A stretch of DNA of 35,909 nucleotides, taken from contig JAERSX010000320.1 of NCBI GenBank assembly GCA_016845285.1, forward strand, positions 1 to 35,909. The letters run 5' to 3'. This document shows, piece after piece, positions 1 to 35,909 of the stretch. Both the position numbers and the translations under genes were made by a program. The notes beneath the pieces were generated by a model that did not search any database, was not told the origin of the DNA, and saw only the letters and a list, made by a program, of their open reading frames with translations. Source of the DNA: Deltaproteobacteria bacterium (GTDB lineage: Bacteria; Myxococcota_A; UBA796; UBA2385). Each line of letters begins with the position of its first letter. Position 1 is the stretch's first letter.

Positions 1-3000
1 CCCTCCGGCGTAGGACAAGCAGAGCAGGCGAAGGGTCGGGTCGACCTGGGGCGCCCGCTTGCGGGCTGCGGCGGCCCGGGGCTCGTCCAAGAAGCCAGCG
101 GCCTCCATGCGGCGGACGCCCTCCTGGATGGCGCCCACCAAGACGTCGACGTCGGCGTCGGAGTGAGCGGTTGACAGGAACATGGTCCGCCCCTCCCACA
201 CGTAGACACCCTGGTCGAGCAGGTGAGCGAAGAGCAGGTCCAGCTTGCGAGACATCTTGAAGCGGAAGAGCGAGCCCGCGTTGACCACCTCGATGGGCAC
301 GTCATTGTCGGCGAACCACCCATTCAGCCGGATGGCGAGGTCGTCGGTCTTGGCGTTCAGCGCCTCCTGCAGAGTGGGTCCGGCCTCCTTCATGTGGGTG
401 AGTGCGGCGTGTGCGGCAGCGAGAGTCACCGGGTTCTTGTTGAAGGTGCCCGCGAACCACACCGTGTCGGTCTGGGGCGTAGAGTCGTCGCCAAAGACCC
501 AAGAGCCACCGTCAATGCAGTCGAGCCAGCGGGCGTCGCCGGCCAGCAACCCGATGGGCATGCCACCACCCACGATCTTGCCGTAGGTGACGATGTCGGC
601 CTCGATGCCGTACCAGGCCTGCGCCCCGCCTTGAGCCAGACGGAAGCCCACCATGACCTCATCGAAGATGAGGGCCACGTCGGCATCACGGGTCCAGGCC
701 CGCAGCTGGTGCAGAAACTCGCGCGGCTGGAGATCTGGCCGCCGACTCTGGACCGGCTCGACGATGACAGCCGCCAGTTCGTGGGCGTGCGCCGCCAGTG
801 TACGCAGTGCCTGCTCGCTGCCGTATTCGAGCACCAACACATCGTCGTACATGCCTGGTGCGCATCCCTCGAGGCGGGGAATGGGAGCGAGCACGCCATC
901 GAAGGAGCCATGGTAGGCGCCGGCGAACATGGCCACTCTGGGCCGCCCCGTGGCGGCGCGTGCCACACGCAGGGCGTTCATGACGGCCTCGGAACCCGTG
1001 TTGCAGAAGGCCACACGGTCCACCTTGGTGAGCTCGCAGACGAGTGCAGCCACATCGTTTGCTGACTCGCCCTGCGGACCAATCTGGAGACCCCGACTGA
1101 TCTGCTCGGTGAGCGCCTCGGCGATGAAGGGAGGGGTGTGCCCGAAGAGGTGCACACCGAAGCCCATGGTGAAGTCGATGTACTCGTTGTCGTCGATGTC
1201 CCAGAAGCGGGAGCCCCGCGAGCGTGTGGCGACCACGGGGTAGCAGAGTTGCTTGAGTGACAACCACTCTCCACGAACCGTAGCCGGGAAGGCCGCTCGG
1301 AATCCCGCGGAGGAGCGCACATCGGCGAGGAAGCTGTGACCCTCGGCCTTGCGTTCCTTGGAGCTCGGGAGGCGTGCTGCGAGGCGATCGGCCAACACCT
1401 GGATGTGGGCCCGCTGCTGCTCGGTCCAGGCCGACGTGGAGGCCTCGACGGTCTCGGCACGGTGAGCCCCGGTGGTCTCGACCACGGGTGCGACCATGGC
1501 ACGGGTGGTCTCTCGGCTGGGGCCAGCCCGACCGGGAACCTGCTCAGCGAGATGACGTGCGAGGTCCACAGGACGGGGGAAGCGGTTGAGGATGTCGCTC
1601 AGGGCAACGCGCACACCAAACTCAACCTGGATGCGCTGCACCCCCTCCACCAGCATCAGCGAGTCCACACCGAGCTCGATGAATGGGGTCTCCATGGACA
1701 CTGCCGACGCATCATAGTGGAGCAGATCGGCGATGATCTCCCGCAACCGGGGACCCACTTCGCGGTCCCGACGTGCCGTCTTCACGATGGGTGCGGAGTT
1801 CTCCTCGGGAGTAGCGAGCTGGAAGAGCAGGGGCGCGGAAGCCGGTGCCTGAGGGACCTCGACCCAGTAGCTCCGCTCATGGAAGCGGTAGGGCGGAAGG
1901 CTCGGCAAGGTCTCCGAACCGCGACCCTGGACCCGCTCCCAGTCGACCGAAATGCCGTTGACGTGGAGCGAGACCAAGGATCGGAGAATCCGCTCCCCTG
2001 CCGCAGACCGAGGAGAGGTCGAGGGAAGACGCAGGACGCCCGGGTCCTTGACCACACGCTGGTGCATGGCGAGCAAGGTGCCGCGGGGGCCGAGCTCGAT
2101 ACAGGCTCGCACGCGCGCCTTCATGCGGCCCAGGGTCCCCATGGCATCGGCGAAACGCACTGGGCTCAGGAGCTGGTCGACCCAGTACTCGGGCCGGGCG
2201 ATCTCCTCGCCCACCAGCTCACCGGTCATGCTCGAGATCATGGGGATCTGCGGCGGCGAGAGCTGCACGCCCGACATGACAGCCCGAAGCGGAGCCCCAG
2301 CGGGGTCCATCAGCGGTGAGTGGAAGGCGTGGGAGACAGCCAGTGGCCGCACGCCGACACCGCTGGCACCGAGCAGCTCGGCGCCAACACGGATGGCCTC
2401 GGTGTCACCCGAGAGCACCACCTTGCCTGGCGTGTTCACGGCGCTGATCACGAGCTCACCGTCCACCTGGGCGATGAGCTCTTCGACCACCGCAGCCTCG
2501 GCCGCAACAGCCAGCATGGCCCCCGGGGGACAAGCCTGCATGAGACGTCCACGCTCCGTCGCCAGCCTCAGGCCGTCCTCGAAGCTGACCACACCGGCCG
2601 TCCAAGCCGCAGCGAGCTCACCCACGCTGTGGCCTACCACCACGTCGGGCTCGACCCCCCACGAGCGCCACAGGCGGGCCAGCGACACCTGGAAGGAGAA
2701 CAGCGCGGGTTGGACCCACTCGGTGTCGGTGGTGACATCGCCATCCTGGGCCAGCATGGGCTCTAGGAGGGGTCGATCCAGGTAGAGCGAGGCGATGGCA
2801 TCGGCCTCGTCCATGGACGCCCGGAAGACGGGCCAGGTGAGGTAGAGCTCACGGGCCACGCCACCGAGCGGCGTGCCCTGGCCGCTGAACAGCCACGCCA
2901 GCGCTGCACGGCCCTTGGCACTGCTGCCCTGCACCCCACGGAGCGAGCTGCCTTCGCTCAGGTAGGCCTCCAGCTCTCCCACGAGCTGCTCTCGGTCGGA

Positions 3001-6000
3001 CACGACCCAGCCGGCCCGGTGCTCGAGGCCGCCCCGAGACACGGTCGCCGCCGCACAAAACTCACGGATGTCGGAGGAGGACGAAGAAGAGCGGAGGCAG
3101 TCGAGAAAGCTGCTTGCCTGAGCCACCAGATCTTCGGGGTGGGGCGCGCTCAGTGCGAACACGGACAGGCCCTCGACGACACGCTGCGGCGCCTGTTCCT
3201 GCCGCGGCGCCTCCTCGAGGATGACGTGGGCATTGGTGCCAGACATGCCAAAGGAGCTGACGGCCGCCAGACGGGGGATGTCGCCCCGGCACCAGGGCTC
3301 GGGGGTCGTGGGCACCCGCACGGGAATTTCGTCCCAGCGAATGAGCGGGCTCGGCTTCTCGAGATGGAGGTGGGGCGGTATGACCTCGTGGCGTAGGCTC
3401 AGCGCCGCGCGCAACAACCCGGTCACTCCGGCAGCGGCCTCGAGATGCCCGAAGTTGGACTTTCCCGAGCCAACGAGTAGGGGCGCCTCAGCGGGTCGGT
3501 CCTTGCCGTAGGTGTCGACCAGGGCAGCCATCTCGATTGGGTCGCCCAGACGGGTGCCGGTGCCATGGGCTTCGACGTAGCCGATCTCGCTCGGCTGGAC
3601 GCCCGCTTGGGCCATGGCCTTCTCAATGACAGCGCGCTGTGCTGTGCCGTTGGGGGTGGTCAGCCCGAAGCTCTTGCCATCGTGGTTGATGGCCGAGCTG
3701 CGGATCACAGCCACCACATGATCGCCATCCCGGACCGCGTCGGCGTACCGCTTCAACACGACGAAGGAGCAACCCTCAGCGCGTCCGAACCCATCTGCCG
3801 AGGCGTCGAAGGCCTTGCAGCGACCGTCAGGGGAGAGAGCACCGATCGAGCTGAAGTACACCGAACCCGACGGCGACAGCATGAGGTTCACGCCACCGGC
3901 CATCGCCAGGTTGGTTTCGCCCGTGCGGAGCCCTTGACAGGCGAAGTGCAACGCCACCAGCGAGGACGAACACGACGTGTCCAGGGACACTGCGGGACCG
4001 TGGGTGCCCAGGACATGAGACAAGCGTCCGGCAGCGGTGCTGGCCGCGTTGCCGGTGCCCACGAAGGGATCACTCCACCACTGGGTACCTCGCTGAGCGT
4101 GGTGCTCGGTGTAGTCGCGGTTGGAGATGCCCAGGTAGATCCCAGTCTGGCTCCCGGTCAGCCCGCCTGATGTCTGTCCCGCGTTCTCCAGCGCCTGCCA
4201 GGCCACCTGGAGCACCAAGCGCTGCTGGGGATCCATGCTGCGGGCCTCAGCCGGCGAGACTCCGAAGAATCGGGCGTCGAACCCGTCGACACGGGGCAAG
4301 AAGCCGCCTTGTCGGGTGACCGACAGACCCGAGCCTACCGAGGGGTCGTAGAAGGCGTCTGCGTCCCAGCGGTCACTCGGGACCATCGAGACCGCGTCGA
4401 CACCCTCGATGAGAGCAGACCAGAGGGCACTGCCGTCGTCCACACCTGGCAAGCGACAGCCAAAGCCGATGATGGCGATGCTGTCCGCCAGTCGATCCGG
4501 CCGCTCGGAGACACCTTCGGCCGAGGACCCCGGCGAGCTCAACGTGGTTGCCCTGGGGCTCCGAAGCGACTCCACCTCGCGGAAGCGGGCCGGCTCATGT
4601 TCGGCATGGGCAGGAGCACCCACCTCCTCTTCGGTGAGCTCGGTCGCGAGATGATCCGCCATCTGGCGAATTGTGGGTTGATCAAACGGGAGGTTCAGGG
4701 GAACCGAACGACCCAATGCTGCCTCTAGATCATCGACGAGCAGGGTCACCTCGAGGGAATCCACGCCAAAGACGGCGATAGGGGCCTCCAAGTCGACCTC
4801 GTCGGCCCCGATACCCGCCACCTTGGCGAGACGCTGGGACAGCCAACCCTCGAGCACGACAGCCTTACCGTTCCGGGTCAGCGCCTCCAGGTCGAGGCGA
4901 CCATCTTCTACAGGCTCCTCGACCACGGCGGTGGGAGACGCAGCACGAGCACGAGACCATGCAGGAATGAAGTACTCTTCGAGAGTGCCGGTGTCGACGC
5001 CCTCACGAACCTTGTGGCGCTGGACCTTGCCACTCGAAGTCTTGGGAAGCTCACCCTTGGGCAAGATGACGACACCACCCAAGGCCAATTCGTGCGCAGA
5101 CATGACGCGGATGATGATCTGATCGACCATCGTCGCACGTTCATCATCGCCCAGAGCCGAGCGCGCCTCGACGGCCACCACGACACCTTGGGTCTCAGTA
5201 CTCACGGCCACCGTGCAGCCAGGACGCACAGCCAGACCCGACGTCTCTACCGAATGCTCGATGTCCTGAGGATAGTGGTTCTGCCCCCGGACGATGATGA
5301 GGTCCTTGATGCGTCCACTGATGAAGATCCGTCCATCACGGACGAAGCCGAGATCGCCCGTGCGCAGCATGGGCCCCTCGCCCTGCACCGGTGCCTCGAA
5401 GACCTCTGCAGTCAGTTCATCGCGATTCCAATATCCGGCGGCGAGGTTGGCACCGCCAAGACAGATCTCTCCCGTGGTGCCGTCGGGGACGGGCTTCAGC
5501 GTGTCGGGATCGGCAATCACCACTCTCTGTCCATCCGACGGAACACCACAGGACACCACGCCATCCACCGCCTGCCGGTGCCCCGGCTGGTCGTGTTCAC
5601 CGCTGATGTACAGCGTGCCTTCCGCCAAGCCGTAGCAAGGAAATGCAGCGCGCGGATTGAAGCCGCTAGGTGCGAACGCCTCCGCAAAGCGATCCAAAGT
5701 CGCGGCACGTACGGGCTCGGCCCCATTCAACGCCACCCGCCAGGTGCTGAGATCGAGAGCGGCTCGCGTCTCAGGCGTCGTCTTACGTACACACAGATCG
5801 TACGCGAAATTGGGGCCCCCGCTGATCGTCGCACGATATCTATGCACCGCCTGGACCCAACGGGCCGGCCGCTGCAGGAAGTCCAGCGGCGACATCAGGT
5901 ACATCGGAAAGCCCGCATACACAGGCTGAAGCAGCTTTCCCACGAGCCCCATGTCGTGGTAGAAGGGCAGCCAGGACACCCCCACGCTCTCTGGCCCGGC

Positions 6001-6642
6001 ACCGGTTCCCTGCTGGATCATGGCCTCGTTGGCCATGAGGTTGCCGTGTGTGACCATGACCCCCTTGGGCGTACTCGTGGAGCCTGAGGTGTACTGCAGA
6101 AACGCCAACTCCGTAGTGGCAGGCCGCCAGTCGACGTCGTCCTCTTCGTCTCCGGGGCCGACCTCGTCGGTGGCCAAGACCACCAGCTTCGCGAGCGACT
6201 GTGAATACTTGTAGAGCATCGGCATCATCGACGCAATCAGTGAGTTTGAGAGCACCAGCTTGGCCCCACAATCCTCCACGATCGACACGAGCCGAGGCAC
6301 AGTGCGCTCGAGGCGCATGAGGTCTGGTGGATAGGCCGGCACGGCGACGATGCCCGAATAGAGACAGGCCCAGAAGCCCACCACGTAGTCCACGCCCGGC
6401 GGGTAGAGCAGCAGGGCACGATCGCCCGGCTCGGCATTCTGGCGCAGAACCACTGCGAGGCCGCGAGCCAATGCGTCAAGGTCAGCGTAGGAGACACCAA
6501 GAGCGTCACCATCACCATGTTCCAGAAAACCGTAACAACGGCGATCGGGCTGAGTCGAAGCCCGCATGCGCAAGACCTCTGTCAACGTCGCCGCACTCAG
6601 CGGGTGAGAAGACCTGCGTACAGCCAGATTGGGTGCGAGCAC
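1..6642 (-). CDS. Type I PKS-like megasynthase with domain order FAAL-ACP-KS-AT-ACP-aminotransferase-(thioesterase start). The C-terminus runs off the left window edge.
   Basis: The gene is absent from the ORF track because its stop lies beyond position 1. My own reverse-strand translation gives one uninterrupted frame from GTG 6642 to position 1. An in-frame TGA sits at 6694-6696, with no ATG/GTG/TTG between it and 6642. Motifs read: LQYTSGSTSTPKGVMVTHGNL, FYHDMGL, GRIKDLIIVRGQNHYPQDIE and LPKTSSGKVQR (fatty acyl-AMP ligase); FGVDSLE; DTSCSSS, EAHGTGT and GKSNFGHLE (KS); GHSVGE and HAFHS (AT); LGVDSLM; YGKIVGGGMPIG (PLP lysine of a class III aminotransferase); LRLLCLSYAGG at the very end (thioesterase-type start). 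Confidence 0.9.
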   Translation of the reverse strand, partial: MLAPNLAVRRSSHPLSAATLTEVLRMRASTQPDRRCYGFLEHGDGDALGVSYADLDALARGLAVVLRQNAEPGDRALLLYPPGVDYVVGFWACLYSGIVAVPAYPPDLMRLERTVPRLVSIVEDCGAKLVLSNSLIASMMPMLYKYSQSLAKLVVLATDEVGPGDEEDDVDWRPATTELAFLQYTSGSTSTPKGVMVTHGNLMANEAMIQQGTGAGPESVGVSWLPFYHDMGLVGKLLQPVYAGFPMYLMSPLDFLQRPARWVQAVHRYRATISGGPNFAYDLCVRKTTPETRAALDLSTWRVALNGAEPVRAATLDRFAEAFAPSGFNPRAAFPCYGLAEGTLYISGEHDQPGHRQAVDGVVSCGVPSDGQRVVIADPDTLKPVPDGTTGEICLGGANLAAGYWNRDELTAEVFEAPVQGEGPMLRTGDLGFVRDGRIFISGRIKDLIIVRGQNHYPQDIEHSVETSGLAVRPGCTVAVSTETQGVVVAVEARSALGDDERATMVDQIIIRVMSAHELALGGVVILPKGELPKTSSGKVQRHKVREGVDTGTLEEYFIPAWSRARAASPTAVVEEPVEDGRLDLEALTRNGKAVVLEGWLSQRLAKVAGIGADEVDLEAPIAVFGVDSLEVTLLVDDLEAALGRSVPLNLPFDQPTIRQMADHLATELTEEEVGAPAHAEHEPARFREVESLRSPRATTLSSPGSSAEGVSERPDRLADSIAIIGFGCRLPGVDDGSALWSALIEGVDAVSMVPSDRWDADAFYDPSVGSGLSVTRQGGFLPRVDGFDARFFGVSPAEARSMDPQQRLVLQVAWQALENAGQTSGGLTGSQTGIYLGISNRDYTEHHAQRGTQWWSDPFVGTGNAASTAAGRLSHVLGTHGPAVSLDTSCSSSLVALHFACQGLRTGETNLAMAGGVNLMLSPSGSVYFSSIGALSPDGRCKAFDASADGFGRAEGCSFVVLKRYADAVRDGDHVVAVIRSSAINHDGKSFGLTTPNGTAQRAVIEKAMAQAGVQPSEIGYVEAHGTGTRLGDPIEMAALVDTYGKDRPAEAPLLVGSGKSNFGHLEAAAGVTGLLRAALSLRHEVIPPHLHLEKPSPLIRWDEIPVRVPTTPEPWCRGDIPRLAAVSSFGMSGTNAHVILEEAPRQEQAPQRVVEGLSVFALSAPHPEDLVAQASSFLDCLRSSSSSSDIREFCAAATVSRGGLEHRAGWVVSDREQLVGELEAYLSEGSSLRGVQGSSAKGRAALAWLFSGQGTPLGGVARELYLTWPVFRASMDEADAIASLYLDRPLLEPMLAQDGDVTTDTEWVQPALFSFQVSLARLWRSWGVEPDVVVGHSVGELAAAWTAGVVSFEDGLRLATERGRLMQACPPGAMLAVAAEAAVVEELIAQVDGELVISAVNTPGKVVLSGDTEAIRVGAELLGASGVGVRPLAVSHAFHSPLMDPAGAPLRAVMSGVQLSPPQIPMISSMTGELVGEEIARPEYWVDQLLSPVRFADAMGTLGRMKARVRACIELGPRGTLLAMHQRVVKDPGVLRLPSTSPRSAAGERILRSLVSLHVNGISVDWERVQGRGSETLPSLPPYRFHERSYWVEVPQAPASAPLLFQLATPEENSAPIVKTARRDREVGPRLREIIADLLHYDASAVSMETPFIELGVDSLMLVEGVQRIQVEFGVRVALSDILNRFPRPVDLARHLAEQVPGRAGPSRETTRAMVAPVVETTGAHRAETVEASTSAWTEQQRAHIQVLADRLAARLPSSKERKAEGHSFLADVRSSAGFRAAFPATVRGEWLSLKQLCYPVVATRSRGSRFWDIDDNEYIDFTMGFGVHLFGHTPPFIAEALTEQISRGLQIGPQGESANDVAALVCELTKVDRVAFCNTGSEAVMNALRVARAATGRPRVAMFAGAYHGSFDGVLAPIPRLEGCAPGMYDDVLVLEYGSEQALRTLAAHAHELAAVIVEPVQSRRPDLQPREFLHQLRAWTRDADVALIFDEVMVGFRLAQGGAQAWYGIEADIVTYGKIVGGGMPIGLLAGDARWLDCIDGGSWVFGDDSTPQTDTVWFAGTFNKNPVTLAAAHAALTHMKEAGPTLQEALNAKTDDLAIRLNGWFADNDVPIEVVNAGSLFRFKMSRKLDLLFAHLLDQGVYVWEGRTMFLSTAHSDADVDVLVGAIQEGVRRMEAAGFLDEPRAAAARKRAPQVDPTLRLLCLSYAGG
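115..1330 (-). other. Class III (GSA-aminomutase-like) PLP aminotransferase domain
   Basis: Motifs read: SRGSRFWDIDDNEYIDFTMGFGVHLFGH, CNTGSEAV, LIFDEVMVGFR and YGKIVGGGMP. The Lys codon is at 577-579. Confidence 0.85.
1570..1770 (-). other. ACP domain 2. There is no KR/DH/ER between AT and this ACP.
   Basis: LGVDSLM with the Ser codon at 1660-1662. Only about 100 aa of linker separate the AT end from this ACP, which is too short for a ketoreductase. Confidence 0.8.
2060..2900 (-). other. Acyltransferase domain, predicted malonyl-specific
   Basis: FSGQGT entry motif; GHSVGE with the Ser codon at 2626-2628; and an HAFH motif (about 2316-2333), which is the malonyl-CoA signature rather than YASH. 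Confidence 0.8.
3205..4487 (-). other. Ketosynthase domain
   Basis: The domain begins IAIIGFGCRLPG. The active-site Cys in DTSCSSS is at 3970-3972. EAHGTGT and NFGH are present, and the domain ends FGMSGTNAHVILEE. Confidence 0.9.
4650..4850 (-). other. ACP domain 1
   Basis: Phosphopantetheine attachment motif FGVDSLE, with the Ser codon at 4756-4758. Confidence 0.8.
4990..6594 (-). other. Fatty acyl-AMP ligase (FAAL) / adenylation domain of the megasynthase
   Basis: The AMP-binding core motifs YTSGSTSTPKG (about 6061-6098), YGLAE, TGDLG and SSGKVQR (about 5010-5050) occur in the expected order. Confidence 0.85.
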
Positions 6643-6878
6643 ACACCACCCCCGTGGGCAGATTGAGGATTCGGGATCATTATCGTAAGCAGATCACAGT
6701 AGCAAGCCTATCCACAGTGCCGTAACTGTAGAACGAACGGGCACATGCAGGTAGCTCGGACAGGCCATGCGCCGCATGGACGTCTCCCATATCATGGGCT
6801 TTCCCCTCCTCCACCGGCGTATCGTCCAGGAACTACAGACAGGCCTGGCCCACTTCACATCCACTGTGCACACCACAC

Positions 6879-6907
6879 TTGACCACACCCCCTCATCGTC
6901 ATAGTTT
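6879..6907 (+). promoter_or_regulatory. Candidate sigma70-like promoter for the desaturase-like gene
   Basis: TTGACC at 6879-6884 is followed 15-17 nt later by CATAGTTT (6900-6907). It lies in the lower-GC divergent intergenic region. The match to consensus is imperfect. Confidence 0.25.
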
Positions 6908-6965
6908 CGGAGCGCCACGGCACCGAGAACACACCACTCATGCTGCCCAACGGAGGACCTCTGCA

Positions 6966-7856
6966 ATGGCCCCTAGTGTCGTAACAGACTCAGCAATCGC
7001 GGGAACGCCACCGGTCTCTTACAGCCGGGACGCCATACCCAATGATCAACAGTTGCCAGCCTACACGCTCACCGGACTCCGGCGAGCCTTCTTCATGGCG
7101 ATCTACGTGACCGCCGTCGTCGTCTCTTTCGGCGGCATCGCATTCAGTCTCTTCGTCAACCCGCTGCTCGCCGTCTTCGGGGTCGTCACTGCTTACCTGG
7201 TCAACAACTACGCATTCTCGATCACGCACGTCCGGTACCACAGCAGCTTCATCGAGCTGCCCGAGTCGAAGATGGAGGTGCTGCTACACACCTCCTTCAT
7301 CCACCACTACCGGGACACCGAGGCCTACCACAAGACTTGGCTCGAGTCGCGAGTCAGCTACTTCGTCGATCCGAAGGATGGTATCTTCAGCTCGATCTTC
7401 CTGGCCATGGTGCCAGCAACGCTGATCATTTCGGCCTTCTTGTACACATACAGCCCTGTGCTCGGCGTCACCTACCTGTCCACCATCTGGGCAGCCCAGC
7501 TTCTCCAGGGCTCCATTCACGAGTGGTACCACTACCCCAAGCGGAGGCGGCTCGAATACTTCCACCCGGCGACCCACTACTTCTTCACCTTCCTTGAGAA
7601 GGTCCGCATCGCCGACGGAAAGCGTCACTCCTACCACCACCGCCACCAGCTCCACAACCTCCAGGACGTCGAGCTTTGGCTCGATCTCGCCATCCCCTGG
7701 GGAGACAAGCTTCCAACCTACCTCTGGAAGAAGGTGCTGAAGCTCTACCGGCCGGGCGAGATCCGCATGGTGCCGGCGATCAGCATCCTGATCTACTTCA
7801 CCTACGTCTTCCTGCACAGTCTGCTCACCTTCGGGTACATCCAGCTCTTCGCGTAG
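6966..7856 (+). CDS. Integral-membrane His-box di-iron lipid desaturase-like protein; resembles the CarF/PEDS1(TMEM189)/FAD4 family
   Basis: I chose ATG 6966 because GGAGG (6950-6954) precedes it. The track start, TTG 6879, coincides with the putative -35 element. Several hydrophobic segments are present. The histidine clusters are THVRYH, HTSFIHHYRD, IHEWYHY and RHSYHHRHQLH. Their order and spacing recall HW..EHHID..IHKWSH..HHRIHH of TMEM189 as I remember it. Confidence 0.6.
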   Translation: MAPSVVTDSAIAGTPPVSYSRDAIPNDQQLPAYTLTGLRRAFFMAIYVTAVVVSFGGIAFSLFVNPLLAVFGVVTAYLVNNYAFSITHVRYHSSFIELPESKMEVLLHTSFIHHYRDTEAYHKTWLESRVSYFVDPKDGIFSSIFLAMVPATLIISAFLYTYSPVLGVTYLSTIWAAQLLQGSIHEWYHYPKRRRLEYFHPATHYFFTFLEKVRIADGKRHSYHHRHQLHNLQDVELWLDLAIPWGDKLPTYLWKKVLKLYRPGEIRMVPAISILIYFTYVFLHSLLTFGYIQLFA

Positions 7857-7873
7857 TGCCGACAGGCCGTTCG

Positions 7874-7912
7874 CGTCCCCAGCTGACACCCCAGTGGTGC
7901 CCGCTGGGGGCG
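7874..7912. terminator. GC-rich hairpin between convergent genes (possible bidirectional terminator)
   Basis: CGTCCCCAGC (7874-7883) pairs with GCTGGGGGCG (7903-7912), with one G-U pair. The loop is about 19 nt and contains a small CACC/GGTG stem. There is no U-tract. Confidence 0.3.
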
Positions 7913-7942
7913 TCGCCAATTGGGGAGAGAGAGGACCCCGCC

Positions 7943-9430
7943 TCAGCGGCAGCGATGGTCGGGGCCGTACGCGTCCCAGAACATGGCCGCGGTGCTCAGC
8001 GTCATGGCCTCCCGGGCATCCACCCCGGAAGGGAACGCAGCCGCGGCCATGTGGGGCGGAAGCAAGGGCATGTCGAGGTCGGGGCCCCCGGGCCAGTCGG
8101 CCGAGGCCAGTCCCGGCTCCAGGCACGACACGACCTGCTCCGGGGCGTTGTACCGGACCGGTAGCCCCCGCTCGTAGGCAGCCTCGTAGACCAGCCGAAC
8201 GTTGGCGCGGTGCGTCAGGGTGACGGCGTGAGGCACCTCGGTGTAGGCCAGGCCGAGGCGCCAGTCAGCCAGCTCGGCAGCCTCGCTCACAGACGCCAGC
8301 ATGTGGCGGGTGCTCCAGAAGGCCACGGTCGCCTCGGGATCCTCGACATGGGTGGGCCAGTCGTCCAGCGACAGCACACCGGCATCCATGGCTGCAGCCA
8401 GCACCTGGGGGGTGAACACGTGGCGCTCGGAGCCACCGGCTCGGGTGACCAGATCGCGGAGGGGGGGCAGGATGGCGTCCTCGTCCTCACCGATGACCCC
8501 GTCGCCGTCCACGTCGGGGTGGCCGTCGACGAGGTCCAGCTTCCCGGAGTGGTCGCGGTCCAGGTAGAGCACGCCCGGTGGCGCGCTGGTCGTGCTGACG
8601 CCAAAGACATCGTCCATGGACACCTCCTCGGTCCAGCGGATCGTGTCCAGCTCCATGGGGCAGTCGACCTCGTCGCATCCGGCCTCGTCGAGGGACCGGT
8701 TCCGGCCCTCGTCCCAGGGGATGCCGTTGTCGTCGTGGTCGGTCTCGGGATGCGGATCCATCCACAAGGCACCCGCGTCTGGCCCCACCATGGCCGGCAG
8801 GCTCGGCGGTTCGTAGGCCACCAGGCCCACGACGTGGGGGGCGAGGAGCTCTGCGTCACGGGCCAGCGCCCGCATCCCCACCATGCTCCCCGACGAGCGC
8901 GCCGCGATCACCACCTCGTCTCCGCAGACGGGCACGCCGCTCGACATGGGCAAGGAGGCCCCATCGACGCCCGTCCGCTCGCCCGCCGCGAAGAGCACGG
9001 CCTCTCGCACGGCGGTCACGCTGGCCTCACCGGCGTAGTCGAAGTCCCCGGAGGTGTGGTGGCCCGCGACGCCCATGCCCGGGGGAACCACGGTGACCTC
9101 CACCAGGCCGCCGCTCGCCGAGAGGTTGGGCACGAAGTCACGGGTCCAGCCCGCTGCAGGACTCAGGGCCGCAGGAAGCACCACCACGACGGGCGCCCCC
9201 TCGGTCCAGGCCGTCTCCCCGCTCGCAGGCCAGGCCACGATGACTGCGAGCTCGTCGAAGGCGTCGGTCTGGACCGACACCACCCGCCAGGCCATGCCAG
9301 CAGGGTCGACCGCCTGCGCCACCGCACCGCCGCCCCGACACGTTGGGGTCGGGGTGGTCGGTCCAGCTCCACCTGGAGAGGGCTGGCAAGACCACAGCAC
9401 AGCACACGCAGAGAGGCGAAGACACGACAT
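7943..9430 (-). CDS. Hypothetical exported lipoprotein with DxDxDG-type calcium-binding-like loops
   Basis: 495-aa ORF. The N-terminus MSCLRLSACAVLWSCQ looks like a lipobox. An acidic loop DRDHSGKLDLVDGHPDVDGDGVIGEDED is present. I recognise no catalytic motif. Confidence 0.6.
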   Translation of the reverse strand: MSCLRLSACAVLWSCQPSPGGAGPTTPTPTCRGGGAVAQAVDPAGMAWRVVSVQTDAFDELAVIVAWPASGETAWTEGAPVVVVLPAALSPAAGWTRDFVPNLSASGGLVEVTVVPPGMGVAGHHTSGDFDYAGEASVTAVREAVLFAAGERTGVDGASLPMSSGVPVCGDEVVIAARSSGSMVGMRALARDAELLAPHVVGLVAYEPPSLPAMVGPDAGALWMDPHPETDHDDNGIPWDEGRNRSLDEAGCDEVDCPMELDTIRWTEEVSMDDVFGVSTTSAPPGVLYLDRDHSGKLDLVDGHPDVDGDGVIGEDEDAILPPLRDLVTRAGGSERHVFTPQVLAAAMDAGVLSLDDWPTHVEDPEATVAFWSTRHMLASVSEAAELADWRLGLAYTEVPHAVTLTHRANVRLVYEAAYERGLPVRYNAPEQVVSCLEPGLASADWPGGPDLDMPLLPPHMAAAAFPSGVDAREAMTLSTAAMFWDAYGPDHRCR

Positions 9431-9442
9431 GGTCGAACCTTG

Positions 9443-9522
9443 GCGGCGCCACCCGAATGGTCTCCCGAGATCTGCTGGTGCTGCGTGACGAGTAGGTCAC
9501 GAGGAGCCTCGAGTGGCGCCGC
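9443..9522 (-). promoter_or_regulatory. Structured intergenic element (nested inverted repeats) between two minus-strand lipoprotein genes
   Basis: A perfect 10-bp inverted repeat, GCGGCGCCAC (9443-9452) / GTGGCGCCGC (9513-9522), encloses a CGTGAC-gagtag-GTCACG hairpin (9484-9501). The element sits directly after the stop at 9531 and directly before the start at 9430. Confidence 0.35.
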
Positions 9523-9530
9523 AGGGGGGA

Positions 9531-9881
<351 letters not shown>

Positions 9882-9961
9882 GGTTTCTCCTTCGGAGCGT
9901 TGTGTCCGTCCTTGCTCCGACTCTTCAGACCCTCCTGGCACCTCGATGCGCAGATCCAGGC

Positions 9962-9979
9962 GTACCTCCACGGAGGTAC
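9962..9979. promoter_or_regulatory. Perfect 8-2-8 inverted repeat GTACCTCC-ac-GGAGGTAC in a divergent promoter region
   Basis: Read directly from the sequence. It lies between the acidic lipoprotein gene (minus) and the cytochrome operon (plus). Confidence 0.4.
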
Positions 9980-10178
9980 ACCCATGCGGTGAGCACCGCT
10001 GGCCCGTGGGCGAGCGACGGTCGGCGCCTGGAGATCTGCTCGCGTGCCCGGCTCGCACCCCTCGACCAGGCCGAGATCGACACGGTGGGAGCCGAAGCCT
10101 GACACCTCCGTCCTCAGATCACCCCGGGCGAGTCGAGCACCTCACGGATAGGATCCCCGTGCACCGGAGACTACGACC

Positions 10179-10673
10179 CTGCGCGTCGCCATCCTCACCC
10201 TCGTCACCTCCCTCTGCACCATCTCTTGTGCCGGGGAAAACCCTCCCTGCGACCCCGACGCGGCCGAGCCGAGCGCAATTCTCGGCACAGGTGTCGACGA
10301 GGCCTTCGACCCCATCGAGGCTGGGGACCCGGCCGGTCTGGTCACGGCACCCCAGGGTGGCATGGGCGTGAGCGTCCGCGTGCTCACGACCGGCCTCGAC
10401 CCCGGCTCCGTCGACGTGCTCCTCGACACCGAGATCGACGGCGAGACAGCCGGTAGCTTCCTCAACGAAGGTGTGCGTCTGTACTGCCAGGAGGACGGTG
10501 AGCACGCGATGATCTGGGGCGTGGTCGTCGGCTTCGATCAGGACGACTACGGTACCAACGACAAGCTGCTCAGCCTGGACGGCCAGGAGGTAGACCTCGT
10601 GGTCACCGTCACCGACAAGTTCGACGTCAGCGCCGTGGCCAACGTACCCGTGACCATCGAGGTGGGTGGGTGA
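10179..10673 (+). CDS. Small lipoprotein, first gene of the cytochrome operon; start codon uncertain (probably non-canonical CTG)
   Basis: The frame of track ORF 10362..10673 stays open back to TAG 10149-10151. Just after GGAG (10166-10169) it encodes LRVAILTLVTSLCTISCAG, a good lipoprotein signal. There is no in-frame ATG/GTG/TTG before 10362. The stop overlaps the next start (GTGA). Confidence 0.55.
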   Translation: MRVAILTLVTSLCTISCAGENPPCDPDAAEPSAILGTGVDEAFDPIEAGDPAGLVTAPQGGMGVSVRVLTTGLDPGSVDVLLDTEIDGETAGSFLNEGVRLYCQEDGEHAMIWGVVVGFDQDDYGTNDKLLSLDGQEVDLVVTVTDKFDVSAVANVPVTIEVGG

Positions 10674-12676
10674 AGATCATCCGCCTTGGACTGCTGATCA
10701 TCGGCCTTGGCGGCTGCCCAAGCGAACCGGCCACGCCCACCCACGTGGTCGAGGGCTGCGCCACCTGCCACATGGGCATCGAGCAGGCCCACCCCACCAC
10801 CGAGGACATCGGCCCGAGCGAGTGCACCATCTGCCACGGCGGTGACCCCGGTGCCCTCGATCAGGACGGCGCCCACATCCCCATCCCCGATGACTGGGCC
10901 GAGATCCGTGGCGACGGCCTTCCTGCCGCTCCCGAGGGCTTCATCGGCGACTTCGCACCCGATCAGCTCGACGCCATCGACCCCGACTACCTGCGCTTCA
11001 TCAACCCCGGCGACCTGCGCACAGCGGAGATCGCCTGCGGCGAGTGCCACCCCGAGCAGGTGGCCACGGTGAAGACCTCGATCATGTCGACGAACGCCGG
11101 CCACTACTGGCCCACCCGAAGCTACGCCGACCTGCAAGACGCCACCGCGCTGTACGGCACCTCCGAAATCACCGTCGAAGAGTGCGACCCGGACGCCGGC
11201 ACCGTGTGTGAGCTCACGGTCCTGCGGCCCCAGGACGAGGCCACCATCGAGCAGGCGCTCGCCGACGACGACCTCGATGCCCTCGAACAGATCGCCTACG
11301 ACCACTACCTGGCCAAGTCGTGCAACACCTGCCACGCCGGCGGCTACCCGAAGAACAACAGCCCACACCTCTACCGATCCAGCGGCTGCTCGGCCTGCCA
11401 CATGGTCTACAACGAGGACGGCGTCTACGAGGGCAACGATCCCACGGTGCCGGTGGGCGTTCCCGTTCACGCCAGCCGCCACGAGCTCACCGCCTCGGTG
11501 CCGACGACCCAGTGCGCCACCTGCCACTTCCAGGGTGGGCGGATCGGCCTCAACTTCCGAGGCATCCGTGAGGGCGGCTTCTCCGAGGCGCCCCCCAACG
11601 CTCAGGTCTGGGCAGCTGGCAGCGCCTATGGCCACGTCTCCGGCTACTACTTCGTCGACGAAGACACCACGAACGACGTGGACGAGACCCCGCCCGACCT
11701 CCACCACACCGCCGGCATGCACTGCGCCGACTGCCACGTGGGCACCGATGTGCACGGAGACGGCCAGCTCCACAGCGCCTCCAAGACCCAGTTCGACCTG
11801 CGCTGCGAGGACTGCCACGGAGACGCCCGTGATGCCGCCGAGCCCGACGAGGAGGGGATCTTCCGCACCGAGCAAGGCCGGCCCCTGCCCCAGCTCTCCC
11901 AGGGAGAAGACGGCGGCGTGGTGCTCACGAGCCAGGTGACGGGCGTCGTGTTCGACGTGCCGCAGCCCGCCACCATCCTCGCGGGCGACGAGGCCAGCGA
12001 CGAGATGCGGGCCGCCATGGAGCCACGCGAGAGCGATGGCTGGTCGCACCCCGACAGCCTCACCTGTGACACCTGCCACAACAGCTGGCAGCTCTACTGC
12101 CTGGGCTGCCACGTCACCCTCGACATGCGGCTCAACCAGGTCGACTACCAGACCGGCAGCAAGACGCCCGGCAACGTACGCGGCAGCCGGGACATCTGGA
12201 TGTTGGACCACCTGCTGCTCAGCAAGCGCACAGACGGGATGATCCAGGCGACCAACCCGAGCCAGCACGTCCAGCTCACGGTCATCGACTTCGAGGGCGA
12301 GGTCCGCATCGGTCGCGACGACGGCGAGGCCGGGTCCACCGGCGTCTTCCGCAGCAACGCCACCACCGATGCCCAGGCCGGCTTCGCTCCCTTCTTCCAG
12401 CACACGAGCTCCGCCGAGCCCCGCCCCTGCATCACATGTCACCCCGTGGATGCCTCAGCCGACGAGCAGACCCGTGTGAAGGGCACCTACGGCTTCGGCA
12501 CGGGCGAGTTCGTGCTCGACAATCCCGACGGCGACCCCGTGGACCCGCTGCAGTTCCTCGACGCAGACGGAAACCAGACGAGCGCCTTTGCGCATCCAGG
12601 CACCGGCCCCCTCGACGCCGACACCATCGAGCGCGCGCTGTCCGTCACCGTGGACCCTCCCGAGGAGGACGAGTGA
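10670..12676 (+). CDS. Multiheme c-type cytochrome lipoprotein (11 CXXCH motifs)
   Basis: 668-aa ORF with a GTG start and the signal MKIIRLGLLIIGLGGC. I counted the motifs CATCH, CTICH, CGECH, CNTCH, CSACH, CATCH, CADCH, CEDCH, CDTCH, CLGCH and CITCH. Confidence 0.9.
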   Translation: MKIIRLGLLIIGLGGCPSEPATPTHVVEGCATCHMGIEQAHPTTEDIGPSECTICHGGDPGALDQDGAHIPIPDDWAEIRGDGLPAAPEGFIGDFAPDQLDAIDPDYLRFINPGDLRTAEIACGECHPEQVATVKTSIMSTNAGHYWPTRSYADLQDATALYGTSEITVEECDPDAGTVCELTVLRPQDEATIEQALADDDLDALEQIAYDHYLAKSCNTCHAGGYPKNNSPHLYRSSGCSACHMVYNEDGVYEGNDPTVPVGVPVHASRHELTASVPTTQCATCHFQGGRIGLNFRGIREGGFSEAPPNAQVWAAGSAYGHVSGYYFVDEDTTNDVDETPPDLHHTAGMHCADCHVGTDVHGDGQLHSASKTQFDLRCEDCHGDARDAAEPDEEGIFRTEQGRPLPQLSQGEDGGVVLTSQVTGVVFDVPQPATILAGDEASDEMRAAMEPRESDGWSHPDSLTCDTCHNSWQLYCLGCHVTLDMRLNQVDYQTGSKTPGNVRGSRDIWMLDHLLLSKRTDGMIQATNPSQHVQLTVIDFEGEVRIGRDDGEAGSTGVFRSNATTDAQAGFAPFFQHTSSAEPRPCITCHPVDASADEQTRVKGTYGFGTGEFVLDNPDGDPVDPLQFLDADGNQTSAFAHPGTGPLDADTIERALSVTVDPPEEDE

Positions 12677-13671
12677 GACCGACACTGCTCGCCGCCGCGC
12701 TGAGCCTGGTTGGCTGCAAGGACCGGGCACCCGTCGACGACACCGGCCCCGCCAACGATGGCCTGCTCTACGAGCTCGTCGGCGACGACTTCGATCACGG
12801 TGTGCTGCTGGCAGCCTGGGAAGACGGAGATCGCCTGCGCGTCGTGGGCGGTGCCCTCAGCGGGGGCGCCGGCCACCAGGTCACCATCCACGACAGCGGC
12901 AGCCTGTGCGAGGAGGGGGTGCTCGTCGACCAGGCGCAGTGGTGGATCCACGGCGCCGAGCCCGGCAGCCAGAAGTACTACACCGTGGGTGAGCAAGGCA
13001 GCATCTACAGCTGGAACGACCGCACCCCAACCGATGAGTCCGTCGACTCCGAGGCCACCTTCTACGGGGTCTACGACGACGGCACCGTGGTCTGGGCCGT
13101 CGGCGGCGACCCGGCCACGGGCCTGGGCGAGGTCTGGGCCCGCGGGCCGTCGGGCTGGGAGCTCCAGGCCAGCGAGATCCCCGGAATCCTCTACAAGGTC
13201 TGGGATGGCTGGATCGTGGGCGACCAGCAGGCCCTCCGAATGGTGGGCGGCGAGCTCGAGGCCACCGAGGCGGACACCAAGCTGCTCACCGTGCGCGGAC
13301 GGGACGCAGGCGACGACGTGTGGGCCGTGGGCGGCACCTCGGGCGCCGAGGTTCGCCACTGGAGCGGCAGCGCGTGGGAAGAGGTGGGCACCGACCTGCT
13401 GGGCGTGCCGCTGAGCGGGGTCTGGACGGCACCCGAGCACGACGTGTACGTGGCGGGCAGCTTCGGCACCATGGCCCGCCTGCCACCGGACAGCACCGAG
13501 TGGCAGATGCCCGATCTCCCGCTCACGAGCGACGACTTCCACGCCGTCTACCCCTTCGGAGACGAGATCTGGTACGTGGGCGGCAACCTGTTGACCTCGG
13601 GCACCGACTACCACGGCACCATCGCCCGAGAAGGCGAGACGCTCATGGAGCTCGAGCTGGACGGCTGCTGA
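12673..13671 (+). CDS. Beta-propeller-like lipoprotein (Ycf48/BNR-like repeats)
   Basis: I chose GTG 12673, which overlaps the cytochrome stop (GTGA) and is preceded by GAGGAGGA. It gives VRPTLLAAALSLVGCK, which contains a lipobox. Blade-like motifs recur: VWAVGG (twice), VYVAGS and IWYVGG. The upstream part of track ORF 12436..13671 lies inside the cytochrome gene. Confidence 0.7.
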   Translation: MRPTLLAAALSLVGCKDRAPVDDTGPANDGLLYELVGDDFDHGVLLAAWEDGDRLRVVGGALSGGAGHQVTIHDSGSLCEEGVLVDQAQWWIHGAEPGSQKYYTVGEQGSIYSWNDRTPTDESVDSEATFYGVYDDGTVVWAVGGDPATGLGEVWARGPSGWELQASEIPGILYKVWDGWIVGDQQALRMVGGELEATEADTKLLTVRGRDAGDDVWAVGGTSGAEVRHWSGSAWEEVGTDLLGVPLSGVWTAPEHDVYVAGSFGTMARLPPDSTEWQMPDLPLTSDDFHAVYPFGDEIWYVGGNLLTSGTDYHGTIAREGETLMELELDGC

Positions 13672-13680
13672 GCCGCCGCC

Positions 13681-14733
13681 TCAGAGAGGCTCGACGGCTC
13701 CGGTGGCCAGCAACGCCTCGTAGCCCTCGCCACCTGAGGCCCACCAGGCCTCACCGACCTCGTCGAGCTGGGCCTCTTCGAGGGCCGCAGCCGTGAGCAG
13801 AGACCGCAGCGTGGCGCTGATCTCCTCGTCGGAGAAGCTGTTGTTCGAGCCCGTGCACAGCATGGTGCACATGATGTCGGTGTCGGACTCGAAGTCACAG
13901 TGGTCGGCCTCGGTGAGGCTCAGGGCGACCGCATCGGGAGCGGCCGTGAACCAGGCGCTGCCGTTGCCGCTGCTGTTGCAGCTTCCGGGCTCGCCGAGCA
14001 GACCGTAGAGGACGGGCGCATCGGGAGCCGCGGCCTCGCCCAGTCCGTCCGCGTCGACACCGTCCAGGGTGATGACCGCGACGGCATCGGGGTCATCGGC
14101 CCCCGCAACCACTGCTGCGAGGCCACCCGCGGAGTGACCGATGTAGAGCCGAGAACCCGCCTCGAGGGCGTCGGCCAAGGACACGAGATCTGCGGCGTTC
14201 TGGCCATGATCGGTGTCCCAGATGCTCGAGTGGCACAGCGTAGGCACCGCGACCGACAGCCCCCAGCTCGCGAGGTGGTAGCCATGACCCTCGACGTGGG
14301 TTCCATCGCGTGCGAAGCCATGAGCGAGGACAGCCAGGGTGTCGGAGGGCCCGTCGGCCGGGTCGAAGATGGCCACGTCCGGCGCACAGCCTCCACCCAG
14401 ATCGACCTGTCGGGTCGTGACCGTCACGCCGTGCGACCCCGTCTGTGACAGATCAGCGAGGGGCTCGTCGGGATCGTCGTCATCCTCCGGATCGTCGTCA
14501 TCGTCCGGATCATCATCATCGTCCGGATCATCACCGTCGGGATCGTCGCCATCGTCTGGTTGATCGGTGTCGTCGCCGTCATCGTTCTCGCCGTCACCGT
14601 CGCCGTCACCGTCACCGTCGCCGTCGCCGTTCCCCGGATCTTCCGCCGGCGAACCGACGTCGTGGGTTGGCCCTTCCCCATCAATCTCCGCACACCCGAG
14701 CAACAACAGCACCAAGGTCAAACTGCGACTCAT
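13681..14733 (-). CDS. Alpha/beta-hydrolase lipoprotein (lipase / dienelactone-hydrolase / chlorophyllase-like) with a poly-Asp linker
   Basis: Signal MSRSLTLVLLLLGCA, with GGAGG 5 nt upstream of the ATG. The linker reads GDGDGDGDGDGDGENDDGDD...DDPDDDDDPDDDDDPEDDDDPD. The nucleophile elbow is GHSAGG, with HGFARDG upstream and DHCDF downstream. Confidence 0.75.
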   Translation of the reverse strand: MSRSLTLVLLLLGCAEIDGEGPTHDVGSPAEDPGNGDGDGDGDGDGDGENDDGDDTDQPDDGDDPDGDDPDDDDDPDDDDDPEDDDDPDEPLADLSQTGSHGVTVTTRQVDLGGGCAPDVAIFDPADGPSDTLAVLAHGFARDGTHVEGHGYHLASWGLSVAVPTLCHSSIWDTDHGQNAADLVSLADALEAGSRLYIGHSAGGLAAVVAGADDPDAVAVITLDGVDADGLGEAAAPDAPVLYGLLGEPGSCNSSGNGSAWFTAAPDAVALSLTEADHCDFESDTDIMCTMLCTGSNNSFSDEEISATLRSLLTAAALEEAQLDEVGEAWWASGGEGYEALLATGAVEPL

Positions 14734-14827
14734 GACCGCCTCCGTCCCGGCCTTATAGAACCTGCGAACCGACTTGTCTACTCATGGGTAGGCATTTGGC
14801 TCCCGAGCAGACGTTAGACCGGCCCCG

Positions 14828-15409
14828 ATGGGCACCAAGCGAACCTCTCCCGAAGCCATCCTGGACGCCGCGGAGCACGCCTTCGGGACCGACGGCTACA
14901 CCGGTGCCCGACTGGCCGACATCTCCGCTGCCGTGGGCATTCGCAGGCCGAGCCTGCTCTACCACTTCAAGACCAAGGACGCGCTCTACAACGCGGTGGT
15001 CCTGCGCCTCTTCGAGTCTCTGAGAGAGACCTTCACCGAAGCCTTCGAGGCAGGTGGCAGCTTCGAAGACCGCATGCTGCGACTGATGAGCGCCTACCTC
15101 GCCTTCCTCGACGAGCGCCCCGCCTTCGCGCCCCTCGTCATCCGGGAGATCCTCGACGGCCACGGCCCTGGTCGACACCTCCTCGAGACCCGGCTCGTGC
15201 CCTTGCTCGACCTCATCGAGCAGTGGCTGGCGCAGGCGGGAGGCGGCGAGATCCCCGAAGGCGTCCAGATTCGAAGCGCCATCATGCATCTCGGCAGCAA
15301 CGCGATCCTCCACGCTGCAGCAGGGCCACTGCAGGGGCCGTTGTGGGGCTCCGATGGGGGCACCCTGGACCTGGCCCGGCGGCTCTTGCTCGCGGAGGAC
15401 CGTGCGTGA
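14828..15409 (+). CDS. TetR/AcrR family transcriptional regulator
   Basis: The N-terminal helix-turn-helix reads ILDAAEHAFGTDGYTGARLADISAAVGIRRPSLLYHFKTKDALY. The 193-aa size is typical of the family. Confidence 0.9.
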   Translation: MGTKRTSPEAILDAAEHAFGTDGYTGARLADISAAVGIRRPSLLYHFKTKDALYNAVVLRLFESLRETFTEAFEAGGSFEDRMLRLMSAYLAFLDERPAFAPLVIREILDGHGPGRHLLETRLVPLLDLIEQWLAQAGGGEIPEGVQIRSAIMHLGSNAILHAAAGPLQGPLWGSDGGTLDLARRLLLAEDRA

Positions 15410-15461
15410 CCCGGAGGGCTGTAGCCCCCCTGAGAGGCCGGCCCCGTGATAGCTCCGGTGC

Positions 15462-17252
15462 ATGTCGGACTCCCCCTCCTTCGCAGACGTCGACCCCACC
15501 CCACGTGCAGCCTGGCGCGCCCTCGTCGAGGCCGGGCTGAAGGGCGCCTCCTTCGAGCGGCGCACGTCGCGGACCCTGCCCGGGGGGGTGGTGCTGCCGG
15601 TGCTGGCCACCGCCCATGACGCTGTGGACAGCGGGCTCCCGGGTCTCGCCCCGTACCCCCGAGGCACCGCGGCCAGGCCGGGCTGGAAGACCGCGGTCTG
15701 TCACCCGAGCCATGCACCCGAGCTGGGCGCACGACTCGCCCTGGACGCCGCGCGTGGCGCCACGGCCTGCTGGCTCGAGGCCCCGCTCGCCGATGGACCC
15801 CACGACGATCAGGCCGACGACGAGAGCCTCGCCTTCCCGGTGGGCCTCGAGCTCTACTTCGGCCCGGGCGTCATGGACCTCGACGCAGGCGAGGAGCTGC
15901 TCGACCCCACCCTCTGGGAAGGCCGCGGCCGGGTCTGCTTCGGGGCCGATCCTGCCACCCTCGCAGCCCGTACCTCCAGCCCACTGGACCTCGACGAGGC
16001 GGCCGAGCTCGCCCTGGCTGCCTCCGCAGTCACAGCCGAAGACCTCGATCTGCGCGTGCTCCTCGTCGACACCGGCTACGCCCACGATGCCGGCGCCGAC
16101 GACGTCCTCGACCTCGCCCTGGCCTTGGCCACCACCGTCGCCTGGCTGCGCGAGCTCACGGGCCGCGGCCTCTCGCTCCACGACGCCCTCGCACAGCAAG
16201 TCCACCATCTCCGCGTCGGCACGGCCCCCTTCGCGAGCATCGCCAAGCTCCGTGCCTTCCGCTCTGTCGTGGCGCGCGTCTGCGAAGCCGCGGGCGACGT
16301 CGAAGCCGCCCGGGCCCTGGTCATCGTCTCCAGCCTGGGAGCCCGGCACCTGAGCCGCGTCGACGCACCGGTCAACGTGCTCCGCAACACCTCCGCCTGC
16401 TTCGCCGGCGCCCTGGGTGGGGCTCAGGTGGTGGCCTCACGGCCCCACGACGCCCTGCGACCCCAGCCCGGAGAGGCCGGACGCCGCATCGCGCGCAACA
16501 CGCCGCTGATGCTCGACCTGGAGGCCGGTCTCGCCGATGTGGCCGATCCCATCGGAGGCTCCTGGTCCATCGAACAGCTGACCGCCGACCTCGCGGGCGC
16601 GGCCTGGGCCCGCTTCCAGGAGCTGGAGGCCCACGGGGGCCTGGGCGCGGTCCTCACGAGCGGCTGGTTGGCGTCGGAGGTGGACGTGGCCTGGGAGCGA
16701 CAGGCGAAGGCCTTGCGGCGCCGCAAGGCTCAGCTCACCGGCGTGAGCGCCTTCGCCGCACTCGACGAGGCCCCGGTACAGGTACCTCAGGCGAGGGGCC
16801 CCTTCCCGCTGCGCCGCTGGGCCGCCGGCTTCGAGGCTCTGCGTGCCCGCGCCCACGCCTGGGAAGCGACCCACGGCGCTCCTCCGCACGTCACCGTGGC
16901 CACCCTCGGCCCCGAGGCCCACCACACCGCCCGCACCACCTGGGTGCGCAACGCCCTGGCGGCCGGTGGCTTCCACACCGAGGAGCTCGATGGACAGGCG
17001 CTCCCCGCCACACTGCCCACGCCCCTCGCCGTGCTGAGCGCCCCCGACGGTCGGGTCGACGCCGAGGGGGTGGGCACGCTCGCCAGGCTCGTGTCCGCTG
17101 GCGCCCGCCACGTCCGCATCGCTGGCCGCCCTGGCGCGCAGGCCGAGGCCCACACCGCTGCTGGCGCCGCCGGCTGGATGGGGGTGGGAGACGACCTCGA
17201 GGCGCTGCTGGCCGAATTCCATGACGTCCTCGGCCGCGAGGTGAGCCCGTGA
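15462..17252 (+). CDS. mutA: Methylmalonyl-CoA mutase small (beta) subunit
   Basis: 596-aa ORF immediately upstream of the large subunit and overlapping it (GTGA). It shows mutase-like similarity ([24 protein letters not shown]) but lacks the DxHxxG B12 motif. Confidence 0.8.
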
Positions 17253-19381
17253 TCCCCGACTTCACCCAGATCCCCTGGCAGACCCCCGCCTCGAAGGCCG
17301 AGGGTGTCGAGCCCACCCGACAGGACACCCCCGAGGGCGTCCCGCTGGCCTCCGTCTACACGGCCGCAGACCTGTCCGACCTGGGCACCCTGCACACCAT
17401 GCCCGGACTCCCGCCCTTCCTCCGCGGCCCCTACGCCACCATGTACAGCGGGCGCCCCTGGACCGTCCGTCAGTACGCGGGCTTCTCGACGGCCGAAGCC
17501 AGCAATGCCTTCTACCGACGCAACCTCGCCGCCGGCCAGAAGGGGCTGTCCATCGCCTTCGATCTGGCCACCCACCGCGGCTACGACAGCGACCATCCCC
17601 GGGTGGTCGGCGACGTCGGCATGGCCGGCGTGGCCATCGACAGCATCCTCGACATGCGAATCCTCTTCGAGGGCATTCCGCTCGATCGCATGAGCGTGTC
17701 CATGACCATGAACGGGGCCGTCCTGCCCATCATGGCCCTCTACATCGTGGCCGCCGAGGAGCAGGGCGTGGCGCCCGCAGCCCTCAGCGGCACCATCCAT
17801 AACGACATCCTCAAGGAGTTCATGGTCCGGAACACGTACGTGTACCCGCCGGCTCCGAGCCTCCGGATCATCGGCGACATCTTCGGCTACACCGCCGCTC
17901 ACATGCCGCGCTTCAACAGCATCAGCGTGTCCGGCTACCACATGCAGGAGGCCGGAGCGACCGCCGACCTCGAGCTCGCCTACACCCTGGCCGACGGCCT
18001 CGAGTACCTGCGCACCGGTGTGGCCGCGGGCCTCGACATCGATCGCTTCGCGCCCCGCATCTCCTTCTTCTGGGGAATCGGGATGCGCTTCATGATGGAG
18101 GTGGCCAAGCTGCGCGCCGGCCGCCTGCTCTGGAGTCACATCGTGGGCGGCTTCGGCCCCAAGAACCCGAAGTCGCGCTCGCTGCGCACCCACAGCCAGA
18201 CCAGCGGCTGGTCGCTCACGGCTCAAGACCCCTACAACAACATCGTGCGCACCTGCGTCGAGGCCATGGCCGCCACCCAGGGCCACACCCAGTCTCTCCA
18301 CACCAACTCCTTCGACGAGGCCCTGGCCCTGCCGAGCGACCTGAGCGCGCGCATCGCCCGAAACACCCAGCTCTTCCTGCAGCACGAGACCGACACCTGC
18401 GACCTCGTCGACCCCTGGGGCGGCAGCTACGCCATCGAGCGTCTCACCGCCGACCTCGCGGCCCGTGCCTGGGAGCACATCGTCGAGGTCGAGGAGCTCG
18501 GCGGCATGGCCAAGGCCATCGAGGCGGGCATTCCCAAGATGCGCATCGAGGAGGCCGCCGCCCGCACCCAGGCCCGCATCGACAGCGGCCGGCAGGTCGT
18601 GCTCGGCGTCAACCGCTACCAGCTCGACGACGAGCCCGAGATCGAGGTGCGTCAGGTGGACAACGACGAGGTGCGCCGCGCCCAGCTCGCGCGCCTGGCA
18701 CAGCTCCGGGCAGAACGTGACGAGGCCGCCACCCAGGCCGCCCTCGCCGCCCTCACCCGCGGCGCCGAGGCCCAAGGCAACCTGCTCGACCTCAGCGTGA
18801 AGGCCGCCCGAGCCAAGGCCACCGTGGGCGAGATCAGCGATGCGCTGGAGCGAGCCTTCGGCCGCCACCAGGCCCACCCCAAGGCACTCCGCGGCGTCTA
18901 CCGCCGCGAGCTCGGAGAGGACACCGCCGTGACCCAGTCCATCGAAGAGGCCGTCGCTCGCTTCGAGGCCCTCGAGGGCCGTCGACCTCGCATCCTGGTC
19001 GCCAAGATGGGCCAGGACGGCCACGACCGCGGCCAGAAGGTCATCAGCACCGCCTTCGCCGACCTCGGCTTCGACGTGGACGTGGGCCCCCTCTTCCAGA
19101 CGCCCGCCGAGACCGCACGGCAGGCCGTGGAGAACGATGTACACGTCGTCGGCGTGAGCTCACTGGCCGCCGGCCATCTCACCCTGGTGCCGGCGCTCCG
19201 GGCCGAGCTGGCTGCCTACGATCGCGAGGACATCGTCATCGTCGTGGGAGGCGTGGTCCCGCCCCAGGACTACGACGCTCTCTACGAGGCCGGCGCCACC
19301 TGCATCTTCGGGCCGGGCACCGTCATCGCAGACGCCGCGCTGGAGCTCATGAGCGAGCTGGAGCGCCGCGTCGGCGCCTGA
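17249..19381 (+). CDS. mutB: Methylmalonyl-CoA mutase large (alpha) subunit, B12-dependent
   Basis: Motifs read: [48 protein letters not shown], and the C-terminal cobalamin motif [10 protein letters not shown]. Confidence 0.95.
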
Positions 19382-19399
19382 GCCCGGGGCACCCTGTGC

Positions 19400-19822
19400 T
19401 CAGTACCACATGGGCAGGTGGAGCTCTGCGCCATCGGCGGGGACCTGCACCGAGCAGTTCGACCACCGGGGGACCATCAAGGGCTTCTTCGTACACGAAG
19501 CAGCGGTGCCCTCAGAGGGTCCGGGTGGCAGGAAGGCGAAGTCGAGCTCGCCATCTGCGTCGTGGTCATGGTGGATGGTGAAGCCGTAGCGACCCGGGGC
19601 CAGGTCGCTCACGCGCATCTCGATGGTCGCGCTGCTCGCGGGCACTGTCAGGCTGCGCACCTCCTCTCCCCAGTGCGGGTAGGTCTCCTCAGCGTCGAAG
19701 ACGCGCAGCACCAAGGGCGCGCCATCGGTCTGGACGCCGTCGAGCCGGATGACCACATCACCAGCTCGGGCCGCCGAGAGCGCCGAGAACGCGGAGAGCG
19801 CCGAGAGCAGCATCAGTGACAT
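19400..19822 (-). CDS. Secreted DUF2141-like protein
   Basis: Only the last 140 aa of track ORF 19400..20671 are plausible. ATG 19822 is preceded by GGGAG. The signal is MSLMLLSALSAFSALSAARA. The segment LAPGRYGFTIHHDHDADGELDF..PPGPSEGTAAS resembles the DUF2141 core. The rest of that track ORF is antisense to meaB. Confidence 0.6.
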   Translation of the reverse strand: MSLMLLSALSAFSALSAARAGDVVIRLDGVQTDGAPLVLRVFDAEETYPHWGEEVRSLTVPASSATIEMRVSDLAPGRYGFTIHHDHDADGELDFAFLPPGPSEGTAASCTKKPLMVPRWSNCSVQVPADGAELHLPMWY

Positions 19823-19990
19823 GGGGGCTCCCAGGGACTCCAGGTGCTGTGCTCCTGGCCCACCACACCCTCCAGGTCCCCCAGGATGCCACGCATCCCA
19901 GGCAAGCTCCGCGACGATCTGTACCGAGATCCGCGCAGAGCTTCGACACCTGGCGCTGAGCCGCGCGCCGTTCCAGGCTAAGCCTCCGAC

Positions 19991-20992
19991 ATGCCCCGGC
20001 GCCCCACCCTCTCCACCCAGGACCTCATCACCGGCGTGCGCGCCGGAGACCGCGCCATCCTGGGCCGCGCCATCAGCCTGGTCGAGTCCACCCACCCGGC
20101 CCATCGCGTCCAGGCCACGGCACTGCTCGACGCCCTGATGCCCCACACCGGTGGCGCCCAGCGCATCGGCCTGACCGGCGTGCCCGGCGCCGGCAAGAGC
20201 ACGCTCATCGACACCCTGGGCACCCGGCTGACCGCCGCTGGCCATCGGGTCGCCGTCATCGCCGTCGACCCCTCCAGCAGCCGCACCGGCGGCAGCATCT
20301 TGGGCGACAAGACCCGGATGCAGCGCCTGGGCGTAGACCCCATGGCCTTCATCCGCCCCTCTCCGGCGGCCGGCACGCTGGGCGGGGTGGCCCGCCGAAC
20401 CCGCGAGACCCTGCTGCTCTGCGAGGCCGCAGGCTTCGATGTGGTGCTCGTGGAGACGGTCGGCGTGGGCCAGAGCGAGACCGTCGTCGCAGACATGACC
20501 GACATCTTCGTGGTCTTGCTCATCGCCGGTGCCGGCGACGAGCTCCAGGGCATCAAGCGGGGGCTCATGGAGCGGGCCGACGTGCTCGTGGTGCACAAGT
20601 GCGACGGCGACAACATCGACGCCGCCCAGCGCGCCGCACACGAGCTTCGTCAGGCCGTGCGACTGCTGCACCCCGCGAGTGCGCCGTGGGTGCCGCCCGT
20701 GCTCACGGCCAGCGCCCTCGCCGACACCGGCCTGTCAGAGCTCTGGCAGACCATCGCCCGCTTCGGCGAGGAGGCCCGCGCCCGTGGCGAGCACGACACC
20801 CGTCGCACCGCCCAGCGCGCGCGCTGGATGTGGGATCTCGTCGAAGACGAGCTCATGAGGCGGCTCCGCTCCGATCCCACGGTGGCCTCCCGCCTGCCTC
20901 ACCTCGAAGAGGCCGTGGCCAGCGGCGTCCTCGCCCCCACCCACGCCGCCGAACAGCTGATCGCCGCCTTCCTGGCTGACCGCCAGGACTGA
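19991..20992 (+). CDS. meaB: Methylmalonyl-CoA mutase-associated G3E GTPase (MeaB/ArgK)
   Basis: P-loop GVPGAGKST; DPSSSRTGGSILGDKTRM; VETVGVGQSE. The G4 position reads HKCD instead of the usual NKxD. Confidence 0.9.
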   Translation: MPRRPTLSTQDLITGVRAGDRAILGRAISLVESTHPAHRVQATALLDALMPHTGGAQRIGLTGVPGAGKSTLIDTLGTRLTAAGHRVAVIAVDPSSSRTGGSILGDKTRMQRLGVDPMAFIRPSPAAGTLGGVARRTRETLLLCEAAGFDVVLVETVGVGQSETVVADMTDIFVVLLIAGAGDELQGIKRGLMERADVLVVHKCDGDNIDAAQRAAHELRQAVRLLHPASAPWVPPVLTASALADTGLSELWQTIARFGEEARARGEHDTRRTAQRARWMWDLVEDELMRRLRSDPTVASRLPHLEEAVASGVLAPTHAAEQLIAAFLADRQD

Positions 20993-21027
20993 GACCGACG
21001 CCTGGACGGCCACGCTGCCCGGCACCA

Positions 21028-22215
21028 CTACTCGGTGGTCAGGGTGGTCACCGAGAGGCTGAGGTCGAAGCCGAGATCGGAGCTCGTGGACGTAGCCTGG
21101 TGGACCTCGACAGCGATGATGTTGCTGCCGTCCTTGAAGAGCGAGACGTCGACGTCGAAGCTCTCGTAGTCGTACTCGTCTTCGCTGCTGATGGCATCGA
21201 CCGCGTAGTCGTCGTAGGCGATGTCGCCGTCGGCGAGGTTGTCCCGAATGGCTTCCTCGCCGTTGATCCAGACGATGGCGGCGTCGTCGACCATGAGCTG
21301 GATCTCCGCCTGGGAGGGTGTGCCCGACACCGTGGTCCACTTGCGGAAGTAGGTGGTGGGGTTCTTGTCAGAGGAGTTCGAGCCGTAGGACACCGTCGTG
21401 GTCTCACGAGAGTCGCCGTAGCCCAGGGGCGCCGCGCCTTCCGACCAGGCGCTGTGGTCGTAGTCGGCCTCGCGCCACTCGGTGCCAAGGTCCACCCCCA
21501 GGTCGTTGTACATCCACGGCGAGCCCGCCTCGAGGACCTCCACCACCTCGATGGAGACGATGGCGTTGGAGCTGCCGGGGGTCCCCACCGGCATCTGCGC
21601 CCACTCGTCGGCGCCGTCGCTCACCCGGGCATGCGCCTCGTCACCGGAGAGCTGCGGGTAGACCACCCAGTCCACCGGCGTGCCGTCGTTCATGAAGAGC
21701 CCCACGCCCTCGCCGCTCGCACTGAGCCGGAAGGCGAGCTCGTCGTCGCTCAGCTCGTCGGCATCGGTGGCGTAGAGCAGCAGGTGCCCGCCCGCTTCGA
21801 GGATCAGGCCATCCGGCAGCACGTGCTTGTTCTTGTCGTCGTAGTCGTCCGACATCCACATGCCACCCAGGTCCACCGCCTCGTCACCGGTGTTGTGCAG
21901 CTCGAGCCAGTCCGGCTCGGGGAGGCTCGCGTGCTCCAGAGACCCCTCGTTGGCGGGCATGAGCTCGTTGATGACCACCGACGGTGGCTCGGGTGGCTCA
22001 CCGGAGTCTCCGTCGCCGCCAGTACCCGAGTCGCCGCCGGTGCCCGAGTCGTCGCCGGTGCCCGAGTCGTCGCCGGTGCCGTCACCTGCGCCAGAGTCAT
22101 CGCCGGAGCCTGACCCATCACCAGAGCCTGCACCGCCTCCCGTGGCGGCACCGGAGTCGGTGCCCCCCGCGGGTTGCGTTGGGGAACAGGCCAAGACGAA
22201 CAAGAGGAACAGCAC
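21028..22215 (-). CDS. Lipoprotein with a lamin-tail domain (LTD) and a C-terminal beta-sandwich domain of the type found in CotH/LTD proteins
   Basis: GTG start with MLFLLFVLACS, then a (D/G)SG(T/A)G-rich linker. The LTD reads VINELMPAN...DWLELHNTGDEAVDLGGMWMSDD. The C-terminal part reads SPWMYNDLG..W..ADYDHSAW..GYGD..TTYFRKW..VWINGEE..IIAVEVHQ. Confidence 0.75.
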   Translation of the reverse strand: MLFLLFVLACSPTQPAGGTDSGAATGGGAGSGDGSGSGDDSGAGDGTGDDSGTGDDSGTGGDSGTGGDGDSGEPPEPPSVVINELMPANEGSLEHASLPEPDWLELHNTGDEAVDLGGMWMSDDYDDKNKHVLPDGLILEAGGHLLLYATDADELSDDELAFRLSASGEGVGLFMNDGTPVDWVVYPQLSGDEAHARVSDGADEWAQMPVGTPGSSNAIVSIEVVEVLEAGSPWMYNDLGVDLGTEWREADYDHSAWSEGAAPLGYGDSRETTTVSYGSNSSDKNPTTYFRKWTTVSGTPSQAEIQLMVDDAAIVWINGEEAIRDNLADGDIAYDDYAVDAISSEDEYDYESFDVDVSLFKDGSNIIAVEVHQATSTSSDLGFDLSLSVTTLTTE

Positions 22216-22256
22216 GAATCACCACCGGGTCGCGTTCGGGATTCTAAGATGCCTCC

Positions 22257-24371
22257 ATGCGCAGCCCATGGGCCACCCTCCCGATCGTCTCGCTCATCAT
22301 GGTCGCCTCGGCGGCCTGCCGGGGGGGAACGCCACCGACAACCACGACTCCACCCCCCGGAGACACAGCCGCGCCAGACGACTCGGGCGGTGGTGACGAC
22401 GGGGGAGACGAGGGCGGCGGCGACGACAGCGCCGAGCCCGAGGTGTACGAAGACCTCGTGATCAACGAGCTCATGGCGGGCAACCGCTTCGCCGTGGCCG
22501 ACCCGCTGGGGGGCAGCGCAGACTGGCTGGAGATCTTCAACCCGGGCGACGAGGACGTGGACCTCGACGGCTGGGGTCTGCTCGTAGACGGCGCCGACGA
22601 TCCCTATCTGCTGGAAGATCTGACCGTCGGGGCCGGGGCGCATGTGGTGATCTGGGCCGACGACGCATCGGGTCTGGGCCCCGACCACACCGACTTCACC
22701 CTCGAGCTCGCCGGCGGTGAGCTGAGCCTGCTCGCTCCAGACGAGACCGTGAAGGACACGGTGAGCTGGCCGGTCCAGGCCACTGACATCTCCGCAGCCC
22801 GCGCCCCGGACGGCGCGGCGCACTGGTCGCTCACGGCCAGCCCCACACCCGGCAGCGCCAACGCCGAGGGCGACGGCCGTGAAGGAGGCACCTCAGACGG
22901 CACCTGCGCCCTGGACTCCGATCTCGACGATCCCTACTTCTGGGAGGGTGAGTCCATCGAATTCGGCCTGAGCTGCACCGCCGACCTCTCGGAGGAGGAG
23001 GTGGAGCTGGAGGTGGTGCTCGCCCCAGACAGCTCAGCCTTCGCCGACCAGCGCTTCACCATGGAGAGTGGCCCCAGCGACGGCGGCCGGGTCGACGTGA
23101 TCTTCAGCGCGCGCCCCGCCGACGCCCTGGACCAGATCCCCGAGGCCGCCACCGTCACCTTCTGGCTGGCCGACAACCCCGACCTGACCGACGCCGTCGA
23201 CCCCGTCCCCACCGAGTACACCGAGGAGTGGGGCCTGCCGGTCATCCACATCGAGACCGGAGTCGACTTCTCCCAGACCTATGTCGACGCCACCATCACC
23301 CACATGGGCACGGCCTACGACGCCGAGGTCAAGGTGCGCGGCGCGTCGAGCGTGAGCTACCCCAAGCAGAGCTACACCCTGGACTTCGACGACGAGGAGC
23401 TCAAGATCGAGGGCTGGGACAGCCGCGAGCACATCGTGCTGACCAGCACCTTCGACGACAACAGCTACGTGCGCCAGAAGCTCGTCTTCGACATGTGGCA
23501 GGCCATGGCCGAGTACTGGGGCACGCTGCGTCTGACCCCTCGCACCTTCTTCGCGGTCGTCTACCTCGAGGGCGCGTACCACGGCCTGTACATCGCCACC
23601 GACCATGTGGACGAGGAGTTCGCCGTGGCCCTGGGCTTCGACTCGGGGGGCAACCTCTACAAGTCCGTCAGCCACGACGCCAACTTCTACAACACCGACG
23701 CCAACGGCTACGTCAAGAGCAGCTGGCACGACGGCTACGAGAAGAAGGAAGGCGATGATCTCGATGACTTCGACGACCTCGACGAGTGGGTCGAGTGGGT
23801 CGCAACCAACGATGCCGAGACCATCGTCGACGAGGCGGGCCGCCGCTTCTCGTTGACCGAGTTCATGGACTGGTTCCTGCTCGTCCACTTCACCGAGTGC
23901 CAGGACTCCGCCGGCAAGAACGCCTACTTCTACAACGTGGACGAGGGCGCCCCCGCCTTCCGTCTGACCCCCTGGGACTTCAACGCCGCCTTCGGCCAGA
24001 ACTGGTACACGCGCCGCGTCGACTCCGACTACCTGCAGACCTACGAGTGGCACAACCGGATCTTCTGGGCCATCGCCAACGTGGAGTCGGCCGACACCGA
24101 GCGCTGGGAGCGCTACGCCGCCATGCGCACCGACGGGCCGCTGAGTCCCGAGTGGCTGAAGGGCACCATCGACGCCTACTACGACGACATCCACCCTTCG
24201 GCCGAGCGCGACTGGGCGAAGTGGGGCGACCAGTACTACAGCTTCAGCCGCTGGGCGAGCACGCGCAACAGCGACGCCGACTGGACCGACTACGAGGGCG
24301 AGCGGGCCTATCTGGACACCTGGATCGACGAGCGGATCACCCTGTTCGATGAGGATCACCCTCTTGAATAG
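22257..24371 (+). CDS. Exported LTD-CotH fusion protein (CotH atypical kinase family)
   Basis: Lipoprotein signal MRSPWATLPIVSLIMVASAAC. The LTD reads VINELMAGN..DWLEIFNPGDEDVDLDGW. The CotH-like core reads VKVRGASSVSYPKQSYTLDF, YVRQKLVFDMW, GLYIATDHVDEEF, GNLYK, AGKNAYFY and TPWDFNAAFGQNW. Confidence 0.8.
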   Translation: MRSPWATLPIVSLIMVASAACRGGTPPTTTTPPPGDTAAPDDSGGGDDGGDEGGGDDSAEPEVYEDLVINELMAGNRFAVADPLGGSADWLEIFNPGDEDVDLDGWGLLVDGADDPYLLEDLTVGAGAHVVIWADDASGLGPDHTDFTLELAGGELSLLAPDETVKDTVSWPVQATDISAARAPDGAAHWSLTASPTPGSANAEGDGREGGTSDGTCALDSDLDDPYFWEGESIEFGLSCTADLSEEEVELEVVLAPDSSAFADQRFTMESGPSDGGRVDVIFSARPADALDQIPEAATVTFWLADNPDLTDAVDPVPTEYTEEWGLPVIHIETGVDFSQTYVDATITHMGTAYDAEVKVRGASSVSYPKQSYTLDFDDEELKIEGWDSREHIVLTSTFDDNSYVRQKLVFDMWQAMAEYWGTLRLTPRTFFAVVYLEGAYHGLYIATDHVDEEFAVALGFDSGGNLYKSVSHDANFYNTDANGYVKSSWHDGYEKKEGDDLDDFDDLDEWVEWVATNDAETIVDEAGRRFSLTEFMDWFLLVHFTECQDSAGKNAYFYNVDEGAPAFRLTPWDFNAAFGQNWYTRRVDSDYLQTYEWHNRIFWAIANVESADTERWERYAAMRTDGPLSPEWLKGTIDAYYDDIHPSAERDWAKWGDQYYSFSRWASTRNSDADWTDYEGERAYLDTWIDERITLFDEDHPLE

Positions 24372-26088
24372 CGCACCCTCGACACTGCTCGCGCTCCTGC
24401 TGATCGCCTGCAGCGGCACGTCAGAGGACCGGCCCGGTGCGGGTCCCGGGGACGCAGGCGACGGTGGCAACGAGGGGGGCGACACCGATCCCGGGGACAC
24501 CGACGAGGGGGGCGACGGCTACGACACAGGCCCCATCGAGCAGGTGCCCGGTGGCGACGGCGAGGTGATCTTCGAGCCCGACGGTGGTGGCTTCCTCTAC
24601 GAGGTGGACGTGAGCCTGCGCTCCTCGACGGGCACAGGCGAGCTCTGGTACTGCCTCGCGCCTCCCACCGAGGACGACTGCAGCTTCCGCGAGTACGACG
24701 AGCCCTTCGAGCTGGACGAGTCCATGGTCGTGCACGCGCAGCTCCGCATCGGAGGCGCAGCCGACGAGACCGTGGCCCGCGCCTTCTTCGAGGTGGACGA
24801 CGAGCTCGCGGACTGGGACACCAACGTTCCCCTCATGGTGCTCTGGAGCGACGACGACAAGCCGTCCAGCACCTCCGATCGGGTGCCCTTCGCTGTCACG
24901 GTGATCGATGCTGACGGCGGGCGCATCGGCCTGACCGACGAGCCCGAGAGCAGCGGCCGTGGGCGCATCCGCCTCCGTGGCTCGTCTTCATCGAGCTTCA
25001 GCAAGCCCAGCTACGACCTCGAGCTCTGGGCCGCAGACTCCGACGATGACCGCCCCGAAGAGATGCTCGGGATGCCCAAGGACGGCGACTGGGTGCTCTA
25101 CGGCCCGTACTACTACGACGACGGACTCATCCGGAACGCCCTGGCCTACCAGCTCAGCAACGACGTGGGTCGCTACGCCTCGCGCACCCGCTTCGTGGAG
25201 GTCTTCCTCGCCGAGGATGGCCGGTCCGTTCGCGAGCGGAACTACATGGGCGTCTACACCCTCGTCGAAGAGATCGAGCGCGGGGCCGATCGGGTGGACG
25301 TGACCGAGCTCACCCCGGACGACGTGGACCAGCCAGAGCTCACCGGCGGCTACGTCTTCAAGCGCGACCGCCCCGACGACGACGACAGCAGCCTGAGCTG
25401 CGGCTCGGCAGGCGGCGCCATCTACTTCGAGTACGGCCTGCAGGCCGTCGACCCCGAGGAGCACGAGCTCGTCGACGTCCAGCTGTCCTATGTGGACGGC
25501 TTGTGCGATGCCCTGGGCTACGCGACGGTCTCCGACGACTTCACCGACCCCGCCAGCGGCCTGCACTACACCGACATCATCGACGTCGACTCCTTCATCG
25601 ATCACCACATCATCAACGTGATCATGAAGAACCCCGACTCCTTCCGGCTGAGCGGCTACCTCCACAAAGACCGCGACGGCCTCATCCAGGCCGGCCCCGT
25701 CTGGGACTTCGACCGGGCCTCGGCCTCGGCCGACTACCGCAGCAGCTACCCCACCTGGTGGGACGCTTGGAACCAGACCTCGGACTGCACCCCCGTCTTC
25801 GAGTACGGCTGGTACGAAGGGCTGTTCAACGATCCCGAGTTCTCGGACGCCTACTGGACCCGCTTCGAGGAGCTCCTCGACGGACCGCTGAGCGCCGAGG
25901 CCATCGACGCCCACATCGTGGACATGGCGGACCAGCTCGACGAGGCGGCCGACCGCAACGCCGACACCTGGAGCTCGCGCAACTTCGACGACGAGACCGC
26001 GCTGATCCGCGACTGGATGCAGACCCGGGTCGCCTGGATCGGCGACTGCATCGCCACCTACGAGAACCCTCAGAGCTGCCCTGGCTGA
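24349..26088 (+). CDS. Exported CotH family protein (second paralogue)
   Basis: The ATG overlaps the previous gene by 23 nt. The signal is MRITLLNSAPSTLLALLLIACSG. The CotH-like core reads RIRLRGSSSSSFSKPSYDLEL, LIRNALAYQL, MGVYTLVEEIER, GGYVFKRD, IINVIMKNPDSFRLSGYLHKD and GPVWDFDRA. Confidence 0.8.
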   Translation: MRITLLNSAPSTLLALLLIACSGTSEDRPGAGPGDAGDGGNEGGDTDPGDTDEGGDGYDTGPIEQVPGGDGEVIFEPDGGGFLYEVDVSLRSSTGTGELWYCLAPPTEDDCSFREYDEPFELDESMVVHAQLRIGGAADETVARAFFEVDDELADWDTNVPLMVLWSDDDKPSSTSDRVPFAVTVIDADGGRIGLTDEPESSGRGRIRLRGSSSSSFSKPSYDLELWAADSDDDRPEEMLGMPKDGDWVLYGPYYYDDGLIRNALAYQLSNDVGRYASRTRFVEVFLAEDGRSVRERNYMGVYTLVEEIERGADRVDVTELTPDDVDQPELTGGYVFKRDRPDDDDSSLSCGSAGGAIYFEYGLQAVDPEEHELVDVQLSYVDGLCDALGYATVSDDFTDPASGLHYTDIIDVDSFIDHHIINVIMKNPDSFRLSGYLHKDRDGLIQAGPVWDFDRASASADYRSSYPTWWDAWNQTSDCTPVFEYGWYEGLFNDPEFSDAYWTRFEELLDGPLSAEAIDAHIVDMADQLDEAADRNADTWSSRNFDDETALIRDWMQTRVAWIGDCIATYENPQSCPG

Positions 26089-27302
26089 GGGCGCAGGCCT
26101 TCGCGGCGACGACGCGCCAGGAAGACCGGCAGCAGCCACCACAGGCTCGCCGCACCGCTGTTGCAGCCGCAGCCGCCCGGATCTGCCGGCGTGAGGGCGC
26201 CACCGCCGCTGTCGCCATCCGCGGTGCCGGTCCCGCCGTCGTCACCGGTGCCGCTCCCGCCGTCGTCCCCCGGCCCCGAGTCCCCGCTGTCGCCCGCCGG
26301 CGACGTGTCCTCGCTGGTGTCGGTCCCGCCCGTGTCGATGGGACCCCAGTCCACCTCGGCCGCGCAGCCCTCGAACTCTTCGCTCTCGACGCAGGGCACC
26401 TCCGCGATGAGCATGGGCACACCCTCGGTGGTGGTGAGCAGGCCGCCCTCGTGTCGATAGGCGATGGACTCGCCCTGGCCCTGCTCGTGGAGCATCACGC
26501 GGGTGGGAATCTCCCCCCAGTGAGCGTCGGGATCGTCGGGATCGGTGACCCACTCCCAGCCGCTGTCGTAGTTCCGTGCGATGAAGCGATCGCCCGCCGG
26601 CGACCAGTCCGCGCCCGTGAACGCACCCGGAGACGGCCACTCACCCACCGCCAGCTCGGTGAGCACCTCCACCTCTGCGGTCGCGTCGAGGCCCGTGGGC
26701 TCGAGGGGGGCACGGGCCACCCGCGGGGCGTCCTCCGACTCCATCCGCTCCTTGGTGACCAGGTAGATCTGCCCGGTGCAGGGATGCACCGCCACCGCCT
26801 CGGTGTCGCGCGGCGACTCGGGCCAGGTCAGCCTCCAGGTCGCCAACACCGGCGCGTCCTCACCCTCACCGGGCTCGGCGACCACGTAGATCTGCACCTC
26901 TTCGCGGGTACGGGCGTTGTCTCCTACGTCTGCGATGTAGAGGCAGTGCTCGGCATCGGATCCCTCGGGGCAGGGCCCATAGGACAGGTCCTCCCAGTCC
27001 TGGAATTCGGCGTCGGTGACCACGTGGGTATCGACGTGTTCGCCGCTGAGGTCGAAGGCATGGAGCACGGCGACGCCGCCTGCATCGTTGTGGCTGAACC
27101 AGATGCCACGCCGGGTCCGCGACCACGCGATGCCGCTGCTCTCGTTGATCTCCTCGGCCATGCACTCGCTGACCAGGGCCGCGGCGTCGTAGGAAGTGCA
27201 GGTGGTCGCCTCGCTGGGAGCACTCCAAGCAAGCGATCCCAAGACCGCCAGCACGGTCCTCGGCACCCTAGGGCCCGCATCTTTCCTCGACCACACGGGC
27301 AT
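26070..27302 (-). CDS. Secreted propeller-like protein with a MYXO-CTERM-like C-terminal sorting tail
   Basis: GGAAG lies upstream of ATG 27302, and a signal peptide is present. The N-terminal domain is paralogous to the product of 27461..28324 (ESSGIAWS..WFSHNDAGG, DWEDL, LYIADVGDN). An acidic Gly/Ser/Asp linker follows, then GGCGCNSGAASLWWLLPVFLARRRRE. Confidence 0.75.
   Translation of the reverse strand: MPVWSRKDAGPRVPRTVLAVLGSLAWSAPSEATTCTSYDAAALVSECMAEEINESSGIAWSRTRRGIWFSHNDAGGVAVLHAFDLSGEHVDTHVVTDAEFQDWEDLSYGPCPEGSDAEHCLYIADVGDNARTREEVQIYVVAEPGEGEDAPVLATWRLTWPESPRDTEAVAVHPCTGQIYLVTKERMESEDAPRVARAPLEPTGLDATAEVEVLTELAVGEWPSPGAFTGADWSPAGDRFIARNYDSGWEWVTDPDDPDAHWGEIPTRVMLHEQGQGESIAYRHEGGLLTTTEGVPMLIAEVPCVESEEFEGCAAEVDWGPIDTGGTDTSEDTSPAGDSGDSGPGDDGGSGTGDDGGTGTADGDSGGGALTPADPGGCGCNSGAASLWWLLPVFLARRRREGLRPQPGQL
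26073..26177 (-). other. MYXO-CTERM-like sorting signal
   Basis: A GGCGC motif, a hydrophobic helix LWWLLPVFLA and a basic cluster RRRR at the C-terminus match my recollection of TIGR03901. Confidence 0.55.
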
Positions 27303-27460
27303 TCACTTCCCACGTCACCTGACGGCCATCTTACCGCCACTGCCCCGCCAGTGATGTAAAGTAGCGGCTGATGGTTCTCAGACCCCCTTTCCGGCAACGT
27401 ACCGGTCATCGACGTCTACGTCGTCGGCCCGCGTCGACGACCGCAGCCCTGGAGGATGAC

Positions 27461-28324
27461 GTGGGTCACGGTCTCCTCGGTGCGTTGATGCTCGGACTTG
27501 CCGCCTGCGGCGACGACTCGGGGGAGTGCGAGAACTGGGGTGAGCCGGTCTCCACGGGCACCTTGGCCAGCGCGGAGATCTCCGAGGCGAGCGGGCTGGT
27601 GGCCAGTCGGATCCATGACGACCTCTTCTGGACCCACAACGACGCCGGCGACGGCGCACGGCTCTTCGCCCTCGACAGCAGCGGCGCCCACGAAGGCACC
27701 GTCGACTTCTCCGACGAGGACGCCAAGGACTGGGAGGACATCGCAGCCGGAGTGGGTGCCGACGGCAACCCCTGGCTCTACATCGGCGACATCGGCGACA
27801 ACGACCTGAGCCGCGACGAGATCCGTGTGTGGCGCACCGCCGAGCCCTCCGACCCGAAAGATGACGGCATCGAGCTGGACAAGCTCGACCTGAGCTACCC
27901 GGACGGCCCTCACGACGCCGAGACCCTGCTCTTCGATCCGCGAGACAACACCCTGTACGTGATCACCAAGTCCGACGGCGATCAGGCAGAGGTCTACGCC
28001 GTCGACGCGCATGCCGAGGACGATCAGGAGCTCGAGCACGTGGCCAGCATCGACCTGGTGGCGCGTGGACTTGCCGACGATGCGGCGCTCACGGGCGGTG
28101 ACATCTCGGCGGCCGGCGACTGGATCCTGCTGCGCACGCAAGGCCAGGTCTTCGCCTGGGCACGCGCTGCGGGAAGCACCCTGGCCGAGACCCTCGACCT
28201 CGAACCCTGCCTGGCACCCACGCCCACCCAGGACAATGGCGAGTCACTTGCCATGGACGGCGATAGCTACTTCACCGTCGGCGAAGGCACTGGTGCCCCG
28301 GTCTGGCAAGCGAGTCCTCCATGA
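27461..28324 (+). CDS. Lipoprotein, propeller-like; paralogue of the 26070..27302 product; first gene of the VTC operon
   Basis: I chose GTG 27461 because GGAGG (27451-27455) lies 5 nt upstream. It gives VGHGLLGALMLGLAACG, which contains a lipobox. Motifs read: EASGLVAS..LFWTHNDAGDG, DWEDIA and LYIGDIGDN. Confidence 0.7.
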   Translation: MGHGLLGALMLGLAACGDDSGECENWGEPVSTGTLASAEISEASGLVASRIHDDLFWTHNDAGDGARLFALDSSGAHEGTVDFSDEDAKDWEDIAAGVGADGNPWLYIGDIGDNDLSRDEIRVWRTAEPSDPKDDGIELDKLDLSYPDGPHDAETLLFDPRDNTLYVITKSDGDQAEVYAVDAHAEDDQELEHVASIDLVARGLADDAALTGGDISAAGDWILLRTQGQVFAWARAAGSTLAETLDLEPCLAPTPTQDNGESLAMDGDSYFTVGEGTGAPVWQASPP

Positions 28325-29343
28325 GCAAGCTGAAGGCAGGCCGAGCCATCGCAGGTGCGCTCGCGCTCATGGGCCTCGTGGCCATGGGGCTCAGCTCCAT
28401 GTCGGCCTCGGTGGTCACCGGCCCCGGCGTGGTCGACGCCACCACCACCTGGAAGGTTCGCGTCACCGGCGACGGGCGCTACCGCTGGACGCTGGAGGAA
28501 GGCCGCACCCCCCAGGGTCACGCCGTCGTGTCCGAGGGCGTCATGCAGTCCGAGCGCGGCGACCCCATGGTGCTCACCCTCGAAGCGGGCGTGGCTCCCG
28601 GTGCCACCATCGCCCAGAATCAGCCGCTGGCCCGCCTCCACTCCACCACCGCCCACGAACAGCTCCAAGCCCTCGAGGCCGAGCGCGCCCTCCTCCTCGC
28701 AGAGCAGGAGCTCCTGGCGGCTGGCGGCCGCCCCGAGGTGGTACGGGCAGCCGAGCAGGCCGTGGCTGTCGCCGAAGGCCGCCTCGAGATCGCCGAAGCC
28801 CAGGCCGAGCACATCTCCACCCTGGCCGACGACGGCGCGTCCTCCCGCTACGAAGCCGAGGAGGCCACGCGCCTTGCCTCGGTGGCCGACGCGGAGCTCG
28901 CCCTTGCGCAAGCCAAGCTCGACGAAGCCCGTCGTCCCGCCATGAGCGCCGAGTCCGAGGCCCTCGTCGCCCGCGTCAACGCCGTCGATGCGCGCCTGAC
29001 AGCAGCCCGGGCACGCGCCGAGCAGCAGGTGCTCGCTGCACCCTTCGCCGGCGAGCTGTCCATGCCTGGCGGCGACATCGCCCTTCAGGTCCACGCCGCT
29101 GGGCCCCGGCTCCTGCGCGTGGCCGTCGCCGAGTCCGAGCGTCGCCACGTGTCCCCCGGCAACATGGTCTCCTTCATCCCCACCGCCAACCCCGACAACC
29201 TCCACCAGGGCAAGGTGCTCGCCGTCGACAGCGCCGCGCGCTCCTTCGGCGGACAGACGGTCGTGTGGGTGGTGGCCGAGCTCGACGACTCCCTTCCCGT
29301 CGGGGCCACTGGCTCCGCAGCCGTCTCCAGGACGAAGGGATGA
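28321..29343 (+). CDS. HlyD-family membrane-fusion / periplasmic adaptor protein
   Basis: The ATG overlaps the upstream stop (ATGA). There is an N-terminal TM anchor AIAGALALMGLVAMGL, an Ala/Glu/Leu-rich coiled-coil region of about 130 aa, and flanking beta-barrel-like segments (VLAAPFAGEL, GNMVSF). Confidence 0.7.
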   Translation: MSKLKAGRAIAGALALMGLVAMGLSSMSASVVTGPGVVDATTTWKVRVTGDGRYRWTLEEGRTPQGHAVVSEGVMQSERGDPMVLTLEAGVAPGATIAQNQPLARLHSTTAHEQLQALEAERALLLAEQELLAAGGRPEVVRAAEQAVAVAEGRLEIAEAQAEHISTLADDGASSRYEAEEATRLASVADAELALAQAKLDEARRPAMSAESEALVARVNAVDARLTAARARAEQQVLAAPFAGELSMPGGDIALQVHAAGPRLLRVAVAESERRHVSPGNMVSFIPTANPDNLHQGKVLAVDSAARSFGGQTVVWVVAELDDSLPVGATGSAAVSRTKG

Positions 29344-30161
29344 GCGGAGAGGGGCGGCGAGAGCTCAAGTACATCATCCACGAGGACCAGCGTGCCAAGG
29401 TCCTCGACATCGCGCGGAACGCCGTCTCCGCCGACGAGCACGCAGGCGTGCTCACCGACTACATCTCCGATGGCTTCCGCGGCCCGGACGGCGAGCTCGC
29501 CAAGGGCTACCGCGTCAACACCCTCTACATCGACACCCCGGACCTGCGGACCTACACGCAGCGGCTGCGGAGCGCCCACATCCGCAACGTCGTTCGCATC
29601 CGCACCTACGGCGAGCCGGGCGACGTCACCCCGGTCTTCATCGAGTCCAAGCGAAAGCTCCGCGACCGCGTGGTCAAGCACCGCGCGCTCGTCTGCAATG
29701 CGCAGGAGTGGGCGGCCGCCGACGCCGCACACCCGTGGGAGACCATCCTCCCGCCCCTCGAGGGCGCCTTGGGCCGAAAGGCGCAGCGCTGGCTCGCTCA
29801 CACGCGCCGCGACAAGCTCGACACCGTGTTGACCGTGCACTACGTCCGCGAGGTCTACACCGAGGGGCGCTCGCGCCTCACCATCGATCACCTCGTGAGC
29901 GCCACAGGAAAGCAGGATCCCACCTTCCTGCAAGGACCCGGCCTCACCCGCCTCATTCCCCAAGGCTTCCTCGTGCTCGAGCTCAAATTCGACATCCGCA
30001 AGCCCGCTTGGATGAGAGACATCTGCAGCGAGCTGAACCTCGTCGAGGAGCCCGTCTCCAAGTACGGCCTCGGCGTGGCTCACACCGTGCGGACCGATCG
30101 TGTGGGTGAGCGCAAGTACATCACCCCGCCCACCTTGACCCGTGCGGGGCGCGCCGCGTGA
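29340..30161 (+). CDS. VTC-domain / triphosphate-tunnel (TTM) polyphosphate-polymerase-like protein
   Basis: ATG 29340 overlaps the upstream stop (ATGA). The tunnel-strand motifs appear in order: RELKYII, VNTLYIDTP, VVRIRTY, VFIESKRK, RLTIDHLV, LVLELKF and SKYGLG. The upstream 443 aa of track ORF 28011..30161 are an Arg/Pro-rich out-of-frame artefact. Confidence 0.75.
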   Translation: MSGEGRRELKYIIHEDQRAKVLDIARNAVSADEHAGVLTDYISDGFRGPDGELAKGYRVNTLYIDTPDLRTYTQRLRSAHIRNVVRIRTYGEPGDVTPVFIESKRKLRDRVVKHRALVCNAQEWAAADAAHPWETILPPLEGALGRKAQRWLAHTRRDKLDTVLTVHYVREVYTEGRSRLTIDHLVSATGKQDPTFLQGPGLTRLIPQGFLVLELKFDIRKPAWMRDICSELNLVEEPVSKYGLGVAHTVRTDRVGERKYITPPTLTRAGRAA

Positions 30162-30841
30162 CGCCCTTCGAGGCCGAACAGCTCCTGCTCGACACCTCCA
30201 CCCTCGGCCTCGACGCCGTGGTGCAGTCGCTGCTGTTGAGCTTCATCCTGGGGCTCGTCGTGGCGGCGGTCTATCGGTGGTCGCTGCCCGAGCGCATCGT
30301 GCCGCCGCAGCTCATGGCCTCGCTGGCGCTCCTGCCCATGATCACCGCACTCGTGATGATGGTCATCGGCAACAGCCTCGCGCGGGCCTTCTCGCTCGTG
30401 GGCGCGCTGGCCATCGTTCGCTTCCGCACCCGCCTCCGCAGCACCTGGGACATCTCCTTCGTGTTCTTCGCGCTGGCCGTGGGCATCGGCTGCGGCGTGG
30501 GTGCCCTCGAGAACACCGCGCTCGGCACCCTGGTCATCGTGCTGGCCGTCGTGGTGCTCGGCGCGCTGCCGTTCACGCGCGCCGCCTCGGATGTACAGAC
30601 CCTGCGCTGCGACGTCGCCGCCTACGAGCTCGGCGAGGGCGCGCTGGCGCCGCTCATCGACAAATACGCCCGGCGGCGCTGGCTCACCACCGCGCAGTCC
30701 CAGCGCTTCGGCGAGGCCATGACGCTCACGTACCGCATCGTGCTGAAACGAAAGGCCCGTTTGGAGCCCCTGGTTCGCGAGCTCTCGGCCCTCGAAGGTG
30801 TGGAACGGGTCACGCTCATGAGCGAAGAGGGCAGCACTTAG
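30158..30841 (+). CDS. DUF4956-family integral membrane protein
   Basis: GTG overlaps the upstream stop (GTGA). Several TM segments are present, along with the signature GNSLARAFSLVGALAIVRFRTRLRSTWDISFVFFALAVGIGCG and a soluble C-terminal domain. Confidence 0.7.
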   Translation: MTPFEAEQLLLDTSTLGLDAVVQSLLLSFILGLVVAAVYRWSLPERIVPPQLMASLALLPMITALVMMVIGNSLARAFSLVGALAIVRFRTRLRSTWDISFVFFALAVGIGCGVGALENTALGTLVIVLAVVVLGALPFTRAASDVQTLRCDVAAYELGEGALAPLIDKYARRRWLTTAQSQRFGEAMTLTYRIVLKRKARLEPLVRELSALEGVERVTLMSEEGST

Positions 30842-30870
30842 GGCAAACTGCGGAAACGCACTGGAGAGAG

Positions 30871-31542
30871 ATGATGCGCCCCACGCTGATGGCCCCCATG
30901 TACTTGCTGTTTCCACTCACGCTGTTGGCCTGTGGCGACAAGGCGGGAGGCTTCGACTCTGGCGCTACCGTCACCGAGGACTGCACCGACGGTGTGGACA
31001 ACGACGGCAACGGTGCCGCCGACTGCGCCGACGCCGCTTGCGCCGACGATCCGGCCTGTGCCGAGGACGACGACGACGAGGGCGGCGACTCTGGGGGCAC
31101 GGGTGGCAACACCGACTACCCCGACGTGCTCGTCAACGAGTTCATGGCGAGCAACGCCACCACCCTCCAAGACGTGACCGGCGCCTGGCCCGACTGGATC
31201 GAGCTCTACAACGCATCTGACGAGACCGTCGACCTCGCGGGCTGGTTCATCACCGACAACCTGGACAACCAGGACAAGAGCGAGCTCCCCAGCTTCGTGC
31301 TCGAGCCCGGTGAGTTCCTCATCCTGTACGCCGACGACGACCAGGAAGACGGAGAAGACCACGTCAACTTCAGCCTCGACGCCGCTGGCGAGCAGATCGG
31401 CATCTACGGCCCCGACGGCTCCATGGTCGACGAGATCGAGTACGGCGAGCAGGCCACCGACGTGAGCATGGGCCGGGTGCCCGACGGCAGCAGCACCTGG
31501 GAGGTGCTCGACAGCGCCTCACCCGGCTCCAGCAACGAGTGA
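30871..31542 (+). CDS. Lipoprotein with a Cys-rich DGVDNDGNG motif and a lamin-tail domain
   Basis: I chose the internal ATG 30871 (or 30874) of track ORF 30142..31542, which follows GGAGAGAG. The signal is MMRPTLMAPMYLLFPLTLLACG. The LTD reads LVNEFMASN..WPDWIELYNASDETVDLAGWFITDN. Confidence 0.75.
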   Translation: MMRPTLMAPMYLLFPLTLLACGDKAGGFDSGATVTEDCTDGVDNDGNGAADCADAACADDPACAEDDDDEGGDSGGTGGNTDYPDVLVNEFMASNATTLQDVTGAWPDWIELYNASDETVDLAGWFITDNLDNQDKSELPSFVLEPGEFLILYADDDQEDGEDHVNFSLDAAGEQIGIYGPDGSMVDEIEYGEQATDVSMGRVPDGSSTWEVLDSASPGSSNE

Positions 31543-32964
31543 TCAGGCCGGGGACACCGCCAGGGTGTCCCGCGGTAGGGCGCCGAGCTCCTCGTAGAGC
31601 CACACGTTCGCCCGGATCGCCTTGCCGAAGATGCCGAGATGCATGGACTCGTTGGGTCCATGCGCCGTCGTCTTCGGATCCATCACGCCGTTGAGGATCA
31701 GCGGCAGGTCGCCGTACTTGCGGCCGAAGAGCGCCACGAAGGGAATGGAGCCACCCACGCCCACCTGGAGCAGCTTGCGGCCCCAGACGCGCTCGTAGGC
31801 CCGGTCAGCGGCCTCGAAGGCCGGCCCTCTCGGCGTGTAGAGCCAGCTCTCGCCGTCCCAGCCCGTGGGCGACACGGTGACCTTGACGCCACCCGGCGGG
31901 TTGGTGGTCACCACCTCGGTGATGGCGTCCCGAAGCTCGTCCGCCTCCTGCCCTGGGGCGAGCCGCACCGAGAGCGTCGCTGTGGCCTTGGTGCGCAGGG
32001 CGTTCTTCTTGGTCTCGGCGGTGGGCAGCGTGGTCGCCACCACCGTCAGCGACGGCTGACGCCAGAGCCACTCGGCCGGCGAGCGCCCATGGGTGGGCAA
32101 GGGGTCGACCCCATCGATGATGTGGGCGCCGTCACGGATGATCTCGGCGTTCAGCGGCACGTCCCAGGAGTCCCGCCGCCAGTCGTCATCGATGTCCTCG
32201 ACACGCCCCACCTTGAGCCGGCCGTCCTCGTCGGTGAGCCGCGCGATGAGCCGACACAGGGCCACGCTCACATCGGGCACCATGTTGCCCCAGAGCCCGC
32301 TGTGGCCGTCGGCATCGAGCGCCTCCACAGCGAGCTCCAGCTCCATGAGGCCGCGCAGGGACACGGTCAGGCCAGGGATGTCCACCGAGGGATTCTCGCA
32401 GTCGGTGAGCACCATCACGTCCGAGGAGAAGGCCTCGGGGAAGGTGTCCATGTAGCGCTCGAGGTTGGGGGAGCCGATCTCCTCCTCGCCCTCGATGAGC
32501 AGCTTGAGGTTGCAGGGCAAGCCACCAGACTCCTCGAGCCAGGCGCGGATGGCGGCGAGATGGCTGACCCAGCCACCCATGTCGTCGGCGCTGCCCCGGG
32601 CGTAGAGCCGACCGTCGAGCTCCACACCCTCGTGGGGATCGGTGCGCCAGGGCTCGCCCTTCACGGGCTGAAGATCGAGGTGACCGTAGATCAGCACGGT
32701 GGGAGCGGAGGGGTCGGCATGCAGCCACTCGGCGGCCACGCATGGCAGGGTGCCCTCGAGGTGGAGCAAACGGGCGTTGTCGAGGCCCAGCGCCGACAGG
32801 TCGTCGCGGATTCGCTCGGCGAGGCGATGGACGTCGTCGAAGTGACTCGGATCACACGAGATCGCTGCGTAGGACAGGTAATCCTTGAGACGCGCGACGG
32901 TCTCGTCGAACTGTTCGGTTGCCCGACGCTCGACAGCGGTGGCGGAGCTCGCGATGGTGGACAT
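31543..32964 (-). CDS. M20/M25/M40 family metallopeptidase (dipeptidase/ArgE-like)
   Basis: I chose ATG 32964 because GGGAGG lies 6 nt upstream. Metal-site motifs: IYGHLDLQPV, ARGSADDMGG, IEGEEEIGS and HGPNESMH. Confidence 0.85.
   Translation of the reverse strand: MSTIASSATAVERRATEQFDETVARLKDYLSYAAISCDPSHFDDVHRLAERIRDDLSALGLDNARLLHLEGTLPCVAAEWLHADPSAPTVLIYGHLDLQPVKGEPWRTDPHEGVELDGRLYARGSADDMGGWVSHLAAIRAWLEESGGLPCNLKLLIEGEEEIGSPNLERYMDTFPEAFSSDVMVLTDCENPSVDIPGLTVSLRGLMELELAVEALDADGHSGLWGNMVPDVSVALCRLIARLTDEDGRLKVGRVEDIDDDWRRDSWDVPLNAEIIRDGAHIIDGVDPLPTHGRSPAEWLWRQPSLTVVATTLPTAETKKNALRTKATATLSVRLAPGQEADELRDAITEVVTTNPPGGVKVTVSPTGWDGESWLYTPRGPAFEAADRAYERVWGRKLLQVGVGGSIPFVALFGRKYGDLPLILNGVMDPKTTAHGPNESMHLGIFGKAIRANVWLYEELGALPRDTLAVSPA
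31551..31571. terminator. Hairpin GGGACACC-gccag-GGTGTCCC immediately after the plus-strand operon stop, embedded in the 3' end of the convergent M20 gene
   Basis: Perfect 8-bp stem with a 5-nt loop, read directly. It begins 9 nt after TGA 31540-31542. There is no U-tract. Confidence 0.35.
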
Positions 32965-33019
32965 GACACCTCCCAGAGGGCGCGCATCGTAGATCACCCG
33001 ACGCCCTCACGGGTCGGAG

Positions 33020-35035
33020 CTACCAGCTGTCCCCGCCGGAACCGCCGTAGGCTCCGATGTCGGCGGTCGTGCCGTCAGCGTCCAGCAGCGCGGGATCTCC
33101 GGCATCGATGGAGGGCGACACCGAGTGCAGACGGAGGTCCCAGGCGGCGGGGTCGGCGCTGCTGATGTCGGTGTAGACCGGGTCCTGGGCCAGGTTGCCG
33201 TCGGTGCCCACGGGGTCGTCCATGCCGCTCCAGGTGTCTGCGCCCTGGGCTGGCACGTTGGTGTAGGTCCAGCTCAGCGCGTCGAGCTCGGTCACGAGCA
33301 CCGCGCTGCCCGCGCCCTCCCCTCCACTGCTCGAGACACTGTTGTCGACGATGTTGAGGTGGGAGACGGTGGCGGTGCCTGGCTGCTTGTCCATGGAGCC
33401 CACGAAGAGTCCACCGCCGTGGGCGTCGGCCTCGCCCGTGGAGATGACCGCGTTGCCCACGACGTCTCCGAAGTGCAGATCGAGCGGCTGGGAGAAGGTC
33501 CAGGCGTCGATGCCACCACCGCGGGCCGAGTCGAGCACGGCCTCGGCGGTGTTGCCCGCAGCGATGACCTGCTGGAGCGCGGGCGCGGAGTCCACCGGGT
33601 TGATGTGGACGCCCCCGCCGCGCGCGCCCCTGTAGCCGTAGATGTCGTTGCCGCGCAGGTCCACGTGCTCGAGCGCGGCGCCCTCGGTCAGGTACAGCCC
33701 CCCGCCAAAGGCGTAGCCGCTGTGGGAGGGGAGGGTCACCTCGGCGCGAAGGGTGTTGGCGTGGGCCGTGAGGTGGGTGACCGTGGCGCCCGGATCGTCG
33801 ACGTGCGCCGTGCCGTAGACGTAGCTGGCGGTCTGCGAGGTGGTGGTCAGGTCGTTGTCGCTGAGATCCAGCGCAGCCCAGGTGCTCTCGAGCTCGGTCT
33901 CGGACCAGCCCACCAGCGAGAGCACCCCGTACGAAGTGGCCGACTCGGGGGAGCTGAGGCTCACGCTGCAGCCCGTCACGCTCAGCCCGCTGACCGTGGC
34001 GGCGGCGCCGGACACGCGGGCGAACCACCCTTGCTGCTGCGCCGACTCGGTGCAGGCCAGACCGAGGTGGCTGTCGGTCATCGACAGGTCGCTGCCCGTC
34101 AGCGCGCCACCGTCGAGGAACAGCACGCCTCCCGTCGCGTAGCAGGAGCTGGGCTCGCCGACGCTGCTGACATCGAATTCACTCACCTCGAGACCCATGA
34201 GGTCGAGATCCGACTCGGTGGAGTAGATCAAGCCCCCTTCCGTGCCGAGGGAGCCTTCGGCTGAGCCCTGCTCGTAGGTGATCGTCACGTCCGAGACGGA
34301 GATCTCCACCAGCGACAAGGTCGCTGAGCTGGCACGCACGAGCAGGCCCCGGAGGTCGCCCCCGTCGCGGAGCACCGCGCTGTGCCCGGTGAACACCAGG
34401 TCTTCGAGATGTGCCTCGCTCCCGGCCAGCCTCAGCAGGCCCCCTTCGATGGGGTCTCCCTGGGTCACCTCGGCTCGATCGATGCCGGTCACCGTGAACC
34501 CTCGGAGCGTCAGGGCCCCGACCTGTGAGTCATCGACCACCCCCTCGTCGTCCAGGTTGTCCACGGTGAGCAGGGGCAGCTCGCCGGCCAGGTCGAGGGT
34601 GGTCTCGGCCGGGCCCGCACGGCCCGTGATCGTCAGGGTCCGGCCAGTCAGGTCGAGGCGCTCGGCGTAGGTGCCCGGCTCCACACAGATCTCGGAGCCC
34701 TGTCCGACAGCGTCGACGGCATCCTGCAGCGTGGCGTAGGTGGAGGGCACGGTGTGCCGGTCGATGCTGCCGTCGCAGTCATTGTCCACGCCGTCGCAGC
34801 CGACCTCGTCCGCATCTGGGTGCACGGCGGGGTCGGTGTCGTCGCAGTCGGTCTCCTGGTCGAAGCCGTCGCCGTCGGCATCGAGCGGCCCCGCGGTACC
34901 GCCCGTGTCGTCCGCTGAGGCCGTGTCAGCGGTGTCCGATGGCTCCGGGGACTCTGGGACGGCGCCCCCTCCACCCTGCTCCTTGTCCCCGCAGGCCACG
35001 AGGGCGAGGCAGAACAACAGGGGTCTCGGGCGCAC
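33020..35035 (-). CDS. Lipoprotein with a Cys-rich putative metal-binding motif and a right-handed parallel beta-helix-like body
   Basis: GTG 35035 with GAGGAGGA upstream, and the signal MRPRPLLFCLALVACG. The Cys-rich motif reads DCDDTDPAVHPDADEVGCDGVDNDCDG. A long Gly/Ser/Thr/Asp-rich repetitive region has recurring GGG(L/I/V) turns. Confidence 0.7.
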   Translation of the reverse strand: MRPRPLLFCLALVACGDKEQGGGGAVPESPEPSDTADTASADDTGGTAGPLDADGDGFDQETDCDDTDPAVHPDADEVGCDGVDNDCDGSIDRHTVPSTYATLQDAVDAVGQGSEICVEPGTYAERLDLTGRTLTITGRAGPAETTLDLAGELPLLTVDNLDDEGVVDDSQVGALTLRGFTVTGIDRAEVTQGDPIEGGLLRLAGSEAHLEDLVFTGHSAVLRDGGDLRGLLVRASSATLSLVEISVSDVTITYEQGSAEGSLGTEGGLIYSTESDLDLMGLEVSEFDVSSVGEPSSCYATGGVLFLDGGALTGSDLSMTDSHLGLACTESAQQQGWFARVSGAAATVSGLSVTGCSVSLSSPESATSYGVLSLVGWSETELESTWAALDLSDNDLTTTSQTASYVYGTAHVDDPGATVTHLTAHANTLRAEVTLPSHSGYAFGGGLYLTEGAALEHVDLRGNDIYGYRGARGGGVHINPVDSAPALQQVIAAGNTAEAVLDSARGGGIDAWTFSQPLDLHFGDVVGNAVISTGEADAHGGGLFVGSMDKQPGTATVSHLNIVDNSVSSSGGEGAGSAVLVTELDALSWTYTNVPAQGADTWSGMDDPVGTDGNLAQDPVYTDISSADPAAWDLRLHSVSPSIDAGDPALLDADGTTADIGAYGGSGGDSW

Positions 35036-35117
35036 GGGAATCCTCCTCGAGGCCCAGAGTAGTCTCAGCCACCGCCGCCGCGGGCGCTACCCGGCGGTCC
35101 GCTCCAGGCACACCACC

Positions 35118-35909
35118 TCAGTCGGGGACGCGGTCCTGGTAGACCGCGGCTCGCTCCTCAAGCCACGCGTACAGATACTCTTTCTCTTCTTCGTAGTCGG
35201 TCCAGTCGTTGTACGAGTTGCGAGAACCCGCCCAGCCCGAGTAGCTGCGGTAGGCATCGCCCCAGCGATCCCAGTCCCGGGCCGCGGCCTCGTCGATCTC
35301 CTCGTAGTAGCCATCGACCTGGGCCAGCATCCATACCAACTCAAAGGGGCCGTCTGTGCGCATGGATCTGAAGCGATCCCAGAGAGCCTCTTCACTCGAA
35401 GACACGCCCTGGATGGCCTTGAAAACCCGATTTGTGCTCTCGTACTCGTTGATGTCGTCGACGTCGATGCGCAGGGTGTACCAGTTCTGCCCCCAGGCGT
35501 GGTTGAAGTCCCAGGGCACGTACCGCCACGTGTCTTCGCTTGGGTCATGGTACAGGTAGCTGTTCTTTCCGGCCGAGTCTTCGCTGAGCGAGTAGGAGAC
35601 CAGGAGGAACCAGTCCATCCACTCCTCGAGGCTGAAGTGGTCGCTCGCGTTGGCCACGAGCTGGGCATCCGAGCTTCCGCCCGTGAAGGCGACCAGCTCC
35701 TCCAGATCGCTGAAGTCGGTCGATGGCTCGCCTTCCTTCTTTTCGTAGCCCGACGAGAGCGAGCTCTTCGCGTTGCCCGAGGTATCGGTGAGGTAGAAGT
35801 TGGCGTTGTGGTTGACCGCCTTGTACAGGTTGCCCGAGCTGTCGAAGCCCATGTGACGGATGAACTCGTTGTCCGGGCGGTCCAGTCCGATGAACAGGCC
35901 GTTGTAGAC
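35118..35909 (-). CDS. CotH family protein (third paralogue); N-terminus lies beyond the right window edge
   Basis: The frame is open from 35909 (VYNGLFIGLDRPDNEFIRHMGFDSSGNLYK...) to TGA at 35118. Motifs read: AGKNSYLY and VPWDFNHAWGQNW. It aligns by eye with the C-terminal half of the 22257..24371 product. Confidence 0.8.
   Translation of the reverse strand, partial: VYNGLFIGLDRPDNEFIRHMGFDSSGNLYKAVNHNANFYLTDTSGNAKSSLSSGYEKKEGEPSTDFSDLEELVAFTGGSSDAQLVANASDHFSLEEWMDWFLLVSYSLSEDSAGKNSYLYHDPSEDTWRYVPWDFNHAWGQNWYTLRIDVDDINEYESTNRVFKAIQGVSSSEEALWDRFRSMRTDGPFELVWMLAQVDGYYEEIDEAAARDWDRWGDAYRSYSGWAGSRNSYNDWTDYEEEKEYLYAWLEERAAVYQDRVPD

Follow-up and report, generated by a model that had tools for sequence, protein, structure and literature searches.

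What a single-module type I polyketide synthase (PKS) releases when its aminotransferase (AMT) leads directly into a thioesterase (TE) is the question raised by the left end of the window, by which we mean the whole 35.9-kb stretch of DNA that was analysed (35,909 nucleotides). A preliminary description had read here one continuous minus-strand frame with the domain order FAAL-ACP-KS-AT-ACP-AMT-TE. Indeed, a single minus-strand frame without a stop runs from 6693 to 1; it counts 2214 codons from the likely start, GTG 6642, and nothing but the contig end truncates it. Since the contig stops before the frame does, the program-made list of open reading frames lacks it. Domain assignment by Pfam and NCBIfam bore out the described order and gave the following features (residues are counted from GTG 6642).

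1..6642, minus strand: partial single-module PKS gene, FAAL-ACP-KS-AT-ACP-AMT-TE (open frame, Pfam/NCBIfam; 2214 of about 2439 codons)
4999..6567, minus strand: FAAL loading domain, residues 26-548 (PF00501, E 1.6e-68, and PF23024)
4639..4860, minus strand: ACP1, limits approximate (PF00550, two stretches in the protein)
3055..4485, minus strand: KS with C-terminal extension, residues 720-1196 (PF00109, E 1.3e-84; PF02801, E 4e-42; PF16197)
2044..2895, minus strand: cis AT, residues 1250-1533 (PF00698, E 4e-56)
1549..1749, minus strand: ACP2, residues 1632-1698 (best PF00550 stretch; serine in LGVDSLML)
106..1239, minus strand: class-III PLP aminotransferase of the MycA type, residues 1802-2179 (PF00202, E 3e-51)
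1..42, minus strand: first 14 residues, DPTLRLLCLSYAGG, of the C-terminal type-II-like TE (alignment to AMT-TE proteins)

TTG 6585 is a second start candidate besides GTG 6642, and in the public annotation the gene begins at ATG 6567. The N-termini of the homologues are about 22 residues longer than this public call, and the conserved ATLTEVL is located upstream of ATG 6567. Public data contain the complete gene product, P0209 (2414 aa), which was recovered only by an exhaustive HMMER search; word-indexed protein searches missed both P0209 and P0002, a query sequence. The contig with P0209 (L086) is 100% identical to positions 1-9593 of the window over about 9.6 kb; the independent assembly, Logan SRR13374100, gives the gene in identical, complete form. 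P0209 runs on into a complete TE (PF00975, residues 2180-2396, E 4.8e-30) and stops after residue 2414. The 14-residue tail in the window, which had been described as the start of a TE, aligns with the TE N-terminus of three AMT-TE proteins with a linker of equal length, and the remaining TE residues, about 225, lie beyond the contig end. The TE, reached by a linker of about 25 residues past the aminotransferase, is fused to the synthase C-terminus and is not a discrete trans-acting protein.

The domain E-values, from 1e-84 to 1e-26, are far past chance, and the catalytic motifs are all intact and conserved over the nine family members compared. The top NCBIfam matches over the FAAL region are FAAL models (PRK05850, FadD32, FAAL21/28), and the FAAL motifs YTSGSTSTPKG, YGLAEGT, RTGDLGF and TSSGKVQR are kept across the family. 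The phosphopantetheine serine of ACP1 lies in the conserved FGVDSLEV, at about residue 629, and the Cys-His-His triad of the KS in DTSCSSS, EAHGTGT and NFGHLEAAAG. The AT carries its serine in GHSVGE, and the HAFH malonyl-type signature, already recognised in the preliminary description, in SHAFHSP. As also described there, reductive domains are lacking: Pfam and NCBIfam detected no KR, DH or ER in the window protein, and KR, adh_short and PKS_KR models had no match between AT and ACP2 in either the window protein or P0209. Sulfotransferase models likewise matched neither protein, and PF00202 (Aminotran_3) occupies that position. Pks13, the mycolic-acid condensase, was rejected as an assignment, since its model NF040607 scored 685 bits against a cut-off of 2100, with the best stretch in the ACP1-KS region.

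We then compared the two domains at the C-terminal end with solved structures. In a PDB search, the nearest structure of the aminotransferase was the MycA domain of mycosubtilin synthesis (6KFM/6KFR/6KFU, E 2e-125), in agreement with the class III, MycA-like assignment made earlier. The identity with crystallised 6KFM is about 55%, and the catalytic lysine, in VTYGKIVGGG, is conserved in the family and aligned with the MycA structures at the YGKI(V/I)GGG motif. The best aminotransferase matches in genome contigs are 53-55% identical, and a TE of the AMT-TE type is absent near all 80 matched loci, within flanks of up to 10 kb.

The TE of P0209 carries GHSMG, a conserved Asp and GDHFF, which form a predicted Ser-Asp-His set. 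Its best PDB matches were 7E3Z and 6VAP, and further matches with E 1e-26 to 1e-16 included RifR, 3qmv/3qmw (which we take to be RedJ), TesA, YbtT, surfactin TEII and the human medium-chain S-acyl FAS thioesterase, all of which share its fold and motifs (GHSMG, Asp, GDHF). The obafluorin synthetase ObiF1 was among the distant matches, and no CurM chain was matched, even at E<=10. By its sequence, the TE resembles the hydrolytic type II group (RifR/RedJ/TesA-like); within this family, free acids are the release products of RedJ and of the mammalian medium-chain thioesterase. The thioesterases of the RifR group, however, are separate proteins of about 250 aa, whereas that of P0209 is a fused C-terminal domain.

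The homologues P0210, P0211, P0356 and P0359 are collinear with P0209 from end to end at 44-47% identity, likewise stop after the TE, and have no NRPS within 10 kb. The AMT-TE fusion is very rare. A profile search of a library of 1.84 billion proteins, of which the best 150 representatives at 50% identity were taken, yielded about 14 with this fusion, and a metagenome scan with AMT-TE gave nothing above 45% identity and no further family members. In a neighbour-joining tree of 132 aminotransferase domains, built without bootstrap support, all 12 of the 12 AMT-TE proteins formed an exclusive clade, separate from those aminotransferases that lead into a C domain. Proteins of Archangium primigenium (WP_204486471.1) and of a Melittangium strain (WP_434383093.1) belong to the AMT-TE group. 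We found no homologue with an assigned product in databases or literature, consistent with the earlier remark that no characterised enzyme of this exact architecture is known.

The surroundings of the gene were also analysed. Beyond the PKS stop, a convergent transporter gene follows at a distance of 10 bp in L086, and then hydrolases and lipid-type enzymes. No NRPS condensation domain was found in the 35.9-kb window, which extends 29 kb to the other side of the gene, or within 10 kb beyond the stop; C-domain queries matched nothing in the window or L086, and A and PCP domains were equally absent from the window and these 10 kb. Furthermore, none of the seven related loci examined has a C, A or PCP domain within 10 kb. 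An all-vs-all BLAST of the neighbours detected only patchy sharing between loci, such as a methyltransferase common to the window locus and L089, and an amidohydrolase adjoins the PKS gene in both L086 and L001. The Archangium/Melittangium group has heme-oxygenase-like and membrane-protein partners that the window locus lacks, with an alpha/beta-hydrolase gene also adjacent in A. primigenium; likewise, neither the window nor L086 contains the heme-oxygenase-like protein and the membrane-domain/FadD11-like ligase that accompany P0210/P0211/P0359. We therefore rejected a conserved gene cluster, as the neighbourhoods differ and no common downstream pathway can be deduced from them. The nearby hydrolases, BASS (bile-acid/Na+ symporter-family) transporter, desaturase and methyltransferase might act on the product but need not do so. 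Scanning the window for Rfam families and tRNAs gave no matches.

Taken together, P0209 is probably a dedicated, lipid-primed one-module type I PKS that releases a free 3-amino (β-amino) fatty acid. The stand-alone machine proposed in the preliminary description agrees with the end after the TE and with the lack of an NRPS nearby, while the free β-amino fatty acid is a prediction. None of the three conditions under which that description was to fail applies: the polypeptide does not run on into C-A-PCP modules, its terminal segment is a genuine TE, and no homologue with an assigned product came to light. In the proposed reaction sequence, the FAAL would activate a free fatty acid (Cn) by turning it into acyl-AMP and then load the chain onto ACP1, the cis AT would put malonate on ACP2, and the KS would join the acyl and malonate units to yield 3-oxo-acyl(Cn+2)-S-ACP2. 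Since there is no KR, DH or ER, the keto group should persist, and the PLP aminotransferase would convert this intermediate into 3-aminoacyl-S-ACP2. The fused type-II-like TE would then hydrolyse the thioester through its Ser-Asp-His set, to free the 3-amino fatty acid. Our inferences concern the identity and chain length of the fatty-acid substrate, the source of the amino group, release by hydrolysis and what becomes of the product. P0209 is probably also the first representative of an enzyme family devoted to making free 3-amino fatty acids.

Among known enzymes, P0209 is most closely related to the first module of the iturin/mycosubtilin synthetase, and the best reading of the PKS is a variant of this starter module, in which the NRPS part is replaced by a TE. 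The first module of MycA/ItuA, like P0209, combines acyl-AMP ligase and ACP loading of a free fatty acid with a KS that draws on malonyl-ACP, lacks any reductive step, and contains a class-III aminotransferase. In the AL-ACP-KS-ACP-AMT of iturin and mycosubtilin, a fatty acid and malonate give a β-keto thioester and then a β-amino thioester (PMC11751314). The AT is in cis in P0209, whereas iturin synthesis uses a separate trans transacylase, ItuD (PMC11751314), and the aminotransferase is followed by the TE and a stop in P0209 but by C-A-PCP in MycA/ItuA. For P0209, a free amino acid is predicted in place of a lipopeptide. The PKS modules of cyanobacterial and myxobacterial hybrid systems (McyE, the puwainaphycin Puw enzyme, laxaphycin synthesis and the myxofacycline Iso6) share the aminotransferase domain family, and the puwainaphycin chain is also FAAL-primed (PMC4219810); in contrast to P0209, all of them hand the amino intermediate to further NRPS/PKS modules and none ends in AMT-TE. 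In myxofacycline synthesis, a C-ACP-AMT module is followed by another PKS module (PMC9298251), and this system was rejected as a precedent because its architecture differs. CmiS1/CmiS2 resemble the predicted P0209 route in that they supply a free β-amino fatty acid, 3-aminononanoate, for cremimycin-type macrolactams from a PKS-bound precursor. Their chemistry is unrelated, since a thioesterase-like Michael addition of glycine to the enoyl thioester is followed by oxidative cleavage, with no PLP aminotransferase.

The resemblance to MycA also raises the rival reading that P0209 is an iturin-type lipopeptide starter, which hands its 3-aminoacyl chain in trans to a distant NRPS, with the fused TE acting only in editing or proofreading. 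MycA is the closest aminotransferase, many relatives of this domain lead on into a C domain (PF00668), editing is the classical role of type II thioesterases, and P0359 is named "iturin family lipopeptide synthetase A" by JGI. We nevertheless consider this unlikely, because C, A and PCP domains are missing from the window and the 10 kb past the stop, the seven related loci have no nearby NRPS, the AMT-TE clade is separate from the C-domain-followed aminotransferases, and the TE occupies the exact place of the MycA C domain, that is, the off-loading position. Several points weigh against the reading as a free 3-amino fatty acid synthase: no product has been observed for any AMT-TE member, type II thioesterases often edit rather than release, the neighbourhoods vary by member without an evident shared downstream pathway, and the source is a fragmented MAG, in which an NRPS elsewhere in the genome is possible. 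That the gene is a relic in decay or without function, or an artefact of assembly, is scarcely credible. It is truncated in the window, and among its relatives L002 has no KS and L001 is frameshifted; but the truncation is the contig end, the Logan assembly has the identical complete gene, every catalytic residue is intact, and the GC3 of the frame, 0.78, resembles that of coding DNA, although it is among the lower values for genes of the window.

The other rivals concern the mode of release. The preliminary description had likened the layout to the Ols/CurM terminal modules and suggested that a decarboxylating TE would give an alkylamine. Ols, like P0209, has FAAL-ACP loading, KS-AT, a single extension module and a modifying domain plus TE acting at the β position, so that the formal likeness (FAAL-ACP-KS-AT-...-ACP-X-TE) stands, and β-keto acids readily lose CO2 as a matter of general chemistry. 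Release by decarboxylation could yield a 1-alkylamine-type product in a CurM/Ols-like manner or, after early hydrolysis of the β-keto thioester and spontaneous loss of CO2, a methyl ketone that is then aminated to a 2-aminoalkane. However, the "olefin-synthase-like" label is not supported, since P0209 lacks the KR, sulfotransferase and CurM-type TE of the Ols/CurM arrangement (...KR-ACP-ST-TE). Homology of the off-loading end to olefin synthases was rejected, as the TE matches type II enzymes but not a single CurM chain; the likeness is one of layout only, and the chemistry of sulfate elimination and decarboxylation does not transfer to a β-amine. A protonated amine leaves poorly compared with sulfate, β-amino acids resist decarboxylation, and carrier-bound β-keto thioesters are the substrates of MycA-type aminotransferase domains (PMC11751314). 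Decarboxylative release is accordingly quite improbable, and the suggested alkylamine found no support. A TE that forms an amide or ester, to give a β-lactam, a head-to-tail dimer or oligomer, or a 3-aminoacyl transfer to a lipid or amine acceptor, appears equally doubtful. The tethered substrate has its own nucleophile, the distantly matched ObiF1 makes a β-lactone, an amidohydrolase adjoins the gene at two loci, and acyltransferase-type genes lie near some relatives. Yet the nearest TE relatives are plain hydrolases, closing a four-membered ring from the thioester is energetically demanding and unprecedented in this thioesterase family, and no acceptor-supplying gene is conserved among the loci. 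The more specific proposal, that the TE uses the β-amine of its substrate or a second molecule to make a 4-alkyl-β-lactam, a cyclic or linear β-peptide oligomer or an N-linked amino-lipid, is very improbable; if true, it would be an unprecedented PKS-only route to amide-linked lipids or β-lactams.

To our knowledge, β-amino fatty acids from PKS-embedded aminotransferases are so far known only inside lipopeptide assembly lines, as in the iturins, the puwainaphycins and the Adda of microcystin. Release as a free 3-amino fatty acid, if true, would establish a small, previously unrecognised family of biosynthetic lipid-amine enzymes in Myxococcota and in further bacteria of soil or sediment, with products never seen, and would hint at undiscovered free or further-modified amino lipids; in the Archangium/Melittangium group, a heme-oxygenase-like gene adjoins the PKS. 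The AMT-TE pair may then also serve as a ready off-loading unit for β-amino acids in PKS engineering; β-amino acids are precursors of β-lactams and nylon-3-type polymers. Two cultured myxobacteria carry collinear homologues.

The synthase occupies an open minus-strand frame from window 6693 to 1 (G+C of the window ~68%), which, read from GTG 6642, comprises 2214 codons with no stops and ends in the 14 residues DPTLRLLCLSYAGG. Its absence from the ORF listing is due solely to the frame running off the left end of the window. The Pfam and NCBIfam matches, together with the motifs, placed every domain where the reading from sequence alone had put it (residues numbered with GTG 6642 as the start):

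Residues 26-548, minus strand: AMP-binding/FAAL domain; the top NCBIfam matches are FAAL models, e.g. PRK05850, FadD32 and FAAL21/28
Between FAAL and KS, minus strand: ACP1
Residues 720-1196, minus strand: KS
Residues 1250-1533, minus strand: AT, with GHSVGE and HAFH motifs
Residues 1632-1698, minus strand: ACP2
Residues 1802-2179, minus strand: class-III aminotransferase (AMT)

No KR, DH or ER was detected in the window synthase by Pfam or NCBIfam.

When the ACP2-AMT-tail segment was used as a query, only ~51%-identical relatives were returned, and the top ones (P0001, P0002 and P0115) carry a PF00975 thioesterase (TE) immediately after the aminotransferase, with a junction that aligns to the window tail with equal linker length. 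Furthermore, when 1.84 billion representatives were searched exhaustively with HMMER, using a profile that spans the C-terminal part of the aminotransferase and the thioesterase, P0209 was recovered, which is identical to the window translation from ATG 6567 and continues into a complete thioesterase (PF00975, residues 2180-2396, E 4.8e-30) before a stop at residue 2414. The terminal segment had thus been correctly read as a TE, and the protein indeed ends after it. Since L086, the contig carrying P0209 (Logan SRR13374100), matches window 1-9593 with 100% identity, and the window is one whole NCBI contig of 35,909 bp (P0364), the truncation is an assembly edge and not biology. A word-indexed protein search missed both P0209 and P0002, although the latter was in the query alignment, and both were recovered only by the exhaustive profile search; negatives from the word-indexed search therefore call for caution. 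The public gene call of P0209 begins at ATG 6567, but homologues are ~22 residues longer at the N-terminus and a conserved ATLTEVL lies upstream of this codon, so that GTG 6642 or TTG 6585 is more likely to be the start.

Among solved structures, the best relative of the aminotransferase is the corresponding domain of the mycosubtilin synthase MycA (6KFM/6KFR/6KFU, E 2e-125), with which its lysine motif YGKIVGGG aligns, and the next matches, glutamate-semialdehyde aminomutases, reach only E 1e-50. The thioesterase is closest to type II enzymes, namely 7e3z, 6vap, 3qmv/3qmw (which we take to be RedJ), RifR, TesA, YbtT, surfactin TEII and the human medium-chain S-acyl FAS thioesterase; matches to the thioesterases of macrolide PKSs were far weaker, and no CurM chain appeared among its structure matches even at E<=10. 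All catalytic motifs are intact and kept across nine family members: the core motifs of the FAAL, the serines of both ACPs, KS Cys-His-His, AT Ser, AMT Lys and TE Ser-Asp-His. Five of the nine retain HAFH.

The AL-ACP-KS-ACP-AMT chemistry of iturin and mycosubtilin is established (PMC11751314), and the synthase resembles the first iturin-family module in its working mode. From the observed domain content and homologies, we infer its substrate, amino donor, release mode and product fate by analogy. The FAAL would load a fatty acid onto ACP1 and the cis AT malonate onto ACP2, the KS would form 3-oxoacyl-S-ACP2, and the aminotransferase would convert this into the 3-aminoacyl thioester. Finally, the thioesterase, at the position of the C domain in MycA, is predicted to release the chain hydrolytically as a free 3-amino fatty acid.

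Decarboxylative release to an alkylamine, also considered in the preliminary description, is unlikely because the TE is not of the CurM type, a sulfate leaving group is absent, and β-amino acids do not decarboxylate spontaneously. The proposed likeness to olefin synthases holds for the overall outline only, three of their four defining features being absent. Amide-forming release by the TE and hand-over of the 3-aminoacyl chain to a distant NRPS are less probable alternatives, neither of them with positive support. The continuation into NRPS modules that defines iturin-family synthetases is missing: no C-A-PCP module follows left of position 1, where the protein stops after the TE beside non-NRPS neighbours, no NRPS was found in the ~46 kb of the window plus L086 extension, nor within 10 kb at seven related loci, and proteins in which a C domain follows a related aminotransferase align to the window and L086 solely over the ACP and aminotransferase regions. 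The genes beyond the stop in L086 are:

Convergent operon: BASS (bile-acid/Na+ symporter-family) transporter, alpha/beta-hydrolase and 581-aa amidohydrolase
Second alpha/beta-hydrolase
Acyl-CoA-dehydrogenase-like protein
DesA-like desaturase
Methyltransferase
FAD-dependent monooxygenase or halogenase-like protein

The other flank (29 kb, window 6879-35909) encodes a 668-aa multihaem c-type cytochrome (10670-12676), a TetR-family regulator followed by the small and large methylmalonyl-CoA mutase subunits and the MeaB GTPase (14828-20992), a cluster of three CotH-kinase-domain and two lamin-tail proteins, one of these also CotH (21028-26088 and 35118-35852), together with a DUF4956 protein close by (30158-30841), as well as an M20 peptidase and unknown proteins. 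The large mutase subunit shares 98% identity with proteins from JGI and ENA metagenome contigs and 75-78% with Myxococcota/'Deltaproteobacteria' MAG proteins, which tentatively suggests that the DNA comes from an uncultured bacterium related to Myxococcota. Neither a cobalamin riboswitch nor any other Rfam family was detected across the window. The CotH, lamin-tail, DUF4956 and cytochrome genes look unrelated to the PKS.

Four proteins align collinearly with P0209 over its full length:

P0356: Archangium primigenium, WP_204486471.1, annotated 'type I polyketide synthase', 47% identity
P0211: Melittangium, WP_434383093.1, 47% identity
P0359: 45% identity
P0210: 44% identity

Shorter members (P0208, P0212 and P0214) begin at the KS. 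Of the 150 highest-ranked representatives (50% identity) drawn from the 1.84 billion proteins, ~14 carry the AMT-TE fusion. Twelve of these, P0209 among them, group as a clade of their own when 132 aminotransferase domains are placed in a neighbour-joining tree (no bootstrap). At locus L091 (1-15196), KS-AT-ACP-AMT-TE forms the terminal module of a reducing PKS with several modules, near P450s and two PapA_C acyltransferases, and at L090 (10001-25328) it lies among FMN/FAD oxidoreductases and a TauD-like dioxygenase, beside a second PKS; the fusion thus seems to be used more widely, if rarely, to off-load β-amino polyketide acids. Full-text searches found no paper on an AMT-TE-terminated PKS or a product of any member; the nearest myxobacterial aminotransferase case, the myxofacycline pathway, differs from the synthase. 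The synthase is rare and uncharacterised, with a predicted product that is both plausible and testable, and natural-product and lipid biochemists should find it moderately interesting.

Several variants were also observed. P0215 (ENA, 2289 aa, AMT-TE) carries an extra ~500 residues between AT and ACP, with a glycine-rich Rossmann-type motif, TGALGAIG, that resembles a KR. If this region is active, the β-keto group required by the aminotransferase would be reduced, so either domain may be inactive or may work elsewhere on the chain. P0218 and P0236 consist of the AMT-TE didomain and lack a PKS part. P0002 (L002:1-4618, a 5.2-kb metagenome contig) runs from FAAL-ACP into the C-terminal part of the AT and then ACP-AMT-TE, so that the KS and the greater part of the AT are missing; it may represent a deletion derivative or an assembly chimera.

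The neighbourhoods of AMT-TE synthases are only partly shared, with the following recurrent partners:

L121:9145-9984, L088:6399-7208, L089:9146-9952, L087:8176-9987: heme-oxygenase-like genes upstream of the FAAL...AMT-TE synthase
L088:14757-17282, L003:1895-4426, L084:2026-2436, L121:18101-18790, L087:18098-18724: genes for a ferric-reductase-like membrane domain, alone or fused to a FadD11-like ligase
L085:1715-2023: start of a ligase (AMP-binding) only

The heme-oxygenase-like gene (~270 aa; PF14518, weak) lies directly upstream of the synthase in the Archangium/Melittangium, P0210 and P0359 group, and is present in Archangium primigenium, Melittangium (603-aa gene call with an FA_desaturase match) and two metagenome loci, with 44-48% mutual identity. 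Since oxidation of amines or fatty acids is common among enzymes with this fold, the protein may modify the 3-amino fatty acid. Downstream of several synthases, and often in this group, lies a ~200-aa membrane domain that weakly resembles ferric reductases/MsrQ. Archangium and Melittangium encode it by itself; in metagenome loci it is part of an unusual fusion with a long-chain acyl-CoA ligase of the FadD11 type (841-844 aa). Both kinds of partner are absent from the window's locus, which shares a methyltransferase with L089. Finally, a ~580-aa amidohydrolase converges on the synthase 3' end in both L086 (12016-13761) and L001 (6124-7345), which encodes P0001, the relative that scored highest when ACP-AMT was the query; the two are 37-47% identical, and this arrangement may point to a functional connection with a derivative that contains an amide.

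Follow-up and report, generated by a model that had tools for sequence, protein, structure and literature searches.

Between positions 21028 and 35909 of the window analysed here, a stretch of DNA of 35,909 nucleotides, genes for exported CotH kinase-like and LTD proteins lie beside those for a VTC-like enzyme, a DUF4956 membrane protein and a periplasmic adaptor. Do these genes form one system, and would that system make polyphosphate (polyP) and move it out of the cell? An initial annotation had proposed that the VTC and DUF4956 proteins, possibly extended across the periplasm by the HlyD-like one, make and extrude polyP.

Gene organisation and conservation

Gene calling by GC3 frame analysis and Pfam scans yielded twelve genes (Table 1), confirming the cluster of CotH, LTD, propeller, membrane-fusion protein (MFP), VTC and DUF4956 genes that had been recognised initially. 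The three LTD proteins of the initial list include the LTD-CotH fusion g2, a gene that is counted among the CotH proteins as well and so appears twice in that list. Stop/start overlaps of 4 nt each join g5 to g6, g6 to g7 and g7 to g8, and a gap of 29 nt separates g8 from g9. The start of g3 overlaps the stop of g2 by 23 nt, g1 and g2 are divergent, and the N-terminal part of g12 lies beyond the window end.

Table 1. Genes of the cluster, with window positions and Pfam matches.
Gene	Positions	Strand	Product	Pfam match
g1	21028-22215	-	Acidic LTD lipoprotein, 395 aa	LTD, E=2.4e-15
g2	22257-24371	+	Exported LTD-CotH fusion, 704 aa, canonical CotH type	LTD + CotH, E=2e-44
g3	24349-26088	+	CotH lipoprotein, 579 aa, variant type	CotH, E=9e-48
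g4	26070-27302	-	Secreted beta-propeller paralogue of g5, 410 aa	No match
g5	27371-28324	+	YjiK-like beta-propeller lipoprotein; first gene of core operon	No match
g6	28321-29343	+	MacA/HlyD-type periplasmic MFP, N-terminal TM anchor, 340 aa	
g7	29340-30161	+	Stand-alone cytoplasmic VTC/TTM-type enzyme, 273 aa, pI 9.6	VTC, E=6e-26
g8	30158-30841	+	DUF4956 inner-membrane protein, 227 aa	DUF4956, E=5e-13
g9	30871-31542	+	Small, very acidic LTD lipoprotein, 223 aa; last gene of core operon	LTD, E=6e-16
g10	31543-32997	-	Cytoplasmic M20 dipeptidase-like protein	Peptidase_M20 + M20_dimer
g11	33020-35035	-	Acidic lipoprotein, 671 aa; MopE-type Cys-rich motif and predicted beta-helix	Cu-binding_MopE, E=1.5e-8
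g12	35118-35909	-	Third CotH, C-terminal 263 residues, g2 type	CotH, E=8.5e-26, profile positions 79-320

VTC and DUF4956 genes are adjacent in 48 of 48 distinct loci from Myxococcota-type genomes, Verrucomicrobiota, Kiritimatiellota and Firmicutes. The counts given below refer to 37 Myxococcota-type, six Verrucomicrobiota/Kiritimatiellota and four Firmicutes loci; accessory genes were counted within 10 kb of VTC in the 37 Myxococcota-type loci. The gene order is repeated in L054 (94% DNA identity) and in L001 (VTC 62% identical), both of which have a g1 orthologue at the same position, and the overlapping stop/start couplings of the core were also called in L001 and L004. The g12 orthologue of L054 is 535 residues long; after it come genes for LTD, alkaline phosphatase, CotH, LTD and beta-helix proteins.

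The export signals that had been noted on the cluster proteins are present. Lipoboxes occur in g1 (VLAC), g3 (LIAC), g5, g9 (LLAC) and g11 (LVAC), the signal peptide of g2 ends in a cysteine (...VASAAC), and g6 is anchored by its N-terminal TM segment. The signal peptide of g1 is atypically short: it is immediately preceded by a stop codon and runs for nine residues before the cysteine. g4 combines a Sec signal with a C-terminal Gly/Asp-rich linker and, after this, a MYXO-CTERM-like tail (GCGCNSG followed by hydrophobic residues and RRRR); weak NCBIfam matches confined to this tail are to a MXYO-CTERM-anchored family, a myxosortase-dependent phytase-like protein and Synerg-CTERM. A search for signal peptides in g7 and g10 found none.

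The VTC-like enzyme

A profile of the g7 family (A2) matches the catalytic domain of yeast Vtc4 (3g3q) with E=2e-7. The counterparts of Vtc4 R264, R266, K281, Y359, R361, E426, S457 and K458 are invariant among 11 homologues. In yeast all of these residues are needed for polyP synthesis, and K458 is the single residue that distinguishes active Vtc4 from inactive Vtc2 and Vtc3. Because the essential residues shared with Vtc4 are all kept, among them the lysine by which the active subunit is recognised, g7 looks active and is a candidate polyP polymerase. The equivalent of the N-terminal lysine K200 of Vtc4 was not aligned by HMMER in the g7 family; a counterpart may be placed only from the spacing of an invariant R-x-E-x-K motif.

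Membrane and envelope components

In the AF2 model of g8 (pLDDT 79) a beta-alpha-beta-beta-alpha-beta domain comes after a set of hydrophobic helices, and the matches of this model in the PDB are ACT domains and the C-terminal domain of MgtC (2lqj). Pfam MgtC is also matched by 10 of the 48 DUF4956 family members, and R88-F89-R90 is invariant in the g8 family, inside a conserved RFRTRLRS motif. As modelled, g8 is an MgtC-like helical membrane domain joined to a cytoplasmic ACT/ferredoxin-like domain, and we regard it as a candidate membrane partner or conduit for the VTC product. DUF4956 resembles MgtC and not the yeast Vtc1 channel, to which neither sequence nor fold similarity was found. MgtC is known for a regulatory role and not as a transporter.

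NCBIfam 'secretion protein HlyD' matches g6 below cut-off (E=4e-11). A profile of g6 orthologues (A5) matches MacA (E about 1e-12) as well as EmrA, MexJ and CusB, and half of the orthologues (12/24) match Pfam HlyD_D23 and HlyD_3. Judging from these matches g6 is a true MFP, and its earlier description as HlyD-like was correct. MFP genes are present in 36 of the 37 Myxococcota-type loci, the sole exception being cut at a contig end. In the six Verrucomicrobiota/Kiritimatiellota loci (the PVC set) the arrangement is VTC-DUF4956-HlyD-OEP (TolC-like), flanked by housekeeping genes and with no ABC, RND or MFS transporter nearby. The four Firmicutes loci contain no MFP, and across the loci examined MFP/OMF genes correlate with a diderm envelope. 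Neither the window nor the conserved neighbours in the Myxococcota-type loci yielded a gene for an outer-membrane channel.

These observations bear on an alternative in which the cluster is a phosphate-economy island without export. VTC and DUF4956 would then make membrane-associated intracellular polyP or take part in MgtC-like phosphate sensing or regulation, the exported proteins would scavenge phosphorus independently, and the MFP would serve other secretion. The relationship of DUF4956 to MgtC fits this reading, together with its ACT-like cytoplasmic domain, a kind typically found where small molecules are sensed, as does the alkaline phosphatase of related clusters. Work on Pel-dependent aggregation in S. 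intermedius points the same way: it cites MgtC as tied to phosphate uptake and PhoR, and its authors suggest that polyP may remain cytoplasmic. Left unexplained, however, are the MFP gene that overlaps its core neighbours and recurs in nearly every Myxococcota-type locus, the compact PVC set lacking any other inner-membrane transporter, and the absence of the MFP from monoderm loci. We therefore consider a phosphate economy without export unlikely.

CotH proteins and the link to pel operons

Aligned with B. cereus CotH (5JD9), g2 matches it at the catalytic Asp, at the Asn in position D+5 and at the Asp that binds metal. The g12 CotH domain is 49% identical to that of g2 and contains DSAGKN and PWDFN motifs. 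In g3 a serine replaces the catalytic-loop Asn (DSFRLS, compared with DSAGKN in g2 and g12), a variant common to the g3 orthologues in L010, L015 and L016. Both catalytic Asp residues are retained in the cluster CotH proteins.

CotH genes occur within 10 kb of VTC in only 14 of the 37 Myxococcota-type loci, and the remaining 23 keep the core; CotH is therefore an optional accessory of VTC-DUF4956. In two Verrucomicrobiota loci the core is bordered by genes for giant LTD-CotH proteins. With Myxococcota and Verrucomicrobiota represented here, and Firmicutes and bifidobacteria in the literature, independent observations now link CotH to the core in at least four phyla. The initial statement that CotH, VTC and DUF4956 genes are neighbours in unrelated genomes is correct, and is already in print: in streptococci, clostridia and bifidobacteria the three genes directly adjoin pelDEADAFG of Gram-positive pel operons, and no function was assigned to them there. 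Deletion of the CotH and DUF4956 genes changes Pel levels and Pel-dependent aggregation; deletion of the VTC gene in S. intermedius gave no aggregation phenotype.

The cluster might instead modify a matrix or exopolymer, the role suggested for accessory genes of Gram-positive pel operons, with exported CotH phosphorylating surface proteins or glycans, VTC-DUF4956 in a supplying or regulating role, and a protein or polysaccharide as the envelope cargo. The pel contiguity and the deletion phenotypes argue for this, and so do Cthe_2159-type carbohydrate-binding beta-helix genes after VTC-DUF4956 in two Firmicutes loci and the predicted beta-helix lipoprotein g11. Against it, Pfam scans revealed no glycosyltransferase, pel or polysaccharide export gene in the window or as a conserved neighbour, and the MFP is still there in core-bearing Myxococcota-type loci from which CotH is missing. 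Matrix modification thus seems somewhat less likely still.

Other exported proteins

LTD genes are the most tightly linked accessory, being present in 31 of the 37 Myxococcota-type loci. The LTD domains of the cluster contain 25-30 acidic residues versus 2-3 basic ones. Asp and Glu make up 23% of g9, and Lys and Arg 1.8%; this protein also features an acidic double-disulfide repeat (NCBIfam acid_disulf_rpt, below cut-off). The C-terminal half of g1 has no Pfam match. The idea that LTD domains tether components of the system is weakened as far as simple tethering to a polyanion is concerned. Because these domains are extremely acidic, they are unlikely to bind polyP directly, and any binding would require cation bridging. 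The acidity of the exported proteins, which makes direct polyanion binding unexpected, is a point against export. An exported cytochrome encoded outside the cluster is as acidic as the cluster proteins.

g4 and g5 are 28% identical, with reciprocal phmmer matches in the loci. The AF2 model of g5 (pLDDT 87.4) is an all-beta propeller whose best PDB match is the C-terminal domain of YjiK (3qqz), bearing out the earlier description of both proteins as propeller-like. Propeller genes are found in 24 of the 37 loci. g5 has more than 3400 homologues, many from Polyangiaceae and Nannocystis and none with a Pfam domain; its invariant acidic residues are E72, D91, D120, E122, D123, D140, E158, E184 and E305. 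The closest homologue (P0011) begins 30 residues later, and the true start of g5 may be a GTG at about 27461.

The repetitive body of g11 is taken to be a beta-helix by prediction; homologues are present in 14 of the 37 loci, and L054 has only a 197-bp remnant at the same spot. L054 has, among its CotH/LTD genes, one for an alkaline phosphatase that is a lipoprotein and retains the TDSAAS motif intact; this family is found in five loci. The position of g10 is held by an M20 gene in L054 and by an AAA_14/DUF4143 gene in L001, and M20 did not emerge among the conserved neighbour clusters of the related loci. Its original inclusion in the system is not supported, and g10 is probably a bystander.

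The TTM/CYTH superfamily also holds triphosphatases and adenylate cyclases. The VTC-like protein could thus act as a triphosphate-tunnel hydrolase or a nucleotide cyclase, sending signals to the MgtC-like protein, amid unrelated Myxococcota surface proteins. The size of the g5 family, which makes it a common secreted family, and the acidity of the cytochrome outside the cluster would agree with this. Given that g7 falls in the VTC subfamily with the Vtc4-specific lysine missing from inactive paralogues, and that its neighbours recur far above the rate for unrelated genes, also in other phyla, we find this reading improbable. Chance grouping or lineage-specific paralogue expansion without any functional link, to which the multiple copies of CotH, LTD and propeller genes and their varying number and order among relatives might point, is hardly credible and already contradicted by the synteny of the core, MFP and LTD genes and by the CotH link across phyla.

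A proposed polyphosphate export system

We put the probability at about one half that the cluster is a conserved envelope system, its core a polymerase-driven polyP export apparatus and its exported accessories variable. The proposal that VTC, DUF4956 and HlyD-like proteins make and extrude polyP gains substantial comparative support from the intact Vtc4-type residues, the invariable VTC-DUF4956 adjacency, the near-constant MFP, the PVC set and the MFP-free Firmicutes loci; the MgtC-like rather than Vtc1-like nature of DUF4956 counts against it, as do the negative search for a channel gene in the window and among conserved neighbours of the Myxococcota-type loci and the S. intermedius VTC deletion that left aggregation unchanged. 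Sequence comparison and gene context lead us to infer that polyP is the product and undergoes export, with DUF4956 as the conduit, and that the accessories act on the polymer.

In such an apparatus g7 would polymerise polyP from ATP at the cytoplasmic face while docked on the MgtC-like inner-membrane protein g8. The growing chain would pass g8, either through it or along it, to enter a MacA-like tube formed by g6, and would exit via a TolC-type outer-membrane channel, encoded beside the core in Verrucomicrobiota/Kiritimatiellota and presumably elsewhere in the present genome. At the cell surface the LTD lipoproteins, CotH kinase-like enzymes, YjiK-like propellers and beta-helix lipoprotein would bind, process or use the polymer, with a PhoA-type alkaline phosphatase lipoprotein as a further accessory in close relatives. 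As in the yeast VTC complex, synthesis would be coupled to membrane transit. If the proposal is true, the cluster represents an undescribed bacterial route for making polyP and pushing the polymer out of the cell.

Gene content and organisation of the cluster

The G+C content of the window is about 68%, which crowds mechanical ORF lists; genes were chosen by third-position G+C and then confirmed with Pfam. This procedure confirmed the twelve-gene cluster of CotH, lamin-tail-domain (LTD), propeller, membrane-fusion protein (MFP), VTC and DUF4956 genes that the initial annotation had described from the sequence. Even at E≤10, Pfam left g4, g5 and g6 without a match, along with the C-terminal half of g1 and the N-terminal regions of g2 and g3.

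Genes of the cluster at 21028-35909
Gene	Coordinates	Strand	Length (aa)	Assignment
g1	21028-22215	-	395	LTD protein
g2	22257-24371	+	704	LTD + CotH (Pfam CotH E=1.6e-44)
g3	24349-26088	+	579	CotH (Pfam E=9.4e-48)
g4	26070-27302	-	410	No Pfam match; propeller paralogue of g5
g5	27371-28324	+	317	No Pfam match; beta-propeller
g6	28321-29343	+	340	Membrane-fusion protein (MFP)
g7	29340-30161	+	273	VTC (Pfam E=6.2e-26)
g8	30158-30841	+	227	DUF4956
g9	30871-31542	+	223	LTD protein
g10	31543-32997	-	484	M20 peptidase
g11	33020-35035	-	671	MopE motif and repetitive body
g12	35118-35909	-	263	CotH (Pfam E=8.5e-26); N-terminus lies past the window end

Four-base overlaps at each of the g5/g6, g6/g7 and g7/g8 junctions and a gap of 29 bases between g8 and g9 lead us to read g5-g9 as a single operon. 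The g2/g3 overlap is 23 bases. A promoter and terminator scan of 20900-35909 gave no signal exceeding shuffled controls. Among the ORFs of the window, Pfam detected no pel gene, no glycosyltransferase and no DUF4832. On the 5' side of the cluster, Pfam identifies methylmalonyl-CoA mutase subunits, MeaB, a TetR regulator, a multihaem cytochrome and a large PKS, none of which has an apparent link to the cluster.

Some of the remaining ORFs of the window deserve a brief description. An ORF of >2231 codons on the minus strand (1-6693) continues beyond the window start and contains AMP-binding (fatty-acyl-AMP ligase-like), KS, AT, two PP-binding (best-scoring at 1649-1715) and class-III aminotransferase domains; by its domain content it is a predicted hybrid PKS with a terminal aminotransferase. 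The cytochrome (10670-12676, plus strand, 668 aa) has multihaem cytochrome c motifs, with matches to c3/c7 and MtrC/MtrF-like domains. ORFs at 7943-9430 (-), 6879-7856 (+) and 13681-14733 (-) have a good coding signature and no Pfam match, as do two competing ORFs on opposite strands, 12436-13671 (+) and 12487-13614 (-).

Most cluster products carry export signals. Lipoboxes are present in g1, g3, g5, g9 and g11, and the signal peptide of g2 has a cysteine at its end. g4 combines a Sec-type signal with a C-terminal tail consisting of GCGC, a hydrophobic stretch and RRRR (GCGCNSGAASLWWLLPVFLARRRR), where NCBIfam matches to MYXO-CTERM-anchored families are all sub-threshold. g6 has a single N-terminal membrane helix and g8 several hydrophobic helices; signals are lacking in g7 and g10, and g7 has no hydrophobic segment either. 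The proposed division into a single cytoplasmic enzyme, a single integral membrane protein, a single periplasmic adaptor and numerous exported proteins is thus correct by this survey of signals and transmembrane segments. The signal of g1 is unusual, with nine residues ahead of the lipobox cysteine, no basic n-region and a stop codon directly upstream (22188-22218). The orthologue in locus L001, from a related genome, has a normal signal, and the short form in the window may stem from an error in sequencing or assembly, or from degradation of the export signal.

The exported proteins of the cluster are highly acidic (18-23% D+E, 2-7% K+R) and contain long acidic linkers rich in Gly, Asp, Ser and Thr (21900-22150, 22330-22440, 24430-24520 and 26150-26330; an example from g1 is GDDSGTGDDSGTGGDSGTGGDGDSG). 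Linker length varies between the window and a close relative (395 vs 316 aa for g1, 410 vs 355 aa for g4). The cytochrome outside the cluster is equally acidic, with a net charge of -75, so that acidity may in part be a general trait of the exported proteins of this organism. The initial annotation had the LTD domains tethering components to polyphosphate (polyP). Each LTD domain here contains 25-30 acidic and 2-3 basic residues, an extreme acidity that makes simple electrostatic tethering to polyP unlikely; we reject the LTD domains as binders of this simple kind, and the tether idea is weakened to that extent. Binding bridged by cations is possible.

Conservation of the core in related loci

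Word-based searches returned few homologues of g7. The related locus L001, with a VTC protein 62% identical to g7, has the gene order MeaB, LTD (-), CotH, CotH, propeller (-), propeller, MFP, VTC, DUF4956, LTD, with further CotH and LTD genes beyond that block. The M20 peptidase g10 is not conserved in L001, and we rejected it as a member of the system; it is probably a bystander. Locus L054, 94% identical to the window in DNA sequence, keeps the gene order through the M20 gene, which is followed by CotH, LTD, alkaline phosphatase, CotH, LTD and beta-helix genes. The alkaline phosphatase is a lipoprotein with the PhoA motif TDSAAS, and its family recurs in five loci. g11 is absent from the same position in L054 save for a 197-bp remnant (L054 13000-13196); on this comparison, g11 is a recent presence/absence polymorphism within the cluster.

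A scan of species-representative genomes yielded 47 further loci. Six-frame ORFs of these loci were compared first with the proteins of the window and, in a second round, with HMMs derived from the matches. Thirty-seven distinct loci are of the Myxococcota type, and in these we counted neighbours of VTC on the available flanks, up to 10 kb. DUF4956 is present in 37/37 and an MFP in 36/37, the exception being a locus that begins at the VTC gene. LTD proteins occur in 31 of the 37 loci and g5-like propellers in 24, while CotH and g11-like proteins are found in 14 each. DUF4956 also adjoins VTC in 11/11 distant loci. CotH, VTC and DUF4956 genes are neighbours in unrelated genomes, as the initial annotation had put it. 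CotH is an uncommon family; given a few copies per ~10-Mb genome, the chance of finding one within 10 kb of any particular gene is, by a rough estimate, about 1%, and we infer that 14/37 is a large excess. In the Myxococcota-type loci, LTD lipoproteins are nearly core and CotH is optional.

The six Verrucomicrobiota/Kiritimatiellota (PVC) loci (L043, L044, L046, L048, L049 and L051) encode VTC-DUF4956, then an HlyD protein recognised by Pfam and then a TolC-family outer-membrane protein (OEP), the latter on the opposite strand in L044. The flanks of these loci hold housekeeping genes: seryl-tRNA synthetase, MurJ, TilS, PrmC, FtsH, phosphoglucomutase and arginyl-tRNA synthetase. To judge from gene content, the only possible inner-membrane partner of the PVC adaptor and channel is DUF4956 with VTC. 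In two Verrucomicrobiota loci, the gene beside the core encodes a giant protein that combines CotH with four or five LTD domains. The adaptor is absent from the four Firmicutes loci; comparison with the PVC loci indicates that MFP and outer-membrane channel are seen only where there is an outer membrane. Two of the Firmicutes loci encode a carbohydrate-binding protein of the Cthe_2159 family next after VTC-DUF4956 (L047:6035-7837 and L052:5133-7259). BLASTP found no similarity between this protein and g11, and the two 'beta-helix' neighbours can therefore not be called homologous.

Two further observations concern the collected loci. Small conserved ORFs without a Pfam match lie directly 3' of DUF4956 in 4-6 of the more distant Myxococcota-type loci, among them L028 (10067-10750 and 10716-11543) and L004 (11500-12207); L004 also has an upstream ORF of 358 aa without a Pfam match (7065-8141). 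These ORFs could include extra components of the system, possibly an outer-membrane part. Fourteen loci (L014, L020-L023, L027-L029, L031, L033, L034, L036, L037 and L039) come from MAGs deposited as 'uncultured Enterobacterales' or 'Rickettsiales'. By their VTC, MFP, DUF4956 and LTD genes, these loci fall in with the Myxococcota type, and the deposited names look like placeholder or mistaken taxonomy.

The VTC, DUF4956 and MFP proteins

g7 matches the Pfam VTC domain with 91.8 bits (cut-off, 23). Single-sequence phmmer searches of the PDB with g7 and g3 gave no useful match, and profiles were required. A profile of g7 and ten homologues matches the catalytic domain of yeast Vtc4 (3g3q) with E=1.9e-7. 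The Vtc4 residues R264, R266, K281, Y359, R361, E426, S457 and K458 correspond to R86, R88, K104, Y168, R170, E214, S240 and K241 of g7, and all eight are invariant in 11 homologues. HMMER left the segment around Vtc4 K200 unaligned; from the invariant R-x-E-x-K spacing, its equivalent is probably K10 of the RRELKY sequence. A cryo-EM study of the yeast VTC complex established that these Vtc4 residues bind triphosphate and Mn2+ and are required for polyP synthesis, that K458 alone sets active Vtc4 apart from inactive Vtc2/Vtc3, and that polyP synthesis is coupled to membrane transit.

g7 thus shares with yeast VTC the Pfam domain and the triphosphate- and metal-binding residues, including the Vtc4-specific lysine. 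In contrast to the yeast proteins, g7 is a stand-alone protein of 273 aa without an SPX domain and without a C-terminal Vtc1-type (DUF202) transmembrane domain; on these grounds we do not regard the core of the cluster as a member of the VTC complex family. The membrane partner also differs, DUF4956 being a probable relative of MgtC without detectable similarity to Vtc1, and the bacterial system adds an MFP (plus an outer-membrane factor, OMF, in PVC bacteria) for its two-membrane envelope. The stand-alone VTC family of bacterial size is large, with 10,541 representatives (50%-identity clusters) at E≤1e-3; the best 150 of these are 174-310 aa long. Reviews describe VTC as the eukaryote-type polymerase and ascribe bacterial polyP synthesis to PPK1 and PPK2.

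The predicted structure of g8 (pLDDT 79) consists of a hydrophobic helix bundle and a C-terminal domain of β-α-β-β-α-β topology. Foldseek matches the latter, weakly (E about 1e-2, target-normalised TM-score 0.57), to ACT domains and the C-terminal domain of MgtC (2lqj); it returned no match beyond this domain, and the DUF4956 profile had no significant sequence match in the PDB. Pfam MgtC matches were obtained for 10/48 members of the DUF4956 family (best E=4e-5), while g8 itself matches DUF4956 only. With a helical membrane domain ahead of a cytoplasmic domain of the ACT/ferredoxin-like type, g8 resembles MgtC/SapB/YhiD proteins, but it has a Pfam family of its own, invariably comes with a VTC enzyme and has a conserved basic motif, RFRTRLRS. 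The idea that g8 is a Vtc1-like channel is unsupported, as neither the profile search of the PDB nor Foldseek revealed any similarity.

g6 alone scores below the cut-off of the HlyD models. A profile of 24 g6 orthologues matches MacA (E about 1e-12, best 6e-13), EmrA, MexJ and CusB in the PDB, and 12 of the 24 orthologues directly match Pfam HlyD_D23 and HlyD_3. On this evidence, we assign g6 as a genuine MFP of the HlyD/MacA/AcrA superfamily. Like the adaptors of MacAB-TolC, EmrAB-TolC and HlyBD-TolC, of which MacA and EmrA are its nearest solved structures, g6 has an N-terminal membrane anchor, and the PVC loci supply a TolC-family OEP protein after the MFP. The likeness of the core to tripartite efflux systems is confined to adaptor and channel. 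Neither the cluster nor the flanks of the PVC four-gene sets yielded an ABC, RND or MFS transporter domain; where an efflux system has its pump, the operon has DUF4956 as its sole membrane protein and the VTC enzyme as its sole energy-handling protein. Pfam scans found no gene for a TolC-family OMF within the window; the OMF for g6 may be encoded elsewhere in the genome.

The exported accessory proteins

Bacillus CotH acts in the mother-cell cytoplasm on coat proteins. The window proteins belong to the same Pfam family, and the CotH profile matches the B. cereus CotH structure 5JD9 with E=7.5e-38. In a MAFFT alignment with 5JD9, both aspartates of the catalytic centre (catalytic and metal-binding) are kept without exception by g2, g3, g12 and nine relatives. 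Motif positions in the alignment with B. cereus 5JD9 served to assign the counterparts of B. subtilis D228 and D251; the D228Q and D251A substitutions abolish activity of B. subtilis CotH (PMC7821199). Unlike the spore-coat CotH structures (5JD9/5JDA), the window proteins bear export signals as well as additional domains (LTD, N-terminal extensions). g3 also differs at the asparagine five residues past the catalytic aspartate, which is kept in g2 and g12 and replaced by serine in g3 and its orthologues (DSFRLS vs DSAGKN; L010:15080-16915, L015:4796-6928 and L016:14068-15765). CotH proteins of the g3 type have an extra insertion beyond the glycine-rich region. The serine in the catalytic loop marks g3 as a distinct, possibly altered CotH subtype, which could be an enzyme of altered specificity or a pseudokinase.

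g5 has >3400 database homologues, many of them from Polyangiaceae and Nannocystis, and no Pfam domain. Its AlphaFold2 model (47 sequences; pLDDT 87.4) is an all-β propeller, the best PDB match being the C-terminal domain of E. coli YjiK. g4 and g5 are paralogues with 28% sequence identity. Nine invariant acidic residues in the g5 family suggest a metal site. We rejected the possibility that g4 and g5 are β-propeller phytases, as the NCBIfam 'phytase-like' match spans the sorting tail only.

Relation to the pel accessory genes

According to Whitfield et al. 2020, the accessory genes contiguous with Gram-positive pel operons include cotH, a polyP polymerase gene, DUF4956 and DUF4832, with linkage of CotH, VTC and DUF4956 in streptococci, clostridia and bifidobacteria. 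Our analysis adds linkage of CotH to VTC-DUF4956 in Myxococcota and Verrucomicrobiota. In Streptococcus intermedius (SIR_1594-1592; mBio 2025), deletion of the CotH and DUF4956 genes changes Pel levels and aggregation; the VTC mutant has no aggregation phenotype, and the authors called the function undetermined. The same study did not find the three-gene synteny outside pel loci; the window and the collected loci establish that it exists without pel.

The Gram-positive set and the present cluster share the same three adjoining families, with CotH predicted to be secreted and VTC predicted to be cytoplasmic with intact catalytic residues; DUF4956 of the pel set has been described as MgtC-like transmembrane helices plus an ACT domain. 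The present cluster differs in lacking the pelDEADAFG operon and DUF4832, in belonging to a diderm host and in having an MFP in its core. It also adds LTD lipoproteins, propellers and a beta-helix protein, and has CotH in multiple copies. Published mentions of DUF4956 are few. Our literature search found pel-accessory observations of the trio and no function, no MFP or TolC link and no LTD link; published work assigning a function to the cluster was not found.

Discussion

We estimate a probability of about 0.5 that the core is a polymerase-driven apparatus for polyP export. VTC would polymerise polyP at the membrane, DUF4956 would anchor VTC and pass the chain across the inner membrane, and the MFP with a TolC-type channel would carry it over the periplasm and the outer membrane. 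By analogy, such an apparatus is best read as working like the yeast VTC complex, in which the polymer passes through a membrane partner as it is synthesised at the cytoplasmic face. The suggestion that VTC, DUF4956 and the HlyD-like adaptor export polyP is considerably strengthened at the level of gene content by the adjacency of VTC and DUF4956 in 48 loci, the MFP in 36/37 and the PVC gene sets; the original interpretation as a whole is partly supported.

The weak points of the export reading are the MgtC-like character of DUF4956, the lack of an OMF gene in the window and the absence of a phenotype of the S. intermedius VTC mutant. Sequence and fold similarity to MgtC would fit a regulatory role of DUF4956 as well as a conduit. 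With these reservations, and taking the sequence evidence together, polyP export by the core is best described as a putative new bacterial form of coupled polyP synthesis and translocation, with non-homologous membrane parts and exported accessories.

A reading that joins core and accessories is improbable on present evidence. Extruded polyP would serve as both energy and phosphoryl currency in an extracytoplasmic space devoid of ATP, exported CotH enzymes (which are Fam20-like) would use polyP instead of ATP to phosphorylate surface proteins or glycans, and the neighbouring alkaline phosphatase and the highly acidic LTD, propeller and beta-helix proteins, which probably bind Ca2+, would turn polyP over or arrange it in a surface layer bridged by cations. 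If true, bacteria would have their own version of the secreted-kinase, polyP and alkaline-phosphatase chemistry of animal mineralising matrices.

If the VTC family is indeed wired to a membrane partner and envelope adaptors, bacteria would have a second route to polyP, dedicated to export, beside PPK1/PPK2, and there would be a genetic handle on the origin of extracellular and surface polyP. A concrete test would follow of how exported enzymes with a kinase fold, such as CotH, could operate in a compartment lacking ATP. MFP/TolC assemblies would have a novel kind of drive, polymerisation, in place of an ABC, RND or MFS pump. Pel-dependent aggregation in S. intermedius, a human pathogen, is affected by this trio of genes, so that the mechanism would bear on biofilms.

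Follow-up and report, generated by a model that had tools for sequence, protein, structure and literature searches.

From our analysis of a 35,909-nucleotide stretch of DNA from a Deltaproteobacteria bacterium (contig JAERSX010000320.1; the whole stretch is hereafter called the window), we found an operon whose conserved core, as sequence comparisons indicate, is a module of three translationally coupled genes for an efflux-type periplasmic adaptor, a VTC-type triphosphate tunnel enzyme and a DUF4956 membrane protein. The best-supported reading of this module, drawn from homology and gene context only, is that it couples polyphosphate synthesis to export, and we put its probability at about one in two. 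The genes concerned are as follows.

21028..22218, minus strand: lamin-tail-domain lipoprotein (Pfam LTD, E 2.4e-15; VLAC lipobox)
22257..24371, plus strand: lamin-tail-domain and CotH kinase lipoprotein (CotH E 1.7e-44, LTD E 1.7e-11; SAAC lipobox)
24349..26088, plus strand: CotH-family kinase lipoprotein (Pfam CotH, E 1.3e-47; LIAC lipobox)
26070..27302, minus strand: propA, a secreted paralogue of propB, divergently transcribed (motifs common with propB; signal peptide)
27371..28324, plus strand: propB, a lipoprotein, probably an SdiA-regulated/phytase-like beta-propeller; first gene of the operon (lipobox; overlap with the adaptor)
28321..29343, plus strand: periplasmic adaptor, a membrane-fusion protein of the MacA/EmrA/HlyD type (340 aa; N-terminal membrane anchor)
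29340..30161, plus strand: soluble VTC-type triphosphate tunnel enzyme, putative polyphosphate polymerase (273 aa; Pfam VTC, Vtc4 profile, AlphaFold2/Foldseek)
30158..30841, plus strand: DUF4956 inner-membrane protein, putative conduit (227 aa; Pfam DUF4956, AlphaFold2 model, conservation)
30871..31542, plus strand: lamin-tail-domain lipoprotein, last gene of the operon (Pfam LTD, E 1.2e-16; LLAC lipobox)
33020..35035, minus strand: lipoprotein with MopE-type metal-binding motif (Pfam Cu-binding_MopE, E 1.5e-8; lipobox)
35118..35909, minus strand: CotH-family kinase, partial at the window end (Pfam CotH, E 8.5e-26)

Gene order and neighbourhood of the module

Three successive 4-base overlaps tie the operon together: the stop of propB and the start of the adaptor share ATGA, the stop of the adaptor and the start of the VTC gene again share ATGA, and the TGA stop of the VTC gene and the GTG start of the DUF4956 gene share GTGA. 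The last overlap had been reported in a first-pass annotation of the window and was found as described; the two ATGA overlaps and the ACT-like domain of the DUF4956 protein (see below) are additions to it. A promoter scan of the window DNA (∼68% G+C) found no promoter-like site, and a terminator scan returned a single terminator-like site, which is no more than in shuffled sequences.

The gene order is conserved well beyond the window. In the first set of 53 loci, the DUF4956 gene came directly after the VTC gene every time; in a second clade, it did so in 65 of the 66 loci that could be tested. These counts speak against chance. This adjacency was observed in Myxococcota-like, T9SS-bearing (probably Bacteroidota-like), Verrucomicrobiota/Kiritimatiellota and Firmicutes lineages; the metagenome scan was made with a sub-clade VTC alignment. 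An adaptor gene lay upstream of the VTC gene in every locus from L001 to L042 with enough upstream DNA and in 56 of 60 second-clade loci, and the order adaptor, VTC, DUF4956 is common to two distantly related clades. One locus (L136) carried an adaptor-DUF4956 pair without a VTC gene, inside a pst-phoU-phoB cluster. The annotation had proposed a two-component synthase and channel; its association of the VTC and DUF4956 proteins holds, but two components is too narrow a description of a three-gene core that lies among CotH, lamin-tail-domain and propeller lipoproteins.

Single-sequence searches with the adaptor and with the propeller protein propB came back nearly empty, so that family profiles were needed. 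The window adaptor alone was below Pfam thresholds, found nothing in a solved-structure search and matched the NCBIfam HlyD model PRK03598 at E 4.4e-11, below that model's cut-off. A profile of 29 orthologues matched MacA (E 5.5e-14), followed by EmrA (E 5e-8) and MexJ, and Pfam HlyD_3 was matched by 16 of the 29. With its one hydrophobic segment (residues 6-32), which serves as an anchor, the protein is identified by these comparisons as a genuine efflux-type periplasmic adaptor. No TolC-like gene was found in the window or in loci L001-L042; the channel for the window system is presumably encoded elsewhere in the genome and acts in trans, as E. coli TolC does. In seven Verrucomicrobiota/Kiritimatiellota loci, overlapping genes encode VTC, DUF4956, an HlyD_3-type adaptor and a TolC-like outer-membrane protein, the last of these in cis in L043, L044, L046, L048, L049 and L051. 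The adaptor of these loci barely resembles that of the window (E 0.008), and comparison of the sequences indicates that efflux parts were recruited a second time in this lineage.

The accessory genes likewise recur. The true start of propB is probably near its LAAC lipobox; the window protein had no Pfam match and found nothing in the single-sequence search of solved structures, and its homologues adjoin the module in most loci, the neighbours in the second clade including Pfam SdiA-regulated (n = 6) and Phytase-like (n = 6) proteins. Orthologues of propA were present in L001 and L002, the lamin-tail-domain gene at 30871-31542 kept its position in L001, L003, L135 and L137, and many loci have a homologue of the MopE-type lipoprotein close to the module. 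Neighbours of the CotH, lamin-tail-domain and phytase-like kinds were recurrent in three clades, an alkaline phosphatase gene lies within the cluster in L135 and L137, and the accessory proteins of the window all carry a lipobox or a signal peptide. The predicted neighbours are thus marked by a phosphate theme and by a location outside the cytoplasm. An anti-phage defence system was considered and rejected, as PADLOC defence models matched none of six cluster proteins.

The tunnel enzyme and its putative membrane partner

The motifs from which the annotation recognised a VTC-type enzyme, ELKY (residues 8-11), RIRTY (86-90), ESKRK (102-106), TIDH (181-184), LELKF (213-217) and SKY (240-242), are all present in the translation of 29340-30161. 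Pfam VTC (PF09359) matched the protein at E 4.7e-27 and 95.5 bits (cut-off 23) over model positions 2-233 of 235, that is, over its full length. This is the single Pfam domain of the protein; there is no SPX domain and no fused membrane domain, and the absence of a transmembrane segment was confirmed by a highest Kyte-Doolittle 19-residue mean of 0.84. A profile built from 98 relatives, with identity to the window protein down to 21%, matched Vtc4 (3g3q) over its full length at E 2.2e-22 among solved structures and the catalytically inactive Vtc2/Vtc3 only in part. The AlphaFold2 model (pLDDT 80, pTM 0.80) agrees: its best Foldseek match was again Vtc4 3g3q (E 2.4e-11, TM 0.61), and adenylate cyclases and triphosphatases of the CYTH group ranked after it (best E 1.1e-6).

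We then compared twelve tunnel and catalytic positions of Vtc4, the list following Hothorn 2009. In HMMER alignments, all twelve were identical in the window protein: K200 (K10), R264 (R86), R266 (R88), K281 (K104), K294 (K113), R296 (R115), Y359 (Y168), R361 (R170), R373 (R179), E426 (E214), S457 (S240) and K458 (K241), the window residue being given in brackets. These residues were invariant or at least 90% conserved among the 98 relatives. Sequence and model together point to a catalytic tunnel enzyme like Vtc4 that lacks none of the twelve residues. Thr198 of Vtc4 is replaced by a Glu at window position 8, invariant in the 98 relatives, which is indicative that metal use, and possibly chemistry, may differ from Vtc4. 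The family is large: at E 0.001 or better it counts 10,541 cluster representatives, and it extends over several phyla. No bacterial VTC-domain protein with demonstrated activity, polyphosphate polymerase included, was found in the literature searched. None of the best 150 family representatives was long enough to be a VTC-DUF4956 fusion; a concatenated 500-aa query gave only four VTC matches and missed even known DUF4956 relatives, and is hence uninformative on fusions.

The DUF4956 protein is the sole integral membrane protein of the operon. Pfam DUF4956 (PF16316) matched it at E 4.8e-13 and 49.6 bits (cut-off 30.6), in line with the first assignment, and also matched 36 of 36 diverse relatives. 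The AlphaFold2 model has five helices and a C-terminal ACT-like domain (residues 146-221). The conserved IVRFRT loop picked out earlier occupies residues 86-91. Among 87 non-redundant members, its R88, F89 and R90 each reach at least 95% conservation, and 36 very diverse members show no variation at these three residues. An N-out, C-in topology is consistent with the loop charges seen across the family and would place the RFR loop and the ACT-like domain in the cytoplasm, on the side of the enzyme. Model confidence is lowest exactly in the conserved stretch 71-100.

Structural comparison offered little for the membrane domain. Foldseek with the DUF4956 model gave nothing at E 0.001 or better, neither a transporter nor a VTC membrane domain; only the ACT-like domain was matched (MgtC C-terminal domain, 2lqj), and chains of 7ytj, 8i6v and 9umg were absent among the 50 best-ranked matches. 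Against solved structures, the single sequence gave only chance bestrophin matches (E above 0.6) and the profile nothing. The membrane domain therefore has no solved structural relative, and a pore is not supported by structure. Homology to the eukaryotic VTC membrane domain was considered and rejected, as neither Foldseek nor sequence searches gave a match, and the earlier term "analogue" is apt.

A probable distant kinship was found elsewhere. In hhalign, the diverse DUF4956 family profile aligned with E. coli YhiD at 95.5% probability (E 1.6e-8); with close relatives only, the probability was 18%. Weak Pfam MgtC matches occurred in 27 of the 36 diverse relatives, and the window protein alone had none. 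DUF4956 thus appears to be a distant MgtC/YhiD relative, convincingly so only with the diverse profile, and it bears a 10-residue insertion, absent from YhiD, that carries the invariant RFR. MgtC is a regulator that binds F1Fo ATP synthase and PhoR; neither MgtC nor any MgtC-like protein has a known channel function. A tie between MgtC and phosphate homeostasis is cited in PMC12345266.

Proposed coupling of polyphosphate synthesis to export, and rival explanations

In the reading that we favour, the soluble VTC-type enzyme, by its homology to Vtc4, would polymerise polyphosphate from ATP in the cytoplasm. From gene context we infer that the MgtC-like DUF4956 protein would form an oligomer serving as a docking site for the enzyme and that the nascent chain would cross the inner membrane during synthesis. 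The membrane-anchored MacA/EmrA-type adaptor may extend the path through the periplasm to a TolC-like outer-membrane channel. The polymer would thereby reach the periplasm or the cell surface, where CotH kinases, lamin-tail-domain proteins, phytase-like propellers and, in relatives, alkaline phosphatases could use, bind or remobilise it. The idea of export is strengthened by the efflux-type adaptor in the operon and by the TolC-like gene in the Verrucomicrobiota/Kiritimatiellota operons. Against it stand the apparent kinship of DUF4956 with MgtC/YhiD, MgtC being a regulator rather than a known channel, the want of a TolC-like gene in the window, and the adaptor-DUF4956 pair that occurs without VTC in L136. 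Deletion of the Streptococcus intermedius homologues, which gave no clear phenotype (PMC12345266), also counts against export.

A bolder version, which we hold to be distinctly unlikely, is that polyphosphate is secreted across the whole envelope as a phosphoryl donor, or as a polyanionic substrate or scaffold, for the extracytoplasmic CotH kinases. Outside the cytoplasm, where these kinases would work, there is no ATP. Were it so, exported polyphosphate would drive the phosphorylation of surface proteins or polymers, and its recycling by alkaline phosphatases and phytase-like propellers would give prokaryotes a counterpart of the eukaryotic store in the acidocalcisome or vacuole; in Gram-positives, the anionic polymer would pair with the cationic Pel polysaccharide.

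Conceivably, the polymer stays in the cytoplasm and nothing is translocated, DUF4956 being an MgtC-like anchor or sensor whose ACT-like domain binds a metabolite and which modulates phosphate or ATP homeostasis. We consider this unlikely, though it draws on the membrane domain and ACT-like architecture that DUF4956 appears to have in common with its probable distant homologue MgtC/YhiD, on the adaptor-DUF4956 pair inside a Pho-regulon cluster (L136), which suits a regulatory role as well, and on the proposal of the authors of the S. intermedius study that the polymer remains cytoplasmic (PMC12345266). It leaves unexplained, however, an efflux-type adaptor translationally coupled to the pair in two clades, an unrelated adaptor and a TolC-like gene with the pair in Verrucomicrobiota/Kiritimatiellota, and the extracytoplasmic location of every accessory protein. 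Nor does it account for the invariant RFR insertion, whose absence from YhiD suggests that DUF4956 does something that MgtC does not.

The chemistry may also be other than polymerisation: as a nucleotide triphosphatase, triphosphatase or cyclase, the tunnel enzyme could power an adaptor-dependent exporter of other cargo (lipoproteins, polysaccharide) or make a signal that gates it. The tunnel superfamily does include triphosphatases and class IV adenylate cyclases, which were the weaker Foldseek matches here, the bacterial proteins retain a residue that Vtc4 lacks, Glu8 of the classical ExExK-type strand motif, and the Gram-positive genes accompany an exopolysaccharide (pel) operon. Yet in both sequence and fold the protein resembles Vtc4 far more than it does any CYTH-type enzyme, all basic residues lining the Vtc4 tunnel are kept, and the neighbours are related to phosphate (alkaline phosphatase, phytase-like propellers, the Pho cluster). 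Triphosphate tunnel enzymes are not known to drive transporters, and we judge this alternative very unlikely. That VTC and DUF4956 are mere neighbours with no functional link hardly deserves credence: synteny kept in 53/53 and 65/66 loci across four lineage groups, with overlapping start and stop codons, effectively refutes it.

Significance and comparison with known systems

In bacteria, the making of polyphosphate is credited to PPK1 and PPK2, and VTC4 still figures as a eukaryotic enzyme in papers from as late as 2026. If the family makes and exports polyphosphate, it would be a third bacterial route to this polymer and a source for extracellular and periplasmic polyphosphate. It would also give DUF4956 its first molecular function, offer a clue to the role of MgtC-like proteins, and account for the frequent company that secreted CotH kinases keep with these genes, in pathogens and gut commensals among others. 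Such company is seen in Clostridium perfringens NELoc-2, streptococcal pel loci and Bacteroides.

PPK1 and PPK2, with the same presumed product, are of unrelated fold and family, and no gene of the window cluster has a PPK domain (Pfam); PPK products stay cytoplasmic. MgtC/SapB/YhiD proteins appear to have a similar membrane core and C-terminal ACT-like domain, as the diverse-profile alignment suggests, but MgtC is coupled to neither a VTC enzyme nor an adaptor, whereas the window DUF4956 gene is coupled to both.

The pairing of VTC and DUF4956 genes is already published (PMC7112168, PMC12345266). Accessory genes for CotH, a polyphosphate polymerase and DUF4956 were described at Gram-positive pel operons (Whitfield 2020, PMC7112168), and the same trio is found as SIR_1592-1594 in S. 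intermedius (PMC12345266) and in C. perfringens NELoc-2 (PMC2879425). The families are the same as in the window, namely a secreted CotH kinase, a VTC-like enzyme and a membrane protein with an ACT-like domain, but the window comes from a diderm bacterium, has no pel genes and holds an adaptor inside the operon. The trio was reported as not found outside pel loci (PMC12345266); among the loci collected here, it is widespread outside them. The papers noting the trio at pel operons ascribe no function to it and make no connection with efflux components.

The module has in common with the MacAB-TolC and EmrAB-TolC pumps a membrane-anchored adaptor, homologous at profile level to MacA/EmrA, an operon link to an inner-membrane protein and, in Verrucomicrobiota/Kiritimatiellota, a link to a TolC-like protein. 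Where those pumps use an ABC, MFS or RND transporter, the window system has DUF4956 and a tunnel enzyme, and it would carry a polymer of its own making. With the eukaryotic VTC complex (Vtc4 with Vtc1/2/3/5; PDB 3g3q, 7ytj, 8i6v), it has in common the tunnel fold, the Pfam family and the twelve residues, and the proposed logic is alike: polymerisation at the cytoplasmic face and threading through a membrane partner. The eukaryotic catalytic domain, however, has Thr198 where the bacterial family has its invariant Glu and is fused to SPX and to a C-terminal three-helix membrane domain of the DUF202 type, whereas the window enzyme stands free of both and is paired with an MgtC-like protein of five helices and an ACT-like domain. 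In essence, the efflux adaptor and, in some loci, the TolC-like gene suggest that the target of the bacterial module would be the periplasm or exterior rather than a vacuole.

The VTC-type enzyme and its membrane partner

From our analysis of the window, the gene pair that the first-pass annotation had read as a split bacterial analogue of the yeast VTC polyphosphate polymerase is real, and its interpretation as a two-component synthase and channel is reasonable, and as yet unproven. The pair and its immediate neighbours are as follows.

26070-27302 (-) and 27371-28324 (+): propA and propB, divergent paralogous pair, secreted or lipoprotein
28321-29343 (+): periplasmic adaptor of the tripartite-efflux type
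29340-30161 (+): VTC-type tunnel enzyme, 273 aa
30158-30841 (+): DUF4956 membrane protein, 227 aa
30871-31542: lamin-tail-domain lipoprotein, directly after DUF4956 (Pfam, lipobox)

All motifs previously quoted for the 273-aa protein were found in the translation, which contains no hydrophobic segment, as had been said of the tunnel protein, and the comparison suggested with PF09359 gave a match spanning the whole Pfam VTC model (E 4.7e-27). At E ≤0.001, the family comprises 10,541 cluster representatives. When the window protein and ten relatives were combined into a profile, a search of solved structures brought up Vtc4, the catalytic subunit of the yeast complex, at E 1.9e-7. With 98 relatives in the profile (identity to the window protein down to 21%), Vtc4 matched over its full length (E 2.2e-22), and the non-catalytic Vtc2 and Vtc3 in the middle only. 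HMMER alignments paired twelve Vtc4 residues, reportedly the functional ones (Hothorn et al. 2009), with the window protein: K200 with K10, R264 with R86, R266 with R88, K281 with K104, K294 with K113, R296 with R115, Y359 with Y168, R361 with R170, R373 with R179, E426 with E214, S457 with S240 and K458 with K241. All twelve are kept in the window protein, and across the 98 sequences each is either invariant or conserved in 90% or more; this is the conservation of tunnel residues on which the earlier reading had been made to depend. Glu8 (codon 29361-29363) is invariant in the 98 bacterial proteins and stands in the place of Thr198 of Vtc4. The strand motif of classical tunnel enzymes thus keeps one more of its acidic residues in the bacterial family, which may point to a second metal site of the kind those enzymes have. 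The nearest fold to the AlphaFold2 model (pLDDT 80, pTM 0.80) is Vtc4 (3g3q, E 2.4e-11, TM 0.61); CYTH-group enzymes (adenylate cyclases and triphosphatases) match five orders of magnitude more weakly.

The TGA stop of the VTC gene shares GTGA with the GTG start of the downstream gene, as had been noticed, and the product of the latter matches Pfam DUF4956 (E 4.8e-13). Its multiple membrane segments were modelled as five hydrophobic helices at residues 18-42, 50-70, 74-90, 96-114 and 117-136 (AlphaFold2, pLDDT 80), with a beta-alpha-beta-beta-alpha-beta domain at 146-221. The mean loop charges of 87 non-redundant relatives agree with an N-out, C-in topology, which places both the C-terminal domain and loop 88-98 in the cytoplasm. 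Conservation is concentrated at residues 71-113, where G71, A75, R76, G82, R88, F89, R90, D98, F103, G109 and G113 are conserved in at least 95% of sequences; since R88, F89 and R90 are among them and do not vary across 36 very diverse members, the proposed IVRFRT loop is real, and it is predicted to face the compartment of the enzyme. Foldseek matches among solved structures were confined to the C-terminal domain (folds of the ACT and ferredoxin-like kinds, one of them 2lqj, the C-terminal domain of MgtC), and neither the VTC membrane domain nor any transporter matched the model. A profile of diverse members matched E. coli YhiD, of the MgtC family, with 95.5% probability (E 1.6e-8), and 27 of the 36 gave weak Pfam MgtC matches. 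From these matches and the Foldseek result, DUF4956 appears to be a divergent MgtC-like protein, unrelated to the eukaryotic VTC channel.

Recurrence of the module and its efflux components

The adaptor gene overlaps the propB stop and the VTC start, each as ATGA. Alone, the window adaptor, which has a single N-terminal anchor, gave only a sub-threshold NCBIfam HlyD match; a profile of 29 orthologues matched MacA (E 5.5e-14), then EmrA and MexJ, and 16 of the orthologues match Pfam HlyD_3. The first set of loci, drawn from species-representative genomes and contigs identified through exact-protein look-up, consists mostly of Myxococcota-like metagenome-assembled genomes, with Verrucomicrobiota, Kiritimatiellota and Firmicutes. 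DUF4956 directly follows VTC in all 53 loci, and the adaptor directly precedes VTC in every locus of L001-L042 with sufficient upstream DNA. Metagenomes were also scanned with a distant sub-clade of VTC, whose identity to the window protein is ∼25-30%; in this second clade DUF4956 follows VTC in 65/66 testable loci, so the association of the two that had been proposed holds in both sets; the adaptor precedes VTC in 56/60.

Seven Verrucomicrobiota/Kiritimatiellota loci carry, in this order and with overlapping genes, VTC, DUF4956, an adaptor (Pfam HlyD_3) and a TolC-like outer-membrane protein (Pfam OEP).

L049:7956-11591: compact four-gene operon VTC-DUF4956-adaptor-TolC (also in L043, L044, L046, L048, L050 and L051)

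Unrelated housekeeping genes lie on the flanks (seryl-tRNA synthetase and TilS in the L049 type), and the operon would serve well as a minimal experimental system. The adaptor of these loci barely matches the window adaptor profile (E 0.008); efflux parts thus joined the VTC-DUF4956 pair more than once. This repeated recruitment is the strongest argument for DUF4956 being the part of an export route that sits in the inner membrane.

Around the window operon we found, besides the lamin-tail-domain lipoprotein, two further lamin-tail-domain genes, three CotH kinase genes, the paralogous lipoprotein pair and a MopE-motif lipoprotein, all with lipoboxes or signal peptides. The three lamin-tail-domain proteins, three CotH kinases and the MopE-motif protein (21028-26088, 30871-31542 and 33020-35909) have at their start a lipobox and a Gly/Asp/Ser-rich acidic linker. 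As the CotH kinases are anchored outside the cytoplasm, their phosphoryl donor becomes a question. The propA and propB products have no Pfam match of their own; their homologues adjoin the module in most first-set loci, and second-clade module neighbours match SdiA-regulated and phytase-like beta-propeller families. The second clade has the same accessory set as the window, its neighbours also carrying type-9 secretion tails (among 97 neighbours, Pfam gave CotH 13, secretion tails 9, SdiA-regulated 6, phytase-like 6 and lamin-tail 4). The remainder of the window holds the following.

1-6693 (-): giant hybrid synthase that runs off the start of the window, unrelated to the VTC finding (acyl-AMP ligase, carrier, ketosynthase, acyltransferase, carrier, class-III aminotransferase)
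6732-9496 and 12487-14781: several ORFs without Pfam match
10502-12676 (+): multihaem c-type cytochrome, ∼724 aa, weakly similar to MtrC/MtrF domains
14792-20992 (+): TetR regulator, methylmalonyl-CoA mutase small and large subunits, MeaB GTPase; an ordinary metabolic operon immediately upstream of the CotH/lamin-tail-domain cluster, the junction being shared with L135

Phosphate-related neighbours and alternative readings

Phosphate-related genes were found beside related modules, including that of L135, a near-identical relative of the window.

L135:15475-17421 and L137:11097-13025: alkaline phosphatase, ∼645 aa (Pfam PF00245), beside the module, flanked by CotH and lamin-tail-domain genes
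L136:8949-10681: adaptor-DUF4956 pair without VTC (GCA_964615375.1, contig CAZTOW010000018)

A sulfatase/phosphodiesterase-type gene takes the corresponding position in L138. The L136 pair lies inside a pst-phoU-phoB-PHO4 cluster (histidine kinase, PstC/A/B, PhoU, HEAT protein, HD protein, the pair, PhoB-like regulator, PhoU_div, PHO4), with no VTC gene within 20 kb; elsewhere in that metagenome-assembled genome, L036 is a normal adaptor-VTC-DUF4956 locus.

In the reading we favour, polyphosphate synthesis would be coupled to export via DUF4956 and the adaptor, to the periplasm or cell surface, and to this we give roughly even odds (about 0.5); for the VTC/DUF4956 system we infer enzyme activity, docking and translocation, all three. 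The polymer could instead be cytoplasmic, as supposed by the authors of an S. intermedius study in its preprint version (PMC12345266), with DUF4956 as an MgtC-like regulator, but this leaves the efflux parts and the extracytoplasmic neighbours unexplained and seems unlikely. Quite improbable is another chemistry, in which the tunnel enzyme would be an NTPase or signal maker for some other export process; both the phosphate-related neighbours and the residue set specific to Vtc4 speak against it.

Comparison with known systems

In the literature searched, we found no functional study of a bacterial VTC-domain member, no mention of an adaptor or TolC link to VTC-DUF4956, and no account of the three-gene module with its efflux adaptor, of the TolC-linked version, of the membrane subunit's probable descent from MgtC-like proteins, or of how widely these genes occur outside pel loci. 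The VTC-DUF4956 pairing itself is catalogued, and earlier papers mention it: a trio of cotH, polyphosphate polymerase and DUF4956 was recorded as accessory genes adjoining Gram-positive pel operons (PMC7112168), and was noted in C. perfringens NELoc-2 (PMC2879425). The S. intermedius study, whose authors saw no deletion phenotype and reported finding no trio outside pel loci, describes the three proteins (SIR_1592-1594) and terms the membrane one MgtC-like, with an ACT domain (PMC12345266). Besides S. intermedius, Bacteroides thetaiotaomicron (around BT3498) is a tractable carrier of these genes. DUF4956 differs from YhiD by a 10-residue insertion, absent from the latter, which carries the RFR motif.
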